In this document: piece by piece, positions 1 to 50,372 of the stretch
Position numbering within the stretch: position 1 is the first letter of the stretch
Layout of the letters: the number at the start of each line of letters is the position of its first letter
Origin: an uncultured Methanosarcinales archaeon
GTDB lineage: Archaea; Nanobdellota; Nanobdellia; Woesearchaeales; GW2011-AR9
DNA: 50,372 nucleotides
Direction: 5' to 3'
NCBI GenBank assembly: GCA_964360675.1
Contig: CAYHXT010000002.1
Coordinates: forward strand, 1 to 50,372
Notes under the pieces: generated by a model
Told to the model about the DNA's origin: nothing
Database searches by the model: none
Seen by the model: only the letters and a program-made list of their open reading frames with translations
Position numbers and translations under genes: made by a program

Positions 1-37
1 TAATCACCTCTTGTGGGGTAGAAATATAACCTAATAT

Positions 38-880
38 ATAAAACTTATCTTAGTTGGGAATGGGGCTTGTAATGCCAATTGTGGTTTCTGCGCAGGAAAA
101 TATTTACGGCCTGAAGCAGGAGAAAATAAGCTTTATGATAAAAATCTTGAAGCAGCCATTAAACTATCTGCTCGTTATGGCGGCTGGTCATTATCTTTAA
201 CTTCCAGCGGAGAGCCGACCTGCGATCCCGAAGCTTTGACCTCTGCACTTAAGATTTACCAAAAATGCGCACGGCAAGGAGCATTTTTTCCCAATGTTAA
301 TTTATTTACAAACGGCATTCTTCTCGGCAATGAAAAATTCTGCGACAAATATCTGGATACTTGGAGAGAATTAGGATTAAACAATGTGGCAATATCCCTT
401 CATGCCGTAGATGAAAAAGAACAAGCTGCCGTCTATGGCGTTGAAAGTTATCCGGCTTTAGAAGCAATTGTTAGTAATGTAGAAAAACACGGTCTTGGTG
501 TTAGGGCTACTCTATTGCTAAGAAAAGGAGGCGTGGATAATTATAAAAAATACGAAAGTGCGATAAACACCTTAATTGATAAAGGTATTGATAACATAAC
601 TTCTTGGCCGGTCAGCAATCCTGATGGGGCCAGAACCGAATATACTCCTTCAAGATTAAGTCTATTCGGAATAAGAATGTGGCTGCGTATGAATGCGAAA
701 CTCTGCCACGGCCACGTGTGGGGCGGCGGCGTTTTTGATTATAAGGGAAACATCTTGAGATATACCGATTATGTCACTAAACACGATCCGGAAAAAGATT
801 TCGTAAGGCAGCTGGTCGTCTTTCAAGACGGGACGGTTGCTTATTCATGGATAAGAGAAGGGGCATTATGCATGAAATGA
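38..880 (+). CDS. radical SAM protein, paralog 1 (start codon uncertain)
   Basis: The frame is open from nt 35 to the stop at 878-880. Nt 53-100 read LVGNGACNANCGFCAGK, with the CxxxCxxC 4Fe-4S triad at 68-91. SSGEPT (SAM-binding type motif) lies at 203-220. The ORF track starts at TTG 236, downstream of the cluster. No ATG, GTG or TTG lies between stop TAA 32-34 and the triad, so the only candidates are ATA 38 and ATC 47. By eye it is clearly paralogous to the next gene. Confidence 0.6.
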   Translation: MKLILVGNGACNANCGFCAGKYLRPEAGENKLYDKNLEAAIKLSARYGGWSLSLTSSGEPTCDPEALTSALKIYQKCARQGAFFPNVNLFTNGILLGNEKFCDKYLDTWRELGLNNVAISLHAVDEKEQAAVYGVESYPALEAIVSNVEKHGLGVRATLLLRKGGVDNYKKYESAINTLIDKGIDNITSWPVSNPDGARTEYTPSRLSLFGIRMWLRMNAKLCHGHVWGGGVFDYKGNILRYTDYVTKHDPEKDFVRQLVVFQDGTVAYSWIREGALCMK

Positions 881-889
881 AGGTATAAG

Positions 890-1690
890 ATGAGTAAACT
901 TAACAGCTTGTCTCTATTTGTTGGAACCGGCCTATGCAATGCTAATTGCGGTCATTGCGCGGGCGTGCCTCTTAGAAGATACGCTCCCAAAGAAGATGGG
1001 CTTATAGATGAAGATTTAATATATACAACGATTAAAACTTGTTACGAACAAGGCGCTAGATATTTATCTATAAGCAGTAGCGGCGAACCCACTTTATCTC
1101 CACTATCAGTTACAAAAACATTAAGATTGATTGATGGATGCAGGGATGAAGGGATTGAATATTCACCTATAAATCTTTATTCTAACGGTATTCGGATAGG
1201 CGGAGATAAAGATTTTGGTGATACTTATTTATCTCTCTGGAGAAGTTTGGGTCTTACCACTATTTATGTAACTGTGCATGACATCGATGAAAAAGAAAAT
1301 GCTAAAATCTATGGGGTAAAAAGTTATCCCCCTCTGGACTTAGTATTGTCTAGGATACATAGCGCAGATTTATTGATGAGAGCAAATATAATTCTTAGAA
1401 AAGAGGCCATTGGCACTTTTGATAAATTTGTTTCAACGGTTGAACATCTAAAAAGGATGGGCGTTGATAGTATATCTGCCTGGCCGATTAGAAATAAAGA
1501 AGATAAAGTTGATCCAAAATTATCTCCACTTGAAAAAGAATTAGATAATATGGGGAGATGGGTTGCAGAACAAAATCCCGAACATAAGATAAGATTGTTA
1601 AGGGAGAAAAGTAGGGTGATATATCTAACTGGTCAAAAACTTACTTTATTTCCTGATGGAACGCTTTCCAATATTTGGTGTAATAATTGA
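890..1690 (+). CDS. radical SAM protein, paralog 2
   Basis: The N-terminus reads FVGTGLCNANCGHCAG (CxxxCxxC), followed by SSSGEPT. It is collinear with the upstream gene (shared LGL..I.V..HD.DEKE....YGV.SYP block). The ATG lies 9 nt after the upstream stop. Confidence 0.75.
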   Translation: MSKLNSLSLFVGTGLCNANCGHCAGVPLRRYAPKEDGLIDEDLIYTTIKTCYEQGARYLSISSSGEPTLSPLSVTKTLRLIDGCRDEGIEYSPINLYSNGIRIGGDKDFGDTYLSLWRSLGLTTIYVTVHDIDEKENAKIYGVKSYPPLDLVLSRIHSADLLMRANIILRKEAIGTFDKFVSTVEHLKRMGVDSISAWPIRNKEDKVDPKLSPLEKELDNMGRWVAEQNPEHKIRLLREKSRVIYLTGQKLTLFPDGTLSNIWCNN

Positions 1691-1734
1691 CCGATTTCTC
1701 TAGTGCGGGATAGGTTCTCGGAAATTACCATAAC

Positions 1735-1745
1735 TTTTAAAAATA
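1735..1745 (+). promoter_or_regulatory. archaeal TATA box for tRNA-Ile
   Basis: TTTTAAAAATA is centred about 28 nt upstream of the tRNA 5' end at 1768. Confidence 0.5.
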
Positions 1746-1767
1746 CTCCGTCGTTTGATTACCACAA

Positions 1768-1930
1768 GGCCCCGTAGCTTAGTCCGGTGGAGCGCACGAC
1801 TGATATCAATAGATGGACATCGTGAGGTCCGGTGTTCAAATGCCAGCAATCTAGGCGAGTTGGGCGGGTTACCAGTAACCCACCGAGCCCAAGTTAAATG
1901 GATTGCGGCGTGAAAGTCACCGCGGGGCCA
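1768..1930 (+). tRNA. tRNA-Ile(GAU) with two introns (canonical 37/38 and T-loop)
   Basis: Acceptor GGCCCCG (1768-1774) pairs with CGGGGCC (1923-1929); discriminator is A1930. D-arm is GCTT/AGTCCGGTG/GAGC. Anticodon stem CACGA (1795-1799) pairs with TCGTG (1820-1824), and the loop reads CTGATA with GAT at 1802-1804, interrupted by about 13 nt (1806-1818). T-stem CGGTG (1830-1834) and T-loop TTCAAAT (1835-1841) are separated from the 3' T-stem CACCG (1918-1922) by about 76 nt (1842-1917). That insert folds into nested helices GCAATC/GATTGC, TTGGGC/GCCCAA and GGGTTA/TAACCC. No CCA is encoded, and an oligo-T tract follows. Confidence 0.8.
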
Positions 1931-1940
1931 CTTTTTTCTT
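1931..1940 (+). terminator. oligo-T archaeal terminator after tRNA-Ile
   Basis: CTTTTTTCTT follows the discriminator base directly. Confidence 0.45.
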
Positions 1941-2075
1941 TAAGTAATCTATAGTCATTATCAAGTATAGTAATCAAATTAATGTCTTGTAGACTATATT
2001 ATTCCCCCTATAAATCTTTAAATATTCTTTACTTCTCCAAAGTTTACGTATATATCAATTGGGGGTGTACATACG

Positions 2076-3095
2076 ATGAAAAAAATAGTGGCAGTTCTTA
2101 GTGTACTATTATTAGTATTTCTTGCCGGATGTAATTACAAAGTTAATACTGCGGTACAGGAAGAAACCAGTTTAGTGGATGAAATAGCTAAAGTGGAAGA
2201 AGAGTTAAGTTTTGGTGCAGAAGAGCAGGAAACTGCAGAAGCGGCTGAAGATGCGGCGGAAGAAGCCGAAGATTTTACAGTCGAAGAGGAAGTAATCCTT
2301 CCGGATCTTCAGGAGCCGGCTCAAGCCAGCGATGAAGAAATGCAGGTTATTGAAGTAAATGAAGATGAAATGGTCCGTCTTAACGTGAAAATAAATGATC
2401 CCGACCAGGATTCAGTAGAGTATTCTTTCACATCACCATTAAATAAGCTGGGGCAGTGGAAAACCAATTACGGCGATGCCGGCGAATATGTGGTTACTTT
2501 GAGCGCCAGCGATGGCCAGTTAACTACAGAAAAGAAAATAAAAATACTGGTTAAGCGCGTGAATGTCCCTCCAGTCATTAATGGTGTTACTGACTTGCGG
2601 GTAAAAGAAGGCGAAACTGTATCTTTCAAACCGGTGATAAATGATCCCAACAAGGATTCAGTAACCGTAACTATTTCTGAACCTTTGAAAAGCGGAACTT
2701 TTGAAACCGACCACGCCAGCGCAGGTGAATACCAAATCGTGGTTACGGCCAGCGATGGAGAATTAGAAACGGAAAAAACATTTACTTTAGTTGTTGACGA
2801 TGTAAATAAATTGCCTGAACTTACCGCTATTGCCGATCTTAGTGTAAAAGAAGGAGAAGTAATAACGGTGGAACCAAAAGTTACTGATTTAGATGGCGAT
2901 GAAGTAACTCTTACCATCAGCGAACCAGTAGGAGACGATGGAACCTGGGAAACCGGCTATACTGACCACGGAGAGTATTTTGTCACAGTTACTGCCAATG
3001 ACGGCAAAGGAACGGTGACTAAAAAAATTAAAGTGGTAGTTGAGAATGTCAATATGCCTCCAGAAATCGTTGGGGTTTCGCTCGCTGTTAATTAA
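2076..3095 (+). CDS. secreted lipoprotein with four cadherin-like Ig-fold repeats
   Basis: Signal plus lipobox MKKIVAVLSVLLLVFLAGC. An acidic E/A-rich linker follows. Then come four units of about 90 aa sharing V.EGE.V...P...DPD.D.V.....PL...G.W.T.Y.DAGEY.V.V.ASDG......I...V..VN.PP. Confidence 0.8.
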   Translation: MKKIVAVLSVLLLVFLAGCNYKVNTAVQEETSLVDEIAKVEEELSFGAEEQETAEAAEDAAEEAEDFTVEEEVILPDLQEPAQASDEEMQVIEVNEDEMVRLNVKINDPDQDSVEYSFTSPLNKLGQWKTNYGDAGEYVVTLSASDGQLTTEKKIKILVKRVNVPPVINGVTDLRVKEGETVSFKPVINDPNKDSVTVTISEPLKSGTFETDHASAGEYQIVVTASDGELETEKTFTLVVDDVNKLPELTAIADLSVKEGEVITVEPKVTDLDGDEVTLTISEPVGDDGTWETGYTDHGEYFVTVTANDGKGTVTKKIKVVVENVNMPPEIVGVSLAVN

Positions 3096-3138
3096 TTTTT
3101 TAACTTTTTTTTAATTTAAATTAAGTAGCTGAGACAAC

Positions 3139-5460
3139 ATGGATACCAAGACCGCAAAATATGTATTTACGTTTCTTGTTCTGATAATTGTCATACCCAG
3201 CGCTATCGCTGCAGTTATGACGCTCCGCGCGCAGGAAACAGATCTGGTTATAGTTGCTCCTGAAGCGATTGATCGGGATAATGATTCAATTATTTATACT
3301 TACTCCCGCCCCCTGAATGAAAAAGGGCAGTGGCAGACCGGTTATGATGATGAAGGAGAATATTTAATCGTCATTACTGCTTCTGACGGAGTTAATGAGA
3401 GCACCAAAGAAGTCTTATTGGTCATAGAAAACAAAAACCAGCCGCCTTACCTTACTGAAAAAAAAATCAGAGCGAAAGAATTGCAGACTATTGATTTAAA
3501 ACAGTTCATCAATGATCCCGATGCTGATCCCTTGGAATATTCTTTCAGCGAACCGTTTGATGGCGGAGGAATTTGGAAGCCAGGTTATAATAATCAAGGA
3601 AGTTTTATCGCTTCATTTACGGTCAGCGATGGGGAATTTACTGTCCCTTTGCGCATGGAAGTGGATATTATCAATACCAACCAACCGCCGGTCATCGCTG
3701 AAACTTTCTCTAATGCCAAATTAATGCCGGCGCAGGAAAACCATAAATTCTCTTTTCATGCAGATGCTGAAGACGGCGACGGAGACAAAGTAACTTATCT
3801 GTGGACTTTAGATGATAAAGTGGTGGGAGATGCAACGCGCGGTGAATATTTCTTCGATTTTGACAGCGCCGGGAAGCATGCTCTTGCTTTAGTGGCAACT
3901 GACGGCCAGAAAGGAGCGCAGGAAGAATGGACAATAGTGGTTGAAGATGTAAACCGCAAGCCAGAATTAAATTTTTTACCCGTTATTGTAAATGAAGGTG
4001 AAACCGTAAAGCTTATTTTGCCTAAAAAAGATGCCGACGGAGAGGTGCTGCAATATTCTTTTGAAGAAAAGTTTGATGAGCAAGGGGTATGGGTAACCGA
4101 TTTTGAAGATGGAGGGACATATTCTATTTATGTCTATGCTTCGGACGGCAAAGAAACAGTAAAAGAGAAAGCAAAAGTAAAAGTAACCGAAGTTGACAGG
4201 ATGCTGCAATTAAATCTTCCTCCCCGATTGGAAGTGCGGGAAGGACAACAATTATCCTGGTCCATAGATGCATATGATCCCGATGGCGACGAAGTAACCT
4301 TCTCTTTTGAAAATGCGCCGGAAGGATCTATTTTTGACCAAAAAACAAAAATTTTTTCATGGACGCCGGGTTATGATTACATCTCCAGGCGGTACGGCTT
4401 GTTTAGCAATATTCTTAACACTCTTCGTTTAGAACAAAAATTATTACAGGTACAAAAAGTAAATATCAAAGTTAATGCCTGCAGCATGGAGCGTTGTATT
4501 TCAGCCGGTTTGCCGTTGTACGTTTACAATCATAATCAACCTCCCGTTTTAGAAATTCCTTCCAATTTCACGGTCACTGAAACTGAATTAGCAGAACTAA
4601 AACCTTCAGCAACGGACCCCGACGGAGATATCGTGCGGTTCTCTTTCAGCTGGCCATTTGATAGCAAAGGCCTGTGGAAAACAGATTATGATGATGAAGG
4701 TGAACATATCGCTTATGTCAATGTCAACGACGGCGTATCTTCTCAAACTTTGCCGGTGCAAATCAAGGTGCTGGGGAAGAATAGGCAGCCTACCATAAAA
4801 GTTACTGATGATAACTTCGCTATAGAAGAAGGCAAGGAATTACGCTTCTTCGTAGAATCTTTTGATCCGGACGATGATACTCTTTCAGTCAAAGCGGAAG
4901 ATCTTCCTGAAGGAGCTTATTTCGTCAACAATACATTTATCTGGACGCCGGGCTATGATTTTGTGCGTAATAAAAATAAGTCTGATTCTTTGTTGAACTC
5001 GATAACGACTCTTAACAAAGGGACGGACAGTACAGAAGATGAACGATGGATTACTCTTGTCGTTTATGACGCAGAATTTGAAGTGCGCCATCCGGTAAGA
5101 TTGACGGTGAAAAATGTCAATCAGGAACCGGTGATCCAAGATGTTAATCCTGTAGGCGGAGCAATAGTCCCTAAGAATCAGCTTGTGACATTTAATGCCG
5201 CAGTAGTGGATAACGATGGAGATGTTTTAACTTACCTCTGGCATTTTGGAGTTGGTGAGGAAGAGGTAACTGAAACGGGTGTCATCAAAAGGACTTTTGT
5301 TAATCCGGGAGAAAAGAAAGTGCGTGTAACTGTCAGTGATGGTGCTGTTGAAGTGGAAAAAGAATGGACCGTAACGGTGCTGGATGAAGAAGCAGTACTT
5401 GATGTTTCCGCTTTAGCATTAGAAGAGCCCAAGTTTAAAGTGTATGTGATTGAACATTGA
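3139..5460 (+). CDS. large surface protein with cadherin-like and PKD-like repeats
   Basis: N-terminal hydrophobic anchor or signal (FTFLVLIIVIPSAIAA). At least seven units of the same DPD.D...Y.FS.P......W.PGYD..G.......DG family as the upstream gene. Two PKD-like units are also present (YLWTLDD..., YLWHFGVGEE...). Confidence 0.8.
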   Translation: MDTKTAKYVFTFLVLIIVIPSAIAAVMTLRAQETDLVIVAPEAIDRDNDSIIYTYSRPLNEKGQWQTGYDDEGEYLIVITASDGVNESTKEVLLVIENKNQPPYLTEKKIRAKELQTIDLKQFINDPDADPLEYSFSEPFDGGGIWKPGYNNQGSFIASFTVSDGEFTVPLRMEVDIINTNQPPVIAETFSNAKLMPAQENHKFSFHADAEDGDGDKVTYLWTLDDKVVGDATRGEYFFDFDSAGKHALALVATDGQKGAQEEWTIVVEDVNRKPELNFLPVIVNEGETVKLILPKKDADGEVLQYSFEEKFDEQGVWVTDFEDGGTYSIYVYASDGKETVKEKAKVKVTEVDRMLQLNLPPRLEVREGQQLSWSIDAYDPDGDEVTFSFENAPEGSIFDQKTKIFSWTPGYDYISRRYGLFSNILNTLRLEQKLLQVQKVNIKVNACSMERCISAGLPLYVYNHNQPPVLEIPSNFTVTETELAELKPSATDPDGDIVRFSFSWPFDSKGLWKTDYDDEGEHIAYVNVNDGVSSQTLPVQIKVLGKNRQPTIKVTDDNFAIEEGKELRFFVESFDPDDDTLSVKAEDLPEGAYFVNNTFIWTPGYDFVRNKNKSDSLLNSITTLNKGTDSTEDERWITLVVYDAEFEVRHPVRLTVKNVNQEPVIQDVNPVGGAIVPKNQLVTFNAAVVDNDGDVLTYLWHFGVGEEEVTETGVIKRTFVNPGEKKVRVTVSDGAVEVEKEWTVTVLDEEAVLDVSALALEEPKFKVYVIEH

Positions 5461-5500
5461 GGTTATTTGGCAGATATTATTCTTGATATCATTCTTGATA

Positions 5501-7078
5501 TCATTCGCACTTCTCTTTGCACGTCCGTACTTTAATATAATGTTCTTTATCAAAAGGGATATAACTTCCTTTCCGTTCAGTAAATTTGAGAGTTTCTTTT
5601 CCGGTTGTATCTTTTTCTAAAACCACGCTATGCGGGGTGTATCCAGTAATAAAATAAAACATTCTGCTCATATTCGGATGAATCCTGACGCATCCATGCG
5701 ATACCCCATAGCCGCTTTCGACGCTGGAAGGCCAGGCCGTAAGATGGACCCTAAACCCATCGTCGTCTCCCTGCCATCCCCGGAAAGGATTTTCCTGCGG
5801 CTTATCAGTATAATGCAATACTGCCGCCATCATGCCAAAGGCATTGAACGGTCCGGGTAAAGTAACCGGTTCGCCGTATTTTTCTTTCGACCAGGGCGGC
5901 GGGTTCCAATGGGGCATGGCAATCAAACTCTTTAGATAGAATTCTCCTTCCGGCGTCTTAAAGAATTTTTTAATTCCCCGCATCTTTCCCCAGCCGCCCA
6001 CCACGGCTTTAGTTTGAAATAACTCCACTTTTTTTCCATCTTCAATCGCATACAGGCGCAGTTTGGTTTTCGTTCTTACTTTTTCCCACTTGCCTGAATC
6101 CCATTTCTCAACATCTATCTCCAGCTGCATGAAATCCTGCTGATACCGTTCAGGAATTTCCAGATAAACAGTCTCGCTTTCTCGTTCCGGCAGCAAGAAA
6201 AATCTTTGTACTCCATCGATAGTATTTAATTGCAATTGCGCAGCAGCATCGTCAACAAGTTTTTCCAATTCCGGAGGTTCAATCACCAGCGGATAGCGGC
6301 CCTCACATTTGGCATGAAAAACCCGCTCTTCAAGAACCTTCCGCACGCCGGCAAACGCATATTCATCAAAATTTTTATTCAGCAATTCTCTGGTAAATAG
6401 GTTAATCCTCCCATCAATATTCCAGTTGTAACGCAGCTGCTGTTGATGGTATTGCTGGTATTTAATAATTGCAAGAGCCGTCTTTTGGTCATAAATCCCG
6501 CTCACTTCCCCCGGATAAAAATTCTCCCAAGCCAAGATCTGCTGGGCATTTTTGATGGTTTGTACTTGCTCCCGTAAAATCTCCAGCTCTTTGGTAAGCT
6601 GCATTTTTTGGTTTTTGGATAATTGCCCGTCTTGCAGCTGCTGTTCCAGAGACGAAATTTTACGGATAGTCTTTTGGGTAGTATAAGGCACAAATTTCAA
6701 TTCAATCTTTGGCTGTTTTTGGTCTCCCCGCCGTCCTATCGCTTCTGCATAATGTTCAAATGGTTTCTGATGATGTCCAAAGCTGGAAAATATCCCGAAG
6801 CGTTCCCGCTGCCGGGGGTCCTGTAAAATTCCTTCAGCAGTAAAATATTGTTCCGCGTCCCTCGATAAGGATAATATCTCCGGGATGAAATGGTCTGAAA
6901 GGTCAATGGTGCATTGTTGTCTTTTTGGCTGGACTTTTTCTTCCAGCTTTTCCAGCGGTTTACTCCCCGATATTTTTACTTCTATTTTTGGGAAAAGTAG
7001 ATTTTCTAATATCTCTGGTTTTTCTCTTTGGCAATTAAGGGCTAATGCGCTAAGAAGCAACAGCTCTTTTTTATTCAT
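5501..7078 (-). CDS. lipoprotein-type L,D-transpeptidase (YkuD fold) with a peptidoglycan-binding-like segment
   Basis: The catalytic-type motif SHGCVR is encoded at 5684-5701 (minus strand) within HLTAWPSSVESGYGVSHGCVRIHP. Upstream, GIYDQKTALAIIKYQQYH resembles PG_binding_1. The likely start is M9 (7078), giving MNKKELLLLSALALNC, a signal plus lipobox-like Cys. Confidence 0.7.
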   Translation of the reverse strand: MNKKELLLLSALALNCQREKPEILENLLFPKIEVKISGSKPLEKLEEKVQPKRQQCTIDLSDHFIPEILSLSRDAEQYFTAEGILQDPRQRERFGIFSSFGHHQKPFEHYAEAIGRRGDQKQPKIELKFVPYTTQKTIRKISSLEQQLQDGQLSKNQKMQLTKELEILREQVQTIKNAQQILAWENFYPGEVSGIYDQKTALAIIKYQQYHQQQLRYNWNIDGRINLFTRELLNKNFDEYAFAGVRKVLEERVFHAKCEGRYPLVIEPPELEKLVDDAAAQLQLNTIDGVQRFFLLPERESETVYLEIPERYQQDFMQLEIDVEKWDSGKWEKVRTKTKLRLYAIEDGKKVELFQTKAVVGGWGKMRGIKKFFKTPEGEFYLKSLIAMPHWNPPPWSKEKYGEPVTLPGPFNAFGMMAAVLHYTDKPQENPFRGWQGDDDGFRVHLTAWPSSVESGYGVSHGCVRIHPNMSRMFYFITGYTPHSVVLEKDTTGKETLKFTERKGSYIPFDKEHYIKVRTCKEKCE

Positions 7079-7201
7079 GAAAGAAAAGAATATTTCTATC
7101 ATTTATTAAGGTAATCCCGTATTCAACAAATTAAGTTTTAAATACTATTAATAATTTAATTAAGCTGACGGAATAACGGGGTCAAGCAAGAAATAAAAAC
7201 C

Positions 7202-7224
7202 TTTATAAACTATAAGTGATATCA
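7202..7224 (+). promoter_or_regulatory. TATA box plus 8-bp palindrome upstream of the first ArsR gene (leaderless arrangement)
   Basis: TTTATAAA (7202-7209) is centred about 27 nt before ATG 7233. The palindrome TGATATCA lies at 7217-7224, between the TATA box and the start. Confidence 0.4.
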
Positions 7225-7232
7225 TAACACAC

Positions 7233-7601
7233 ATGTTAGAAAAGAACACCTTTATCAGGATACACCGGGCATTAATGGGAGATAAACTAATGTATCAAGC
7301 ATACAAATTATTTTTTGGCACACTAACCAGCCACAGCAGATTGAGAATAATAAATCTTCTTAGAAAAAGCCCTAAAAATGTTTCTCAAATCCAGTCTCAA
7401 CTTAAATTAGAACGAACTAATCTCTCTCATGATCTTCAAAGATTGAAAAAATGCGGTTTTGTTAACGTAGAGAAACAAGGCAAATTCAGGGATTATTCAT
7501 TAAATGAAGAAACCATTGAACCACTAATGGTGATTATCGACAAACATATGGGCAAATACTGTAAAAATGTTGTGGAAAAAAATATAAATAAAAAGAGGTA
7601 A
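7233..7601 (+). CDS. ArsR/SmtB-family winged-helix transcriptional regulator
   Basis: LTSHSRLRIINLLRKSPKNVSQIQSQLKLERTNLSHDLQRLKKCGFVNVEKQGKFRDYSLNEE is a typical ArsR HTH plus wing. It lies in a metal-resistance context. Confidence 0.75.
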   Translation: MLEKNTFIRIHRALMGDKLMYQAYKLFFGTLTSHSRLRIINLLRKSPKNVSQIQSQLKLERTNLSHDLQRLKKCGFVNVEKQGKFRDYSLNEETIEPLMVIIDKHMGKYCKNVVEKNINKKR

Positions 7602-7608
7602 TAAAAAA

Positions 7609-7809
7609 ATGAAACAAAATTTAGGAAAATTAGATAGGGTGCTTCGTTTTGCGCTAGCGTTTTGGTGGCTTAGTCCCTGGGCGCCACAGTCCGGCTTATC
7701 AGCAGTTGATTGGGTTATTGCTATCGTAGCATGGATCGCTTTGGCGGAAAGCTTCTTAGGCTGGTGTTTATTGCATCAGCTGCTAGGCATTAACAACAAA
7801 AATCAATAG
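7609..7809 (+). CDS. small two-TM protein, YgaP/DUF2892-like
   Basis: 66 aa with a G.LDR.LR start, two hydrophobic helices and a C-terminal C.L...LGIN pattern typical of DUF2892. The start lies 7 nt after the ArsR stop. Confidence 0.55.
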   Translation: MKQNLGKLDRVLRFALAFWWLSPWAPQSGLSAVDWVIAIVAWIALAESFLGWCLLHQLLGINNKNQ

Positions 7810-7817
7810 GGGAGAAC

Positions 7818-8132
7818 ATGAAAAAAACAACATCAGATACAACATTGCATTACGTGCATCCGACTGGGCTTGCATTTGGGCTGACAGCGGGATTAATATA
7901 TGCTCTTTGCGCTGCTTTGGTAGCACTGTGGCCCGCCCAAACAATAAATTTTTTTAGCAATTGGTTCCATGGGATAGATCTTACAAAAATCTATGTGACG
8001 CCGCAGATTACTTTTGGTAATTTTATGACTGGGCTTGTTGGGGTCATCATAGCTGCTTATTTAATGGGGGCATTCTATGCCTTGGTTTACAATAAATGCG
8101 TTGCGCATTGTAAGCGGCATGGTTGGATTTAA
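7818..8132 (+). CDS. small membrane protein with C-terminal CxxHC motif
   Basis: 104 aa with about three hydrophobic helices. The C-terminus reads NKCVAHCKRHGW, a possible metal ligand set. It is tightly packed with the preceding genes. Confidence 0.5.
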   Translation: MKKTTSDTTLHYVHPTGLAFGLTAGLIYALCAALVALWPAQTINFFSNWFHGIDLTKIYVTPQITFGNFMTGLVGVIIAAYLMGAFYALVYNKCVAHCKRHGWI

Positions 8133-8189
8133 CTTTTTTTTATTTTTTTATCATTTATTTTTTAAGATATCTATTCCGGATACATAAGA

Positions 8190-8222
8190 TTTATAAATCA
8201 TATGTTATTTTTATCACATATG
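8190..8222 (+). promoter_or_regulatory. TATA box and inverted repeat (candidate ArsR operator) at the head of the cop operon
   Basis: TTTATAAA (8190-8197) is centred 26 nt before ATG 8220. The inverted repeat CATATGT (8199-8205) / ACATATG (8216-8222) spans the predicted transcription and translation start. Confidence 0.4.
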
Positions 8223-8648
8223 GAACATCCACTGCCAGTTTATGAAATATTTTTCACCTCGTTAGCTAATCCTAACCGCCTGCAGATAGTCCTTTCCCTG
8301 CAGGAGGGAAGCAAGAATGTCACCGAACTTTGCCAGCATACCGGTTTTGAGCAGACTATGGTCTCCCACAACCTGAGACGCTTGGAGAGATGCGGCATGG
8401 TTTTTGCAGAACGCAAGGGAAAAAATAAGTATTATTCTTTAAATCAGGAAACTATAAAGCCGTTGATAAAAATGATTGATTCTCACGTAAGTGAATACTG
8501 CTGCAAGATAATGGAAGAAAACAAAATAATGAATGGGAATAAGGTAATGAATGGAAACAAAATAATGAATGGGAACAAAATAATGAATGGGAATAAGGTA
8601 ATGAATGGAAACAATGTAATGGGTGGAAACAATGAAAAACACTGCTGA
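8220..8648 (+). CDS. ArsR-family regulator with a Met/Asn/Gly hexapeptide-repeat tail
   Basis: ArsR HTH region NRLQIVLSLQEGSKNVTELCQHTGFEQTMVSHNLRRLERCGMVFAERKGKNKYYSLN. The C-terminus carries 6 x (N-K/N-I/V-M-N/G-G) and ends in ..EKHC. An alternative start is ATG 8202. ATG 8220 fits a leaderless transcript from the TATA box at 8190. Confidence 0.75.
   Translation: MEHPLPVYEIFFTSLANPNRLQIVLSLQEGSKNVTELCQHTGFEQTMVSHNLRRLERCGMVFAERKGKNKYYSLNQETIKPLIKMIDSHVSEYCCKIMEENKIMNGNKVMNGNKIMNGNKIMNGNKVMNGNNVMGGNNEKHC
8520..8627 (+). repeat. six tandem 18-nt in-frame repeats (AAC AAA ATA ATG AAT GGG and variants)
   Basis: Units counted directly at 8520-8537, 8538-8555, 8556-8573, 8574-8591, 8592-8609 and 8610-8627. 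They encode NKIMNG / NKVMNG / NNVMGG. Confidence 0.9.
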
Positions 8649-10863
8649 TATGAAAACTTCAACTCTTAAAATATCTGGTATGCACTGCGCCAGCTGCAGT
8701 ACTATATTAACTAGGGCACTGCAAAAAGTAGATGGCGTGCAGTCAGCGCTGGTAAATTATTCTACTGAAAAAGCCACCATCACTTATGATCCCTCTAAAG
8801 TGCAGGAAGATTCTTTCATCAAAGCAGTCCAAAAGAAAGGTTATAATGCTGAAGTATTAGGCGCAGAAAGCTTCGGCCATGAAGAAAGATTACGTAAAAA
8901 AGAACTTCATCAATTGCGGTTTAAAGTGACGATAAGCGCGGTATTTGCATTACCTGCTTTGATTATAAGCATGTTCTTTTCATCTCTCCCGTATTCATCG
9001 TATATATTATGGGTTCTTTCTACTCCGGTACAGTTTTACATAGGTTTTCCATTTTATCGCGGAACCTGGGCGGCGTTAAAGAATAAATCCGCTAACATGG
9101 ATTCATTGATAGCTATTGGAACCAGCGCCGCATATTTCTTTTCGGTGTATTCGGTTTTGTTCATTGAGGAAGGCGGGGAATATTTTGAGATTTCCGCGAT
9201 ATTGATTGCCTTAGTATTACTAGGTAAATATCTGGAAGCGGTAGCTAAAGGAAGAACCAGCCAGGCTATCGCAAAATTAGCGAAAATGGGCGCTAAAACT
9301 GCTATGGTTATACGCAAGGGAAAAGAATTGAAAATCCCCATAGAAGAAGTAGTTGTAGGCGATCAGGTTATTGTAAAGCCGGGAGAAAAAATTGCTGTAG
9401 ACGGAATTATCATTGAAGGCAGTTCGTCAATTGATGAAAGCATGGTTACTGGAGAAAGCATGCCCGTTGACAAGAAGAAGAATGATAAAGTTATCGGATC
9501 AACTATCAACAAGCAGGGAACATTCACCTTCAAAGCTACTAAAGTGGGAGCAGAGACTGTCCTCTCAAGGATTGTAAAGCTGATTGAAGAAGCTCAGGGA
9601 AGAAAAGCCCCTATTCAGCGGTTTGCGGATAATGTATCAGCATACTTCGTGCCTATTGTAATTTTGATTGCTATCGCTACTTTTGTTGTCTGGTATGTCT
9701 TGCTGAATGCTACTTTGTCATTTTCAATGTTAACCGCAGTCGCAGTAGTAGTTATAGCCTGTCCCTGCGCATTAGGATTAGCCACGCCAACTTCAATAAT
9801 GGTGGGAACCGGAAAAGGCGCCATGCACGGCATCCTGATCAAAGGCGGCGACGTCTTGGAAGCAGCGCATAAATTAAGATATATTGTCTTTGACAAGACC
9901 GGAACTCTTACCAAAGGAAAGCCGGCAGTAACCGAATTAATTCCTGCTAAGAATAATACTGAAAAAAAGGTATTAGAAATCGCAGGCAGCATTGAAAAGA
10001 ATTCAGAACATCCTCTGGCAGAAGCTATCGTGCAGAAAGCAAAAGAACAAAAAGTTTCATTCAAAAAAGTATCTAATTTCTTGTCTGTGACCGGAAAAGG
10101 TGTCAGGGCTAAAATCAATTCTAAACGGTATTATCTGGGAAATATCAAGCTGATGAAAGATAATCGGATTAGTGTTACATCTTATCAGAGCCAGATTGAA
10201 TCGCTGGAAGAGGAAGGGAAAACCGTGATGGTTCTTGCCGATTCCAAGAAAGTGCTGGGATTGATTGCAGTAGCTGATGAATTGAAAGAGGATTCCGCAG
10301 ATGCGGTAGCTATCCTGAAACAGATGGGTATCACTACCTACATGATTACCGGGGATAACAAAAGAACTGCACGGGCTATCGCTAAAAAAGTAGGTATTGA
10401 AAATTATTTTGCTGAAGTCCTTCCTGAAGATAAATTGACTCACGTAAAAACTTTGCAAAAGAAAGGCAAAGTAGCGATGGTAGGAGACGGAATCAATGAT
10501 GCGCCGGCATTAGCGCAGGCAGATATAGGCATAGCTATGGGTTCAGGAACTGACGTAGCCATGGAAACTGGAAATATCGTCTTGATGAAGAATAGTTTAT
10601 TGGACGTTCCCAGAGCAATCACATTAAGCAAGATGACCATGTCTAAGATAAGGCAGAACATGTTCTGGGCCTTGTTTTACAACGTCTTAGGTATCCCTGT
10701 GGCTGCAGGCGTATTATATCCATTTACCGGCTGGCTGTTAAGCCCTATGATCGCCGGAGGCGCTATGGCATTAAGTTCAGTAAGCGTAGTTACCAATGCT
10801 TTACTTTTAAGGCGGAAATCTTTAAAACTAAAGAGGAAAATAATGCCCTTAAATGGGGATTAG
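8632..10863 (+). CDS. copA: copper-translocating P1B-type ATPase
   Basis: N-terminal HMA domain (GMHCASC). CPC transmembrane metal site (ACPCALGLATP), DKTGTLT phosphorylation site, TGES (VTGESMP) and GDGINDAP. ATG 8632 has GGTGG 5 nt upstream. ATG 8650 and GTG 8623 are alternative starts. Confidence 0.92.
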   Translation: MKNTADMKTSTLKISGMHCASCSTILTRALQKVDGVQSALVNYSTEKATITYDPSKVQEDSFIKAVQKKGYNAEVLGAESFGHEERLRKKELHQLRFKVTISAVFALPALIISMFFSSLPYSSYILWVLSTPVQFYIGFPFYRGTWAALKNKSANMDSLIAIGTSAAYFFSVYSVLFIEEGGEYFEISAILIALVLLGKYLEAVAKGRTSQAIAKLAKMGAKTAMVIRKGKELKIPIEEVVVGDQVIVKPGEKIAVDGIIIEGSSSIDESMVTGESMPVDKKKNDKVIGSTINKQGTFTFKATKVGAETVLSRIVKLIEEAQGRKAPIQRFADNVSAYFVPIVILIAIATFVVWYVLLNATLSFSMLTAVAVVVIACPCALGLATPTSIMVGTGKGAMHGILIKGGDVLEAAHKLRYIVFDKTGTLTKGKPAVTELIPAKNNTEKKVLEIAGSIEKNSEHPLAEAIVQKAKEQKVSFKKVSNFLSVTGKGVRAKINSKRYYLGNIKLMKDNRISVTSYQSQIESLEEEGKTVMVLADSKKVLGLIAVADELKEDSADAVAILKQMGITTYMITGDNKRTARAIAKKVGIENYFAEVLPEDKLTHVKTLQKKGKVAMVGDGINDAPALAQADIGIAMGSGTDVAMETGNIVLMKNSLLDVPRAITLSKMTMSKIRQNMFWALFYNVLGIPVAAGVLYPFTGWLLSPMIAGGAMALSSVSVVTNALLLRRKSLKLKRKIMPLNGD

Positions 10864-10875
10864 GGGGAAGAAATA

Positions 10876-12261
10876 ATGAAAACTCTAAATCTTAAGGTAG
10901 ATGGGATGACTTGTTCCAGCTGTGAAGTGATCATAGAAAGAAATCTGCGTAAAGTTTCAGGTGTTGAAAAAGTTCATGTCAGCAGGGCAAAAGAAGAAGC
11001 GGAAGTTCAATGTTCTGATGAAGTTGCCTTCACACAATTACAGGACGCGGTTAAAGAGAACGGGTATTCATTGTCAATAAAAGATAATTCTGGAGCAGAT
11101 AATGCTAACAGTTCATCTGCTAAAAAGCCATTCATACTAAAAGATAAACAGCGGTATTCTGAAATCGGCGCAGTGGTAGTGATGATTATCGGCGTGTATA
11201 TTCTCCTTAAACAATTAGACTTCATTCCGCAGAATTTAGGAGTAACTGACAACATGAGTTACGGTTTCATTTTCATTCTGGGCCTAGTTGCGGCCATGTC
11301 TACCTGCCTTGCCGTTTCCGGCGGTTTGTTATTAGCGATAGCAGCAAAATACAATGAAAAAAATCCGCTGGCCAGCGGCTGGCAGAAATTTAAGCCGCAT
11401 ATTTTTTTCAACGTCGGAAGGATAGTATCTTACACACTATTAGGCGGAGCAATAGGCGCGCTGGGATCAATATTCACGATATCTTCTGCAGCAGCAGGGA
11501 TAATAACCATTCTTGCCAGCATTATTATGATTTTCATGGGATTGCAGCTGTTAGGAATATTTCCTTGGCTGAATGGCATACAGATCAAGATGCCTAAATT
11601 TCTTGCTCATAAAATATATGATGCCAGCAGCCAAAAAGCAGGTAAAACTTCTTCATTTTTATTTGGCGCAGCGACATTCTTTTTACCCTGCGGTTTCACG
11701 CAGGCATTGCAGTTGTATGTCTTGGGAACCGGCGATTTTGTAACTGGGGCTTTGACCATGTTAGCTTTCTCCATCGGGACGCTGCCTTCATTAGCGAGTA
11801 TCGGCGCCTTCTCCAGTTTTGCGAAAGGAAATTTCAAGCAATATTTTACCACTTTTGCAGCAGTGCTGATAATTATCCTGGGCATCTTTAATTTCGCGCC
11901 GGGGTTCAATCTTACAGGAGCAGTCATTGCTTTGCCTGCCGGCGATAACCCTTCAGGAGATAATGTTCCGGATGATATTCCCCTCGTTGACGGCAAGCAA
12001 GTGATCAACATGGCGGTGAACGGTTTTGATTATTCTCCAGATACATTCACTTTAAAGAAAGGCGTTCCGGTAGAATGGAAAATTGATGGGAAAGGCGCGC
12101 AGGGATGTGCGCGGATTATCAGTGTTCCGGCATTAGGCATTATGGAACAATTATCTTCAGATGTAAAGACCATTGAATTCACTCCGCAAAAAACAGGAAA
12201 AATAAAATTCAGCTGCGGCATGGGCATGGCCGGGCCGGGCTTCTTTGAGGTGATTGCATAA
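10876..12261 (+). CDS. fusion protein: HMA domain + TauE/SafE- or DsbD-like multi-pass permease + C-terminal cupredoxin-like domain
   Basis: N-terminal GMTCSSC HMA fold. About eight hydrophobic helices containing an FFLPCGFTQALQ motif. The C-terminal soluble domain of about 90 aa ends GCARII....KFSCGMGM (Cys/Met ligand-like). Confidence 0.65.
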   Translation: MKTLNLKVDGMTCSSCEVIIERNLRKVSGVEKVHVSRAKEEAEVQCSDEVAFTQLQDAVKENGYSLSIKDNSGADNANSSSAKKPFILKDKQRYSEIGAVVVMIIGVYILLKQLDFIPQNLGVTDNMSYGFIFILGLVAAMSTCLAVSGGLLLAIAAKYNEKNPLASGWQKFKPHIFFNVGRIVSYTLLGGAIGALGSIFTISSAAAGIITILASIIMIFMGLQLLGIFPWLNGIQIKMPKFLAHKIYDASSQKAGKTSSFLFGAATFFLPCGFTQALQLYVLGTGDFVTGALTMLAFSIGTLPSLASIGAFSSFAKGNFKQYFTTFAAVLIIILGIFNFAPGFNLTGAVIALPAGDNPSGDNVPDDIPLVDGKQVINMAVNGFDYSPDTFTLKKGVPVEWKIDGKGAQGCARIISVPALGIMEQLSSDVKTIEFTPQKTGKIKFSCGMGMAGPGFFEVIA

Positions 12262-12470
12262 TGGAAACCGTACTTACTGTAAAAGGAACTCACTGCAAAT
12301 CATGCAAGATGCTGATTGAAGATGTTTGTGCAGACATGCCCGGCATAAAATCATGCAGTGTTGATTTCAAGACCGGAAAAACAGTCATTGAACACGACGG
12401 AACTCTGGATTTGAAAAAACTGAAGAAAGAAATCGAAGGATTGGGAGAATATAAGGTAACGAGTAAATAA
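12261..12470 (+). CDS. CopZ-like heavy-metal-associated chaperone
   Basis: 69 aa with the GTHCKSC metal-binding loop in a beta-alpha-beta-beta-alpha-beta sized protein. Its start overlaps the upstream stop (TAATG). Confidence 0.75.
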   Translation: METVLTVKGTHCKSCKMLIEDVCADMPGIKSCSVDFKTGKTVIEHDGTLDLKKLKKEIEGLGEYKVTSK

Positions 12471-12534
12471 CTATAATTATGGTTGTTCTCCAACTACAAT
12501 TATGATTATCGCATTAATTATGGTTATCGTGCTT

Positions 12535-13305
12535 CTATCTCTTAAAATATTCCTTCGGGTCTCCCACTAACTGTTCCAATACTTTCACTAATTCGCCTTT
12601 TTCATCCCGTTCGTAGCTTCTATAAACTCCGACAATGCTCTGTTTTTCATTGATGAACGGGCCTTTGCTGGAAGGGTCGTAGTGAAAGAAAAACTCTTCC
12701 ATAAGCCCCTGCGACCCAAAATGAGTTACTTTACCTAAACCGGTATTTCCATAGGCGGTTCTTTTGATTTGGTAAGTGGCAGTATGGTCGTATGCTAACG
12801 GCATCTTAATCGCCAGCCGCGTTTTAACGCCAACGTGCCTAGGCAGCACACTACTGTCAGAAGAAAGGAAATCGTTTGGCACCATAGTATTAAGTGAAAC
12901 CTTTTCCTGTATAGGTGGATTGTTATTAAATTCGTATATTCTTGCAATTTTTTTGTTTACGCCATCATAAATGTGCGCCCCGTCATTGCCTTGCTCCAGC
13001 GATAAATAACGGAAGAAAGCTTCTTTATCTTTAACATCTTCAAAGTGCACATCTTCTAGGTTGTCTGTTATAATATCCCCTTCGCTTAGCCTATCTATAA
13101 GCGTAGTGCCGTTAGCGACAAGAAGAACTCCGGTGTAAAGCTCATTTTCTAGGCCGGGGTGAAGCTCATCTCTAACCAAGCGGCGTTCATCCAAAGCTTT
13201 TCCATGCAGATGCACTTTGCCGTCCTCCATATGCGGCAGACAGCGCTCTAAGTTTTCTTTGCAATGGTACTCTACTAGTAACGAGAATAAATCTAAATGT
13301 TTCAT
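12535..13305 (-). CDS. hypothetical protein
   Basis: 256-aa ORF with ordinary composition. It is the only long frame here and no motif was recognised. Confidence 0.5.
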   Translation of the reverse strand: MKHLDLFSLLVEYHCKENLERCLPHMEDGKVHLHGKALDERRLVRDELHPGLENELYTGVLLVANGTTLIDRLSEGDIITDNLEDVHFEDVKDKEAFFRYLSLEQGNDGAHIYDGVNKKIARIYEFNNNPPIQEKVSLNTMVPNDFLSSDSSVLPRHVGVKTRLAIKMPLAYDHTATYQIKRTAYGNTGLGKVTHFGSQGLMEEFFFHYDPSSKGPFINEKQSIVGVYRSYERDEKGELVKVLEQLVGDPKEYFKR

Positions 13306-13415
13306 TTTCCTGGTTAGTATACCTTTCCCTATATTTATATCTTCTGGGGCTATTTTTTTTATTTTTGTTCTTTTTTACCGCAATATTTATCAATAAGTAA
13401 AAAAATAAGTGGTTT

Positions 13416-14402
13416 ATGCAGAAAATTGACTTTCAGCTGGTATATCTCCGTTCAGAAAACGCCCGCATGGGTTTGAAAGAACTTTCCCGGCATCTTCATA
13501 AAAGTCCGCAGCTGCTAAAATACAGCACTGCCATTCTGGAAAAAGAAGATATTTTGTATGACCCTTATTTTATTTTTGATTATTCTTACTTTGGTCTGAT
13601 TTTATTCAGGGTTTATTTCAAGGGCGTCTACATCAAAGAGCAGGACAAGCTTAAGATTATCAAAGAGCTTAAAGACAATCCCTACATTCTTTCGGTCTAC
13701 GAATTAACCGGAGAGTTTGATCTGGCAGTAGAATTCGCCTCTCCCAACCCTTCTAAGTTCAATAAAGAATTCAAAAAAATCATCTCTGACAACCCCCTGC
13801 TGAAAGAATATAAAATCGTATTAAATCTAGTCACCCATATCTATCCGCGCCACTATCTGGTTGACAATCATGAATTGCATAGTTTAGCCGGTCAGAAAAT
13901 TATCGGGGGGGATCGCGAGAAAGACGAATTTAACCGGCAGGAGATGTCGCTGCTGAATGTTCTTCTTAATCATCCCATCATCCGTTACACCAAATTAGCC
14001 AAGGAATCGGGGATGAATGTGAAGACCGCAAAATCGGCACTCAACAACCTGATGAAAAGAAACATCATCAAAGGGTGTAAATTTCTTATCAACAAGAATA
14101 AGATGGGCATCAATAAAAATAGATTATTCTTAAAACTTCACAATCTCAACATGGAGCGGGAGTCGCACCTGATGAAATTTCTCCATGATAATAAAGAAGT
14201 AATCCAAGTATGTAAGACCGTAGGAGACTGGGACATGGAGATTGACCTGGAAGCGCTGGATAAAAGCAGCATCCGTTCCATGATTCTGCGGCTGCGGGAA
14301 GAATTCAGCGATGTGATAGGCCAGTTCAATTTGATCGAAGTTTACGATTATTACAAAAGGACATATCTGCCGAAATATTTGTTTTTAGAAAATAATAAAT
14401 GA
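13416..14402 (+). CDS. Lrp/AsnC-like regulator with duplicated HTH plus ligand-domain architecture
   Basis: Two HTH-like segments (MGLKELSRHLHKSPQLLKYSTAILEKEDIL and IRYTKLAKESGMNVKTAKSALNNLMKRNII). Each is followed by a RAM-like block (V..V.ELTGEFDL and V.QVCKTVGDWDM). Confidence 0.45.
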   Translation: MQKIDFQLVYLRSENARMGLKELSRHLHKSPQLLKYSTAILEKEDILYDPYFIFDYSYFGLILFRVYFKGVYIKEQDKLKIIKELKDNPYILSVYELTGEFDLAVEFASPNPSKFNKEFKKIISDNPLLKEYKIVLNLVTHIYPRHYLVDNHELHSLAGQKIIGGDREKDEFNRQEMSLLNVLLNHPIIRYTKLAKESGMNVKTAKSALNNLMKRNIIKGCKFLINKNKMGINKNRLFLKLHNLNMERESHLMKFLHDNKEVIQVCKTVGDWDMEIDLEALDKSSIRSMILRLREEFSDVIGQFNLIEVYDYYKRTYLPKYLFLENNK

Positions 14403-14406
14403 GATA

Positions 14407-14886
14407 TCATTCCCGATACTGAAAAGACAATTCATTGTATTCTTTAGTATCATAAACACTGATTCCTTCTTCATGCCAAAGCGCGAATTCTGCAATCCCC
14501 GCATCTAATGCCATCTTGCTGCAGATGGTGCAGTAGGGCTTGCCAGCTTTTAGTTTATTTCCTATTTCGTCTAAACGGATAAAATAAAGCCGGGAATCTT
14601 TTATCTTTTCCGGGCGATGCTGCAGGGCATCCATTATCGCTCTTTGTTCCGCATGGATGCAGCAAGTCTTATCAGATTTAAAATCTGCGGGAAGAGAATC
14701 TTTCAGGCAATATTCTAATTTTTTATCTAATGGCGGAGAATTGTATCCCTTTCCAATTATTTTTTGGTCTTTTACTATCACCGAGCCGCACCGCGAGCGG
14801 TAGCAGCAAGATGACTTGGCGATTTGTGCTGCGAAATCAATCATTTTGATAGCTTCCAGTTCTTCGCTGCCGGTGAGGATTATCAT
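14407..14886 (-). CDS. dCMP/cytidine deaminase-family zinc enzyme
   Basis: CIHAEQRAI (H-A-E zinc/catalytic motif) and PCTICSKM (PCxxC). Size fits ComEB/dCMP deaminase. Confidence 0.8.
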   Translation of the reverse strand: MIILTGSEELEAIKMIDFAAQIAKSSCCYRSRCGSVIVKDQKIIGKGYNSPPLDKKLEYCLKDSLPADFKSDKTCCIHAEQRAIMDALQHRPEKIKDSRLYFIRLDEIGNKLKAGKPYCTICSKMALDAGIAEFALWHEEGISVYDTKEYNELSFQYRE

Positions 14887-16019
14887 AACAATTCCACTTC
14901 TATCTCCAATTGATCCGCAGTAGGATATTCTTTCACTATAGCAGGGATCAATCCTAACTTATGAAATTCCTTCCTATGCGCTTTCATCAGTTTGGCAGCC
15001 AACAATATCCTGCATTTCTGCGTATCAATAAGCACCTGTTCTGAAGATAATTTTAATCTCTTCTGCACTTTGTCAATAAGCGGCTGCAACTCTGCGTTTA
15101 ATTTTTCCTTGTCTGCAGATGCCAGTTTCTCGCGGTACTTAAATCCGGGAACCAGAGAAGGAAGATACAGTGCTCCTCTCGTAAGCAATCCTTCTTCATC
15201 GACCAAATCAAAAGGATGTTTGGAATGTTCCGCTTCTCTTTTGATGCGGTTCGCCAGCTGAACGCTGTCTTTCAGTTTTGCCGTGCAAAGATGGATTGCA
15301 AAGGCATATCCTTTCTTTTGCGCGTATTCGATTAATTCTAATCCGGTCTTAATGGAGTCCTCTACCGCGTAACTGAACTGTTCTTTGGTCTTATATCCCA
15401 TCTCCAATAATTTGGACTGGTCATTATCTGCCACTTCCAATTCATTTAACACTAAAAAATCTATCTTGTCGTGGATGAAATCAATCATCTTCTGAAGCGG
15501 TTTTTCTTTTCCGGGAATTGATGGAAGTTCAACTCCTTTTTTCCACGCAAATTTCCGCGCTAATGCTAACCTCGGCCAGAACTGTTCTGAATCGATATCC
15601 AAATGAAATCTGATTTCATCCAATCCTGCGTCATACAGCAGTTTCAGATTTTCCTCAGTGACCAAATTTAATGAAGTATAAAGATGAATATGAAATTTCG
15701 GCCCATATTTCTCTTTTAATTGTTTGATGTACGCGACAGTGCGTTCTATTTTCATCAGCGGATCGCCGCCGGTTATACCTGCTCCTTTCGCATCCATGGC
15801 TTCTGATTCCAGAATAACGTCTTCTCGGCTGGAAATTTTACGTTCATTGGCGAAAGAAACATCATGCCCGAATTTCTGGTCAGAAACCGGGCAGAAATAA
15901 CATTTCCGCGGACATAACCCGGTAGAAAAAAGGACTAACTTTTCTCCCCGGACGCAGAACTGGCAGCCGTCAGGCAGGGTGTGCAGGTTATACGAATGGT
16001 ATCTGTTTTTCGCAAGCAT
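14883..16019 (-). CDS. radical SAM protein (archaeal PflA-related, COG2108-like)
   Basis: GLCPRKCYFCPV CxxxCxxC triad near the N-terminus and GITGGDPL SAM-binding motif. It overlaps the deaminase gene by 4 nt. Confidence 0.7.
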   Translation of the reverse strand: MLAKNRYHSYNLHTLPDGCQFCVRGEKLVLFSTGLCPRKCYFCPVSDQKFGHDVSFANERKISSREDVILESEAMDAKGAGITGGDPLMKIERTVAYIKQLKEKYGPKFHIHLYTSLNLVTEENLKLLYDAGLDEIRFHLDIDSEQFWPRLALARKFAWKKGVELPSIPGKEKPLQKMIDFIHDKIDFLVLNELEVADNDQSKLLEMGYKTKEQFSYAVEDSIKTGLELIEYAQKKGYAFAIHLCTAKLKDSVQLANRIKREAEHSKHPFDLVDEEGLLTRGALYLPSLVPGFKYREKLASADKEKLNAELQPLIDKVQKRLKLSSEQVLIDTQKCRILLAAKLMKAHRKEFHKLGLIPAIVKEYPTADQLEIEVELL

Positions 16020-16077
16020 GACTAAAAATTATTAACCCTATTTTTAAAGATTCGGGTAAAGAGAGCGAAGAAAACGC

Positions 16078-16251
16078 TTAGCGGCGCGCCAGACCTTTCT
16101 TGAGGTTAGCCATGACTTTCTCTATCTGCTGCGGGTCAACATTATCGTGCCTGGTCTGCGGCATGACTTCCTTGCTTTCCTGCGCGCTTTGCAGCATGGA
16201 AGCGACAAAATTAGAAGCACTTCCCTTTTTTATTACTGGTTTTTGATTCAT
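16078..16251 (-). CDS. small basic hypothetical protein
   Basis: 57 codons from ATG 16251 (MNQKPVIKKG...). It lies between two well-supported genes and no motif was recognised. Confidence 0.3.
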   Translation of the reverse strand: MNQKPVIKKGSASNFVASMLQSAQESKEVMPQTRHDNVDPQQIEKVMANLKKGLARR

Positions 16252-16425
16252 AGCTGTAGAAAAATTCAAAGGTATTTAAGTTTTGTCATGCCTCAGTAAA
16301 ATGGCGTTATTCCGAGAAAGGAATTTTGAAGAAAAAGCAGTAAATTCCGCTAATATTAGTTGGTTATGACCTCTACAATACCTCAGTAAATTGACAAACA
16401 TTTAAAAACAACCATCAAAATATAT

Positions 16426-17658
16426 ATGTTCATGAATATAAAACAGATAAAACTGCAGCCGGAACTGGAAAAGGCAGTCATGGATTTAGGGTTTTCTGAA
16501 TTTACGGAAATCCAAGAGAAAGCTATCCCTCTCATTCAGCAAGGGCATGACGTCATAGGACAATCTTACACTGGTTCGGGAAAGACGGTCGCTTTCGGCT
16601 TTCCTGCTTTGGAAAAAGTTACCAAAGGGCAAGGATTGCAATTATTAGTCTTAGTCCCGACTCGGGAACTGTGCAACCAGGTAGCGAAAGAACTGCGGAA
16701 ATTTTCTAAGTATAAGCTGCTAAAGATTTTAGAAATTTACGGGGGCGTTGCCATAAGTCCGCAGATTGAAGCATTAAGGCATGCAGATGTCGTGGTAAGC
16801 ACTCCCGGACGGCTGCTGGATCATATGGGCCGGGGGACAGTAAATCTTTCAAGAATCAAAGTGTTGGTTCTAGATGAAGCGGATAAAATGTTTGAAATGG
16901 GATTTATAGATGACGTAAAAAGAATAATTTCACAAACGCCAAAAGGAAGGCAGACTTTATTGTTTTCCGCTACCATATCAGAGGACGTGCATAATATTGT
17001 CCAACATTATATGCAACGGCCGATGAGAGTTAAAATGCAGAGTTATGTGGATGAAAGTAAATTGATCCAGCATTATTATAGTGTTGATTCCAGGGATAAA
17101 TTTTCCCTGCTGGTGCATGTCCTGCAGCATGAGGCAAAAGGCTTGGTTCTTATTTTCTGCGCCACGCGGCATATGGTTGACGCCTTGAGCACCAATCTTT
17201 ACAAGCAGGGTTTTAAAGTGCAGCCTTTGCACGGCGGTCTGTCGCAGAATAAACGGTCCAGCATAATGGACATGTTTCACAATCAAAAATTAGATGTGCT
17301 GGTCGCCAGCGACGTGGCTGCAAGAGGGTTAGACATCAAAGACGTATCATTAGTGGTTAATTATGATATTCCTAAAACTTCTAAAGATTATGTGCATAGA
17401 ATCGGGAGAACTGCCAGGGCAGGAAGCAAAGGGCAAGTTGTTTCCATCTTAGCTCAGCAGGATCATGATAATTTCCGGAGAGTGCTGGAAGACCGGTCTA
17501 TTTTAGTGCAGGAAATGCCCTTGCCGCAATTCGAACGAGTATTTTTTGTGCGCAAACAGCATTCTGAGCAGCGCGGATCCAATCCACGTGAACGGTGGGG
17601 CCAGAGAGGAGAAAGAAGGGGCGAAAGGAGAGAGTTTCACGGAAGAAGTCGTCGTTAG
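16426..17658 (+). CDS. DEAD-box ATP-dependent RNA helicase
   Basis: Q-motif region (F.E.TEIQ), motif I SYTGSGKT, Ia PTRELC, II VLDEAD, III SAT, VI HRIGRTARAG, and a basic R/G/E-rich tail. Confidence 0.92.
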   Translation: MFMNIKQIKLQPELEKAVMDLGFSEFTEIQEKAIPLIQQGHDVIGQSYTGSGKTVAFGFPALEKVTKGQGLQLLVLVPTRELCNQVAKELRKFSKYKLLKILEIYGGVAISPQIEALRHADVVVSTPGRLLDHMGRGTVNLSRIKVLVLDEADKMFEMGFIDDVKRIISQTPKGRQTLLFSATISEDVHNIVQHYMQRPMRVKMQSYVDESKLIQHYYSVDSRDKFSLLVHVLQHEAKGLVLIFCATRHMVDALSTNLYKQGFKVQPLHGGLSQNKRSSIMDMFHNQKLDVLVASDVAARGLDIKDVSLVVNYDIPKTSKDYVHRIGRTARAGSKGQVVSILAQQDHDNFRRVLEDRSILVQEMPLPQFERVFFVRKQHSEQRGSNPRERWGQRGERRGERREFHGRSRR

Positions 17659-17921
17659 GCCGGAGCGATGTGGCAGTGCGCAGCACCTTTTTCATAAATG
17701 TTCCACATAACTTTTTTAAACATAATTCAATTTTAGGTTTATAATGTCATATTACGCCGCAAATAATAATTACGAAAGCAATAATTATCAATCCATCTAT
17801 TCTTCTGAGCGAAAATATTCTAAAAGAAGAAAGGTTGCCTGCACATGTTTCGGCCAGGGATGCCGGAATACCTGCAGATGATAAGCCCGCATCTACTTAG
17901 CACATTTTCGGAACAAGTTCA

Positions 17922-19076
17922 CTAAACTGTTTTTCTCCGGTCCGTCCTGAATCTTTTCGTCAGTTCGTTCTTGGCGTTGTCAAAAGTTTTTCGCAATGCC
18001 GTTTCCACCCGCCAATCATATTGCGTAGCAGTGACGGGATGCCCCGGAAATTCCAGCCGCAAAGTTACAGAATATTTTCTTTCACGCTGGCTTTTGGTAT
18101 ATCCTTTAAGGTGCACAACTAAAGAAAATTCGTCGTTTATCTCCCTCTGCAATTTAAACGCCTCATTAGAAGATATTTTCTGAATGTTGTTTTTTTGGTA
18201 AGAGTCTAATCCGGAATCGTTTAGGCCTACAAAGCGGATATTAAAATTCTGTGGAATCTTTAAGCTTCCTACTATGCGCAGAATATTTTTCAAGGTTAGA
18301 AAACCGATTACTTCTTTTCCGTCAAGGACAACCAGGCTGGAAAGATTTTCTTTTTTCATCAAAGCAACCGCGTCGCGCAGCTTGACACTGCCGGAAGTAG
18401 TAGATATATTATCGGTGGTGCTGAATGAACCAACGGGGAGAAGCGCCAAATTAGGCTTCTCTGCTTCAGCTCCTCTGGAGTTGCCTCTCATCTTATCAAA
18501 TTTAGCGGAAAATTCTTTGCTGGGAGTTCGGATTAAATATTTCTTTAATATGTCCCTGAAACTTAAAATGCCGTAAAGTTTTCCGGCATCAAAAATAGTA
18601 ACCTGTTCTATCTTTTTCTTATGCATCACTTCAGCAGCAGTAGATATGGGGTCATCTTTGTTCAATCTTTCCGCTTTCTCTAATTTGACATCGCCAACCT
18701 TGAAAGATCTGGTTTCAGGCAATCCTGCGGCTAACGCGGCAAGGTCGAGAGCTCTCAGGACGCCGATAATTTTTTTATTGCTTTCCACGGGAAGAAAATC
18801 GGAATCACTAAGATACATGATGCCGGCGGTTTTTATTATGTCGGCATGTTCATTCACCAAAGGCGTCTTATGAATATAATTCCCTATCTTAGCCGTGGAA
18901 GAATCAAAACGCGAGCGAAGCAATCCTTTTCTCTCCACCACGCCGATATATTTATCTTTCTTGAACACTAATCCCTGCCGCTCTTCATACTTGAGCAGCT
19001 GCCCAATAAATTCTGAAACAACCTGTTCAGAATCAAAAGTAAGAAAATCTAATTTAATTGCCGGAGTTATTTCCAT
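17922..19076 (-). CDS. CBS-domain protein with C-terminal HPF/RaiA-like (ribosome-associated inhibitor fold) segment
   Basis: Several CBS-like units are present (for example PVESNKKIIGVLRALDL, IFDAGKLYGILSFRDIL, VLDGKEVIGFLTLKNIL). The last roughly 105 aa (NIRFVGLN...EFSLVVHLKGY...YSVTLRLEFPG..VTATQYDWRVETALRKTFDNAKNELTKRFR) follow the beta-alpha-beta-beta-beta-alpha pattern of S30AE/HPF proteins. The likely start is M11 (19076). Confidence 0.6.
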   Translation of the reverse strand: MEITPAIKLDFLTFDSEQVVSEFIGQLLKYEERQGLVFKKDKYIGVVERKGLLRSRFDSSTAKIGNYIHKTPLVNEHADIIKTAGIMYLSDSDFLPVESNKKIIGVLRALDLAALAAGLPETRSFKVGDVKLEKAERLNKDDPISTAAEVMHKKKIEQVTIFDAGKLYGILSFRDILKKYLIRTPSKEFSAKFDKMRGNSRGAEAEKPNLALLPVGSFSTTDNISTTSGSVKLRDAVALMKKENLSSLVVLDGKEVIGFLTLKNILRIVGSLKIPQNFNIRFVGLNDSGLDSYQKNNIQKISSNEAFKLQREINDEFSLVVHLKGYTKSQRERKYSVTLRLEFPGHPVTATQYDWRVETALRKTFDNAKNELTKRFRTDRRKTV

Positions 19077-19196
19077 AGCTGACCACCTCTGACAGCACAT
19101 ACACATACCTTTATTTAAATTATTCTAAACTGGGCGCCTAAGAATAATTTATTCAGCAGATTTATCTGATTTTTATGTTATAATTATTATCAATTG

Positions 19197-20399
19197 CTAT
19201 TTTATCGCTTTCTTTGATTTTAACACCAAGTACTTGAACATTATCGGCGAGATGATGGTTGTCAATAGTGACATCAATACCAATGAAGTGAAAAGGATGG
19301 GGGTAAGAATTCCCGCATTTAGAGCTAAAGTAGCTATGGCCAGCTCCACGTCTCCTTTCGGCACCAAACCCCAGCCTAAAATCGTGCCTTCCCGCAGACT
19401 TCCTCCGCGAAGCAAAACTGCAATCGCAGATCCGCCGACAGTGCCGACCAGGGCGATAGCCAATAATACTGCGACAAACAGCCATTCAGTAATTATGCTG
19501 CCTAATTCAGTATTCAAGCCGACCCAGACGTAAAATAAAGGTATCAGAAAGCCAAAAGCGATGATGTGCACGGATCTGGCGATGTCGTGCTCTTCCCAAT
19601 CGGGGATAGCCAGATCACGATAAATAGTTTGACGCACTACCATGCCGGCAACCATAGCTCCTATTAATAGCCCTATGCCTAAATATTCAGAAAGGGAAGC
19701 GATAAATAATACAATAAGCAGCGAACCGGTAAAGCGGGAGGTGCTGGACTTCTCCCGGTCAAAAAATTTCAATACATACGGAATCAGCCAAACGCGAGCA
19801 ACAAGAATGAAAATCACAAAAAACAAAATGCCTGCTGCCAGCCGCATCAATGAAATGTCAGATATGGCTACACGAAATATCGACAGCAAAATGCTGACCA
19901 GAATTAATTCAATAATATCGTCCACTGCGCCGGCGCTGATAATCAAGGATCCCATCCTCGATTTCACCATTTTTAATTCTTCCAAGAAGCCTAAAGAGAC
20001 CGATTGAGCGCTTACTGAAAGAGCCACGCCAAAAATAAGGCTGATTATCGTAGGGAAATTAAAAACCAATTTCATCACCACAAATCCAATTACAAAAGGA
20101 AGGGTGGTATTGAACAAAGATATAAGCATTGAACCTTTGATGTTTTTAGTAAAAGCGCGGAAATTTATTTCCAAGCCGATATAATAAAATAAGAGGATTA
20201 TCCCCAAATTGGCCAGAAAAGACAACACTTCCAATGCCTCCCGGCTGAATAAAATGGGCTTAAATAAAGCTATACCCAATATAAGCCCTGCGCCAACTTG
20301 GCCGACTACGCGCGGAAAACCTAACGTTCTCTTCAAGATTTCAGAAAGGGCGTAAGCTAGCAGAAGAGAAATAAACACCATCACAAATGCAGACATCAT
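19197..20399 (-). CDS. monovalent cation:proton antiporter (CPA2/Kef-type)
   Basis: 400 aa with about 12 hydrophobic helices. GQVGAGLILG near the N-terminus and a mid-protein AGAVDDIIELILVS block are typical of Na+/H+ or K+/H+ exchangers. Confidence 0.8.
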   Translation of the reverse strand: MMSAFVMVFISLLLAYALSEILKRTLGFPRVVGQVGAGLILGIALFKPILFSREALEVLSFLANLGIILLFYYIGLEINFRAFTKNIKGSMLISLFNTTLPFVIGFVVMKLVFNFPTIISLIFGVALSVSAQSVSLGFLEELKMVKSRMGSLIISAGAVDDIIELILVSILLSIFRVAISDISLMRLAAGILFFVIFILVARVWLIPYVLKFFDREKSSTSRFTGSLLIVLFIASLSEYLGIGLLIGAMVAGMVVRQTIYRDLAIPDWEEHDIARSVHIIAFGFLIPLFYVWVGLNTELGSIITEWLFVAVLLAIALVGTVGGSAIAVLLRGGSLREGTILGWGLVPKGDVELAIATLALNAGILTPILFTSLVLMSLLTTIISPIMFKYLVLKSKKAIK

Positions 20400-20527
20400 C
20401 TTTTAACAGTAGAATATTTTTTCTCTTTTTTAACGTTTCTGAAAAGCGTGCTGAAAAGCCGGCCGGTGCAAATAGAAACTATTAAATAACATAAAACATC
20501 TCTGTCTGTGAAAAAGAGAGATGTGCA

Positions 20528-21586
20528 ATGGTCAATTCTACACGGGCAGAAAAATCAGGGCTTCCTCCGGGCTCATTAATACACATTGGGAAAGCTAAGA
20601 AGCACATACCAAAGATTTCCATTCTTGATTACAATAAAGATAAATTTGAAGAAAAAGTGGTTAAGAACGTTGAAGATTGCCTGCCATTCAGAAAAACTTC
20701 TACGGTAACCTGGATTAACATCGACGGAATCCATAATCCTAAAATTATTGAAGATATAGGGAAAGGTTTTGGGTTTCACCCGCTGCTGCTGGAAGATATC
20801 ATGAACACTGAGCAGCGGCCGAAAATGGACGACTTTGAAGATCATATGTTTGTCACCTTAAAAATGCTCACGTATGAAAGCGGCAAAAAACAAGTCAGCA
20901 CGGAACAGATCAGCATCATCCTAGGTTCAAACTTTGTCATCTCCTTCCAGGAGACAGAAGGGGACATGTTTGACTTGATTAGAAAACGCATCCGCGAAAA
21001 CCGGGGAAAAATCAGGAAATTAGGGTCGGATTACTTGGCTTACTCGCTGTTAGATGCAATCGTTGACCATTACTTTGTCATTTTAGAGAGTTTAGGTGAA
21101 AAAATAGAAGATCTGGAAGAGGAATCGATCACCAATCCGACTCCGGAAACCATCCGGTCGCTGCATCAATTGAAACGGGAAATGATTTCTCTGCGCCATC
21201 ATATCTGGCCGCTGCGGGACGTCATCAGCGGGATTCTGCGTTCCGGTTCCAAACTGTTTAAGAAATATACTCTAATGTATGTGCGTGATGTCTACGACCA
21301 TACGGTGCAGGTAATGGATTCAGTTGAGACCTTCCGCGATGTTCTTTCAGGCATGATGGACGTGTATCTTTCTAGCATCAGCAACAAGATGAATGAAATC
21401 ATGAAAGTGTTGACCATCATCGGAACTATTTTCTTTCCACTGACGCTGATTACCGGGATTTACGGGATGAATTTTGATTTCATGCCGGAATTGCGTTGGA
21501 AGTACGGGTATTTTATGGTGGTTGGTTTTATGGTCATTGTTACCGGTTTCATGCTTCATTATTTTAGAAAGAAGAAGTGGGTATAG
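20528..21586 (+). CDS. corA: CorA-family Mg2+/Co2+ transporter
   Basis: Cytoplasmic N-domain followed by two C-terminal TM helices with the signature YGMNF (GMN motif). Confidence 0.9.
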   Translation: MVNSTRAEKSGLPPGSLIHIGKAKKHIPKISILDYNKDKFEEKVVKNVEDCLPFRKTSTVTWINIDGIHNPKIIEDIGKGFGFHPLLLEDIMNTEQRPKMDDFEDHMFVTLKMLTYESGKKQVSTEQISIILGSNFVISFQETEGDMFDLIRKRIRENRGKIRKLGSDYLAYSLLDAIVDHYFVILESLGEKIEDLEEESITNPTPETIRSLHQLKREMISLRHHIWPLRDVISGILRSGSKLFKKYTLMYVRDVYDHTVQVMDSVETFRDVLSGMMDVYLSSISNKMNEIMKVLTIIGTIFFPLTLITGIYGMNFDFMPELRWKYGYFMVVGFMVIVTGFMLHYFRKKKWV

Positions 21587-21738
21587 GAAAGCTGGTACCA
21601 TCTTTGAAGAGAAGAGAAATTCTGCCGCAATGTTTTTAAATCACTATCAAAACCAATTTATAACCATCAATGTAGGTAGTAGCTTGCCTGAAGATGGAGA
21701 AACGTAAAAACAAAACAACATAATGGAGGCTTTATAAA

Positions 21739-22311
21739 ATGTCATTATACAAACAGATCCGGGAAGCGTGGACTAAGCCACGGCAAAATAAAGAATTATG
21801 GAGAGAACGTCTTCTGGCCTGGAGGCAAGAACCTTCTACAGTGCGGGTAGAACGTCCGACCAGGCTTGACCGGGCAAGATCTTTAGGGTATAAAGCCAAG
21901 CAGGGATTTGTCGTGGTAAGGCAGCGAGTGCAACGAGGAGGCCACACCAGACCAAAAATTAAAGGCGGGCGAAGACCTAAAAGATTCGGAACCAGATTAA
22001 GTCTGCGGAAAAGTTACCAATTGATTTCTGAAGAACGGGCGCAAAAGAAATATGAAAATTTAACTGTTCTTAATTCTTACTGGGTAGCTGATGATGGGAA
22101 GTATTGCTGGTATGAAGTAGTCATGGTTGATCCATCACATCCGGTAATAAAAGCTGATCCCAAGATAAACTGGATTGCTGCTCAGAAGAACAAAAGCAGG
22201 GTTTTCCACGGCATTACTTCCGCGGGGAAGAAAGCGCGCGGCATGAGCGGCAAGGGAAAAGGCTATGAGAAAGCCAGGCCCAGCCGCAGGGCGCATTTAA
22301 GAACACAGTAA
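21739..22311 (+). CDS. rpl15e: 50S ribosomal protein L15e
   Basis: [16 protein letters not shown]...[49 protein letters not shown] is the conserved L15e N-terminus (archaea and eukaryotes only). GGAGG lies about 10 nt upstream. Confidence 0.93.
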
Positions 22312-22378
22312 ATCCAGTGTTTTTTCTTTTCTTTTCTTTCTTTTTTTTCCTTAAATTTTAAGCTCATTTTAGCAAATC

Positions 22379-22386
22379 TTTATATA
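22379..22386 (+). promoter_or_regulatory. TATA box of the pilin-like / giant-ORF unit (leaderless arrangement)
   Basis: TTTATATA is centred about 27 nt upstream of ATG 22410. It follows the T-rich tract that ends the L15e gene. Confidence 0.4.
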
Positions 22387-22409
22387 GGTTAATTTCTTCA
22401 TTCCGGCTG

Positions 22410-23420
22410 ATGTTAAAAAGAGGACAAATCACTTTTTTCCTAGTATTAGGTATCATAATTCTGCTAGTTTCAGCCGGATTGTTCTTAGCAATCTCCGCAA
22501 TCAAAAAAGCGCCATTGGAAGTTGAAGAAAAAGAAGCGCAAAAAATACCGGGCGTGCGCGAAACCTTGCGCACGTATGTGGAAAATTGCATTGAAGAAAC
22601 CGTAAGCCCAGCCGTCTATTTGCTGGCAATGCAAGGAGGAATAATTTATCCGGATGAGAACGACAATATTCTGCTGACAGATTACGGGATGATAAATTAT
22701 GCCTGGATCAACGGCCTGGACGGAATCTCTACAGAGAAAATGGAAACGGACTTGGCTGATTATCTGGTGGAAAACATTAATTTTTGTTTAAGGGATTTTG
22801 AAACCTTCGCTAAACAAGAGATCATTATTGTTCCTCATTATGGGGAAATTAGTGCTAAAATCAGAATTCTTCCTTCAGTTATAGATGCCGGAATTAATCT
22901 TCCTTTGGAAGCCACTCTACCCAATGGCGATTATATCAATATTGATTCCTTTTCAGCAAAATTAAACAGTGATGTCTACGAAATGATTGTTTTTATAGAA
23001 GAGCTTAATTTTCCAGCAATCAACCCGGAAGATTTCACTAATGCTCCTTATAAGCCGTCAATCCTTCCTTTTGATGAATCCGTAACCATCTATTCTCTCC
23101 AAAGGAGCGATCCCAAAGAACCGTTGCAATTTATCTTTGCGGTACGTGAAGATTCCGCTTCAAATAATCTGCCTTATCTGGAATTCATTCCGGATAAAAC
23201 TTTCACAGTGGGCGACAGATGGCAGGAAGAATTATCTGCAGCAGATCCAGATAACGATTTGTTAAAATTTTCCTCTTCTTCATCCCAGTTTCCGATTACT
23301 GAGGACGGGGCGATTGACGTTGAAATCACTGAAGCCGGGATATTTGAAATTACTTTCTCAGTCGATGACCATCGCGGCGGAAAGGATCAACAAAAAGTCA
23401 GCGTACTGGTGTTAAAATGA
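22410..23420 (+). CDS. type IV pilin-like (class III signal peptide) protein with a C-terminal cadherin-like domain
   Basis: The N-terminus MLKRGQITFFLVLGIIILLV has a basic residue, Gly, Gln, then a hydrophobic helix, matching an archaeal prepilin-peptidase substrate. The C-terminus has AADPDNDLLKFSSSS...ITFSVDDHRGG, like the cadherin-type units at 2076-5460. The stop overlaps the giant ORF start (ATGA at 23417-23420). Confidence 0.65.
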   Translation: MLKRGQITFFLVLGIIILLVSAGLFLAISAIKKAPLEVEEKEAQKIPGVRETLRTYVENCIEETVSPAVYLLAMQGGIIYPDENDNILLTDYGMINYAWINGLDGISTEKMETDLADYLVENINFCLRDFETFAKQEIIIVPHYGEISAKIRILPSVIDAGINLPLEATLPNGDYINIDSFSAKLNSDVYEMIVFIEELNFPAINPEDFTNAPYKPSILPFDESVTIYSLQRSDPKEPLQFIFAVREDSASNNLPYLEFIPDKTFTVGDRWQEELSAADPDNDLLKFSSSSSQFPITEDGAIDVEITEAGIFEITFSVDDHRGGKDQQKVSVLVLK

Positions 23421-26400
23421 ATAATATGAAGAAAAAAATAGATTCCGCGAAAATTAAACGGTTTCTGGCATCTTTCTTCATTTACCTGATGGTATTCAGC
23501 CCGTTCTCAATAGGGCAGGGTGAATCCGGTGCTGCGGTAAATCAGGAAACAAACCTTCCAACAGAATTTCCTGCAGAAAATATCCAGGATGTTTTTGAAA
23601 ATAATCCCACTCCGGAAAACTTTAACAAACTTCCCAACCCCACTGCCGCAGATTTAGAGTTGGTTCAGAACCCGACGCCGGAAAATTTTAATCATCTTGA
23701 TTCTTCAGAACAGGGAACCTATCTCAGCAACGAAGATAATTTCCGGCAGGATTTTGCCGGTGAGTATTATTCTGATCCCGCTAATTGGGGGGCAAATCCA
23801 GAAGCTGACAAAATATTATTTGCCGGAACAAGATTTAGGGATTTATTAAAAGCCGGAACTTCGCAGGTAAGCGCAGCAGAACAATATTTTTCCGATAATT
23901 TCGGCGCGCCATATACATTAGCGATAGTTGCCGATGATTTCATTTTTGATCAGGAAAACAGAATCTTGAAGAACGGAAAAACAAATTTGAAACTAGATGA
24001 TTATACCGGCGATTCAACCATCACCGAGATCAAAGCTACCGCGGACGGTTTCGAAATTTCCAGAAAAGCTGAAGAAAATGAGCAGGTGATTTCCGTTTCC
24101 GGCGAAGAGGAAAAATCTGTCAGTTACGATTCAGAGAAAGGAACTTTCGCTTTCCAACTGCCGGAAGGAAAACCGCACACTTTCAATGTTCCTGCGGCCG
24201 CCAAAGTAAAATTTGCCTTTGATAAAGACAAGATTACCATCACTGGTCCGGCTTCCGGAATTTTTGAATCGGCGAATGATTATGTTCAATTTGATAATCA
24301 TGCCGGGATACTCGTAATCAACGATAACGGGAACATCGAAGCAGAAAATGCAGAAGTCATCACTTCCCTGCTTTATATGGATGGGCGGTTTGTAAAAACC
24401 GGCAGTCAAATCAAGGCCTGGGACGTAGGAAGCGGCGGCAAACAAACCATAGTCGTCGACAAAAATTCCTGCCCGGTAGAAGGCGGCTGCATCGGCGTGT
24501 CAACATTAGGCCAATGGGATGAAAGGCTTCTTGCGCCCAAAGATAAAAACAGGGCCGGCACTCTTGAAATCAACCTGGATGAAATCGACAGCTCTTCTTC
24601 TTTTTATGTTCCATCCGGGGAACCACAAACCAATGAACAAAAAACCGAACAATTACGTCAACAGGCGACAGAATTAAGAAAACCGCGTGAACCCCCTTTA
24701 TCCGGAAAAGATGCCCATGTATGGATCCACAAAAATCAACAAAGCGGTGAAATAACCGTAACCTCTAAGGGCGTAGTTGAAGTGGGCCTGTATGATGCAA
24801 GGGGAGATGCAGCTTCTCCAGTCAAGGATGATTTTAGATACAAAGGAGTTAACGGATTATCAGAATTAGATATGCAATTTGGCCCCAGAACTCAGACTAA
24901 TGTCCGGGGACAGGCAGAATTGAAAAATTCAGAATTTAGGGGCGGAATCTTAACTAATCAGGACGGAGCCGTGTTTAAAATAACTAACGATAATTTTGGC
25001 TTGACGCAAAATGATATTTTTCGTGCTGACTGTTTTGATTGTCAGCAGGGAGAAGCTATAGTCATCCAGAAGTCTATCGCTATTGCGCAGAAAACAAGTC
25101 TTGCGGGAATATTCTCAGAATCAAAAACGGAAAACGTAAAATTAGTGATAACTGTTGATGAGAACGGGAGAACTAGTTTCAAGCCGGACTTAACCGATCT
25201 GGGCTATCTGGCCAGCCAGGTCCCGAAAGATAATGCACAAGTCTCTATGGGAAGAAATTTTTTTATGTCCGTCCCCTGCGGAAATTTTGAATGTAATTTT
25301 AAACTAACCACTGATCCCAGAACCGGAGATCCCGGAGCAGCTTACGAAATTGTTGATCCTTTAAATCCTGCGCAGCCATTGCAGAGAATTGATTATCCGC
25401 TTACTGCTGGAAAGATGCTGGGCGGAGAAATCATTGTGGTTTCACAGGAAAATGTTGATAACGTCAACAAGCTGGCAGACCTAATCGAAAGCGGGAATTT
25501 CAATCAATTATCTGAGCTTGAATTTGATGAAAATGATCCGCAATATTCTGCCTTAAGGAAAAAAATTCTTCTGGAAACCGGAATTAATCTGGATGAAATT
25601 TCTGATCCAAAGTACGTTTCTGAAATCAACGAAATTGTAACCACGGCTAAACGCTCCCGTGATAATTTCCGGAGTTTAGGGATAGAAGTTGATGCTAACG
25701 GAAACCCCCTGACACTTAAAGATCAGCAGCGTATGCGGGAAATCTTAAGCAAGAACGGCGGGGCGGAATTTGATTTATTGACACGGGCTCAACTTGATTT
25801 AGCCAGGACTCGCATTAAAGAGGTTGCGGCGCAGCTCAGCGCCTGCCAAGGGGACGTATATTGTTCAGTAAAGATGGACGATTTGAAAAAAGCTCAGGCC
25901 GATGCAGGAAAAATTCAAAAGCAAAGGGAAGGAGCTTATGAACGCTGGCAGGCAGCAGAAAGAAAAGCGCAGCTTGAAAAGCAGATCAATGAAGCCCGGG
26001 AAAGACAAAAATCCCCTGATAAAGGCATCGACGATATCGATAAAAGAGAATCGATCGATATAGGAAATAAAATTGTTGCCGCCAATAAACAAAGGACGGA
26101 TTTACAAAGAAGAGTTGAAAGCAGCCGGGAGAATTTTGTTAATTTTAGAGATGAGCTTAGGAAAAATATTGAGGCAGAATTATCCACTGCGCAAAAGATA
26201 GGCATCGATTGGGACAAATTTCGTTATGATACTGACTATGTTGCCGCCGTCCTAAGAGATTTTCGCCTTACAGATGCTGAATTTAAGGTTGGATTTGAAG
26301 ATGTGAAATTTTATTATGATCAATACAATCAGTTTACAGAAGAATCTAATTCTCTTGATCAGAATCTAAAAGATTGGAATTCACAGCAGGAAGCATTAAT

Positions 26401-29400
26401 CACTAAATATCGCTGGGAAGGCAAAGATGATGCCGCGGCAGAGATAGCTTTGTTATCAAAACAATACGGCGAAGCTAATGAAATAATCCAGGCATCTCCG
26501 CTGCTGCCGCCGGAAGTAAGGATTAATCTTGGAGCAAGAGCTCAGCAGCAGATAACTGAAGAATCATTAAATCAGGTTTCTATTCTTTATAATTACGGTT
26601 ATGGCGACCAAGCCGGCCAGATGTTATTGTCGCTGGAAAATGCTGCTCCCGAAATTAAAGAATCAGTTGAATATCAAAAAGCAGTAAAATCTCAATTAAA
26701 ATTTGCTCAAGGGGTTGTTGAAGAAAAGATAAGAGAAGAAGAACAGCTTAGATATAGAGAAATGATGAAGCGTTTTGATGAAAAATTCAGCGCAAGTGTG
26801 AGGTTCAGTAAGGCTTTAAAAAATATCAATTTTAATCCGTCATTTGAAGAATATGAAGAAGGAGTTTTTGGTAAACAGATTTTAGAGGTTATAGGTTCCG
26901 GTTTTTCGGCGACTTTTCAAAGCTCTGAAGAAGTTGGCGCGGAAATCTTGGGAGGATTAGCAAATAGGGAAACACTTAGAACAACCACCGCTAAACTTGA
27001 TGAGCAGGCAGCCGCCGAACATAATCGGCAGATAGAAAACCTTTACGAAATTAGAAATTATCTTAAGGCCTATGATGTCCGCGGCTCATCAGCTATACAG
27101 GCTTTTGCCGATGCTCAAAGTGGAATTAGTGGTGAGCAGGTTTTAATTTCTGACGACCCAACAGCAGCATATCTTCAATTTCAATTGACGGGAGAAGTTT
27201 TCAGCGCGGAAGATAAGGAAAGATTAGCCCGGATGGATAATCCTCTGGACAGGCTTGCTTTTACAACGCAAAAAGAAGAAGAATATTCTGATACTATCAA
27301 AGAGCTTGAATTCAATAAATTGGCGAGAGATGCAGAAAACGCCATCATGTTTAATCGCGGCAAGATGGCTGGTGAACCGGAAGCTAAAATGAGGGAAGCT
27401 ATCTCTGTCTGCCCCGAATGTTCCGGTGCAGAAAATTTTCAGCAAAGGGTTAATCAGCTTGATGAATCAGTTACTAAAGAAATTTTTGGTGAAACTTTCG
27501 GCGGCGCTTTTGAGTGGGCAGGAGTAACTTATACACAAAGAACAGAAGAAGAATTTCGTGATATGGCTATCGCTTCTCTCGATGCAACGATTCTATTTGA
27601 CATTGCTGAAATAGGCTTAGCTCCGCTAGCAATAATAGACGCAGTTAATAAAGTTAAATTTCTTAAAAATGCGGTTAAATTAAAATCTTTCAGCAAGGCC
27701 AGATACGTTGAAAGATTAGAAGAAGCATTCGGAACGGCAGCAGATGTCGCTATTTATGCTTCTAGAGAATCGCGAGCTGCTCTGGATGCAGCTAAGGCCG
27801 CCCAGAGATCGGCCAATACTGCTGATGCAATCGTAGAAGCCAGAAAGTCAGTAGATTTCACTCAGCGGGCGATCGAAGCTGAAGTTGAAGCCGGTCTGGC
27901 AGCTAAAAAATATACTGAAGTCCTCCGAGCCGGGAATCCGTCCGATTTTGATTTAGAAGCACTCATATTACGCAACCGGGGAGTAAACAACATTTATGAT
28001 GAGACAAAAATTCTTAATCAGGCTCAGAGAGAACTTGACGCTGCAAAAAAGATCGGAGATGTTGCTGCAGAACAAAAGGCATTAGCAGCAATCTCTCAAT
28101 CACAAGATACTCTTCAACAAGCTAAAGCGCAAATAAATTATTATGATAATCTTCTTCAGGCATCTAAGATTGCCGGGCCGGAGAAAGGAAAAATCAGGCA
28201 ATTGTGGGACAATACTTTTGGCCAAACCATTGGAGTCAGAAACGGATTAAAATTTGGTTCTGCCGGCGAAGAAGTCATTGCTGCTGAAAAAAATTTCCGC
28301 GTGGCGGCGCAAATATTCAACGAAGCTAAAATTAATGCCCGTTTAATCGGAGATACTGCCGAAGCGGCAGTCTCCAGAGCCAGATTAGCAAGAGCCGAAG
28401 ATACTTTGCTTAAAGCTGCTGACGAAGTTGACACAGCTTATCTCATCAGAAAAGGAGAAATCGGCCGGTCGGTAATCAAATCAAGACTGCAGCAGGCAAG
28501 AGCGGCAAGTCTTTCTGCTAAATCAGATGAATTATTAGCGGCGATTGATTCTGAAGGCATCACTAAACTGGATAATCTGCTTTATAATCCTGTTTTAAGG
28601 TTAGTGCCGGATGGCGCTGGATTAAGATTTGCTGTCAGCGAAGATGCTTCACCAGCATTGAAGCAGTCCGCAATGGAAGGAAACGAATTATTGGCAAAAG
28701 CAGATGAAGCTACGCTTGCCGAAGGCGCAATAACTAGTTCTGCACGGGCAGAAGGAGAAGTTGAACTGGTATTGCTGGAAGGTCTTGCAGACAGCGAGTT
28801 TGCCATAGCTAATGAGGTCAAATCAAAAAGAATTCAGGCTGCTACTGGTGAATTTGTATTAGAAGAAGCGCCCCAAAGAAAAATAATCAATAACGAGCTG
28901 GTTGAACCCTGCAACCTAGCTGCAGCAGCAATTTACGGATTGGCTATTCCTTGTGTAGAACCTAAAGGCGTAACTAAAACGGCGGAAGTTCCGGAAACGC
29001 CTCTCAGCGAAGAATCCACCCGCCTGGCGGAAGAAGTTGCTGTCGTCGAAAGAGCCACCATTCCGCCCCCTGATATAGCTACGCTTCAAAAACCGACTAA
29101 GGAAGGATTGGAACATTTAATTGGCGAAGCAAAAATAGGATTTAAAAAATATAATGCCGGCCGCAGGCAACTGGGTTTAGAACCGGATAAAAGTTTAGAT
29201 GAGTTTGTTAAAGATTACGTCGGGAGAGATTTACAGGATGCAGGCATTGATGCAGGACTTCCTGACGATTTAGTCGGCATCGGCATATCAAAAACCGGCG
29301 ACGAAAAAGTTGATGCCATCATCGACGTGCTTGAAGGAAGAACTTCCGGAGAATTAGATGCTGAAGAACTGAGGAAATTAGAAATCGCCGAAAGTTTAAA

Positions 29401-32400
29401 GATCGGACAGGGCGCAGAAGGAATAGTTTATGCTCTTCCGGACGGTTCGGTCATAAAAGTTAAAAATACAGATAGCGCTATATCAATGCCTTTCCGGGAG
29501 CAGGCCAGAAGATTAAATGCGCTTTGCGAGAAAGGTTTAGCTCCCTGCGTTTCCAGAAGCGGAGAATATTTCTATCAGTCAGAAAGAGCCAGATATAACT
29601 CCGTACAGGATGCTGTTTTGGAGCGGTTGTCAGAAGAGGGCAGAAGGGAATATCTGGAAGTCTATGATTTACGCAGAGCAGACAGAATTACCGAAGATAA
29701 TTATATTGAATTAAGGGCCGCGGTGATCCAAAGGGCCAGAGATGAAGGAAGGCTGAATGATCTGGAACTTGCAGCCGACGATTTCTTTAATAGTTTGAAA
29801 GAATCAAACCTGGAAATCTTAGACCCTTCATGGAAGAATCTGCATTGCGCCAACGAAGAATGCACTAAATTCTTAACCATCGATGTTGGCTTTTCCGTCA
29901 CCGGCGAAAGGTCTAAAATTTTACTGGAAGGTGTGGCTGAAAATTATAAAAATAATCTGCTTAACGGAAAGGGCCAGATCATAGGCGGGGAGAGAGGCCA
30001 GGAATTGATTGATGAAGCTGCTGAAATCTTAAGACGGGAAAGAGATGCCGGAAAAGGAGCGCCTGCAGCCGGAGAAGCCGGCCAAATCCGCCCGTTGACA
30101 GAAGCAGAGATCCAAGATCCGCAAGAATTAGAGGCCTGGAATGAAATTGCCGCCGCCGCCAGATTTTCTGAAGAAAGATTGTCTCTTGAACAGGTGAACA
30201 GATTAGAAGACAACAGATTAAGTATTCCAGAAGATGATTTCTACGCAATAACATTTGATGTTCCTAAGAGTGCGCGCCAGTCGTTAGGCTTTGATGTAGG
30301 TGCGGTCATTAAAGTTCAGTCAGATACTCCGCCTCAGGGCGTGGCTCTGGTGACGGATGAAGCCGACATACTTTCCGATCTAAGCGAAGTTGCGGTACCG
30401 GTGCTGCTGAGGGATGACAGATATTATGTCGTGCAGAAATTTGAAGGTCTGCGCCTGGATGAGATGTCGGCAGATCTACGCGCCAAGATCAGGCCGCAGA
30501 TAGAATCTTTCCGGGAAGCGCTGGTCGCTAAAGGTTATGAAATGGATAATTATGGCGGACTTGTTTACGACTCTTTAAAACGTGAATTGAGATTAATCAA
30601 TCCGCGCGTGGTTAAAAAATCATCTCTGCCGCCGGATGAATTACGTGATTTGCACAACCAGAAAATAGATGACATTCTTAACCGGGGTGTTGTCACGCCG
30701 GAAGAGAAGGCAGAAGCGCTTGCTGAAGCGCGCAGAATATTGGAAGAAGAAGGAGCTTTCGCACGGCCGCCGGTTGAAAATGTTGTTGTTCCGCAAGAAG
30801 CTGCTGCCACAGATTTGGGTTCAGCAAATGCCGGCCAGAATGTCAAGATTCGTTCACGCGAAGACCTGTATGAAGGCAGTTTACTCAGTAAAGAAGGCGA
30901 TAATATTATCATTGAGACTACTGAACCTCGCGGCGGCATATTTGGAGCAATACTTCCTGACCGAAAAATACAGCAGCAGATCCCTCTTGAGGATGTTATT
31001 ATTTACGGAGAACAAGTACACATTCGTTCGGTTTCGAAGAGGGGCGTGAATAGGCAGGAACTAATCGGAGATGTCTACGTAGGAAATTATTTGGGAGAAA
31101 ACAATGCTTATCTCTACCTTAGTGTAAATGGAAAACCGACGAGGATTCATAAGGCCAATCTTGATCTTGGCAGTCTCGACAAAGCGATTGTTTCAGATCC
31201 GGCTTCTGAATTTATACTTAACCAGCAGAAGATCCTTGACCAAGTCAATAGAGTGCCGATCGTCGACGGGCGGCAGGTACTAATCGTCCATGTCGATCCA
31301 AACAGCCTGCGAATACAAGGTGTGGGCGCTGTTCCTTCGGAAGTGTCCGGCAACAGCGTTCCTGTACGCATGGTTATTGATGCTGAGACGGGACGGATCG
31401 CTGATGTCGTTGGCGAAGAGAGGATTGCGAAACAGTATCGTGGTGCTTTAGTAAACAAACCATTATACGAAGAATTAAGTATTGTAAGAAGAGATATTGT
31501 TAATGGTTGCGCCATTGCCGGCAGCGCCATCCATGGATTGGCTTTGCCTTGCGCGGATGTTGCTGTGGGGAGATTGGAAGCGGAAGTTCCGGTTCCGGTC
31601 GAATCAGGTGTCGGGATCACGGGGCCAACTTTAGATCCAGAATTAAGAAAATGGAAAGAAGGAGTTTCCGGGAATAATCTGGAAAACATTGTTGAGAGGG
31701 GAAAAACATTATCTCCCGGACAAGAGTTTCAGGTTGGAGAAGATATAGGGTTTAGTTTTATAACCAAAGATGGAGAGGCGGTAGAAGCTGTTGAACGATT
31801 GAAATATGGCCCCTCCGGATTTACTATTGAAGTAAGGAGAGCAGATAATAATGAATATATTGCTTCACATGACTATCAATTAATTATGGGTGGAGATAGG
31901 TTGGGAGTAGAATCAACTTATGTGGTTGAAAAATATCAAGAAGCGGGAATAAATCAAAGAATTTTCCAGCAGATGTCGGAAATTCATTCTAATGTTCCAG
32001 AAGTTGAAGCGAGTTTAGGATATGATAACAGATTGATCTATGGTAATTTCATCATAAATAACCCAGATGCAACAGCACTTGATGCTTTGAAACAAACACC
32101 AGCCCATAAAATCAGGGAAAGAACTGGCTGGGAAGTAGATCTTGAAAAATCTAATCTGCCTAATTCAATCGTGTATAAAAGAGCAGAAGTTGCTCCTGAA
32201 ATTTCGCCTATCAGAGAGTCCATTCCTCCAGAAGTATCCGGCGTAATGATAGTATCGCAAAAAGGAGAACTTTCTCAAATCGACGATGTGGGAATAAAAG
32301 AGTTGCCCGTAATCAATCTTGAAGAAGAACTGATCCCCGAAGAGGTGATAACTGTTAATAACGTTATTGCTGAAAGCGACGGGATAGTGGTTCGTTCGAA

Positions 32401-35400
32401 CAATAATCTTTATTTTATCAGCGACGAAGGAATTTATCCGGTGGGGATGGATAAGGAATATTCTTTCCGGCCAAAGAAAGCTGGAGGGCAAGTCAGCCTT
32501 CCTCCGGAACAGGAATCCGCATTGAAAACTATTTATGGACAAGTTAAGCTGAACCAAAGAGATGCTCAAGTATTAAATCAGCAGGACAAATTCGGTTTGC
32601 TTTTAATTGAAGCTGCTAAGGATAAAAAAATTCAAATCCAGACCGGCAGCGGGGCTTTAGATCATTTAATGATAAATTCTCACGGTTCCCATGATAATTA
32701 CCTGAAAGAATTGGATCGAGTAATTGAAAATAATGATAATCTCAAATATCTGCATGAGCAGTTCAGGCAGCAGGGTATCGAACCTCTTACCACCGTTAAA
32801 AATCCTTATCCTGATGAAAGATTGGACATTGCCGCAACATATAATCCAAGATATGAAGCTGTTGACGGTTCTTTTGTGGAAGGTTCATTTACCTATAGAA
32901 TTTTTGCGACAGAAGAAGAACTTTTAGATTATACTCGCAGGATCACCGGGCGCGAAATTGAGGATGTTGAAGAAGCTAAAAAATTAATCGCGGAAAGCCA
33001 GGTTAAAGGAGTAGCGGGACACGAAGCAGCTCATCATGCATTCTACAGGATGCTAGATGAAGAAGAAAGGATATTTTTTACGGACTATGTCTGGAGTACT
33101 GATGATGAAGCTCTGGTTAAAGCAAGGGAATTTATCGGATCTCGACCAGTTTATGCAAAAACTTCAGAAATATCAGAAGAATTATACCAAAGTATAATTG
33201 CCAATGAAGTTTTTGCATACAGATTAGATTTCAATATGCAGGGCATAGGCTTGCATAGTGATTTAAATGTCCTCCCCTCCGAAAGAGAATTAGCTATTTT
33301 TGAGCAGTTTGAGGTGCTGCCTCCTAAAGAAAAAAGAATCCCTGCTTTAGTCAATAACATTGCGCTTCAGCCGCCGCAATCATTCGCAGACATAACAGCA
33401 GAAGGGCAATGGTTTAGGGCAAGATTAAATGACGGAACTTCTGTCGAAGGCAGATTTTCCAGGATTGAAGGCGATGAAATAGTGTTCACAAGATATGAAC
33501 GAAGAGAAGGCCTGCTGAGCTGGTTTTTAGATGACAAAATTGAACCCGGAACCAGAATCAGCAGGAATGATTTTGAGCCGTCAAGTTTGATTGTTGGTGG
33601 AAGAACAAACGTGAGATTTTCAACCAGCAAGGGAACATTTTATGGTCGATATTCAGGAGACAGCCCGGACGGGATTAAAATACTTGATTCTTCTGGAAAT
33701 GAAATAATTGTTCCAAGAAAAGGATTAATCAAAGATTCTGTCGTTGCTCAGGGTGAAGTAATTGAAATTAAGGCTGTCGATAACGTTGCAGCATACAATG
33801 GCAGGTATCTGGCTGAAACGGACACAGAGATATATTTAGATGTCGATGGCAAGGTCACTAAACTAAGTAAAAACAATTTAGACTTAACTACACTGCAGAA
33901 GAAAGAATTTGCGGAAGAACTGGGCGTTCCTCCAGTTTCTGCGGAAGCAGGAGTTGGGTTGGGCGAACAGATTCTTGATGTTCTTCCCGCAGATTTCAAA
34001 CGCGAAACTTCTGCAGTTTACAAAAGCGAAGGTCTCTTTGAATTAAACGGTAAAATCTACCGCCGGGGCTCTGAGGGAAATTGGAAGCAGAAAAGAGAAG
34101 GATTCTGGAGTTTTCTCGGAGATAAAGATATCTCTGACGAAGAGTATTTTGATGTAGCGGAAGAATTAAACATCGCTGAATCAAATGCATTTCCGCAAAA
34201 AACAGCAGCAAAAGTTCCTTCTGAAACTTATTCTGCTCCGGAAGTTTTCACGGGGGGACAGATGGTTCCCGATAAAGAAATAGCTGAATTTTTTGATAAC
34301 GCCGATATCAATTGTCCGACCGGCGGAGCTTTAGTAGGACAAGCTGCTGCAGGACCCTGTAATTTTGAAATCAGCACCGGAAGAAAAAGATTATCCAACT
34401 TGAAGGAAGGCGATGAGGTTCGTCTGGTATCTTTAAGGGGGAATCATTATTACGGTGAATTTATATTTGCAGACGAGAATACTTTATTATTAAGGCTTCC
34501 GGATAGTACTCAAAATCAAATTAGGCTGGATAGGATTGATTTGAACAGCCTGGTTTCTCAGGATAATTTTGTCAGGATAATAAGAACTGATGGAACTTCA
34601 GCTTTTGGCAAATATGCCGGGGAAGGGGAAGAGTATATCCGGCTGATTGATGCCAATAGAAATATCATTCTTTTAGATAAAAATAATCTCCGATATGATT
34701 CGCTGGTATCGGCAGGCGATGAGATTGAAATGACTTCGCTCCGCGGCTCTTCAATCAAGGGCGTATTTTCTTCAGAGTCAGAAACGCATATTTTTTATCT
34801 TGACGAAAATGGTTTTCCCAGAAAAGCCGGCAAGGATCAGCTTGCGGATGTTAAAAGAATAATTTATGAACCCCTGGCTGCTGATGAGATAAGCAGTGAT
34901 TTTATTATTGATAATCAACAATTATTTGCCAAAAATCCTTCTTACGCTTTAGGGTTGGATGAACCTGCTTCAGAACCAATCGCTTATAAAAAAATAATGT
35001 TTTCCGATGGGATTAGAAGAGAAGTTCACTATTCATTAAATGACCTAAAAATTGCTGAAGATGTCGGGCTTATTTATGAAAATGTTCCTCCTGCGAGGCT
35101 TAAACGGGGGCAAGGATATACTTATGTGGTGTTGAATGATGGTTCTTTAGTCTTTGGCGAGGTTCATGATGGCCTGGAATTTGGTGTCAAGCATCTGCAT
35201 CTGGCTAACGGAAAGCCGGTCAAAGCGGCCGGTGAAATCTTTATCGATGAATCCGGAAGATATTTATTCAATCTGGAAAGCGGATCTTTCACTCTGGTAT
35301 TAAGGCGGGAATATCGTGTTAGTGAAGGATTATTAAGAGAACAAATGCATGATGTTTTCTATCGATATTTTGGTCAGGACGGAAATTATATCAAAGCTGT

Positions 35401-37561
35401 TATTAATAAGCCCGTTCGCCCTTCATTAGATGAATTAGCAGACCTTTGCTTTAAAAATCAAGGAATAAGGCTGCCTATCTGCGGAAGTAATAGAGATATT
35501 AAACAATTAATTGAAGAGAAGTATCCGGGCTGGGGTGTTTCTGAAGCAGTCGAACCATGCGCCGTCGCCGGCAAGGCCATTTTCGGATTGGCTCCATGTC
35601 TTAGCTCTTCCAGGAATATTATCGATTTAGATGAAGCTGAACCTATCCCTCTCGAAAGAATAATCTCCACAGAGAGAATTTCAGGGATTAAAGCAACACT
35701 TACCGATCCAACCAGTTTGATGGTGCCCGGAGAAGATGATTGGAACGATATGGTAACTATTATTAAAAAACATGAAAAAGAAACAGCTTTGTCGGAGTCA
35801 GACTTAGAAGAATTAATAGAAAATTCTGGCGGGTACATTGGTCGCGGTGCAGAAGGCGTAGTTCTTGCCGTTCCTGAAGAGGTAAGAGTTGCGCTGGGAA
35901 TCAACAAGCCGGCAGTGATAAAAATTAGAAATTATATTAAACCTACGGTCGAGGATGTTGCTAACACTTTCCCTGAGCAGGCAGAACTTCTAAACAGCAT
36001 GGCCGGCAAGGGGGTGGCGCCGGAAGTGTACAAGTCGGGAGAAAATTATTACATTGACGAGAAGTTGGAAGGCGAAACCATTCGAAACTTGATGTATAAG
36101 TCTTTAAGCCCAGAGCAGCTGAAAGCATACAAGCTAGCAAAGGATGATAAAGAAAAAAAACTTATACTTGCAACTGCTCTTTCACCAGAACAAAAAGCGC
36201 AGTTAAATATATTGCTGGATGAGCTTACCGATACCTTAGCTGAATCCGGAGTTGCCATTGATGATTTCCATGGGGGGAATGTAATGCTGGTGCAGACTCC
36301 AGAAGGGACTAAAGCAAAAGTTGTGGATTTGGGATATGCATATACCGACGATTCAGAAACTTTAAGAACGCTGTACGACATCAAGAAAAGAAAACTGATG
36401 GCTGCCGGGGGCTATGAAGCTGATGCAGAAAAACTTATAAAAATCAGGGTAACCCAAAGGCGCGCGGCAGAGAATACTATCGATTTCTCCAGCGATTTCC
36501 CTCTAGAAACGGAAGCTTTAGAAATTGCTGAGGTCAGGCAATTAAAAAGCGCATTACGGGCTATCAGTGTAGAAAATGAAAAAGTATTTTCATACATTGT
36601 CAGCGCTGGTGAAGGGCAGCGGGTGCGAAGGATATACGAGGCCAATTTAGATCCGCTTGGAGTAGCGCTGAAGCTTGACGCTGAAGGAGTATCTCATTCA
36701 GGGGAAGGAATTTTTGAATACCGTGGAAATAAATTTATCCGCGATCAGGAAGCCGGATGGGTAGAGAAGAGAAGGTTCTGGTTTGATAAAAAAGCTGATG
36801 CAGACACCGCCGAGCTGCTGGATGCTGAAAAATCAAGGCTGCTGGAAGAAGGGTTGTTTCCACTTCCTGAAGTTCGACTGGGATCCTGTCCCCGTGCAGG
36901 CGGCGCGATAGTCGGCGGCGCAGGACAAGTTCCCTGCATACCTTTTGGTTTATCCTTGGAAGAGGTAGTGATGAGATTGCCTCCTGCTGAACTTCCAAGG
37001 CCGCAAGTTGTTTCAAAAGTTGCCGGATATGATAATACGGTAAGTAATCTTTACGATAGCATAACTACTGAAAACGTTGAAGAAATCTTCCAAAATAAGC
37101 TGGAGCATCTTGGTACAGAAATCTACGGGGGAAAAGCGATTGCTTATATCCATGACGACGGAAGGGTGCAGGTAGTGTTCCTTACAGAAACGGAAAAGAC
37201 GCACCACCGCCAAGCTTTGGGAACGATTATCGGCGGGGAGAAAGGAAAATTAGTCTACGAAGGGCAATACGATAACTATTTGATTGGTGATCTAACTGAA
37301 AGGTCTTTCGGCTTTTCATTTCAATACGATAAATCTACTGGTAAAATAATCGGCATCCAGGCAAGTTCGCAGATATCTAATCTTCAAAAAAGCAAGGGCG
37401 CAACCGGATGGACGCTTCCTGAACCGGTGATTAGTTTTGTCGAACAGGAGATGCTGGAAAGGATAGATCTAGATTTAATCGACGAATTTTTAGTTGACAG
37501 CCCCATCAATGAATGGATCGACAAAAACAGACTGCCGGTTGCGGCTGCCGAAGCAAATTAG
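23417..37561 (+). CDS. giant secreted mosaic protein (4,714 aa)
   Basis: A single uninterrupted frame of 14,145 nt. Signal-like N-terminus (FLASFFIYLMVFSPFSIGQG). A beta-rich region is followed by about 1,000 aa that are A/E/K/Q-rich and coiled-coil-like. Two protein-kinase-like domains, an HExxH module, eight repeats of about 50 aa and five Cys-bracketed G/A loops are present. All antisense ORFs inside are short and low-complexity. Confidence 0.85.
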   Translation: MNNMKKKIDSAKIKRFLASFFIYLMVFSPFSIGQGESGAAVNQETNLPTEFPAENIQDVFENNPTPENFNKLPNPTAADLELVQNPTPENFNHLDSSEQGTYLSNEDNFRQDFAGEYYSDPANWGANPEADKILFAGTRFRDLLKAGTSQVSAAEQYFSDNFGAPYTLAIVADDFIFDQENRILKNGKTNLKLDDYTGDSTITEIKATADGFEISRKAEENEQVISVSGEEEKSVSYDSEKGTFAFQLPEGKPHTFNVPAAAKVKFAFDKDKITITGPASGIFESANDYVQFDNHAGILVINDNGNIEAENAEVITSLLYMDGRFVKTGSQIKAWDVGSGGKQTIVVDKNSCPVEGGCIGVSTLGQWDERLLAPKDKNRAGTLEINLDEIDSSSSFYVPSGEPQTNEQKTEQLRQQATELRKPREPPLSGKDAHVWIHKNQQSGEITVTSKGVVEVGLYDARGDAASPVKDDFRYKGVNGLSELDMQFGPRTQTNVRGQAELKNSEFRGGILTNQDGAVFKITNDNFGLTQNDIFRADCFDCQQGEAIVIQKSIAIAQKTSLAGIFSESKTENVKLVITVDENGRTSFKPDLTDLGYLASQVPKDNAQVSMGRNFFMSVPCGNFECNFKLTTDPRTGDPGAAYEIVDPLNPAQPLQRIDYPLTAGKMLGGEIIVVSQENVDNVNKLADLIESGNFNQLSELEFDENDPQYSALRKKILLETGINLDEISDPKYVSEINEIVTTAKRSRDNFRSLGIEVDANGNPLTLKDQQRMREILSKNGGAEFDLLTRAQLDLARTRIKEVAAQLSACQGDVYCSVKMDDLKKAQADAGKIQKQREGAYERWQAAERKAQLEKQINEARERQKSPDKGIDDIDKRESIDIGNKIVAANKQRTDLQRRVESSRENFVNFRDELRKNIEAELSTAQKIGIDWDKFRYDTDYVAAVLRDFRLTDAEFKVGFEDVKFYYDQYNQFTEESNSLDQNLKDWNSQQEALITKYRWEGKDDAAAEIALLSKQYGEANEIIQASPLLPPEVRINLGARAQQQITEESLNQVSILYNYGYGDQAGQMLLSLENAAPEIKESVEYQKAVKSQLKFAQGVVEEKIREEEQLRYREMMKRFDEKFSASVRFSKALKNINFNPSFEEYEEGVFGKQILEVIGSGFSATFQSSEEVGAEILGGLANRETLRTTTAKLDEQAAAEHNRQIENLYEIRNYLKAYDVRGSSAIQAFADAQSGISGEQVLISDDPTAAYLQFQLTGEVFSAEDKERLARMDNPLDRLAFTTQKEEEYSDTIKELEFNKLARDAENAIMFNRGKMAGEPEAKMREAISVCPECSGAENFQQRVNQLDESVTKEIFGETFGGAFEWAGVTYTQRTEEEFRDMAIASLDATILFDIAEIGLAPLAIIDAVNKVKFLKNAVKLKSFSKARYVERLEEAFGTAADVAIYASRESRAALDAAKAAQRSANTADAIVEARKSVDFTQRAIEAEVEAGLAAKKYTEVLRAGNPSDFDLEALILRNRGVNNIYDETKILNQAQRELDAAKKIGDVAAEQKALAAISQSQDTLQQAKAQINYYDNLLQASKIAGPEKGKIRQLWDNTFGQTIGVRNGLKFGSAGEEVIAAEKNFRVAAQIFNEAKINARLIGDTAEAAVSRARLARAEDTLLKAADEVDTAYLIRKGEIGRSVIKSRLQQARAASLSAKSDELLAAIDSEGITKLDNLLYNPVLRLVPDGAGLRFAVSEDASPALKQSAMEGNELLAKADEATLAEGAITSSARAEGEVELVLLEGLADSEFAIANEVKSKRIQAATGEFVLEEAPQRKIINNELVEPCNLAAAAIYGLAIPCVEPKGVTKTAEVPETPLSEESTRLAEEVAVVERATIPPPDIATLQKPTKEGLEHLIGEAKIGFKKYNAGRRQLGLEPDKSLDEFVKDYVGRDLQDAGIDAGLPDDLVGIGISKTGDEKVDAIIDVLEGRTSGELDAEELRKLEIAESLKIGQGAEGIVYALPDGSVIKVKNTDSAISMPFREQARRLNALCEKGLAPCVSRSGEYFYQSERARYNSVQDAVLERLSEEGRREYLEVYDLRRADRITEDNYIELRAAVIQRARDEGRLNDLELAADDFFNSLKESNLEILDPSWKNLHCANEECTKFLTIDVGFSVTGERSKILLEGVAENYKNNLLNGKGQIIGGERGQELIDEAAEILRRERDAGKGAPAAGEAGQIRPLTEAEIQDPQELEAWNEIAAAARFSEERLSLEQVNRLEDNRLSIPEDDFYAITFDVPKSARQSLGFDVGAVIKVQSDTPPQGVALVTDEADILSDLSEVAVPVLLRDDRYYVVQKFEGLRLDEMSADLRAKIRPQIESFREALVAKGYEMDNYGGLVYDSLKRELRLINPRVVKKSSLPPDELRDLHNQKIDDILNRGVVTPEEKAEALAEARRILEEEGAFARPPVENVVVPQEAAATDLGSANAGQNVKIRSREDLYEGSLLSKEGDNIIIETTEPRGGIFGAILPDRKIQQQIPLEDVIIYGEQVHIRSVSKRGVNRQELIGDVYVGNYLGENNAYLYLSVNGKPTRIHKANLDLGSLDKAIVSDPASEFILNQQKILDQVNRVPIVDGRQVLIVHVDPNSLRIQGVGAVPSEVSGNSVPVRMVIDAETGRIADVVGEERIAKQYRGALVNKPLYEELSIVRRDIVNGCAIAGSAIHGLALPCADVAVGRLEAEVPVPVESGVGITGPTLDPELRKWKEGVSGNNLENIVERGKTLSPGQEFQVGEDIGFSFITKDGEAVEAVERLKYGPSGFTIEVRRADNNEYIASHDYQLIMGGDRLGVESTYVVEKYQEAGINQRIFQQMSEIHSNVPEVEASLGYDNRLIYGNFIINNPDATALDALKQTPAHKIRERTGWEVDLEKSNLPNSIVYKRAEVAPEISPIRESIPPEVSGVMIVSQKGELSQIDDVGIKELPVINLEEELIPEEVITVNNVIAESDGIVVRSNNNLYFISDEGIYPVGMDKEYSFRPKKAGGQVSLPPEQESALKTIYGQVKLNQRDAQVLNQQDKFGLLLIEAAKDKKIQIQTGSGALDHLMINSHGSHDNYLKELDRVIENNDNLKYLHEQFRQQGIEPLTTVKNPYPDERLDIAATYNPRYEAVDGSFVEGSFTYRIFATEEELLDYTRRITGREIEDVEEAKKLIAESQVKGVAGHEAAHHAFYRMLDEEERIFFTDYVWSTDDEALVKAREFIGSRPVYAKTSEISEELYQSIIANEVFAYRLDFNMQGIGLHSDLNVLPSERELAIFEQFEVLPPKEKRIPALVNNIALQPPQSFADITAEGQWFRARLNDGTSVEGRFSRIEGDEIVFTRYERREGLLSWFLDDKIEPGTRISRNDFEPSSLIVGGRTNVRFSTSKGTFYGRYSGDSPDGIKILDSSGNEIIVPRKGLIKDSVVAQGEVIEIKAVDNVAAYNGRYLAETDTEIYLDVDGKVTKLSKNNLDLTTLQKKEFAEELGVPPVSAEAGVGLGEQILDVLPADFKRETSAVYKSEGLFELNGKIYRRGSEGNWKQKREGFWSFLGDKDISDEEYFDVAEELNIAESNAFPQKTAAKVPSETYSAPEVFTGGQMVPDKEIAEFFDNADINCPTGGALVGQAAAGPCNFEISTGRKRLSNLKEGDEVRLVSLRGNHYYGEFIFADENTLLLRLPDSTQNQIRLDRIDLNSLVSQDNFVRIIRTDGTSAFGKYAGEGEEYIRLIDANRNIILLDKNNLRYDSLVSAGDEIEMTSLRGSSIKGVFSSESETHIFYLDENGFPRKAGKDQLADVKRIIYEPLAADEISSDFIIDNQQLFAKNPSYALGLDEPASEPIAYKKIMFSDGIRREVHYSLNDLKIAEDVGLIYENVPPARLKRGQGYTYVVLNDGSLVFGEVHDGLEFGVKHLHLANGKPVKAAGEIFIDESGRYLFNLESGSFTLVLRREYRVSEGLLREQMHDVFYRYFGQDGNYIKAVINKPVRPSLDELADLCFKNQGIRLPICGSNRDIKQLIEEKYPGWGVSEAVEPCAVAGKAIFGLAPCLSSSRNIIDLDEAEPIPLERIISTERISGIKATLTDPTSLMVPGEDDWNDMVTIIKKHEKETALSESDLEELIENSGGYIGRGAEGVVLAVPEEVRVALGINKPAVIKIRNYIKPTVEDVANTFPEQAELLNSMAGKGVAPEVYKSGENYYIDEKLEGETIRNLMYKSLSPEQLKAYKLAKDDKEKKLILATALSPEQKAQLNILLDELTDTLAESGVAIDDFHGGNVMLVQTPEGTKAKVVDLGYAYTDDSETLRTLYDIKKRKLMAAGGYEADAEKLIKIRVTQRRAAENTIDFSSDFPLETEALEIAEVRQLKSALRAISVENEKVFSYIVSAGEGQRVRRIYEANLDPLGVALKLDAEGVSHSGEGIFEYRGNKFIRDQEAGWVEKRRFWFDKKADADTAELLDAEKSRLLEEGLFPLPEVRLGSCPRAGGAIVGGAGQVPCIPFGLSLEEVVMRLPPAELPRPQVVSKVAGYDNTVSNLYDSITTENVEEIFQNKLEHLGTEIYGGKAIAYIHDDGRVQVVFLTETEKTHHRQALGTIIGGEKGKLVYEGQYDNYLIGDLTERSFGFSFQYDKSTGKIIGIQASSQISNLQKSKGATGWTLPEPVISFVEQEMLERIDLDLIDEFLVDSPINEWIDKNRLPVAAAEAN
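29370..29990 (+). other. protein-kinase-like domain 1 inside the giant ORF
   Basis: Glycine loop IGQGAEG (29402-29422), VIKVK lysine (29456-29458), catalytic-loop-like DPSWKN (about 29822-29839) and Mg-binding-like IDVG (about 29878-29889). Confidence 0.55.
33020..33034 (+). other. HExxH zinc-metallopeptidase motif inside the giant ORF
   Basis: GVAGHEAAHHAFY, with H-E-A-A-H at codons 3202-3206. A possible third ligand Glu lies in IANEVFAY about 65 aa downstream. Confidence 0.5.
35790..36420 (+). other. protein-kinase-like domain 2 inside the giant ORF
   Basis: Glycine loop IGRGAEG (35837-35857), VIKIR lysine (35921-35923), DDFHGGN catalytic-loop-like segment (about 36260-36282) and VVDLGYA (about 36321-36341). 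Confidence 0.6.
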
Positions 37562-37609
37562 CAGAATAAGATCCCCCTGGGATAAATCACAGGAATTCGG
37601 GCAGGTAAC

Positions 37610-38233
37610 TTATTTTTTTCCGGACAGTTTCTTCAGATGCAAATATCTGGAATCATCATCAAAAATCATGTACGTCTGCAGCTGATTCCAGTACAAGCCT
37701 ACGCCGCCGGGATTGATTAAATATCTTGAGTGCGGCTTTAAGCTGACCATTCCACCAGCCAGCCCTATTTCGGTGATTTTTCTTTGTTCATCTTCGCAAA
37801 ATAAAGTCGGTTGGTGCGAATGGCCAAAAAAACAAATGTCAATAAAAGCCGGCAATCGTTCAAATACTTCTTTTGCCTGTTCCACGGTCAATATCCGTTC
37901 ATTAAATGGTGCGTGAATCAAGTAATAATTGAAAAAGAAGTGATTTAAAGGCAGGGAAGCCAAGTATTCTAAATTTCCTGGAGTTATTTTAGCAGCTATT
38001 TTATTGCCAGTATTAGTGCTGCCGGCAAGAACCTTTTCTTCGTGATTTCCACGGACAGCCAGGCATCCATTTTTTATCACGGCATCAATGCAGCGGTGGT
38101 CATCATACGATGTCCCGTTCTGTACTATGTCTCCTAAACAAAAGTATTGGTCAATATCATCTTTTGTTTCAGCAAAGAATCTTTCCAAAGCTTCATAGTT
38201 TCCTTGTACATCTGAAAATATTCCATAGCGCAT
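37610..38233 (-). CDS. calcineurin-like metallophosphoesterase (YfcE/MJ0936-type)
   Basis: Ordered motifs FSDVQGN, LGDIVQNG, RGNHE and FGHSH. 207 aa. Confidence 0.8.
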   Translation of the reverse strand: MRYGIFSDVQGNYEALERFFAETKDDIDQYFCLGDIVQNGTSYDDHRCIDAVIKNGCLAVRGNHEEKVLAGSTNTGNKIAAKITPGNLEYLASLPLNHFFFNYYLIHAPFNERILTVEQAKEVFERLPAFIDICFFGHSHQPTLFCEDEQRKITEIGLAGGMVSLKPHSRYLINPGGVGLYWNQLQTYMIFDDDSRYLHLKKLSGKK

Positions 38234-38378
38234 AGTATATTATAAATTGGGCCTATTTTTAAGATTTACTACCAATTGGTGGCTTCTATGGGTTGAAAAA
38301 ATCGCGAAATGCACCTGGATTCACTTCCCAGTGATAATAACCTAAAGATTTATAAAGGCCGGTTTTTCTTAGTCGACT

Positions 38379-38858
38379 ATGGGAGAAAATCTTTTAGGCA
38401 GATACTGGGGAATTAATTCTGACGGCAGTTCTAACATCGGGCCGGAAGGTATCCGTGCTTATGGCCGATATTCGTTGGTAAAAGAAATCCTCGTAGAAGA
38501 TAAAAAAGGCCTATCACTGCTGGAAGAATTAGTTGATAAAGCAAATAATTATGTGTGTAGTGTTACCACATTTGATGTAGTATCTCCTTCCTTAAGATTT
38601 AGGTTAGAACCTGAAGATTTTAGAAAAAAAATGGAAGAATTAGACCGCAACCGAAGAATCAAGCATGATGCTCTCATTTCGCAATTGACAGCCATGAATA
38701 GGTATCTTTTTAAGAATTACCAAACCAGGAGGTCAGTTCCTGTCGGCGGGGTTTATTCGTTAGCTCCGGAAACCTTAAGTCCGGCTGTTGACCGTGATGC
38801 TGTCGCCAGTTGGGCTGGTTATTTAGTCATTGGAATCTACCAAAACCGAAAAAAATAA
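38379..38858 (+). CDS. hypothetical protein
   Basis: 159-aa ORF with ordinary composition. No motif recognised. Confidence 0.45.
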   Translation: MGENLLGRYWGINSDGSSNIGPEGIRAYGRYSLVKEILVEDKKGLSLLEELVDKANNYVCSVTTFDVVSPSLRFRLEPEDFRKKMEELDRNRRIKHDALISQLTAMNRYLFKNYQTRRSVPVGGVYSLAPETLSPAVDRDAVASWAGYLVIGIYQNRKK

Positions 38859-39133
38859 TTTTTATTAATCTCCTGAAACGCTGAGAATTCCACCATGCTG
38901 AAAAATGCTTCGCGTTTTTGGCACACCAAAATTTACAAGGTAAATTTTCAGTGTTCTAATGGATGGTGGCGGTCGATTTATCTTTTTGACACTACAGTTC
39001 ATTTAACATTTTTTTTAATATCTTTAACCGGCCTTACAACACCGTGAACGCCTTCTTGGTCTTTCCACCGCTGGCGAGGAAACTGCGCACCAAAAAATTA
39101 ATTTTATAAACCCCTGATGTTTCCTTTCTATAC

Positions 39134-40186
39134 ATGAGCGCAAAAAAAGAGGTTTTAGCAGGAACTATTCGTATAAGCAAGGAATTGCAGCCGTATGAAA
39201 AGACCGCTGCTTCATGGAAGAAATCTAAAAAACTTTTCCCTGAAGCGATGCAGGTCGCCTGGTTATTTAAAGAACATAAGAATTTTAAAGTTCTCCTAGA
39301 CACTAAAAATCAGGAATTTCTTAAAGGGCAGCTGTCTCCCAAAGGGGAAGTGCAGGGGGCCAGGATCAACCAGCTGCCGAACGGAAAAATCATTGACAAG
39401 GCTTTTTCGCTGTTTGCCAAAGATTTAATCATCCACGACCAATACTCTGATGACCACTGGGATGTATTGTTTAAGAACAAAGGCGGAACGTATGCTTACT
39501 GCTATACCTTAGAAAAAAAAGAGCAAAACCGCAACCAGAAGTTCAAGAAAGTATGGGAGTTTGATAAAATCTACCGAAAACTTTCCAAAGCCGTATCTTT
39601 AGCGTTAAAAGATGCCGGCGATGGTCTTGCTCTGCCGATGTATACTTTATTGAAAACAAGGATGAGAATCGGCAATGAAATCTATTACCGCACTAACGGG
39701 CATAAAGGCCTGACCACTTTAAAGAAAAGAGATATTACCATCAATGGTGAAAAAGTTAAATTTGAATACATAGGAAAAGACGGGGTCCCCTATCGTGAAG
39801 AGCAAAAATTCTCCAGAACGTATGTCCGCCGGCTGCATAAACAACTCCAGCTGTTGAAACCTAATGATTTTGTATTTTCTTCCAAAAATGGAAAGCCTTT
39901 ACGCGATGAACAATTCAAAAAAGCATTTAAAAGATATTGCGGAAAAGAATTTTACCCGCATATCATACGTTCACACCATGCCACCAGAAGAGTAAAGGAG
40001 TTCTTGAAAAGGAAAAGGACTATCAGCAAGGAAGAGATGAAAACGCTGTTTTTTTCCCTGGCAGCAGATTTAGGGCATAAACGATTCGAAAAAAAAGGGG
40101 GGACTTGGGAAGATAATTATACCGTGACTTTAAACCATTACGTGGAGCCGGCGCTCGTGGAAAGAGTAAAGGCAAAAGTGAGCTGA
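39134..40186 (+). CDS. type IB DNA topoisomerase (small poxvirus/bacterial type)
   Basis: LLKTRMRIGNEIYYRTNGHKGLTTLKKRD matches the R.GN..Y...N...GLTTL block. This is followed by KFEYIGKDG (Lys), HIIRSHHAT (Arg), LGHKR (His) and LNHYVEP (catalytic Tyr), in the canonical order of the TopIB pentad. Confidence 0.75.
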   Translation: MSAKKEVLAGTIRISKELQPYEKTAASWKKSKKLFPEAMQVAWLFKEHKNFKVLLDTKNQEFLKGQLSPKGEVQGARINQLPNGKIIDKAFSLFAKDLIIHDQYSDDHWDVLFKNKGGTYAYCYTLEKKEQNRNQKFKKVWEFDKIYRKLSKAVSLALKDAGDGLALPMYTLLKTRMRIGNEIYYRTNGHKGLTTLKKRDITINGEKVKFEYIGKDGVPYREEQKFSRTYVRRLHKQLQLLKPNDFVFSSKNGKPLRDEQFKKAFKRYCGKEFYPHIIRSHHATRRVKEFLKRKRTISKEEMKTLFFSLAADLGHKRFEKKGGTWEDNYTVTLNHYVEPALVERVKAKVS

Positions 40187-40190
40187 ATCA

Positions 40191-40916
40191 ATGAGAGTAA
40201 TAATCTTTATGATGGTTCTTTCTTTATTTTTGATTTCCTGCGGGCAAAGCGGACAAAACATTCCTGCAGAAACGCAAGACAGCAGCATTAAGGTTGCAAA
40301 TGAATCCGCAGAGACTATCGCCGGAACTGCCTGTACTGCGCACTGGGAATGCTTTGATGACGAATACAAAGTATATCAATTAGAGAACTGCACCAGGACG
40401 CAAACCACTAAATGCGAAAGAGGCTGCGTAAACGGCACCTGTCAAGCGGCTCCGATATGCACCGTCGGATTCAAGTGCATGAATGAAAACAGATACGGCT
40501 ATCAAAGGGAAGATTGTTCTTTCATCAACAAGAAAACCTGCGAAGGGGGATGCGTGAATAATAAATGTCTGGAAAAACCAGCAAATGCATCTAATATTAC
40601 TGGATCCGTTCCCGTTTTACCGGCTAATTCTTATGCGCAGGAAAACCAGGAAGAGAATTCAACTGAAACTCCCAAAACAATCCGCACCATTCAATTAGGC
40701 GAACAGCAGGAAATAGAGATTGACGGGACGAAACACAACATCAGTATTTACAATCTGGAGCCGGAATGGGCGGTGGTGAAAGTTGACGGCGTCAAAAGCA
40801 ATGAATTATCCGCAGGCGAACAGTTCACTTACGCAAACATCGGCGTAACTATCCGGATAGAAGCGATAATGTTCCAAGCATATGGAATAAAGGCAATTGA
40901 TTACAGCGTCAGCTAG
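40191..40916 (+). CDS. secreted lipoprotein with two 6-Cys modules
   Basis: Signal plus lipobox MVLSLFLISCG. Two paralogous modules, CTAHWECFDDEYKVYQLENCTRTQTTKCERGCVNGTCQ and CTVGFKCMNENRYGYQREDCSFINKKTCEGGCVNNKCL. A C-terminal beta-rich domain follows. Confidence 0.65.
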   Translation: MRVIIFMMVLSLFLISCGQSGQNIPAETQDSSIKVANESAETIAGTACTAHWECFDDEYKVYQLENCTRTQTTKCERGCVNGTCQAAPICTVGFKCMNENRYGYQREDCSFINKKTCEGGCVNNKCLEKPANASNITGSVPVLPANSYAQENQEENSTETPKTIRTIQLGEQQEIEIDGTKHNISIYNLEPEWAVVKVDGVKSNELSAGEQFTYANIGVTIRIEAIMFQAYGIKAIDYSVS

Positions 40917-40979
40917 ATTTTTATTCCTTAAAATTGGTTTAATAGCTACATTTTATAAATAAATCATTTCTCAACAGAA

Positions 40980-41981
40980 ATGATGAAAAAAATATTACTG
41001 CTTATTTTATTGCTGCAGGTTTTAATCCTATTAACTGCAGGATGTTCCGCGGGAGAAGCAATTAAACCGGCCGATGCACCACCAGAATACGTTTCTGATT
41101 CCGGAGAAATAAAGGCGCATTTCTGTCCCGAGCAGGGATGCGAAGAGAAACTGCTGTCATTTTTGGATTCTGCCCAAGAGTCGGTGCACTGCGCCTTGTT
41201 TGACATCGGGCTGACTTCCGTACAGCAAAAGCTGAAAGAAAAACAGAAAGAAATAGAAGTGCTGATAGTAACTGACAATGATTATGTTAAAAAATTCAAT
41301 CATCCTTTCGTCAAAGCGGACACTTACGGATTGATGCATAACAAATTCTGTGTCATCGATGGGAAAAAAGTTATCACCGGCTCCATGAACCCTACCGACA
41401 ATGATGCTCATAAAAACAACAACAACGTTTTGTTCATAGATTCTCAGATTATAGCGCAGAATTATGAAGATGAGTTTCAGGAATTATGGGCGGGAACGTT
41501 CAAGAAAGGGGCGCCCGTAAAAGAACCGAAAATAAAATTGGATGAAACGCGCATAGAGACCTATTTTTGTCCTGAAGACCACTGCGCTGAACAGGTTAAA
41601 GAAGAATTAAAAAAAGCGGAAAAATCAATATATTTCATGACTTTTTCTTTCACTCATGAAGGGATTGCAAATATTCTGCTGTTGAAGAATCTTGACGGCA
41701 TCGAAGTGAAGGGAGTGGCGGAAGCGCGGCAGATCAGCGAGTATTCGCAGTTCAGCAGATTGCTGCAGAACGGCATCAGCGTCCGCAAGGATGGAAACAA
41801 AAATAATATGCATCACAAAGTGTTCATCATCGATGAAAAGACAGTAGTCACCGGCTCATTCAACCCCACTAATAACGGCGATAAGAACAACGATGAGAAT
41901 GTTGTGATTATTGAAGATCCTGTTGTTGCTAATCTGTTTGTAGCAGAATTCTGGAAAGTTTATGGAGAAACCGGTTCTTAA
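40980..41981 (+). CDS. secreted phospholipase D-superfamily enzyme with two HKD motifs
   Basis: Signal plus lipobox LLTAGCS. The two HKD motifs are MHNKFCVIDGKKVITGSMNPTDN and MHHKVFIIDEKTVVTGSFNPTNN (HxKxxxxD...GSxN twice). Confidence 0.85.
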   Translation: MMKKILLLILLLQVLILLTAGCSAGEAIKPADAPPEYVSDSGEIKAHFCPEQGCEEKLLSFLDSAQESVHCALFDIGLTSVQQKLKEKQKEIEVLIVTDNDYVKKFNHPFVKADTYGLMHNKFCVIDGKKVITGSMNPTDNDAHKNNNNVLFIDSQIIAQNYEDEFQELWAGTFKKGAPVKEPKIKLDETRIETYFCPEDHCAEQVKEELKKAEKSIYFMTFSFTHEGIANILLLKNLDGIEVKGVAEARQISEYSQFSRLLQNGISVRKDGNKNNMHHKVFIIDEKTVVTGSFNPTNNGDKNNDENVVIIEDPVVANLFVAEFWKVYGETGS

Positions 41982-42052
41982 GCATCCCTGTTCCTAAACT
42001 TCCCGTCCTCCCGACAGAAATATTTATTAAATCGGGGAGATTGAATTAGCTT

Positions 42053-42565
42053 ATGAAGATGTTGGATTTCCCTAATGCCCGGCAGACGTTTGAGTATGAT
42101 TGCGGAGCAAAAGCCATGCATGCTGTTCTTGCGTATTACGGCATTGATGTTAATGAAAATGAAATTATAAGGATAGCGCACACTAATAAAAAAAGCGGGA
42201 CCTCACTGCAGGGGATGATGGCAGTAGCCCGTCACTTCAAGCTTTCTGCGACCATGGGAGAAATGAGTGTTCAAAAAATAAAGGAGTGCATAGGAAAAGA
42301 TATCCCCATAATTCTGCTTCTGCAGGCATGGGCCAAACGAAAAGTCAAAAACTGGCAAAATCATTGGAATGACGGGCATTATGTGGTTGCTATCGGCTAT
42401 GATAAAAAGAAGATTTATTTTGAAGATCCCTATACTATTTCACATACATTTCTGCCGTACAAGGAATTAGAACGGCGCTGGCACGGCGAAAAGAGATACC
42501 GGATAGGTATAGTCATCAAAGGGAAAAAGAAATACAGTTCTAAAAAAAGCATACCTATGGGTTAA
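42053..42565 (+). CDS. stand-alone peptidase C39-like cysteine protease domain protein
   Basis: QTFEYDCGAKAMHAVLAYYGI (Gln plus catalytic Cys context) and GHYVVAIGYD (His context) are spaced as in C39/C39_2 domains. Confidence 0.6.
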   Translation: MKMLDFPNARQTFEYDCGAKAMHAVLAYYGIDVNENEIIRIAHTNKKSGTSLQGMMAVARHFKLSATMGEMSVQKIKECIGKDIPIILLLQAWAKRKVKNWQNHWNDGHYVVAIGYDKKKIYFEDPYTISHTFLPYKELERRWHGEKRYRIGIVIKGKKKYSSKKSIPMG

Positions 42566-42568
42566 ATT

Positions 42569-43516
42569 TCAGCTAAGATTATCCAGAATATCGTGCGCAT
42601 TGGCGGTGGAAAGATATTCAGCAATATCTTTGTTTTCTGCACTTAAGATAATTTTCATCTTCAGCGACATCTTTTCCTCGTTGCTTACGCGGGCAAATTT
42701 ATCTGCGGCAATCAATCCGTAGGGGTATCCTAAAAAGAGCGCGTCATTGCTGTTTGTTGCCAATAAATGCAAAAATTCTTTCTTGCCGGTGTAACGAAAT
42801 ACGTGCTTTGCTTTAGGATGCAGCTTGACAAAGAAATTGGCGCGGTCGATGACATAACTCCAGCAGCTTTTCTCAGGATTTAATCTGTTCAATAAGATCG
42901 CCGGAGAATTTCCTGAAGCAGTAAATAAAGAAGATGATTTTGCCAGAGCGCAGACGTTCTCCGGCAGCTTTGAAAGATATTTCTCTTCATTCCTGAAAGA
43001 AGGTTCTAATATTCCGTCAATCATTATTATGTCAGCATCAATATTTGCGCATAAAGAAAGTTCAGCAAATCTTCTGGCCATGTTAGCGACAGCATTAATC
43101 GAAGCGCGTTCAATGCCTATTCTGATAGTCGCATCTGTAGAAGAGATGCTTAATTGAGATTCATCTATTATCGCAGGGCCATTTAATGGGAATATTTTGG
43201 ATTCATAGGCTATATCATCATTTTCTAATCTTGCGGTCGTCAACAGATAAAATTCGTGCCGGCAATCTCTGATCTTTAGGTTGTGCTGGAAAACAAAAGC
43301 GCCGACACGGATGAAGCTCAAGCAAAAGTTTCCAGCAGAGATGATTTCTGCCTGTCCGCCGTCCACGAAAGCCACAGATTTAGAACTGTTGTTTTCAGGT
43401 ATCGTTTCAAAATTATCCTTATTTATTTCAATTATTTTGCGGTTAAAAATAATATGGTCTGTTATAGGAAAAGAAGAGAAATGTTTCTTTAACTGCTGTG
43501 AAATCTGGCGAAGCAT
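42569..43516 (-). CDS. NurA-like nuclease domain protein
   Basis: VAFVDGGQ (N-terminal acidic motif), IIMIDGIL and C-terminal LGYPYGLIAADKFARVS follow the NurA motif order. No HerA partner is present in the window. Confidence 0.45.
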   Translation of the reverse strand: MLRQISQQLKKHFSSFPITDHIIFNRKIIEINKDNFETIPENNSSKSVAFVDGGQAEIISAGNFCLSFIRVGAFVFQHNLKIRDCRHEFYLLTTARLENDDIAYESKIFPLNGPAIIDESQLSISSTDATIRIGIERASINAVANMARRFAELSLCANIDADIIMIDGILEPSFRNEEKYLSKLPENVCALAKSSSLFTASGNSPAILLNRLNPEKSCWSYVIDRANFFVKLHPKAKHVFRYTGKKEFLHLLATNSNDALFLGYPYGLIAADKFARVSNEEKMSLKMKIILSAENKDIAEYLSTANAHDILDNLS

Positions 43517-43567
43517 GATATTCGGGGCACGAAAAAGTTTATATAGATTGTTGTTTTTGCGGACTAC

Positions 43568-43873
43568 ATGGGAAACTTTGTTGAAAAGGCTCTTGCAGAA
43601 AGTGCCGCATTAGTTAGAGAAATAGAAGTAGAAGCTCAGGTTAACATTTTTAAGATAGATCTATTAAAAAAAAGAAATGCGGCATTGGTGCCGAAGCTGA
43701 TAAAGAGATTAGAAACGCAGGTCGCAAAGAACCAAGCGGCAGTACGTAATGATAAAAAGTACGGCTATAAAGAAGATGACGCTAAATTAAGGACGTTGAA
43801 AATTTTTCAAAGGCAATTTATTACTGCTTTAGAAAAATTAGGTGCAAAGCAAGTTCTCGATTACAATATATGA
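43568..43873 (+). CDS. hypothetical small helical protein
   Basis: 101-aa ORF, K/E/A-rich and helical-looking. Its 3' end overlaps the convergent gene by 13 nt. Confidence 0.35.
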   Translation: MGNFVEKALAESAALVREIEVEAQVNIFKIDLLKKRNAALVPKLIKRLETQVAKNQAAVRNDKKYGYKEDDAKLRTLKIFQRQFITALEKLGAKQVLDYNI

Positions 43874-44412
43874 TTTTCAAGATTACCCACTATAATATAA
43901 TCTTGTGCGGCCATTGTTCTTTTCCTGTAAATCCCCAAAACAAGACCTGAATCTTCTCCCAAAAATTCTTCTAAAAAGACAGTAGCGCTGGAAAGATGGC
44001 GGAGGAGGAAGCCAAGATCATTAGTAAATGTGCCAACTAAATGATCGGAACCGACAATCACTACCGTAGTTTTTCCTTTTTCCAGGATGGCGGGCAGGAC
44101 AGCGGCCATTTGCCGGTTCTGCATAGAAACCGTCAGTCTCGTTTCTGCAGGAAGATAAAATAAGCCGTCGTGGCTAAATCTCAATAGCATGTCTCTCTTG
44201 GAATCATATATCTCATCGGATATATCCTCTATTACTATAGATATCCTATTTTGTCTGGTCAATTCAGAAATGATGATTTTCTCATTGTTTTCTTGTTCAT
44301 GGTCAGAGTGTCTACTTTCACCAATAAAAATTATCTCTTTACCCTGTAGGCCGGCAATAAGTTCAGGATATTCGGTTTTGTTCTTTTTCCGACAATAGTC
44401 ATGGATATTCAT
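43861..44412 (-). CDS. hypothetical protein (weak TIKI/ChaN-like GE.H ... G.DH pattern)
   Basis: 183-aa ORF with IIFIGESRHSDHEQ and VVIVGSDHL, reminiscent of the TraB/TIKI/ChaN superfamily. The resemblance is weak. Confidence 0.4.
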   Translation of the reverse strand: MNIHDYCRKKNKTEYPELIAGLQGKEIIFIGESRHSDHEQENNEKIIISELTRQNRISIVIEDISDEIYDSKRDMLLRFSHDGLFYLPAETRLTVSMQNRQMAAVLPAILEKGKTTVVIVGSDHLVGTFTNDLGFLLRHLSSATVFLEEFLGEDSGLVLGIYRKRTMAAQDYIIVGNLENHIL

Positions 44413-44460
44413 TTTTTGTTATAAGCTGAAGGCCCGATTATGATAGATTATGGTAAAATA

Positions 44461-44569
44461 AGCCCTCGGCGAGATTTGAACTCGCGACCTCGTCCTTTCT
44501 GTCACTCCGTTCTTGACTTTTCCGAACGGAAAGTACCAAGGACGCGCCCTACCGCTAGGCCACGAGGGC
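44461..44569 (-). tRNA. tRNA-Thr(GGU) with a 37-nt canonical intron
   Basis: Reverse complement: GCCCTCG-TG-GCCT/AGCGGTA/GGGC-G-CGTCC-TTGGTA-[37 nt, plus-strand 44497-44533]-A-GGACG-AGGTC-GCGAG-TTCAAAT-CTCGC-CGAGGGC-T. All four stems pair. Confidence 0.85.
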
Positions 44570-44575
44570 ATAAAG

Positions 44576-44708
44576 TGCGGGGGAGGAGATTTGAACTCCC
44601 GAACTCACTAAGAGACAGGATAACTTATGTTTTGCAACTTAAGTCCTGCGCATTTGGCCAGGCTTTGCTCTAAGGTTCTGTTAGATTTCTCTAACCAGAT
44701 ACCCCCGC
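44576..44708 (-). tRNA. tRNA-Leu(UAA) with two introns (D-arm region and 37/38)
   Basis: Reverse complement: GCGGGGG-TA-[about 31 nt, 44669-44699, with GTTAGA-GAAA-TCTAAC hairpin]-GCAAAGCCTGGCCAAATGCG-CAGGA-CTTAAG-[16 nt, 44622-44637]-A-TCCTG-long variable arm TCTCTTAGTGAGTTC-GGGAG-TTCAAAT-CTCCT-CCCCCGC-A. The mature length is about 86 nt, as expected for a class II tRNA. Confidence 0.75.
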
Positions 44709-44803
44709 ATGCCTAACCTACGCAGGTGTCTTTTAGTTTAGTAAGTTATAAGTCCTGAACAAGCCATTTATTTATAAACTCTTCTTTTGCGGCAGTGATT
44801 ACA

Positions 44804-44909
44804 AGAAAATTTCGCAGGGTCTAAAGCCCCGCTCGCACAGTGAAGAAACTACTTCACTGGCGTCCCAGAATTGCCGTGCAATTCTTAGGACTTTAGAGCG
44901 AAATTTTCT
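44804..44909. other. 106-nt perfect nested inverted-repeat element (three-way-junction fold; ncRNA or MITE-like)
   Basis: AGAAAATTTCGC (44804-15) pairs with GCGAAATTTTCT (44898-909), 12 bp. TCTAAAG (44820-26) pairs with CTTTAGA (44891-97). Two inner hairpins: CAGTGAAG (44838-45)/CTTCACTG (44852-59) and AGAATTGC (44867-74)/GCAATTCT (44878-85). None of the four helices has a mismatch. Confidence 0.5.
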
Positions 44910-44964
44910 GTTCAAGAAATAAGCAAACTTATTTCTGGACAGAAAGTCTTGACTTTCTTGTTCC

Positions 44965-45045
44965 AAAAATGTGCGATATAATTGCGAGCCGTAAAGCCTC
45001 GTCTTTTAAGACGAGGATAGGCTCGCATATACTTAGCACATTTTT
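44965..45045. other. 81-nt long hairpin element
   Basis: AAAAATGTGC (44965-74)/GCACATTTTT (45036-45), GCGAGCC (44984-90)/GGCTCGC (45020-26) and CCTCGTCTT (44997-45005)/AAGACGAGG (45008-16) form one coaxial rod. Confidence 0.5.
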
Positions 45046-45098
45046 GTTACCTCTACTGGCAGGACTTATAGCATTTTGACAATCTGCCAAATGATAAT

Positions 45099-45290
45099 TA
45101 TACCAAAAGACATAATAATCTATACAATTTGTTATGTCTTTCGTATACTAAAAGTGCGAAATATTCGAATAATTATTCACACTTTTGTATATACCAAAGT
45201 GATTATAAAATACGAATATTAATCACTTTGAGTATATATACAAATGGCGTAAATTTGTCTAAAAATTTACGTCATTTGATATAAGTTACA
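45099..45290. repeat. array of four hairpin units delimited by (G)TATA(TA)C boxes at about 44-46 bp spacing (locus 1)
   Basis: Boxes lie at about 45099, 45143, 45187, 45232 and 45278. Unit stems: AAAGACATAA/TTATGTCTTT, AAAAGTG/CACTTTT, CAAAGTGATTA/TAATCACTTTG, and AAATGGCGTAAATTT/AAATTTACGTCATTT (one G-T pair). Segments 45144-45194 and 45187-45234 recur identically at 49721-49771 and 49918-49965. Confidence 0.8.
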
Positions 45291-45326
45291 GCAAATAATT
45301 TAAAGTAAGTTTCGTTTTTACGCTTT

Positions 45327-45950
45327 ATGACCAAAGTGCTTGTTTTTGATACTTTAGCAGAAGCAAAAAAAAATTTAGAGCAGTACCTGCAGCAGAATAA
45401 ATTAGTTAACGCGGGGATAAACGATGAATGTACTGCGCGCTTGCGCGTTTATAAAAACAGCGCTGACTTTTACAAACAGCATAAATTTTATGATGAGGAA
45501 TTGACGCAGGAAGAAGCGGAAGTGGTTTTTTCCCGGGCAGGAAAAGACCGCGTTTGGACTTTAATGCTGAAACTTTATGTTCAAGAACCAACAGATTATT
45601 ATGCTTTTGACGGCAATTTTTATGATTGGAATAGATCTTCCCACAGCGGAAACTATGGTCCAAGTTGTAATTCTATCACTTCCTTAATTAATGTTGTACA
45701 AAAAGAGATTCCTACAAAAAATACTCCCATCCTTGATGTAAAAACAATCCCTCTTTTCTATACGGTGCTGGAGATATTCAGTTACTCAACAGAAGAAATA
45801 AGAAAGATAAAAGAAGCCAATAGATACAAATATATGGGCACGGCAGAGAAGGAACATTTTAATCTAAGATTGCAGGAGTATAGAGAACGCGGCCTTACCG
45901 ATGCTGAGATACATGAATTTGTAACGAGATACGCAAGATTTCTTAATTAA
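45327..45950 (+). CDS. hypothetical protein
   Basis: 207-aa ORF with ordinary composition. No motif recognised. Confidence 0.5.
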   Translation: MTKVLVFDTLAEAKKNLEQYLQQNKLVNAGINDECTARLRVYKNSADFYKQHKFYDEELTQEEAEVVFSRAGKDRVWTLMLKLYVQEPTDYYAFDGNFYDWNRSSHSGNYGPSCNSITSLINVVQKEIPTKNTPILDVKTIPLFYTVLEIFSYSTEEIRKIKEANRYKYMGTAEKEHFNLRLQEYRERGLTDAEIHEFVTRYARFLN

Positions 45951-46041
45951 GTGTGTAAGTGATGGGTCAATTTGCTTTATGAAAGTCGAGTCGTAAGCGA
46001 CCAACAAATTTATATACGCCGTTCTCCTAGTTTCCTTAAAA

Positions 46042-46767
46042 ATGGTGTTAGATCTGCAAGCCACCCTTAATTTCATAACTGTACTTTTCGCTTTTCTATC
46101 AGCAGTTTTTGGCTTAATCGTGATAAATGCTTTATTTAAGAATAAACTTAAAATGCTTTTTTCCGATGAGAAATTCTTCATTTTTTTCTTCCTTATCGCC
46201 GGCTATGCCGTGTTTGCTTTGGGAGAACTGACCTGGTATTTAATCTACGTGGTTTTTGAAGCGGCTCCGACAGCAGGGATGCCTGATTTTTACTGGGTAA
46301 CGGGAGCTTTTTTCATGCTGATTTCCTTCACCGCTCTGAGCAGTATGCTTTATAGATCCTACGGCCAGATGCATCAGCTTCTTCCTTTGGTGGCGTTCGG
46401 TTCGCTCCTTCTTATTTTAGTATCCTTTTATGTTTATGCGGCCGGTTCGGGAGGCGCAGAAGATAGCAGCGTTTTCTTGAGGTATTTTTATCCGCTGACA
46501 ACCTCATTAATTTTAATTTCCTCAGCTAACTTGTTTTTATTTTATAGATATCTGGGGCCCATTGAAGTAAATCTAATGCCTCTTTTTTTTGCTAACATCG
46601 GTTTTCTCGGCGGAGATCTGCTGTATGCGTACTGGGGAGTTTCCGGTTTTCTCGGCATCCTTGCCCAGACTTTCTATATTTTAGCGTATGGACTAAGCGC
46701 TTTTACTTTCTTCACTCTTTTGGTGAAATTTTATCTGCATTCTTCCGGCAAGGAATTGTTGAGGTAG
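46042..46767 (+). CDS. polytopic membrane protein (about 7 TM helices)
   Basis: 241 aa with seven hydrophobic stretches of about 20 aa separated by short loops. No family motif recognised. Confidence 0.6.
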   Translation: MVLDLQATLNFITVLFAFLSAVFGLIVINALFKNKLKMLFSDEKFFIFFFLIAGYAVFALGELTWYLIYVVFEAAPTAGMPDFYWVTGAFFMLISFTALSSMLYRSYGQMHQLLPLVAFGSLLLILVSFYVYAAGSGGAEDSSVFLRYFYPLTTSLILISSANLFLFYRYLGPIEVNLMPLFFANIGFLGGDLLYAYWGVSGFLGILAQTFYILAYGLSAFTFFTLLVKFYLHSSGKELLR

Positions 46768-46938
46768 GTGTTGCATAGTGTTGCGACAAATAAAGCATCA
46801 TCGGTCGTGGAGGAAGCAGCAAAGCCAAAATTCAGGCGGGTAAGTTTTTGCTCCGCTGGTGACACTACTGCCAGGGGGTAAAATGCAGAAGTTTTATAAA
46901 CGGCAAGCGTTTCTAGGGGTTAAAAGTAGTGAAGAAAT

Positions 46939-47829
46939 ATGAAAAACGCACCTAACATCAATAGCGCACTTTTAACCCTCTTTATAGGCAGTTTTGCAAA
47001 TAATGCTATAGCTGAAGAGCCGAAACAACTGACGCCGGCAAAAGAGCTTAATACTGATTTGGTGGATAATATTCAAGAAAATGCTCTGGAAGAACCAGTG
47101 AGAAGAAATCTTTTATCTGCTGCCGTATCTTATACCACCAAAAATATGGCCGGCCAGCCGTATGAAAAAGGTGCGGAAGCTGAATTTGGCGCCGAGATAG
47201 CTTTGCCCATAAGCGAATCATTTTCGTTGCAGCAGGAATTAGGATTTTATGGCCAATGGCTTTCTTCATACGAAGACGGCGGATTTGAAAGGAGTAAAAA
47301 TGAATTGAGTTATAGGCCTAAATTGCGGTTTACTTTCGTGAACAATGATGATTTCCAAATATTTGCCGCGGCCGGATTAGGTTACCGAAGGCACCATGAA
47401 TCCATCTCTTTTGGTGACCTGGAAGGCTACGAAAAACATCTAGGTCTTGGCGCAAATATCGGTCTCGGCTTATACCACTACAATATTGATGCGGTCGTAA
47501 CCGGAAGCTGTTTGCTGGGTGAGAGGCAGTCCAGCTATGATTTCCGCAGGGGTTTAACCATGTGCGACCTGGATATAAGGCTTATTCCAAGATTCTGGAG
47601 ATTCAGTTTACCTTCGTCCGTACAGGTGTCAGAGAGAGTCTTAACAGAACATTCCGGTGTTTCCGGCCTGACCAAAAATCTGGTTTTATCCACGCAGCCG
47701 GGAATAGATGTTATTGATAATTTAAGATTATATCTGAATATGGAAATTAACCATAATTTGCCTGGCAGCAGGAATCGTTATGATGAATTTAAAATCGGCG
47801 GAGGCACGGCATTCATATGGGGCGAATAA
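46939..47829 (+). CDS. secreted protein with beta-barrel (OMP-like) sequence character
   Basis: Signal peptide ending AIA-EE. Repeated amphipathic, Gly/aromatic-rich strands (FQIFAAAGLGYRRH, LGLGANIGLGLYHY, IDAVVTGSCL). The C-terminal strand GGGTAFIW lies two residues before the stop. Confidence 0.4.
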   Translation: MKNAPNINSALLTLFIGSFANNAIAEEPKQLTPAKELNTDLVDNIQENALEEPVRRNLLSAAVSYTTKNMAGQPYEKGAEAEFGAEIALPISESFSLQQELGFYGQWLSSYEDGGFERSKNELSYRPKLRFTFVNNDDFQIFAAAGLGYRRHHESISFGDLEGYEKHLGLGANIGLGLYHYNIDAVVTGSCLLGERQSSYDFRRGLTMCDLDIRLIPRFWRFSLPSSVQVSERVLTEHSGVSGLTKNLVLSTQPGIDVIDNLRLYLNMEINHNLPGSRNRYDEFKIGGGTAFIWGE

Positions 47830-49466
47830 AAAATAGCTTGTTGGCCGTTTCGTCTATCGCCGCGCTAGGCTTGTCTTTAGGATGTGAATATATTCCTGAA
47901 GGAGTGCCATTATACGGCGAATGCAGCCGCCCAGTTAAGGAGATTAGGGATGAATTATTAAGATATAAAGAAGAAGAGCGCTGTGTTTCCACCGGCAAAG
48001 TCAGGGACTGCGGCAATCCAAATGATCTTTTTGTCATTTACGAAAATACGGCAGTGCAGGAGCATACCAGCTGCCTGGCAGACTTCATCACCGAGAGTTT
48101 TGCCGATAAAGGTCTGATCTATAATAAGAACGAAGATGCCGAACTGGTAATCGTGCCGGTTGAAGATTATCTTGACTATTCCACAAACGGAGGAGACGGG
48201 GTAACTCTGGGTGACGGCGTTACCATAGTCATTCCCAACTCTTTTCAGACAGATATATTTCATCAGATTGTCAATCATGAGATAGGGCATACTGTTGAAC
48301 CCGGAAAAGAAGAATTCCTGTCCCTTTTCCACGAAAATTATTCCTATTTTAAGACCTTCCAGCAAGATCCAGAATACGGCTCCCTCATGTTCATGGAGAT
48401 GTTCTATTACTGGCCGGAAGAAAAGAATTCCGACCTGACCCCTTATTATGGCATGTACTTCAAAGGATCGATATTATTTCCGGGCTTAGTGTTAAAACAT
48501 AACGGCAATATGGAAGCGGCAATGAATAAATTGGTGCATGCTGATGTATTAAAACTTGAAATCATGGTGGACGACCTATTGAAAGATCGGTCCGGGAATT
48601 TAGAAGACCAATATTACCTATCGTGGAAAGAGCTGCTGTCTTCAGAAAATTTTAGTTCAGAGCTGCAGTCTTACCTCAATGCCGATGAAGCTAAAGAATT
48701 ATTGGAATTTCTGAAAATAAGGAACTTGGAGATATACAGCAAAAATTTTGACAACAGCCATCCAAAGAGATTAGAACTATTTGAATCAGCCGAGGAATTC
48801 GCTTTAGACAACCGGTTCAGCAATCCCTTTTTCAAATCTTATTTTTCATTGATAGCTTCAACTCAACTGTTTCGTCAGCTCGCGAAAAAAAAGCCCGAAG
48901 ATTATAATGACCGATTTGCGCTTTCGGGCAGGATACTCGAATTGCTGGAAGCATATCCCTGCAGCGATAAAATAGGAGATTCTGAAACCTTCAACCCTTA
49001 CCGATGCCCTAAAGGATTAAGGAATCCGCTGCCGATCCACATCTATTCATATTTGGAACGGCTTTATTCGGTAATCCTGATGAAAGAAAATGACCCGGAA
49101 CTGAAAAAATCCCGGGCTAAAATTGCGGTGCAGGCAGTGTTGGATTATATCAATAGATTCTATCCGGGAGTAAACTTTGAGAAAGGCGACTTTGATGCGC
49201 TTAAGGTAGATATAGAAGCTACTGACAAGGAAACCAATGAAGACAGTTTAAGCTGGGCGCAGAGGACCAACAATATCCTGCCTTATCTGGCATATTTTTC
49301 AGCTCAGTGGGTTAATGATAAACACGAATCGGAACTTTTTTTAAAGGCCGCAGTGGCTGTCGAATGCCTGGACGAACATTTACATATGAATTCGGTGGAT
49401 ACACCATCCACCTGCAGGAATTTTCAGGAGAGAGCCAGAAAAAGACTTTATTCAATGAATCCCTGA
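47817..49466 (+). CDS. lipoprotein with HExxH zinc-metallopeptidase motif and helical C-terminal region
   Basis: Signal plus lipobox AALGLSLGC and QIVNHEIGHTVEP (HExxH). It overlaps the upstream gene by 13 nt. Confidence 0.6.
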   Translation: MGRIKNSLLAVSSIAALGLSLGCEYIPEGVPLYGECSRPVKEIRDELLRYKEEERCVSTGKVRDCGNPNDLFVIYENTAVQEHTSCLADFITESFADKGLIYNKNEDAELVIVPVEDYLDYSTNGGDGVTLGDGVTIVIPNSFQTDIFHQIVNHEIGHTVEPGKEEFLSLFHENYSYFKTFQQDPEYGSLMFMEMFYYWPEEKNSDLTPYYGMYFKGSILFPGLVLKHNGNMEAAMNKLVHADVLKLEIMVDDLLKDRSGNLEDQYYLSWKELLSSENFSSELQSYLNADEAKELLEFLKIRNLEIYSKNFDNSHPKRLELFESAEEFALDNRFSNPFFKSYFSLIASTQLFRQLAKKKPEDYNDRFALSGRILELLEAYPCSDKIGDSETFNPYRCPKGLRNPLPIHIYSYLERLYSVILMKENDPELKKSRAKIAVQAVLDYINRFYPGVNFEKGDFDALKVDIEATDKETNEDSLSWAQRTNNILPYLAYFSAQWVNDKHESELFLKAAVAVECLDEHLHMNSVDTPSTCRNFQERARKRLYSMNP

Positions 49467-49588
49467 CTCCTAACCTGAAGCGCTACCTGTTCCTTTTGTA
49501 GTGATAAAATCTTTTCACTACCAACCTGAAAAAATAAATTTTATAAATGTCCCCGTAATTTGATTTCTTTTAGTAGGAGGTGGCGTAG

Positions 49589-49699
49589 ATGAAAGACATA
49601 GATACAGAATTTGAAGAATTTGTGCGCAAGCATCCTAAGCGTCTGACCGAAAATCAGCGCAAGATATGCGAGAAATTGGGGTTGGAGATGCCGAATTAA
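49589..49699 (+). CDS. 36-aa small ORF with strong Shine-Dalgarno sequence
   Basis: TAGGAGGTGG lies 6-8 nt before ATG 49589. It encodes MKDIDTEFEEFVRKHPKRLTENQRKICEKLGLEMPN, below the ORF-track length cutoff. It ends 21 nt before the repeat array. Confidence 0.35.
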   Translation: MKDIDTEFEEFVRKHPKRLTENQRKICEKLGLEMPN

Positions 49700-49720
49700 T
49701 ACGTTTGGTTCGTTCGGTTA

Positions 49721-49965
49721 TATACTAAAAGTGCGAAATATTCGAATAATTATTCACACTTTTGTATATACTAAAGGATTGAAATTTCCGAACACGAAAA
49801 CAGAACCTGATCAGTTTTCGGTTCCGGAATATGATAGTTTTCATATTCCGTGAACAAATTTTCCTCCTTTATATATACAAAGGCACTAATGATAAGTTTG
49901 AATATCCAATGCCTTTGGTATATACCAAAGTGATTATAAAATACGAATATTAATCACTTTGAGTA
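49721..49965. repeat. hairpin-unit array delimited by TATATAC boxes (locus 2), sharing two identical units with locus 1
   Basis: 49721-49771 is identical to 45144-45194 (51/51). 49918-49965 is identical to 45187-45234 (48/48). Both pairs have the same orientation. Between them lie extra hairpins: CGAAAAC/GTTTTCG, GGAATATGA/TCATATTCC and CAAAGGCA/TGCCTTTG. Confidence 0.85.
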
Positions 49966-50030
49966 CAAAACAAATAGAAAGGCTTAAATTCATAAAAGGC
50001 TTTATCCATCATAGCCCATCTTAAAGTCCA

Positions 50031-50264
50031 ATGAAAAATACCTTGTCTGCTTTTGACGACCTGCAAAAAAAACATGAACAATGCTTAGCTAAATATAAGC
50101 TATTGAAAAGCAAGGCCTGGGGAGATAAGAATTTTCTGGAAGAAGTCGGCCGCTTTATCCGCGAATTGGATTCATTTATTCTCAAACATAAGACTTCATT
50201 GGACCATGAGAAGAAAACCTTAGTGCATTCATGGAAAGAGCACTGGCAGGGAATGGTCAAGTAA
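50031..50264 (+). CDS. hypothetical small helical protein
   Basis: 77-aa ORF with K/E/L-rich natural-looking composition. The overlapping minus-strand ORF is Cys/Ser/Phe-rich and looks spurious. Confidence 0.35.
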   Translation: MKNTLSAFDDLQKKHEQCLAKYKLLKSKAWGDKNFLEEVGRFIRELDSFILKHKTSLDHEKKTLVHSWKEHWQGMVK

Positions 50265-50372
50265 ATCTGTGGTTTATGGAGAGCAGTTTATCGCTTTTTA
50301 AGTTAACTAATCTCCCTCGGCTCTGTCCGGAATAACATAATCCACAAACTCCAATAATTTTTAATCCTCTTT

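Follow-up and report, generated by a model that had tools for sequence, protein, structure and literature searches.

Polymorphic toxin systems (CdiA, Rhs/YD, MafB, and LXG, in the Zhang/Aravind classification) combine an N-terminal region for export and delivery, which is conserved, with C-terminal cassettes that orthologs exchange, and carry short conserved elements (VENN, PT-TG, and PT-HINT) at their junctions. The MARTX toxins of Vibrio and related bacteria are single giant polypeptides with a string of effectors in their middle part that varies between strains, and these effectors act in the target cytosol. In AB toxins (diphtheria, botulinum/tetanus, and Pseudomonas exotoxin A), a two-Cys loop lies exactly between the functional parts and is nicked outside and reduced inside. 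The "SPEARE" giants of Nanohaloarchaeota (Hamm 2019; La Cono/Reva 2023, PMC10266531) are Sec-exported proteins of DPANN symbionts proposed to act at the host interface; they contain Ig-like and beta-propeller domains and a VirB4/TraG-like ATPase, and the authors see no other enzymatic domains (PMC10266531). The hypervariable Ig-protein module of Thermococcales is an archaeal locus that encodes a large secreted protein and has variable parts that are shuffled, and it has been discussed as an analogue of polymorphic toxins (PMC8416519).

Here we describe a 4,714-residue protein encoded in a window of 50,372 nucleotides, the whole stretch of DNA that we analyzed, from contig CAYHXT010000002.1 of an uncultured archaeon. 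We propose, with a probability of roughly 0.55, that this giant protein is a Sec-secreted polymorphic multi-effector of a DPANN (Nanoarchaeota/Woesearchaeota-type) archaeon, made from a conserved operon of two genes, the other of which encodes a pilin-like partner.

Like the polymorphic toxins, the giant joins a conserved N-terminal region to C-terminal cassettes that are exchanged between orthologs; its cassettes X and E recur at the C termini of unrelated proteins, and the short conserved element at its junctions may be seen as an analogue of VENN, PT-TG, and PT-HINT. Unlike them, it is archaeal, has a Sec signal only, lacks known filament, Rhs, or pretoxin domains, carries a tandem payload of five or six modules instead of one toxin, has a new Cys-bounded Ala/Gly loop at its junctions, and comes without a co-directional immunity gene. 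Pfam searches with the whole protein and with each module found no pretoxin demarcation element (VENN, PT-HINT, PT-TG, DUF4157, and similar) in the giant, and the position that such an element would have is taken by the family-specific Cys loop, with or without a "tail" domain. The giant shares with MARTX toxins the variable effector string on one giant polypeptide, but its effectors are located at the C-terminal end; self-comparison and Pfam revealed no glycine-rich A/B/C repeats of the MARTX type, Pfam revealed no InsP6-activated cysteine protease (Peptidase_C80), and genes for type I secretion were likewise not found. As in AB toxins, short two-Cys loops lie between functional parts, and it is by this analogy that they might be nicked and reduced; unlike the AB-toxin nicking loops, which are basic protease sites, they have a hydrophobic sequence rich in Ala and Gly, and there are five of them per protein. 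With the SPEARE proteins, the giant has in common that it is a very large, Sec-exported protein of a DPANN symbiont, but its architecture differs from the published description of SPEARE (PMC10266531), and Pfam detected none of the Ig-like, beta-propeller, laminin-type, or C-terminal VirB4/TraG-like ATPase families. The Thermococcales module (PMC8416519) has Ig domains, which the giant lacks, and varies in its downstream genes, whereas the giant varies in an in-frame array of modules.

A conserved two-gene locus in DPANN archaea

The giant open reading frame (23417..37561, + strand) starts with ATG and runs uninterrupted through 4,714 codons, just as an earlier note on this DNA had read it. 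So long a stop-free stretch is beyond chance at 41% GC, and the frame is a real gene. The note had also found no described family to match the whole, and this held when the protein was compared with databases: neither the entire sequence (E up to 1) nor ten separate modules (E up to 10 per module) gave a credible match in Pfam or NCBIfam, phmmer with the whole protein found no match among PDB sequences, and an exact look-up found the identical protein recorded nowhere else. A scan of the genome collection with peptide patterns from the giant returned no relatives, and a word-indexed homolog search, too insensitive here, returned nothing for aa 4042 to 4714 and only 4 proteins for a domain X profile. 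Relatives were reached only indirectly, via synteny with rpl15e. This route led to collinear DPANN orthologs of 2,394 to 4,731 aa at the same locus in independent assemblies, which the note had suggested searching for, and on the basis of these sequences the giant is a member of an unnamed giant-protein family in Nanoarchaeota/Woesearchaeota genomes.

Directly upstream of the giant gene lies a gene for a 336-residue protein (22410..23420, +) with a class III (type IV pilin-like) signal peptide at its N terminus, MLKRGQ|ITFFLVLGIIILL, and no match in Pfam. The stop codon of this pilin-like partner and the ATG of the giant overlap by 4 nt (ATGA). A TTTATATA box, read from the sequence at 22379..22386 (+), some 27 nt before the partner ATG, is likely the archaeal promoter of a two-gene operon with a leaderless or short-leader mRNA, a role that the usual TATA spacing of archaea would suggest. 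Partner homologs with 49 to 60% identity are encoded immediately upstream of the giant in L001, L002/3, L005/6, L007, L008, L009, L012, and L093, and all of them keep the motif KRGQ[IV]T. The gene order in the family is rpl15e, pilin-like gene, and giant gene. Five Nanoarchaeota-type loci (L001, L002, L005, L009, and L012) contain all three together, in L007 and L008 the genes are the same and rpl15e lies 4 to 5 kb upstream, and L003, L006, and L093 have the pilin-like gene and the giant, with rpl15e cut or off the contig.

The N-terminal part is a conserved head and stalk

The N-terminal hydrophobic segment, previously called signal-like, has the layout of a Sec-type signal peptide (aa 1 to 34; 23417..23518, +), with a K-rich n-region, the h-region FLASFFIYLMVFSPFS, and an SIG/Q c-region. 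It forms the second-highest hydropathy peak of the giant, and the identical n/h/c layout was found in eight homologs with complete N termini. After the signal peptide comes a conserved head (aa 35 to 790; 23519..25786, +) that appears mostly beta-rich, contains three short Cys pairs, and looks helical over its last 100 or so residues. This head is common to P0016, P0009, P0008, P0003, P0052, P0025, P0024, P0020, and P0026; it had no match in Pfam, and its family profile gave zero matches among PDB sequences.

The next segment is, judging by its composition, a helical stalk rich in A/E/K/Q (aa 791 to 1831; 25787..28909, +). Residues 800 to 1800 contain 47 to 56% A/E/K/Q/R/L and 4 to 10% G+P, in line with the stretch of about 1,000 aa noted before, and the stalk includes a conserved hydrophobic segment at aa 1375 to 1415. 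It is conserved to about aa 1855 to 1892 in P0016, P0009, and P0002 and in loci L004, L009, and L012. Taken as a whole, aa 11 to 1877 are common to P0016, P0009, P0008, P0003, and P0002 and to loci L008, L009, and L012, the C-terminal modules of which differ, and N-terminal homology among the relatives ends 10 to 45 aa past the first of the Cys loops described below.

Paired cysteines and Cys-bounded loops between modules

The close Cys pairs reported for the head turned out to extend over the entire protein, since all 26 cysteines fall into 13 pairs with a spacing of at most 17 residues, compared to a mean of 4.3 and a maximum of 14 paired cysteines in 20,000 shuffles. Six of nine homologs were fully paired (8/8 to 26/26) and the other three nearly so (20/24, 16/17, and 12/14). 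Pairing of this kind is typical of extracytoplasmic disulfides.

Five conserved, hydrophobic, Ala/Gly-rich loops with 12 to 15 residues between two cysteines delimit modules; the earlier note had overlooked them. Type 1 comprises loop 1 (CNLAAAAIYGLAIPC; aa 1832 to 1846; 28910..28954, +), loop 2 (CAIAGSAIHGLALPC; aa 2698 to 2712; 31508..31552, +), and loop 4 (CAVAGKAIFGLAPC; aa 4048 to 4061; 35558..35599, +), and type 2 comprises loop 3 (CPTGGALVGQAAAGPC; aa 3633 to 3648; 34313..34360, +), with homology breakpoints at aa 3632 to 3649, and loop 5 (CPRAGGAIVGGAGQVPC; aa 4491 to 4507; 36887..36937, +), with breakpoints at aa 4468 to 4510 and modelled at low confidence (pLDDT 40 to 48). The consensus is [DE]xV[EDN]P-C-x-[IVL]-[AG][AG][AG]-A-I-x-G-L-A-x-(P)-C, with a longer GG-rich subtype besides, and a count over the giant and 19 of the proteins retrieved, most of which clearly belong to the family, gave 34 such loops. 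This Cys-bounded inter-module loop is previously undescribed.

Homology breakpoints within the family cluster at the loops (aa 1855 to 1877, 2715 to 2743, 3617 to 3649, 4038 to 4084, and 4468 to 4510), while some module boundaries, among them aa 2201/2213, 2913 to 2961, and 3811 to 3857, have no loop. We relied on this in-family list because the global breakpoint-versus-loop statistic (P = 0.026) is swamped by domain X matches.

Two other views of the loops were rejected: as DNA-level recombination repeats, because the longest exact words common to the five are 10 nt, and as transmembrane helices, because 12 to 15 residues are too short. The only internal segment of comparable hydrophobicity, aa 1392 to 1410, contains D and E.

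Kinase-like domains

Two protein-kinase-like domains and a possible degenerate third one had been proposed for the C-terminal part. K1 (aa 1953 to 2200; 29273..30016, +) and K3 (aa 4086 to 4345; 35672..36451, +) both have all the motifs for which we looked, in kinase order, that is, the Gly-rich loop, the VAIK Lys, the alpha-C Glu, the catalytic Asp..Asn, and the DFG Asp. These are GQGAEGIV (aa 1997 to 2004), VIKV (2012 to 2015), FREQA (2026 to 2030), LDPSWKN (2135 to 2141), and IDVG (2155 to 2158) in K1 and GRGAEGVV (aa 4142 to 4149), VIKI (4167 to 4170), FPEQA (4185 to 4189), DDFHGGN (4282 to 4288), and VDLG (4303 to 4306) in K3, and all canonical motifs are conserved in a 14-sequence family alignment. 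Full motif sets at aa 1997 to 2158 and 4142 to 4306 agree with the two proposed kinase-like domains. The profile statistics are marginal: a family profile matched 52 PDB sequences (best E = 0.003), nearly all of which were protein kinases, with the matches lying on the catalytic loop and DFG, and hhalign aligned it collinearly with PKA from the G-loop to DFG (P = 0.0016, probability 16%). A profile built from the three internal copies alone found no kinases in the PDB, the matches having come after homologs were added, and neither K1 nor K3 matched Pfam. This weak but consistent evidence suggests that K1 and K3 are minimal protein-kinase-like domains. The suspected third copy was recovered as a pseudokinase (aa 2221 to 2422; 30077..30682, +) that keeps VIKV and has lost the G-loop, D..N, and DFG; the block from aa 2190 to 2713, which includes it, is 58% identical in P0052.

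We take K1 and K3 to resemble minimal effector kinases or small atypical kinases (OspG/NleH/HopBF1 and RIO/Bud32), in that K1 and K3 measure some 210 to 250 aa and have a G-loop, VAIK Lys, alpha-C Glu, D..N, and DFG and almost nothing after DFG (no APE or GHI region). The comparison was made by generic kinase profiles only, with no significant sequence match to these proteins.

Candidate acetyltransferase and metallopeptidase modules, repeats, and tail domains

Module B1 (aa 2738 to 2918; 31628..32170, +), which carries V..YQEAGIN as a candidate motif A, is possibly a GNAT acetyltransferase; in GNATs, motif A (Q/R-x-x-G-x-G/A) binds acetyl-CoA and lies on the beta4-alpha3 element. The motif V..YQ(E/G)(A/V)G(I/V)N is conserved in three of four copies (the homologs are P0016, P0003, and P0127), with R for Q in P0016, and of the eight weak matches that the B1 profile gave in the PDB (best E = 0.055), four were GNATs, with motif A as the aligned part, which points weakly in the same direction.

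Module B2 (aa 2960 to 3300; 32294..33316, +) contains the sole HExxH of the giant, HEAAH at aa 3202 to 3206, and NEVFAY at aa 3263 to 3268. The HExxH motif, which the earlier note had recognized, and a Glu about 60 aa downstream (E3264) are invariant in all five copies, namely, the giant, P0052 (two), P0026, and P0014; of the four copies outside the giant, three have the Glu within [AS][ND]EVFAHR. The B2 profile found nothing relevant among PDB sequences, and Pfam gave no match; we regard B2 as a putative zincin-like metallopeptidase, zincins being enzymes that combine HExxH with a third zinc ligand farther along the chain.

The eight repeats of about 50 aa previously counted are indeed present and form three blocks: repeats 1 and 2, of about 50 to 60 aa each and small beta-barrel-like (30830..31186, +), repeats 3 to 5 (33401..33901, +) and repeats 6 to 8 (34403..34861, +). 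They gave weak profile matches to a designed beta-barrel and to protein Asl2047 (PDB 3hfn), and weak KOW/Agenet matches were seen in homolog P0034. Two mutually similar tail domains precede loops, at aa 3520 to 3593 (33974..34195, +) and aa 4411 to 4482 (36647..36862, +), and the same domain occurs in P0052, P0127, P0150, and P0007.

Domains X and E are widespread terminal cassettes

A region at about 34990 to 35450 that had been left as an unassigned globular part resolved into a well-defined domain with more than 80 homologs, domain X (aa 3854 to 4024; 34976..35488, +), with the pattern YTYV..DG..FG.V.D..E.GVKH.HLANG..V..AGE...FNL.SG.FT and a C-terminal Cys pair. Among its 83 homologous segments, 65 end within 30 aa of the C terminus of their protein. 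Domain E (aa 4524 to 4714; 36986..37558, +), with the motifs LTE..THHR (conserved His pair at aa 4596 to 4597) and FGF..QYD..GKIIGIQ, forms the very end of the giant, and 26 of its 28 homologous segments are C-terminal; in P0078 it is fused to Pretoxin-HINT. Some of the proteins carrying X or E also contain PT-HINT, Fic, Pkinase, Gln_deamidase_2, or ankyrin domains. By their distribution, X and E are thus terminal cassettes on many otherwise unrelated proteins.

Structure prediction and fold search, as recommended in the note, were run on both domains. The AF2 models were confident (pLDDT 94.3 for X and above 90 for the core of E), and neither had a neighbor in the PDB (best E = 0.11 and 0.18, respectively). 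The X model matched three uncharacterized viral proteins in BFVD (E about 1e-8, TM 0.65 to 0.71), one of them named, from Hyperionvirus. Both domains have polar residues that are invariant (E, K, H, E, N, and S in X; H, H, D, and Q in E) and of a kind typical of active sites.

Convergent to the giant lies a metallophosphoesterase gene (37610..38233, −; Pfam Metallophos_2). The same subfamily follows domain E genes in three independent contexts, L093, L091, and L087 to L089; it is missing after the domain E gene in L094 and after the giants without domain E in L001 and L004, both of which end in module B1. Tentatively, the enzyme may be a partner or antagonist of domain E. A common convergent gene of 168 aa follows domain E in L091 and L092, and no co-directional immunity gene was found downstream of the giant.

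We also considered a conserved small immunity family following domain E. This was unsupported, as the 173-aa gene of L094 is unrelated to the 168-aa gene of L091/L092 and the window contains none.

Orthologs exchange modules behind a conserved N-terminal part

Orthologous Nanoarchaeota loci keep the first 1,850 or so residues and differ downstream in the identity and order of their modules. In P0009 the stalk is followed by domain E, in P0016 by two kinases and then B1, and in L012 by an HExxH module, while in P0052 kinase 1 is replaced by a type III effector domain, HopA1 in Pfam, accompanied by a pseudokinase and three HExxH modules. The swapped module sets, the cassette behavior of X and E, and the presence of HopA1 support the view of the earlier note that the layout resembles a multi-effector toxin or host-manipulation protein more than an adhesin.

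In the arrangement that we propose, the disulfide-stapled, beta-rich head and the helical stalk would serve as a common scaffold for attachment and delivery, and the C-terminal 2,900 residues would be an exchangeable payload of two kinases, a pseudokinase, the GNAT-like module, the HExxH module, X, and E, with the small beta-barrel repeats interspersed. The five loops would mark the module joints. Closed by disulfides outside the cell, they could give the chain flexibility at these joints, or could be where it is nicked or acts on membranes, and the modules might be separated or released upon reaching the reducing cytoplasm of another cell. Since kinases need ATP and GNATs need acetyl-CoA, these modules would act only inside a cell, and we lean towards the host cell of the symbiont, which would be manipulated, as the target, rather than a competitor to be killed.

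A bolder and rather doubtful extension is that the Cys-bounded loop is a new inter-module device, a joint, locked by a disulfide, that would be nicked, insert into membranes, or both. It would thereby let a Sec-secreted archaeal protein pass cofactor-dependent enzymes (kinases, a GNAT, and domains X and E) one by one into the host without a dedicated secretion machine. Its sequence and disulfide framing recall, as we see it, viral internal fusion loops such as the GAAIGLAWIP loop of Ebola GP2. In the giant itself, none of the known domains for translocation, pore formation, or autoprocessing (CPD, HINT, or VENN) was found.

The attachment to and exploitation of hosts by DPANN archaea are, to our knowledge, largely obscure, and we know of no defined DPANN effector repertoire. 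With its constant position and hypervariable payload, the locus provides a specific candidate set that can be tested, consisting of a scaffold and exchangeable enzymes that need ATP or acetyl-CoA; if the bolder reading of the loops is true, non-halophilic DPANN archaea would have in this family their first defined effector-delivery system. X and E, two widespread and confidently folded domains without a solved structural relative, are new biochemical targets and, on that bolder reading, would represent new enzyme folds. The conserved junction motif could be a new processing or translocation signal, and the synteny of rpl15e, the pilin-like gene, and the giant, together with the Cys-loop pattern, provides a handle for mining symbiont effectors.

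Alternative readings of the giant protein

The giant could instead be a classical antagonistic polymorphic toxin that kills or inhibits competing archaea or bacteria upon contact, with X and E as toxins and neighbors such as the metallophosphoesterase protecting the producer. A conserved N-terminal part with variable C-terminal cassettes, the fusion of domain E to Pretoxin-HINT, the covariation of the following gene with the terminal domain (a metallophosphoesterase follows E in this window and in L093, L091, and L087, and is lacking after the B1-ending giants of L001 and L004), and the convergent 168-aa gene in both L091 and L092 would all fit such a system. However, the gene downstream of the giant is convergent, not co-directional, and encodes an enzyme, whereas immunity proteins are typically small binders; both candidate partner families are absent in L094; and no known secretion or pretoxin domain of polymorphic toxins is present. 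Moreover, classical systems end in one toxin and not in five or six modules, and the payload is mostly of the host-manipulation type (kinases, a pseudokinase, and a GNAT-like module, with HopA1 and Fic in relatives). We consider this explanation unlikely, although it is the strongest competitor of the multi-effector reading.

It is more improbable still that the giant is a surface adhesin or envelope scaffold serving only attachment to a host or substrate, with enzyme-like modules that merely bind or are degenerate and with no delivery. The signal peptide, the disulfide-stapled beta-rich head, the long stalk, the small beta-barrel repeats, and the pilin-like partner would suit such a role, as would the clear degeneration of one kinase copy, the other PKD/Ig surface proteins encoded in the window, and the interpretation of nanohaloarchaeal giant surface proteins as attachment or secretion structures (PMC10266531). 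Nevertheless, no catalytic motif of K1 and K3 is lost over the 14 copies, HExxH is invariant, X and E have invariant polar residues resembling active sites, and Ig, cadherin, or lectin domains were not detected by Pfam in the giant, whole or per module. Rapid module exchange combined with strict motif conservation is better suited to a payload, as in the multi-effector reading.

Finally, that the frame is an artefact of assembly or annotation (a chimeric join of genes or strains, or read-through of a pseudogene) is very hard to believe: mis-joins are a known risk for metagenome-derived giant frames with repeated elements, the exact protein is on record only here, and the ortholog in L093 is broken into two frames, but the 4,714 codons contain no stop, composition is uniform along the frame, same-locus collinear orthologs come from independent assemblies, and loops 3, 4, and 5 are bridged by independent fragments that are 76 to 99% identical. 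Specifically, independent metagenome fragments span loop 3 (P0011, 97% identity), loop 4 (P0004, 76%), and loop 5 (P0015, 82%), and tblastn showed that the join between the stalk and kinase 1 is collinear in L001 over aa 3 to 2164.

The giant ORF is intact and lies in a conserved archaeal locus

The earlier observation of one giant ORF was confirmed: an ATG-started, stop-free frame of 4,714 codons occupies 23417..37561 (+), and its GC content and skew run on unbroken into the flanks. Its surroundings are archaeal, with the ribosomal protein L15e gene directly upstream of the giant locus and a NurA-like gene in the window. Rfam places a tRNA at 44461-44569 (-) (55 bits, 109-nt span), which ARAGORN did not call and which probably carries an intron. 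Since the nearest L15e sequences (78-81% identity, one-genome-per-species archives) belong to MAGs that bear the label Nanoarchaeota, Nanoarchaeia or Woesearchaeota, the source organism is of the Nanoarchaeota/Woesearchaeota type within the DPANN archaea; some further nearest matches are binning-project MAGs with placeholder labels.

On the contigs of three homologous proteins (P0016, P0009 and P0052), rpl15e is followed by a gene of 336-351 aa, which overlaps the giant start by 4 nt, and then by the giant gene. The contig of a fourth homolog, P0002 (locus L093), carries the same pair and starts too near for rpl15e to show, and four GTDB representative loci found via rpl15e (L007, L008, L009 and L012) have the pair and a conserved N-terminus followed by a different continuation. 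The partner protein, 49-60% identical across loci, always starts with M.KRGQ[IV]T.FL.., which reads as a canonical archaeal class III (prepilin-type) signal, and a TTTATATA box lies ~27 nt upstream of its ATG. Downstream, a backbone of a 233-241-aa gene, PLD and NurA is common to the window and loci L001 and L005, and at least the 233-aa gene is present in L004 and L093. Between the giant locus and this backbone, the window has two extra genes (38379-40186, +), one with DUF3232 and one for a type IB topoisomerase of eukaryotic type; this segment looks like an insertion, since the syntenic L001 and L093 are without it.

Near-identical fragments (P0001, P0011, P0004 and P0015) span the last three of the five junction loops described below, and L001 aligns collinearly with the giant from aa 3 to 2164. 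Given these fragments, this collinearity and the independent assemblies, a chimeric giant is unlikely. In L093, the closest NCBI MAG ortholog, the gene is found in two ORFs (1263-2303 and 2502-11861), encoding a 346-aa N-terminal part and 3,119 aa, and the split comes from a frameshift or a stop, or else from a mistake in assembly.

Homologs share the N-terminal part and differ in payload

Neither the whole giant nor any module gave a match in Pfam, NCBIfam or PDB sequence searches, and neither a protein search by word index nor a scan of representative genomes for peptide patterns returned relatives. An exhaustive phmmer search of 1.84 billion cluster representatives with aa 3515-4714 retrieved 202 proteins at E <= 1e-3, 27 of them at E <= 1e-30, and the whole giant was mapped on the best 150. 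N-terminal homology extends over giant aa 11-1877 in P0016 (2,875 aa), 12-1859 in P0009 (2,394 aa), 12-1821 in P0008 (3,484 aa) and 12-1716 in P0003 (4,018 aa); P0002 (3,119 aa) matches aa 420-1855, and P0052 (4,731 aa) the first ~920 aa. Past this common part, the homologs differ in modules and in module order: P0009 has domain E, P0016 two kinases and then the GNAT-like B1, and P0003 two kinases, module C and then B1. P0052 carries a significant HopA1 effector domain (E = 2.5e-18) in the position of the first giant kinase, followed by a pseudokinase with repeats and three HExxH modules.

The N-terminal features suspected in the earlier note held up. The signal-like segment is a Sec-type signal peptide, with a like layout in the eight homologs with complete N-termini, and the close cysteine pairs extend to all 26 cysteines, which form 13 pairs spaced by <=17 residues, against a mean of 4.3 and a maximum of 14 paired cysteines in 20,000 shuffles. 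Among nine homologs, pairing is complete in six (8/8 to 26/26) and nearly so in three (20/24, 16/17 and 12/14). The coiled-coil-like stretch (residues ~800-1800) is 47-56% A/E/K/Q/R/L and poor in Gly/Pro. Mid helical stalk, aa 1375-1415 (27539-27661) form the most hydrophobic internal segment, RDMAIASLDATILFDIAEIGLAPLAIIDAV, which is kept in P0016, P0009, P0002, P0008 and P0003 and could be a membrane-interacting element.

Cysteine-bounded loops mark the module junctions

Five segments of the form C-x12-15-C, absent from the earlier note and consisting of 73-79% A/G/I/L/V/F/P, divide the C-terminal 2,900 residues into modules A to E. Type 1 loops, usually preceded by V[EDN]P, are loop 1 (aa 1832-1846, CNLAAAAIYGLAIPC), loop 2 (aa 2698-2712, CAIAGSAIHGLALPC) and loop 4 (aa 4048-4061, CAVAGKAIFGLAPC). 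Loops 3 (aa 3633-3648, CPTGGALVGQAAAGPC) and 5 (aa 4491-4507, CPRAGGAIVGGAGQVPC) are of type 2, longer and GG-rich, with a conserved tail before and one of two cassette-type modules after them. The motif has 34 instances in the giant and 19 retrieved proteins, the majority of which plainly belong to the family. Compared as DNA, the five copies have no exact word in common longer than 10 nt, and conservation therefore acts on the peptide.

Homology breakpoints in the family fall at the loops (aa 1855/1859/1877, 2715/2729/2738/2743, 3617-3649, 4038-4084 and 4468-4510), and some sub-module boundaries have no loop. The pLDDT of loop 5 in the AlphaFold model (40-48) fits a flexible element. The loops lie exactly where a multi-effector protein would need cutting or unfolding. 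If closed by disulfides, they would resemble the disulfide-framed nicking loops of AB toxins, and their Ala/Gly-rich hydrophobic core is reminiscent of viral internal fusion loops.

Modules carry kinase-like, GNAT-like and HExxH domains

Module A comprises kinase-like domain K1, a pseudokinase, two repeats and a tail; module B, the GNAT-like B1, the HExxH domain B2, three repeats and a tail; module C, three repeats and domain X; module D, kinase-like domain K3 and a tail; and module E, domain E. Self-comparison recovered the three related kinase-like segments and the eight ~50-aa repeat units read earlier, the latter in three blocks, together with two related ~70-aa tail segments.

K1 (aa 1953-2200) and K3 (aa 4086-4345) show GxGAEG[IV]V, VIK, the alpha-C Glu (F.EQA), DxxxxN and xDxG in canonical order, conserved over 14 family copies, while the copy at aa 2221-2422 is a pseudokinase, since only VIKV and the hinge remain. 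A profile of the 14 copies matched 52 PDB sequences at E <= 10 (best E = 0.003), nearly all of them protein kinases in which the alignment covered the catalytic loop and DFG, and hhalign against PKA was collinear from G-loop to DFG (P = 0.0016, probability 16%). A protein-kinase-like fold is thus likely from these profiles, though not proven. Almost no sequence follows DFG, which resembles the build of minimal effector kinases and of RIO/Bud32 kinases.

B1 (aa 2738-2918) is possibly a GNAT: four of the eight weak matches of its four-sequence profile were GNATs aligned on motif A. All five copies of B2 (aa 2960-3300) keep HExxH without variation, as well as a Glu ~60 residues further on, and a profile search of PDB sequences found nothing relevant to its fold. 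The repeats, which weakly matched a designed beta-barrel and Asl2047 (PDB 3hfn), which we take to be an Hfq, and in a homolog KOW/Agenet, are plausibly small SH3/Sm-like barrels.

Domain X (aa 3854-4024) had 83 homologous segments among the top matches, 65 of them <=30 aa from the C-terminus of carriers of 100-5,700 aa, with Y, E, K, H, E, N and S invariant or nearly so. Its AF2 model (pLDDT 94) had no neighbour in the PDB (best E = 0.11); in BFVD it matched three uncharacterised viral proteins (A0A0P0YMH7, E5EQ39 and A0A3G5AB55; E ~1e-8, TM 0.65-0.71, 16-21% identity), the sole named one from Hyperionvirus. Domain E (aa 4524-4714) is C-terminal in 26 of 28 homologous segments, with H-H, K, D and Q invariant; its core is modelled at pLDDT above 90, and no PDB neighbour was found (best E = 0.18). 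Carriers include P0078 (Pretoxin-HINT + E), P0141 (Fic + X) and P0065 (HEAT + GT2 + E); among 58 others, Pkinase, Gln_deamidase_2 or ankyrin occurs in single cases, and the majority have no Pfam domain.

A probable multi-effector exoprotein

The Sec signal, paired cysteines, scaffold with exchangeable array, terminal cassettes, junction element and catalytic motifs fit a polymorphic multi-effector exoprotein, which supports the multi-effector layout behind a stalk proposed earlier. The giant follows the logic of polymorphic toxins and, in its array, of MARTX toxins; these have dedicated secretion systems and adjacent immunity genes, whereas here neither a dedicated secretion system nor a co-directional immunity gene was found, and Pfam searches of the whole protein and each module gave no filament, Rhs or RTX repeats and no VENN, HINT or CPD. 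Nanohaloarchaeal SPEARE-type giants are described (PMC10266531) as combining a VirB4-like ATPase with Ig-like and beta-propeller domains, and Pfam searches detected none of these in the giant.

Because kinases depend on ATP and GNATs on acetyl-CoA, the payload can work only inside a cell, and as the giant is exported, its working place should be another cell. We lean towards host manipulation over killing, given the module types (kinases, pseudokinase and GNAT-like, with HopA1 and Fic in relatives), the symbiotic life of DPANN archaea and the lack of a co-directional immunity gene after the giant. An antagonistic toxin is still a live alternative, since a convergent metallophosphoesterase gene (37610-38233, -) directly follows the giant, and members of its subfamily come after domain-E genes in three further settings: the orthologous locus L093 (11890-12492), L091 with a different giant and locus (12393-12919; pseudogenised/split, adjoining an ADP-ribosylglycohydrolase) and L087-89 (L087 7192-8142; adjoining a PT-HINT + domain E gene). 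It is absent after giants without domain E (L001 and L004), but also from L094. This enzyme may be an antidote or partner of domain E.

We found no account of the family or the loop motif in the literature, a scope outside which the 2019 survey of archaeal polymorphic toxins lay, and an earlier mention in print may exist. On our reading, the giant represents a polymorphic effector family of archaea, Sec-dependent and built of many modules, in which the junction motif is new and two cassette domains have no assigned structure.

Other genes in the window

Three radical SAM genes, two of them adjacent, lie at 236-1690 (+) and 14883-16019 (-), and no tie between them and the giant was found. A stand-alone 170-aa Peptidase_C39 (double-glycine leader peptidase family; 42053-42565, +) has no fused ABC transporter; that its targets might include Gly-rich sites, among them the GG-containing Cys loops, is pure speculation. 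Two neighbouring secreted-type proteins with PKD, Big_9 and cadherin-like Ig domains (2076-5460, +) are conventional adhesin candidates, separate from the giant. At 5501-7102 (-), this archaeal genome codes for a YkuD L,D-transpeptidase that includes a peptidoglycan-binding domain, and a YkuD gene also lies close to the giant gene of L091 (1174-2010), which suggests interaction with bacterial or pseudomurein walls.

Follow-up and report, generated by a model that had tools for sequence, protein, structure and literature searches.

A cysteine-bracketed, Gly/Ala-rich loop as a putative connector between exchangeable cassettes in giant predicted secreted proteins of DPANN archaea

Background

In AB toxins, which are secreted, two cysteines 12-25 residues apart bracket an exposed loop at the border of functional parts, as in diphtheria toxin (C186-C201), botulinum neurotoxin (light/heavy chain) and the Shiga and cholera toxins (A1/A2). 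These disulfide nicking loops are hydrophilic, carry basic protease sites of the furin or trypsin type and occur once per toxin. MARTX toxins have Gly-rich repeats of the RTX type and process themselves through a cysteine protease domain (C80), and the sites between their effectors are unstructured, Leu-containing linkers. The internal fusion loops of viruses such as Ebola (GP2) and avian sarcoma/leukosis virus are disulfide-bracketed too; they span about 35-45 residues, have more aromatics than the loops described below, and each is present once per protein, in a coiled-coil fusion machine with a membrane anchor. PEP-CTERM and PGF-CTERM sorting signals consist of a motif, a hydrophobic helix of about 20 residues and a basic cluster at the extreme C-terminus. 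Polymorphic toxins also have short junction motifs, such as the VENN of CdiA proteins and the PxxxxDPxGL of Rhs proteins. Such junction (pre-toxin) motifs accompany a constant stalk and variable C-terminal domains (Zhang et al. 2012, PMC3482391). Among DPANN archaea, the SPEARE proteins of Nanohaloarchaeota are described as mostly extracytoplasmic multi-domain proteins of 4,000-8,500 aa that combine a transmembrane anchor with serine protease, laminin-G adhesion and type III restriction endonuclease domains, and an action on the host has been proposed for them (PMC6642349).

How DPANN archaea attach to and act on their hosts is largely obscure, and their giant genes are mostly unannotated. Here we describe a protein of 4,714 residues without a database match that becomes readable as a stalk that stays constant, exchangeable cassettes that comprise three kinase-like modules, one zincin-like cassette and two C-terminal domains of wide occurrence, and a 25-residue connector. 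It is like the MARTX toxins in being very large, predicted to be secreted, and built of tandem effector-like domains whose set varies between relatives as theirs does between strains; unlike them, it has no RTX-type repeats or C80 domain detectable by Pfam, and its inter-cassette sites are Cys-bracketed loops. With the SPEARE proteins it shares the format of a giant multi-domain DPANN protein (Hamm et al. 2019, PMC6642349), but serine protease, laminin-G and restriction endonuclease domains were undetected by Pfam, it has no transmembrane anchor, and the available part of that account describes no Cys-loop connector.

Results and discussion

A giant ORF in a conserved locus

The window, that is, the whole stretch of 50,372 nucleotides analysed here, contains two overlapping ORFs around which the analysis centers:

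22410..23420, + strand: upstream ORF, 336 aa, its end overlapping the start of the giant ORF by 4 nt
23417..37561, + strand: giant ORF, 4,714 aa, from the ORF translation

The order of the locus (CorA, L15e, pilin-like ORF, giant ORF, convergent metallophosphoesterase) is conserved. By eye, MLKRGQITFFLVLGIIILL, the N-terminus of the upstream ORF, resembles the signal of an archaeal type IV pilin (class III), and a counterpart of this ORF with 54-58% identity lies directly 5' of the giant orthologue in two relatives (L137 and L140). The next ORF 3' of the giant is the convergent metallophosphoesterase in the window and in five of seven related loci; in L219, L220 and L221 the giant is followed first by another ORF on the opposite strand, and the phosphoesterase lies just past that. 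Neither the window nor the related loci have a small same-strand ORF directly 3' of the giant, and no immunity gene follows it. The window also holds three radical-SAM genes, which raised the idea of thioether crosslinks; as a distance of more than 7 kb separates these genes from the giant, with which they are not syntenic, this idea was dropped.

Residues 1-35 of the giant ORF form a signal-like segment, read by eye, which is the most hydrophobic of the protein, and on this basis we predict that the product is secreted. No hydrophobic segment of transmembrane length occurs downstream of the signal peptide, leaving the protein without a C-terminal membrane anchor. Searches of Pfam and NCBIfam gave no match to the ORF (whole protein at E<=1, segments at E<=10), and nothing significant was found when the whole protein and ten segments were compared with Pfam, NCBIfam and PADLOC. 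All 26 cysteines fall into 13 close pairs with spacings of 3-16 aa, a pattern reproduced by none of 200,000 random placements. The same habit, with all or nearly all cysteines in close pairs, is found in close relatives (P0002, P0007-P0009, P0016, P0024, P0026, P0052 and the L-ORFs). Pairs in the N-terminal region are conserved among them, and where a pair is lost, both of its cysteines are gone.

Five loops of one design

The first-pass annotation had described five Cys-bracketed loops of a common design in two classes, A and B. Each is found in the translated ORF exactly where it had been placed, and the division into two classes of one design is supported:

28910..28954, + strand: loop A1, CNLAAAAIYGLAIPC, C1832-C1846, with a Pro/Glu-rich linker after the loop
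31508..31552, + strand: loop A2, CAIAGSAIHGLALPC, C2698-C2712, then linker AEVPVPVESG
34313..34360, + strand: loop B1, CPTGGALVGQAAAGPC, C3633-C3648
35558..35599, + strand: loop A3, CAVAGKAIFGLAPC, C4048-C4061, then linker EAEPIPLE, then RISGIK
36887..36937, + strand: loop B2, CPRAGGAIVGGAGQVPC, C4491-C4507

The linkers quoted for the class A loops are present, as are the two blocks said to precede the class B loops (aa 3538-3566, nt 34028-34114, and aa 4430-4458, nt 36704-36790). These begin 95 aa and 61 aa upstream of the loop cysteine, and their homology is borne out by the alignment of aa 3520-3593 with aa 4411-4482 (E=4e-5).

Gly and Ala make up 51% of the loop interiors versus 16% protein-wide, and just 2 of 67 interior residues (0-1 per loop) are charged, versus 28% of the whole protein. 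The loops are five of the 11 longest charge-free runs of the ORF; three of the four runs of at least 20 residues are loops, the fourth being the signal peptide, after which loop A1 is the most hydrophobic 13-mer. Wimley-White interfacial sums are -0.95 (A1), -0.29 (A2), +0.21 (A3), +1.85 (B1) and +2.68 (B2) kcal/mol, compared with -2.9 for the HIV fusion peptide and -1.3 for the Ebola core on the same scale; by these values, class A is marginally hydrophobic at an interface and class B is unfavourable there.

Using a loop filter (C-x9-18-C, with Gly+Ala of 35% or more and no more than one charged residue), 2,966 of 3,000 full shuffles of the protein contained no loop and the maximum was two, versus the five observed; with cysteine positions fixed the maximum was again two. 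In a six-frame translation of the 50-kb window the filter also selected looser Cys-bracketed stretches at two places outside the giant ORF, nt 4634 (CGSLSAGHLIAKAC) and nt 18069 (CNFAAGISGASRHC). The A-[IV]-x-G-[LM]-A core is missing from both; the five loops that have it are all inside the giant ORF.

The motif in related giant proteins

About 60 copies of the loop motif were found in related giant ORFs of 2,000-4,700 aa from Woesearchaeota/Nanoarchaeota-type MAGs (proteins P0002, P0003, P0005-P0010, P0014, P0016, P0021, P0024, P0025 and P0052; loci L004-L014, L032, L053 and L215-L220). The class A consensus is G-V-S-[DE]-x-V-[EDN]-P-C-x-[VIL]-A-[AG]-[AG]-A-I-x-G-[LM]-A-x(0-2)-C, and that of class B is L-P-x-P-[ED]-x-x-L-x-S-C-[PS]-x-[AG]-G-A-[IL]-V-G-x-A-x-x-x-P-C, with the small beta/alpha block upstream. 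Loops of either class are followed by an extended linker rich in Pro, Glu, Thr and Val, and often then by x-[IV]-S-G-[VIA]-R. The 30 non-redundant class A loops have in common an upstream VSDxVxP and a Pro/Glu-enriched linker (10.4% Pro versus 4.3%).

It had been asked whether orthologues keep both cysteines and their position at junctions, and they do: every one of the 33 non-redundant motif cores is Cys-bracketed, a long B-type loop having its first Cys 7 residues upstream, and the two cysteines of the connector are obligatory. The concern that the pattern might occur at chance frequency was addressed by scanning one genome per GTDB species with DNA patterns. Every closed loop found lay in an ORF of more than 1,300 aa from this archaeal group, with the sole exception of an out-of-frame chance match in a 91-aa ORF (L036), and bacterial look-alike cores lacked the closing Cys. 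A GGAIxG[LM]A variant caught by a broad DNA pattern was rejected, belonging mostly to an unrelated Melainabacteria protein without the closing Cys. The first-pass remark that the motif has no established name agrees with Pfam and NCBIfam, where no model covers the loops. From these comparisons the connector appears specific to a family of giant, predicted secreted proteins of Woesearchaeota/Nanoarchaeota-type DPANN archaea.

Within the core, AAAAIYGLA of loop A1 is near-invariant in eight related loci with third-codon positions free; across nine A1-type loops, only 45% of third-codon positions at identical residues are identical. The loops within the window share at most 9 consecutive identical bases, and its three A loops have no long DNA identity in common. 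The free synonymous change and the lack of long common DNA indicate selection on the loop peptide, not on the DNA. In the N-terminal alignment, loop A1 falls in the top 7% of conserved 15-aa windows.

Cassettes between the loops

The remainder of the giant ORF divides as follows:

23450..28909, + strand: conserved N-terminal region, aa 12-1831; beta-rich at first, with a long alpha-helical part after that, and ending at A1
29294..29986, + strand: kinase-like module 1, about aa 1960-2190, with G-loop GQGAEG and VIKV; paralogous to aa 4141-4245 (E=1e-12)
30299..30856, + strand: tentative second kinase-like module, degenerate, about aa 2295-2480; aligns with the kinase-like set, without the Gly-rich loop
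30869..31186, + strand: copy a of the internal repeat domain, aa 2485-2590, similar to aa 3440-3495 of the same protein (E=8e-8)
31649..32161, + strand: domain X, aa 2745-2915, from the comparison of relatives
32294..33337, + strand: zincin-like cassette, aa 2960-3307; HEAAH lies at aa 3202, and a Glu downstream of it is conserved
33374..33916, + strand: internal repeat domain, copies b, aa 3320-3500; aa 3364-3488 versus 3687-3809 (E=3e-9)
33974..34195, + strand: pre-B block 1, aa 3520-3593, homologous to aa 4411-4482
34379..34846, + strand: internal repeat domain, copies c, aa 3655-3810, by self-similarity
34985..35485, + strand: CT1 domain, aa 3857-4023, with its own C-x10-C tail (C4011-C4022)
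35714..36421, + strand: kinase-like module 3, about aa 4100-4335, by self-similarity and the kinase-like set
36647..36862, + strand: pre-B block 2, aa 4411-4482, modelled as a small four-stranded sheet plus helix
36995..37543, + strand: CT2 domain, aa 4527-4709, C-terminal

The N-terminal region is collinear, as HSPs of 30-45% identity, with seven relatives (P0003, P0008, P0009, P0016, P0002, L216 and L219). In a PDB profile search with the kinase-like set, most of the 59 matches listed were protein kinases or kinase domains (best E=0.001); as single sequences, the kinase-like segments had chance-level matches only. The HExxH and E(V/L)F(A/T)xR motifs of the zincin-like cassette are conserved in P0026 and in copies a and b of P0052; copy c keeps HExxH, its extracted segment stopping short of the Glu motif, and L219 has two copies of the cassette. 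Although conserved, this HExxH...E cassette matches no family. Pre-B block 1 is conserved in P0052, P0016, P0003, L013 and L014. CT1 was present in 105 of 150 retrieved proteins, mostly at the extreme C-terminus, and CT2 in 32, again mostly C-terminal and including stand-alone proteins of 270-320 aa; a B-type loop lies upstream of CT2 in P0002, P0005, P0006, P0009, P0010 and L215-L220. Among 71 carriers of CT1 or CT2, one had a PT-HINT and two an intein-splicing domain. An intein/HINT reading of the loops themselves was set aside, as no HINT features follow the first Cys.

The first-pass annotation held that the loops occur exactly where the sequence character changes. The internal-repeat map and the relatives agree with this for the loops, but the converse does not hold, for domain boundaries at about aa 1960, 2190, 2915-2960, 3310, 3510 and 4335 have no loop. 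The stretch between any two loops comprises several domains, and the loops do not mark every module boundary. What they do mark, according to the homology comparison, are junctions of modules reshuffled among relatives. N-terminal homology stops at A1 in five relatives, and in P0024, P0009, P0016 and L219 a cassette other than that of the giant ORF comes after the A1-type loop. At A2, HSPs from P0052, P0016, P0002 and L014 start or stop within 30 aa; seven HSP ends fall within 1 aa of B1 and twelve within 10 aa of A3. Of 118 homology ends, which as HSP ends are not independent events and so allow no proper p-value, 21% lie within 15 aa of a loop versus 7.6% expected, and 32% within 30 aa versus 12.5% expected. 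The two classes interchange at one junction, where P0016 has a B-type loop (aa 2650) in place of the giant's A2; domain X, downstream of that loop in both proteins, is absent from this place in L134.

Judged by these alignments, cassettes downstream of the constant N-terminal region of about 1,830 aa are gained, lost and reordered among orthologues, whose downstream sets (kinase-like, HExxH zincin-like, CT1, CT2) differ. The loops lie between cassettes that fold independently. The arrangement is like that of polymorphic toxins in having a short conserved motif where a constant N-terminal stalk, here a collinear region of about 1,830 aa with a signal-like N-terminus (by eye), meets variable C-terminal domains, and in that the C-terminal domains, CT1 and CT2, terminate many otherwise unrelated proteins. 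Unlike those systems, the motif is Cys-bracketed and Gly/Ala-rich, with three to five copies per protein between tandem cassettes, its bearer is an archaeon, the immunity gene expected directly 3' on the same strand is missing, and no pre-toxin or toxin Pfam family matches. By analogy, the connector may be a variant of the junction motifs of polymorphic-toxin-like proteins.

In AlphaFold2 models, CT1 and CT2 both reach pLDDT >90. Loop A3 with its linker, and most of loop B2 (model residues 93-103 of 92-108), are coil with pLDDT <50, both loops lying between confident domains; the alignment at the loops is shallow (2-6 sequences), and low pLDDT there may reflect only depth. As modelled, this placement fits a hinge or a processing site and leaves room for membrane contact. 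Foldseek found no significant match of CT1 or CT2 in the PDB, and the CT1 profile found none among PDB sequences; CT1 does match uncharacterised viral proteins (E=1e-8).

What the loops may do

We favour one explanation for all five loops, with a probability of roughly 0.45: a conserved inter-cassette connector that is closed by a disulfide and serves as a processing or release point. The parts of this explanation differ in strength. The loops very probably act as a junction connector between exchangeable cassettes, and their cysteines are rather likely to form a disulfide, while a role in processing or release is a tentative proposal, on the doubtful side. On an exported protein, the disulfide would close 12-15 small, uncharged residues into an exposed loop. 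This loop might be recognised as a processing point and cut by a protease preferring small residues, which might be the zincin cassette of the protein itself or an enzyme of the host or of a partner. The disulfide would tether the cassettes until reduced, as in nicked AB-toxin loops, and cassettes could thereby be set free one after another, at the host cell or inside it. AB toxins, in which two cysteines likewise bracket a loop at the border of functional parts, supply the model of nicking first and release upon reduction, putative for the giant, whose five loops, unlike the single loop of each of those toxins, are uncharged Gly/Ala stretches (0-1 charged residues) without a basic site. By BLAST against the giant, the zincin-like cassette is undetected in several loop-bearing relatives (P0009, P0016 and P0002), so it is not a general processing enzyme. 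In the habitat, apparently groundwater and probably anoxic, disulfides outside the cell cannot be taken for granted. The conservation of AAAAIYGLA is stricter than a simple cleavage site usually needs, which suggests a specific partner or a structural role. Self-cleavage at Asp-Pro or Asn-Pro was set aside: the residue before the Pro is Glu, Asp and Asn in 10, 10 and 7 of 30 loops, and with mostly Glu or Asp and about one-quarter Asn, no single labile bond is conserved.

The loops could instead be membrane-active, the stapled Gly/Ala segments dipping into the host membrane like viral internal fusion loops and anchoring cassettes at the host surface or helping them to cross, as would suit an episymbiont reaching its host. 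This is not probable, in spite of several points in its favour. Apart from the signal peptide, no segments of the protein are as hydrophobic and free of charge as the loops; class A has a conserved central Y/H/F/V and a small-xxx-small, GxxxG-like [AG]xxxG spacing; and A1 equals the Ebola GP2 loop core in interfacial energy per residue (-0.07 kcal/mol), calculated alike. The likeness to viral fusion loops, which are also Cys-bracketed, Gly/Ala-rich and uncharged with an aromatic centre, extends to letters, AAAIYGLAIP of A1 resembling the Ebola GAAIGLAWIP. The organism is, moreover, of DPANN type, whose cultured members are episymbionts (PMC6642349). Against this, class B is predicted to be interface-unfavourable (+1.9 and +2.7 kcal/mol) with A2 and A3 about neutral, the loops have just 12-15 residues and at most one aromatic, five of them sit at cassette junctions and not one on a dedicated fusion or translocation domain, and the protein has no anchor. 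A broader proposal, that the loops are delivery devices of a DPANN episymbiont, either redox-gated effector latches or fusion-loop-like membrane inserters, seems to us similarly unlikely; as latches, they would free kinase-like, protease-like and other effector cassettes singly in the reducing host cytoplasm. Nor do we think it likely that the loops are passive hinges, each stapled loop and Pro/Glu linker forming a rigid, protease-resistant spacer that was copied along with duplicated or exchanged cassettes and has no catalytic or recognition role, even though the modelled coil at A3 and B2, the Pro/Glu/Thr-rich linker and the movement of cassettes together with their loops would all suit a hinge. 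Spacers normally drift fast, yet here a 25-residue motif including AAAAIYGLA is kept at 30-45% protein identity, A1 ranks among the most conserved windows while synonymous change is free, and other domain boundaries of the giant ORF manage without a loop.

Strict conservation also suggests an enzyme-sized recognition site, and the loops might be signals for a sortase- or archaeosortase-like transpeptidase or for lipidation machinery, by which cassettes would be cut and then joined to lipid or envelope. Some loops finish in L-A-[A/S/G]-C, and V-[EDN]-P with its Gly/Ala/Leu stretch and L-A-[AGS]-C loosely resemble PEP-CTERM signals and lipoboxes. We consider this quite improbable, as the sites are internal and not C-terminal, the hydrophobic stretch has 12-15 residues instead of about 20 and is followed by an acidic, Pro-rich linker in place of a basic cluster, and no sortase-like gene was seen adjoining the giant. 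A lipobox reading was set aside because Pro directly precedes the second Cys in most loops, including the three A loops of the window. The exchange of cassettes at loop positions is clear, and would be expected of DNA repeats that serve only homologous recombination; this explanation, along with that of chance low-complexity stretches, is nevertheless effectively refuted by the invariant Cys bracket, the shuffles, and the short DNA identities and freely differing synonymous sites.

The 25-residue connector offers a search key for splitting other giant archaeal proteins into cassettes. It is short enough to synthesise, and its cysteines predict a disulfide, nicking and release, so the favoured explanation is directly testable without the cultured organism. 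If the loops are release or membrane devices, they would represent a new, archaeal design principle for multi-effector proteins; were the delivery-device proposal true, the giant would be a long-sought tool by which Woesearchaeota-type archaea manipulate or breach hosts, with a modular design unlike that of any described toxin family.

Sequence searches

A word-index homology search with aa 1780-2760 gave no match, and the same kind of search gave just two matches for aa 4400-4714 and nine for the CT1 profile. A single-protein scan of genome contigs and a scan of metagenome contigs with the N-terminal alignment gave no matches, their peptide patterns being too narrow. No public assembly matched the giant in an exact-sequence look-up. 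Kinase and CT2 fragments aligned together with MAFFT were kept out of modelling, because the kinase rows came out misaligned. The family was recovered by exhaustive HMMER search.

Five loops in a single giant open reading frame

The first-pass annotation had proposed that five cysteine-bracketed, Gly/Ala-rich loops of two classes divide a giant protein into modules. That protein is encoded by a single 4,714-codon ORF, and its translation contains all five motifs at exactly the nucleotide and residue positions reported, along with the linkers quoted after the class A loops and both blocks that precede the class B loops.

Table. Features of the giant ORF and its upstream neighbor (window position; strand; feature)
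22410-23420; +; 336-aa pilin-like ORF, overlapping the giant's start codon by 4 nt
23417-37561; +; giant ORF, 4,714 codons
28910-28954; +; class A loop A1 (aa 1832-1846)
31508-31552; +; class A loop A2 (aa 2698-2712)
about 31598-31615; +; second element, ESGVGI
about 32234-32251; +; second element after a loop-less linker (one case), EVSGVM
32294-33337; +; zincin-like cassette, with a conserved HExxH (HEAAHH, 33020-33037) and downstream Glu, as in gluzincins
34313-34360; +; class B loop B1 (aa 3633-3648)
34985-35485; +; cassette domain CT1 (aa 3857-4023), on 105 of 150 retrieved proteins
35558-35599; +; class A loop A3 (aa 4048-4061)
about 35669-35686; +; second element, RISGIK
36887-36937; +; class B loop B2 (aa 4491-4507)
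36995-37543; +; cassette domain CT2 (aa 4527-4709), on 32 retrieved proteins

The five-loop pattern is beyond chance. Among 3,000 shuffled versions of the protein, 2,966 contained no loop and none contained more than two, and the maximum was again two when cysteine positions were held fixed. In six-frame translation of the window, the filter also passes two looser stretches that are bracketed by Cys but lie elsewhere than in the giant ORF (nt 4634 and nt 18069), both missing the A-[IV]-x-G-[LM]-A core; all five core-bearing loops lie within the giant. Its 26 cysteines fall into 13 pairs spaced 3-16 residues apart, an arrangement matched by none of 200,000 random placements. Besides the five loops, the pairs include two CxxC and the Cx4-6C and Cx10C types. 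Loop interiors are 51% Gly+Ala and nearly uncharged, compared with 28% charged residues in the whole protein, and the loops supply five of its 11 longest charge-free runs and three of the four runs of at least 20 residues. Apart from the signal-like N-terminus, A1 is the most hydrophobic 13-mer of the giant.

Conservation shows that selection acts on the loop peptide. The longest identical DNA run common to the window's three class A loops is only nine bases, and nine A1-type loops from eight genomes have 45% third-codon identity at identical residues. A1 is among the eight best-conserved 15-residue windows of the 1,900-residue N-terminal alignment (identity 0.59-0.64 versus a mean of 0.37). 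The other N-terminal cysteine pairs are conserved in relatives as well, and losses occur pairwise: C1332/C1335 is gone as a pair in two related proteins (P0003 and P0008).

A closed motif specific to one archaeal group

About 60 loops emerged from a scan of the retrieved proteins and loci. The non-redundant class A set (n = 30) has the consensus G-V-S-[DE]-x-V-[EDN]-P-C-x-[VIL]-A-[AG]-[AG]-A-I-x-G-[LM]-A-x(0-2)-C, followed by a linker rich in Pro (10.4% versus 4.3%), Glu and Thr. Class B reads C-[PS]-x-[AG]-G-A-[IL]-V-G-x-A-x-x-x-P-C and follows a small beta/alpha block (the pre-B block). The cysteine bracket is present in 33 of 33 non-redundant core occurrences. At roughly one-third to one-half of class A junctions, the Pro/Glu linker is followed by a second element, x-[IV]-S-G-[VIA]-R-[IVL]-K, about 20-35 aa past the loop.

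The possibility raised in the first-pass annotation that the pattern occurs at chance frequency is not borne out. In two scans by DNA pattern, covering one genome for each GTDB species, the closed loop was confined to ORFs longer than 1,300 aa of this archaeal group, with one exception (L036), an out-of-frame chance match in a 91-aa ORF. Five bacterial matches to AAAAIYGLA, and about a hundred to one Melainabacteria protein, do not have the closing cysteine. The latter, a conserved protein with the motif C-[LI]-F-G-G-G-A-I-R-G-[LMI]-A (loci L016-L092, Gastranaerophilales), has no relation to the archaeal loops and was picked up by the degenerate DNA pattern alone.

Loops mark junctions between exchangeable cassettes

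Pfam, NCBIfam and PADLOC returned no matches in the giant. With aa 3515-4714 as query, exhaustive HMMER searching retrieved 202 proteins (E ≤ 0.001), many of them giants of 2,000-5,700 aa. Closer relatives are collinear with the N-terminal ~1,830 aa at 30-45% identity; this similarity stops at loop A1, and the sequence beyond varies between relatives. The syntenic ortholog (L219) retains the N-terminal region as well as the final two cassettes (giant aa 4041-4710, at 50% identity), but has two zincin-like cassettes in the middle where the giant has a kinase cassette and domain X (aa 2745-2915); its own loops, at aa 1603, 2498, 2848 and 3311, all fall at junctions. The closest long-contig relative (L134; ENA ERZ1286166 contig_6371), 60-85% identical, has no domain X after A2 and has other sequence after the A3 loop, in an assembly with many frameshifts. 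These frameshifts, probably from long-read assembly, split the locus into many small gene calls, and public gene calls such as P0004, P0011 and P0015 are fragments of giants broken in the same way.

Beyond giant aa 1700, 21% of 118 homology ends, which are not independent events, lie within 15 residues of a loop versus 7.6% expected, and 32% of the same non-independent ends lie within 30 residues versus 12.5% expected. In one relative (P0024), the N-terminal match and the match covering the A3 kinase cassette overlap, and the loop itself is where they do so; in another (P0016), a B-type loop links a pre-B block to the domain found after A2 in the giant. A class B loop precedes CT2 in every CT2-bearing giant relative except the most distant (L221), and stand-alone CT2 proteins have no class B loop in front. 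Several domain boundaries in the giant have no loop, and each loop-to-loop unit is a cassette of several domains.

In AlphaFold2 models built from family alignments with little depth at the loops, B2 is mostly coil with pLDDT <50 (model residues 93-103 of loop 92-108), flanked by the terminal helix of the pre-B block and by a confidently modeled CT2. A3 (model residues 192-205), together with its linker, is likewise low-confidence coil and comes after a confident CT1. The models fit an exposed, flexible connector. Together, these comparisons show a conserved, obligatorily Cys-bracketed connector, selected at the peptide level, between exchangeable cassettes of a predicted exported giant.

What the cassettes resemble

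Three modules are kinase-like, the middle one degenerate; their features are a Gly-rich loop with VIK after it, and a D-x-H-x-x-N-like stretch with [IV]-D-x-G after it. Profile search against the PDB returned mostly protein kinases or kinase domains among the 59 matches listed (best E = 0.001). No Pfam model matches the zincin-like cassette, of which relatives (P0026, P0052, L219) have between one and three copies.

CT1 (G-V-K-H...A-G-E...N-x-x-S-G, ending C-x9-10-C) and CT2 (Y-G-x-K-A...F-L-T-E...T-H-H-R) lie mostly at the extreme C-terminus of carriers with unrelated N-termini. CT1 is C-terminal in more than 80 unrelated proteins, and CT2 also exists in stand-alone proteins of 270-320 aa. 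Such placement is the hallmark of C-terminal domains of polymorphic toxins; only a few CT1/CT2 carriers have PT-HINT or intein-type domains. Both domains gave confident models (pLDDT >90) without a significant PDB fold match, and CT1 resembles only uncharacterized proteins from giant viruses and from phages (Foldseek E = 1e-8).

In its way of working, the giant resembles a polymorphic toxin with a stalk or a multi-effector protein of the MARTX kind, but it lacks defining features of each. Polymorphic toxins have an immunity gene downstream, whereas none follows the giant; the RTX repeats and C80 protease of MARTX proteins were not found in it by Pfam, nor was any recognized toxin or pre-toxin domain. 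The SPEARE giants of Nanohaloarchaeota (PMC6642349) likewise have a domain content unlike that of the giant.

How the connector might work

Diphtheria, botulinum, Shiga and cholera toxins have nicked disulfide loops at their A/B border. By our estimate (probability roughly 0.6), the two loop cysteines are joined in a disulfide, closing the small-residue loop, with the Pro/Glu linker presumably acting as a spacer. By analogy with the AB-toxin loops, the closed loop could then be a recognized processing or release point, the reading we favor, though only tentatively: the loops have no basic protease sites like those of AB toxins, show stricter conservation than a simple cleavage site requires, and occur in several relatives in which the zincin-like cassette was undetected. 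That same conservation is hard to reconcile with a passive hinge, which we regard as improbable. Insertion of the loop into a membrane seems equally improbable; class A loops approach the Ebola fusion-loop core in interfacial hydrophobicity per residue, but class B loops are interfacially unfavorable. Recognition by a sorting or lipidation enzyme is very unlikely for an internal site of insufficient length in which the second Cys is preceded by Pro. In role the connector is similar to polymorphic-toxin junction motifs and in design to AB-toxin loops, and it differs from both in sequence and composition. It can serve in practice as a key to dissect the giant proteins of DPANN archaea, and it yields sharp, testable predictions.

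Locus and lineage

The gene order CorA, ribosomal protein L15e, 336-aa pilin-like ORF, giant, convergent metallophosphoesterase (window 20528-38233) is kept across related MAGs (loci L135-L140 and L215-L221), with L15e 1.1 kb upstream of the giant. The presence of this ribosomal protein gene marks the genome as archaeal. The metallophosphoesterase is at the giant's 3' end, or in three cases just past it, in seven of seven related loci examined. No same-strand, small, immunity-like ORF follows the giant in the window or the related loci checked. Given this conserved order and the absence of such an ORF, the giant is a core chromosomal gene of the lineage, not part of a mobile toxin-immunity island. 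The 336-aa ORF begins MLKRGQ followed by a hydrophobic stretch, by eye resembling an archaeal type IV pilin signal, and has homologs (54-58% identity) directly upstream of the giant ortholog in L137 and L140; its product may be a partner of the giant protein.

The window's L15e is 78-81% identical to that of MAGs titled Nanoarchaeota or Candidatus Nanoarchaeia, and equally close (79-80%) to that of several MAGs titled 'uncultured Methanosarcinales archaeon', which carry the same giant-gene family at GC 0.40-0.43. The Methanosarcinales titles look wrong or like placeholders, and the genomes look Nanoarchaeota/Woesearchaeota-type. Loci so titled are L006, L012, L014, L032, L135, L140, L215-L217 and L219 (contigs CAYJQD01, CAYRMP01, CAYHVV01 and CAYIZT01).

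Other notable genes in the window lie at 5501-7102 (-), 2076-5460 (+), 39134-40186 (+) and 40191-40916 (+). Among them are a YkuD L,D-transpeptidase that carries a peptidoglycan-binding domain (here in an archaeal genome), two surface proteins of the PKD/cadherin-like type, the core of a eukaryotic-type topoisomerase I, and a 241-aa ORF with 13 cysteines and a lipoprotein-like N-terminus. In four related loci (L215, L216, L217 and L219), homologs of this last ORF occur downstream of the giant, at a distance of 0.75-1.9 kb.

Follow-up and report, generated by a model that had tools for sequence, protein, structure and literature searches.

The window, by which we mean the whole 50,372-nt stretch of DNA analyzed here (source habitat, Hainich groundwater; ENA ERZ1292617), carries at two loci a series of short hairpins separated by TATATAC-like boxes. 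The question raised by these loci is whether the units form an array, iterons, promoters with small hairpin RNAs, or copies of a mobile element, all of which had been considered in a sequence-only reading of the same DNA. The window is archaeal, since it encodes ribosomal protein L15e, contains an intron-containing tRNA and has BRE/TATA promoters; the other genes read in it include those for a NurA-like protein, a eukaryote-type topoisomerase IB and a 4,714-aa protein. A Woesearchaeota/DPANN affiliation is probable, judged by the repeat family described below and not by a phylogeny. DPANN archaea have genomes of about 1 Mb and few recognized mobile elements. A Woesearchaea genome is ranked, in a passage of a MITE census (PMC11602168), among the archaea of highest MITE density.

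String comparison agreed with the earlier reading that 45144-45194 is identical to 49721-49771 over 51 nt and that 45187-45234 is identical to 49918-49965 over 48 nt; neither pair contains a mismatch, and both matches stop exactly at the 51-nt and 48-nt borders. All eight boxes that had been listed were present (45099, 45143, 45187, 45232, 45278, 49764, 49871 and 49918). TATATAC occurs 14 times in the window, compared to 3.5 +/- 1.9 expected (none of 100 shuffles reached 14), and 10 of the 14 lie within the two loci, while the junction palindrome CTTTnGTATATACnAAAG has four matches with up to 3 mismatches, compared to 0.4 expected. When folded against shuffles, the two regions gave z = -9.5 and -7.5, and each unit folds singly into a hairpin with the foot AAAG...CTTT and (TA)nC boxes as borders, as had been proposed. 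Since every hairpin foot is AAAG...CTTT, the junctions are themselves palindromic, and each forms an ~18-nt palindrome of the form CTTT-n-(G)TATATAC-n-AAAG (also written CTTT-n-GTATATAC-n-AAAG); the constant part, previously put at only about 8 nt, therefore includes the box as described but extends well beyond it.

Locus 1 (45099..45283, seen as a gap in the L148/L149 alignment described below) is a cluster of four tandem units in the layout (TATAC) u1 (GTATAC) A GTATATAC B GTATATATAC u4 (ATATA). Unit u1 (45099..45148) consists of a TATAC box, a hairpin with a 13-bp stem (45104-45143) and a GTATAC box. It is followed by the first copy of hairpin A (45144..45194, plus strand; hairpin 45150-45186), which is the left half of an A-B element, and by the first copy of hairpin B (45187..45234, plus strand; hairpin 45195-45230) with the central GTATATAC box ahead of it. 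Unit u4 (45233..45283) has a (TA)4C box, a hairpin with a 16-bp stem (45241-45278) and an ATATA end. Locus 2 (49719..49965, missing from the sister genomes and from L154) has the layout (TATATAC) A GTATATAC C ATATATAC D GTATATAC B (GTA), in which the second copies of hairpin A (49721..49771, plus strand; hairpin 49727-49763) and hairpin B (49918..49965, plus strand; hairpin 49926-49961) were recognized by string identity. Between them, unit C (49765..49878), a long composite hairpin (49773-49869) with inner hairpins nested in it, is placed within the central box of the A-B pair, and is followed by unit D (49872..49925; hairpin 49879-49917), the reverse complement of which resembles hairpin A. 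The units are 45-115 nt in size and none contains an ORF. No second copy of u1, C or D was found in the window or in the related loci examined, and u4 has a partial match alone elsewhere, AAAAATTTACGTCA being common to u4 and the hairpin family TATAGTAAGTGAC...GTCACTTACTATA; because of this, we infer the mobility of u1, u4, C and D from their design and position. Arrays of three or more units were found nowhere else in more than 1 Mb of related loci, so the four-unit pile-ups appear to be particular to the window.

The two loci were then compared with those of related strains. Five sister contigs (L148, GCA_964359915.1, and L149-L152) encode a 92%-identical homologue of the 549-aa protein encoded between the loci and share the gene order of the window from the topoisomerase IB gene to past a 77-aa gene, at a nucleotide identity of 81-91% (about 87%). 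Both clusters are missing from all five, and the clusters in the window are therefore insertions relative to the syntenic sister genomes. At locus 1, the alignment to L148 and L149 has a clean 183-nt gap with nearly identical flanks and a 2-nt TA ambiguity at its ends. The empty site in the sister reads GATAAT-TA-AGTTACAG, and the filled site in the window reads GATAAT-TA-TACC...183 nt...TTGA-TA-TA-AGTTACAG, such that there is one TA when the site is empty and a TA on both sides when it is filled. At locus 2, the 247-nt cluster is missing from the sister as well as from a third lineage (L154, 79% protein identity), and here a clean target duplication is unreadable because the flanks are more diverged. 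Locus 1 is thus the single clean empty site for target duplication in the window, with a TA fit also at the L176/L098 site. Since the element ends are TA repeats, a TA duplication and an element end are inseparable in such alignments; the TA count per junction ranges from 2 to 4, two of the locus 1 junctions are one TA off the simple model, and no duplication longer than TA was found in 20 or more aligned copies. With a single outgroup lineage, the polarity at locus 1 is best read as insertion in the window as opposed to precise deletion in the sister.

The same comparison bears on the DNA between the loci. The intervening 4.4 kb is present in the sisters, which lack the repeats, so this segment is ordinary conserved sequence and not cargo; the idea of a composite element carrying it was rejected, as its order is the same in sister genomes without the repeats. 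The duplication of A and B is recent, since the copies in the window are 100% identical, while the window and the sister genomes are about 13% apart.

Judged by alignment, units 2 and 3 (A and B) of locus 1 are a diverged copy of a ~95-nt A-B double hairpin of Woesearchaeota, with the plan (A)TATAC TAAAAG-(16-bp stem, loop CGAAC)-CTTTT GTATATAC AAAAG-(15-bp stem, loop GTTCG)-CTTTT AGTATA. The window A and B align position for position with the family profile (nhmmer, 75 bits). In order to find relatives, the 18-nt junction palindrome was scanned over one genome per species, which gave mainly lone chance matches, yet at least 13 loci in the Woesearchaeota MAG JAGVYH01; further loci were found in four other Woesearchaeota MAGs, one Nanoarchaeia MAG and two MAGs labelled otherwise. 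All palindrome loci in these MAGs contain the same ~95-nt double hairpin, in both orientations, and lone hairpins occur too in the relatives. A pattern with 21 specified bases matched 52 JGI metagenome stretches (64 element hits; 23 of the stretches from Ga0209211) and gave no match in IMG/VR. In the window's own genome, of which 50 kb is covered, two A-B copies are visible. The reading of the units as a REP/MITE-like family is thereby supported, since the family is multicopy and dispersed in related archaea and the clusters are missing from syntenic sisters, and the opposite expectation, namely that the units occur nowhere else and that the locus is invariant, fails on both counts, with A-B in many MAGs and the sister loci empty.

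The hairpins themselves are conserved. Both stems are 93.9% paired over 22 aligned copies (slid controls, at most 52%), and double compensatory changes were found in 13 of 31 stem pairs; none of 500 shuffles reached these values. There are almost no G-U pairs in the stems, so the complementarity is valid for either strand. Between A and B, the foot triplets covary (GTG/CAC, GCA/TGC, GTC/GAC), the loop of A is the reverse complement of the loop of B, and the ends TATACTAAAAGYR and YRCTTTTAGTATA are kept over all 22 copies. Copies of 95 nt that are 100% identical were found across two species-level MAGs (L087 versus L077 and L145). None of 56 non-redundant A-B copies lies within an ORF; the tandem, convergent and divergent gene contexts number 27, 10 and 9, compared to a background of 139, 41 and 51, and relative to the neighbouring genes 14 copies have the same and 13 the opposite orientation. 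In some relatives, genes start 4-22 nt from the element end, so the promoter of these genes must be part of the element itself; an example from L108 is the topoisomerase gene, with a AAAATTTA motif ~30 nt upstream of its ATG.

Overall, these results make it probable that the units are non-autonomous, non-coding palindromic elements of the MITE/REP kind, with TA as the insertion site and a preference for TA-rich junctions left by earlier copies. Each unit would be a hairpin with the inverted termini TA(TA)C-n-AAAG...CTTT-n-G(TA)TA. After the sister lineage had branched off, the A-B element would have been copied into two TA sites separated by 4.6 kb, and later units would then have entered the (TA)n junctions of the earlier copies, at the flanks in locus 1 and at the central GTATATAC in locus 2. 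Every insertion would restore a GTA-TA-TAC junction, and the array-like box periodicity of ~45 bp would arise because hairpins of ~37 nt insert in tandem or nested and restore the junctions as they do so. If TA duplication is the rule, as the sites described above suggest, the elements may be moved in trans by a cut-and-paste transposase of the DDE class (IS630/Tc1 or IS5 type). As a side effect, the copies may start or stop transcription locally, given the T4 runs on both strands and the AT-rich arms.

Three insertions at palindrome centres were observed. At locus 2, C and D split the otherwise invariant A-GTATATAC-B order and have the box on both sides, which would be the outcome of insertion into the central TA tract if the units end in TAC...GTA and duplicate TA. 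The second case is a ~200-nt palindromic repeat (GTATGTGCATAGCTCT...AGAGCTATGCACATAC) with four copies in Rifle Woesearchaeota (L098 3451-3678, L077 6182-6412, L176 4584-4771 and L161 2844-3031), in which the apex holds a hairpin unit in L098 and L077 (different units, same position) and the copies in L176 and L161 are without a unit and have TA at the empty position. The third lies next to locus 1, where a hairpin-rich insertion of 248 nt (X, 44803..45050), which belongs to a separate family and is missing from the sister genomes, lies enclosed by an older hairpin, TATAAGTCCTG...CAGGACTTATA (44747..45070; arms 44747-44757 and 45060-45070), whose loop it occupies and that is kept in the sister (L148 7252-7327). 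X is flanked on either side by TTAC (44799-44802 and 45047-45050) and has a folding z of -11.8; its one further copy in the sequences examined is a 50-nt short form with the same ends (TTAC followed by AAGAAAAT...GCACATTTTTGTTAC) at another site (L148 ~12864-12912). More TATA-flanked hairpin families adjoin one another in the relatives (TATAGTAAGTGAC...GTCACTTACTATA and TGTCGGACATAA...TTATGTCCGA), and u4 has at least 14 nt in common with the first of these.

The search for the enzyme covered the window and the surroundings of the copies. No transposase was found in the window (Pfam, 30 ORFs), among the best 25 of 137 Pfam families in 112 ORFs around the MAG copies, or in 155 ORFs of the Ga0209211 loci, and neither the window, nor the surroundings of ~100 copies, nor a search for lone termini yielded a transposase or an autonomous element whose ends match. 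Multicopy ORFs near the copies were considered as transposases and rejected, as they encode PEP-utiliser-domain proteins and HEPN/MNT pairs; lone termini around a 1.9-kb gene in L131 proved to be chance matches flanking an ELP3 gene. A plain TIR-binding transposase needs no compensatory changes, which hints that the hairpin itself matters, be it as single-stranded DNA, cruciform or RNA. On this basis, an improbable alternative is an archaeal counterpart of REP/BIME in which a structure-specific enzyme, perhaps non-homologous to known transposases, recognizes hairpins once extruded and makes its insertions where existing palindromes are TA-rich, at their apex or centre; such an enzyme would account for the Watson-Crick covariation, the conserved loop and the three palindrome-centre insertions. 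Candidates are a tyrosine-recombinase/topoisomerase-IB-like enzyme or one supplied by the host. The window does encode a topoisomerase IB of the eukaryote/poxvirus type (39134-40186, plus strand; Pfam Topoisom_I 2.5e-15, Phage_integrase weak), which is kept in the sister genome, and any connection of this gene to the hairpins is speculative.

The comparison with bacterial hairpin repeats leads to a related alternative. REP, BIME and REPIN sequences of bacteria, which are mobilized by RAYT, are imperfect palindromes of 20-40 nt whose stems change in a compensatory manner; they are strictly extragenic and occur singly, as inverted doublets or in clusters with short linkers. The window family is likewise extragenic, with compensatory stems and inverted doublets, and the units could be of the REP/REPIN or IS200/IS605 type, in which a Y1 (HUH) transposase (RAYT or TnpA) takes single-stranded hairpins by peel-and-paste and the clusters are archaeal BIMEs. 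In keeping with this, the stems are maintained by compensatory change, the feet and the loop (TCGAAC) are conserved, the reverse-complementary loops of A and B give a REPIN-like inverted doublet, and the units are REP-sized and clustered with short linkers; in addition, a DDE transposase was not found in the ORFs scanned, and the neighbouring insertion X is IS608-like, with TTAC on both sides and subterminal hairpins. However, zero Y1 transposase domains were found in the ORFs scanned, and neither the RAYT gene nor any other gene for the Y1/HUH transposase to which the sequence-only reading had tentatively assigned the ends was found in the window and ~0.6 Mb. The empty site of locus 1 is without TATAC, and hence the box arrives with the element and is not a pre-existing target; TA appears to be duplicated there, whereas Y1 elements make no duplication, which speaks against peel-and-paste. 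The GTAG 5' tetranucleotide at the head of REPs is also missing, the head here being TATAC-n-AAAAG, and the host is archaeal, whereas RAYTs are, to our knowledge, a bacterial family. We consider a Y1-driven origin doubtful.

Among IS200/IS605 derivatives, PATEs, which like the A-B element are short, non-coding and built of two hairpins, have these subterminal hairpins in the same orientation on one strand and insert 3' of a pre-existing tetra- or pentanucleotide without duplication. The A-B element differs in each of the latter respects, since the loops of A and B are mutually inverted, TATAC is missing from the empty site and TA appears to be duplicated. X, which is flanked by TTAC, fits the PATE type better than the A-B units do, and resembles PATEs in its TTAC target and subterminal hairpins.

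It was also considered whether the units are selected cis-regulatory modules or sRNA genes (bidirectional terminators, insulators, outward promoters or hairpin sRNAs) whose spread is incidental. Covariation keeps the hairpins, T4 runs stand beside each stem on both strands, the 95-nt copies are 100% identical between species-level MAGs, and several genes begin 4-22 nt from an element end, all of which could be expected of such modules. However, the sisters do without the clusters and have the same neighbour genes intact; gene ends, gene starts and orientation are all unbiased compared to background; and the near-zero G-U content makes the pairing equal on both strands, which is DNA-like and not what a stranded RNA would show. 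The host promoters read AAAnTTTATAWA at about -30 from the ATG, with TTTAWA-type boxes at -24 to -50 in 15 of 30 window genes and an A-rich stretch mostly ahead. The boxes of the units, in contrast, are CTTTTGTATATAC on both strands without an A-rich BRE and differ from this consensus; no A-rich BRE followed by TTTAWATA, 25-35 nt upstream of a start, was found for them, and the earlier suggestion of promoters with hairpin RNAs is not borne out. Rfam searches of the window and of the consensus-like L098 copy (gathering score, E<=5) returned tRNA alone, with no family match for the units; the hairpins gave sub-threshold miRNA-like noise with Rfam 15, and scans for sigma-70 promoters and intrinsic terminators were equal to shuffles at best. 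Since the sisters lack the clusters, the context is unbiased and the boxes are off the host consensus, the elements are unlikely to serve primarily as promoters, terminators or sRNA genes; secondary effects of the hairpins on transcription are plausible.

The remaining two explanations fared worse. An assembly artefact, or local palindrome instability by fold-back and slippage without a mobile family, might be suspected because other contigs start close by, within the repeat-rich region (L001 at 44784, L002 at 44996), because the window and L001 both end at 50372, and because u1, u4, C and D are single-copy. However, in L001 and L002, which come from other samples (ERZ1292617/8), the clusters are base-identical to those of the window; since both clusters thus have one and the same sequence in three independent assemblies, and since the family of A and B spans many genomes and metagenomes, the artefact that had been named as a possible refutation is very improbable. 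The regular ~45-bp box spacing and an AT-rich region adjoining tRNA genes could be cited for iterons, for an origin of replication or for a degenerate array of the CRISPR type. These readings are scarcely credible, since a genome of the ~1-Mb class has the same element at 13 or more loci, dispersed over all intergenic contexts; what would be 'spacers' are palindromic and have copies elsewhere; the constant part, also a palindrome, measures 8-18 nt; no cas, orc/cdc6 or rep genes were found nearby; sister genomes are without the clusters; and the features that define a CRISPR (direct repeats identical over ~23 nt or more, spacers that are unique and non-palindromic, a leader and cas) are lacking.

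The preferred reading, that of short non-autonomous elements inserting at TA, can be set beside known MITEs. The elements are shorter than ~500 bp, non-coding, bounded by TIRs, dispersed in multiple copies and present or absent at orthologous sites, as is expected of MITEs; a parent IS or transposase with the same ends was not found in the window, the 112 + 155 ORFs or a lone-terminus search. The closest analogues are the Correia elements (CREE/NEMIS) of Neisseria, the REP/BIME clusters of bacteria and the SM MITEs of Sulfolobus. Correia elements, and bacterial MITEs comparable to them (RUP and ERIC among these), are non-coding, ~100-150 bp long and have TIRs that start with TATAG. Correia-type MITEs duplicate a TA target, are intergenic and hairpin-folding, and in some cases bear promoters directed outward or terminators; a cognate transposase is not known from their genomes. 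The window elements are alike in being short and non-coding, with TIRs, apparent TA insertion, intergenic dispersal and a hairpin fold. Unlike Correia elements, they occur in a DPANN host, comprise units down to ~45 bp (a single near-perfect hairpin) with the inverted doublet as the usual form, and stack in each other's TA junctions, and the sequences are dissimilar. The Sulfolobus SM MITEs, also archaeal, non-autonomous and bounded by TIRs, are 80-190 bp long; some of them target TA, and they have an identifiable parent IS. Redder, She and Garrett reportedly described them in 2001 as SM1-SM4, with SM1 linked to an IS630-family IS with a TA target. The window elements differ in being simple hairpin units, and a parent IS was not found in the loci searched.

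We found no published description of the A-B family. It is selfish DNA of a familiar kind and not a new system; its unusual traits are the ~45-bp units, the inverted-doublet form and the stacking at palindrome centres. The finding opens no long-standing question. The lineage bears several ultra-short hairpin repeat families that are still moving between closely related populations. In uncultured groundwater archaea, such elements are markers of recent changes in the genome. The hairpins seem to interrupt short-read assemblies, and contigs end near the clusters. The elements may lend terminators or promoters to adjoining genes, and the conserved A-B element might be used to mark the Woesearchaeales lineage.

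Several features of the host DNA were noted. Upstream of the loci, an intron-containing tRNA lies on the minus strand (44461-44569; Rfam, 55 bits); ARAGORN gave no tRNA in the whole window. At its ends, the adjacent stretch 44573-44708 (minus strand) resembles the acceptor and T arm of a tRNA (GCGGGGG...GGGAGTTCAAATCTCCTCCCCCGC), and it looks to be a second tRNA, interrupted by at least one non-canonical intron. Both stretches are kept in the sister genome. The 4,714-aa protein is encoded by a giant ORF (23417-37561, plus strand), and giant proteins are common in DPANN archaea. The DNA between the two loci holds four genes in a row, of 207, 241, 296 and 549 aa (45327-49466, plus strand), none of which had a Pfam or PHROG match. 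The four genes form a cassette restricted to the lineage, since a set of 5.8 billion proteins holds just two clusters homologous to the 549-aa protein (at 92% and 79% identity). A phage or provirus origin was considered and rejected, with zero megablast matches of 40-50.4 kb to phages and none or lone chance matches in two IMG/VR scans. Ahead of locus 2, a 36-aa ORF (MKDIDTEFEEFVRKHPKRLTENQRKICEKLGLEMPN; 49590-49700, plus strand) has a GGAGGTG ribosome-binding site and a TTTATAAA box, and it is probably a real small protein, since it is conserved and gene-called in L148, L152 and L154.

Two gene families were observed in the relatives. In one Woesearchaeota population, five paralogous proteins of 400-590 aa have a PEP-utiliser mobile domain at the C-terminus only, and their N-terminal parts are unannotated (L157 5162-6703, L161 4395-6170, L168 9575-10780, L175 8031-9626 and L182 3252-4703). 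In JAGVYH01, five tandem paralogues with 27-58% identity (L081 1394-7841) have an A-B element between the last two, and these paralogues are a gene family expansion.
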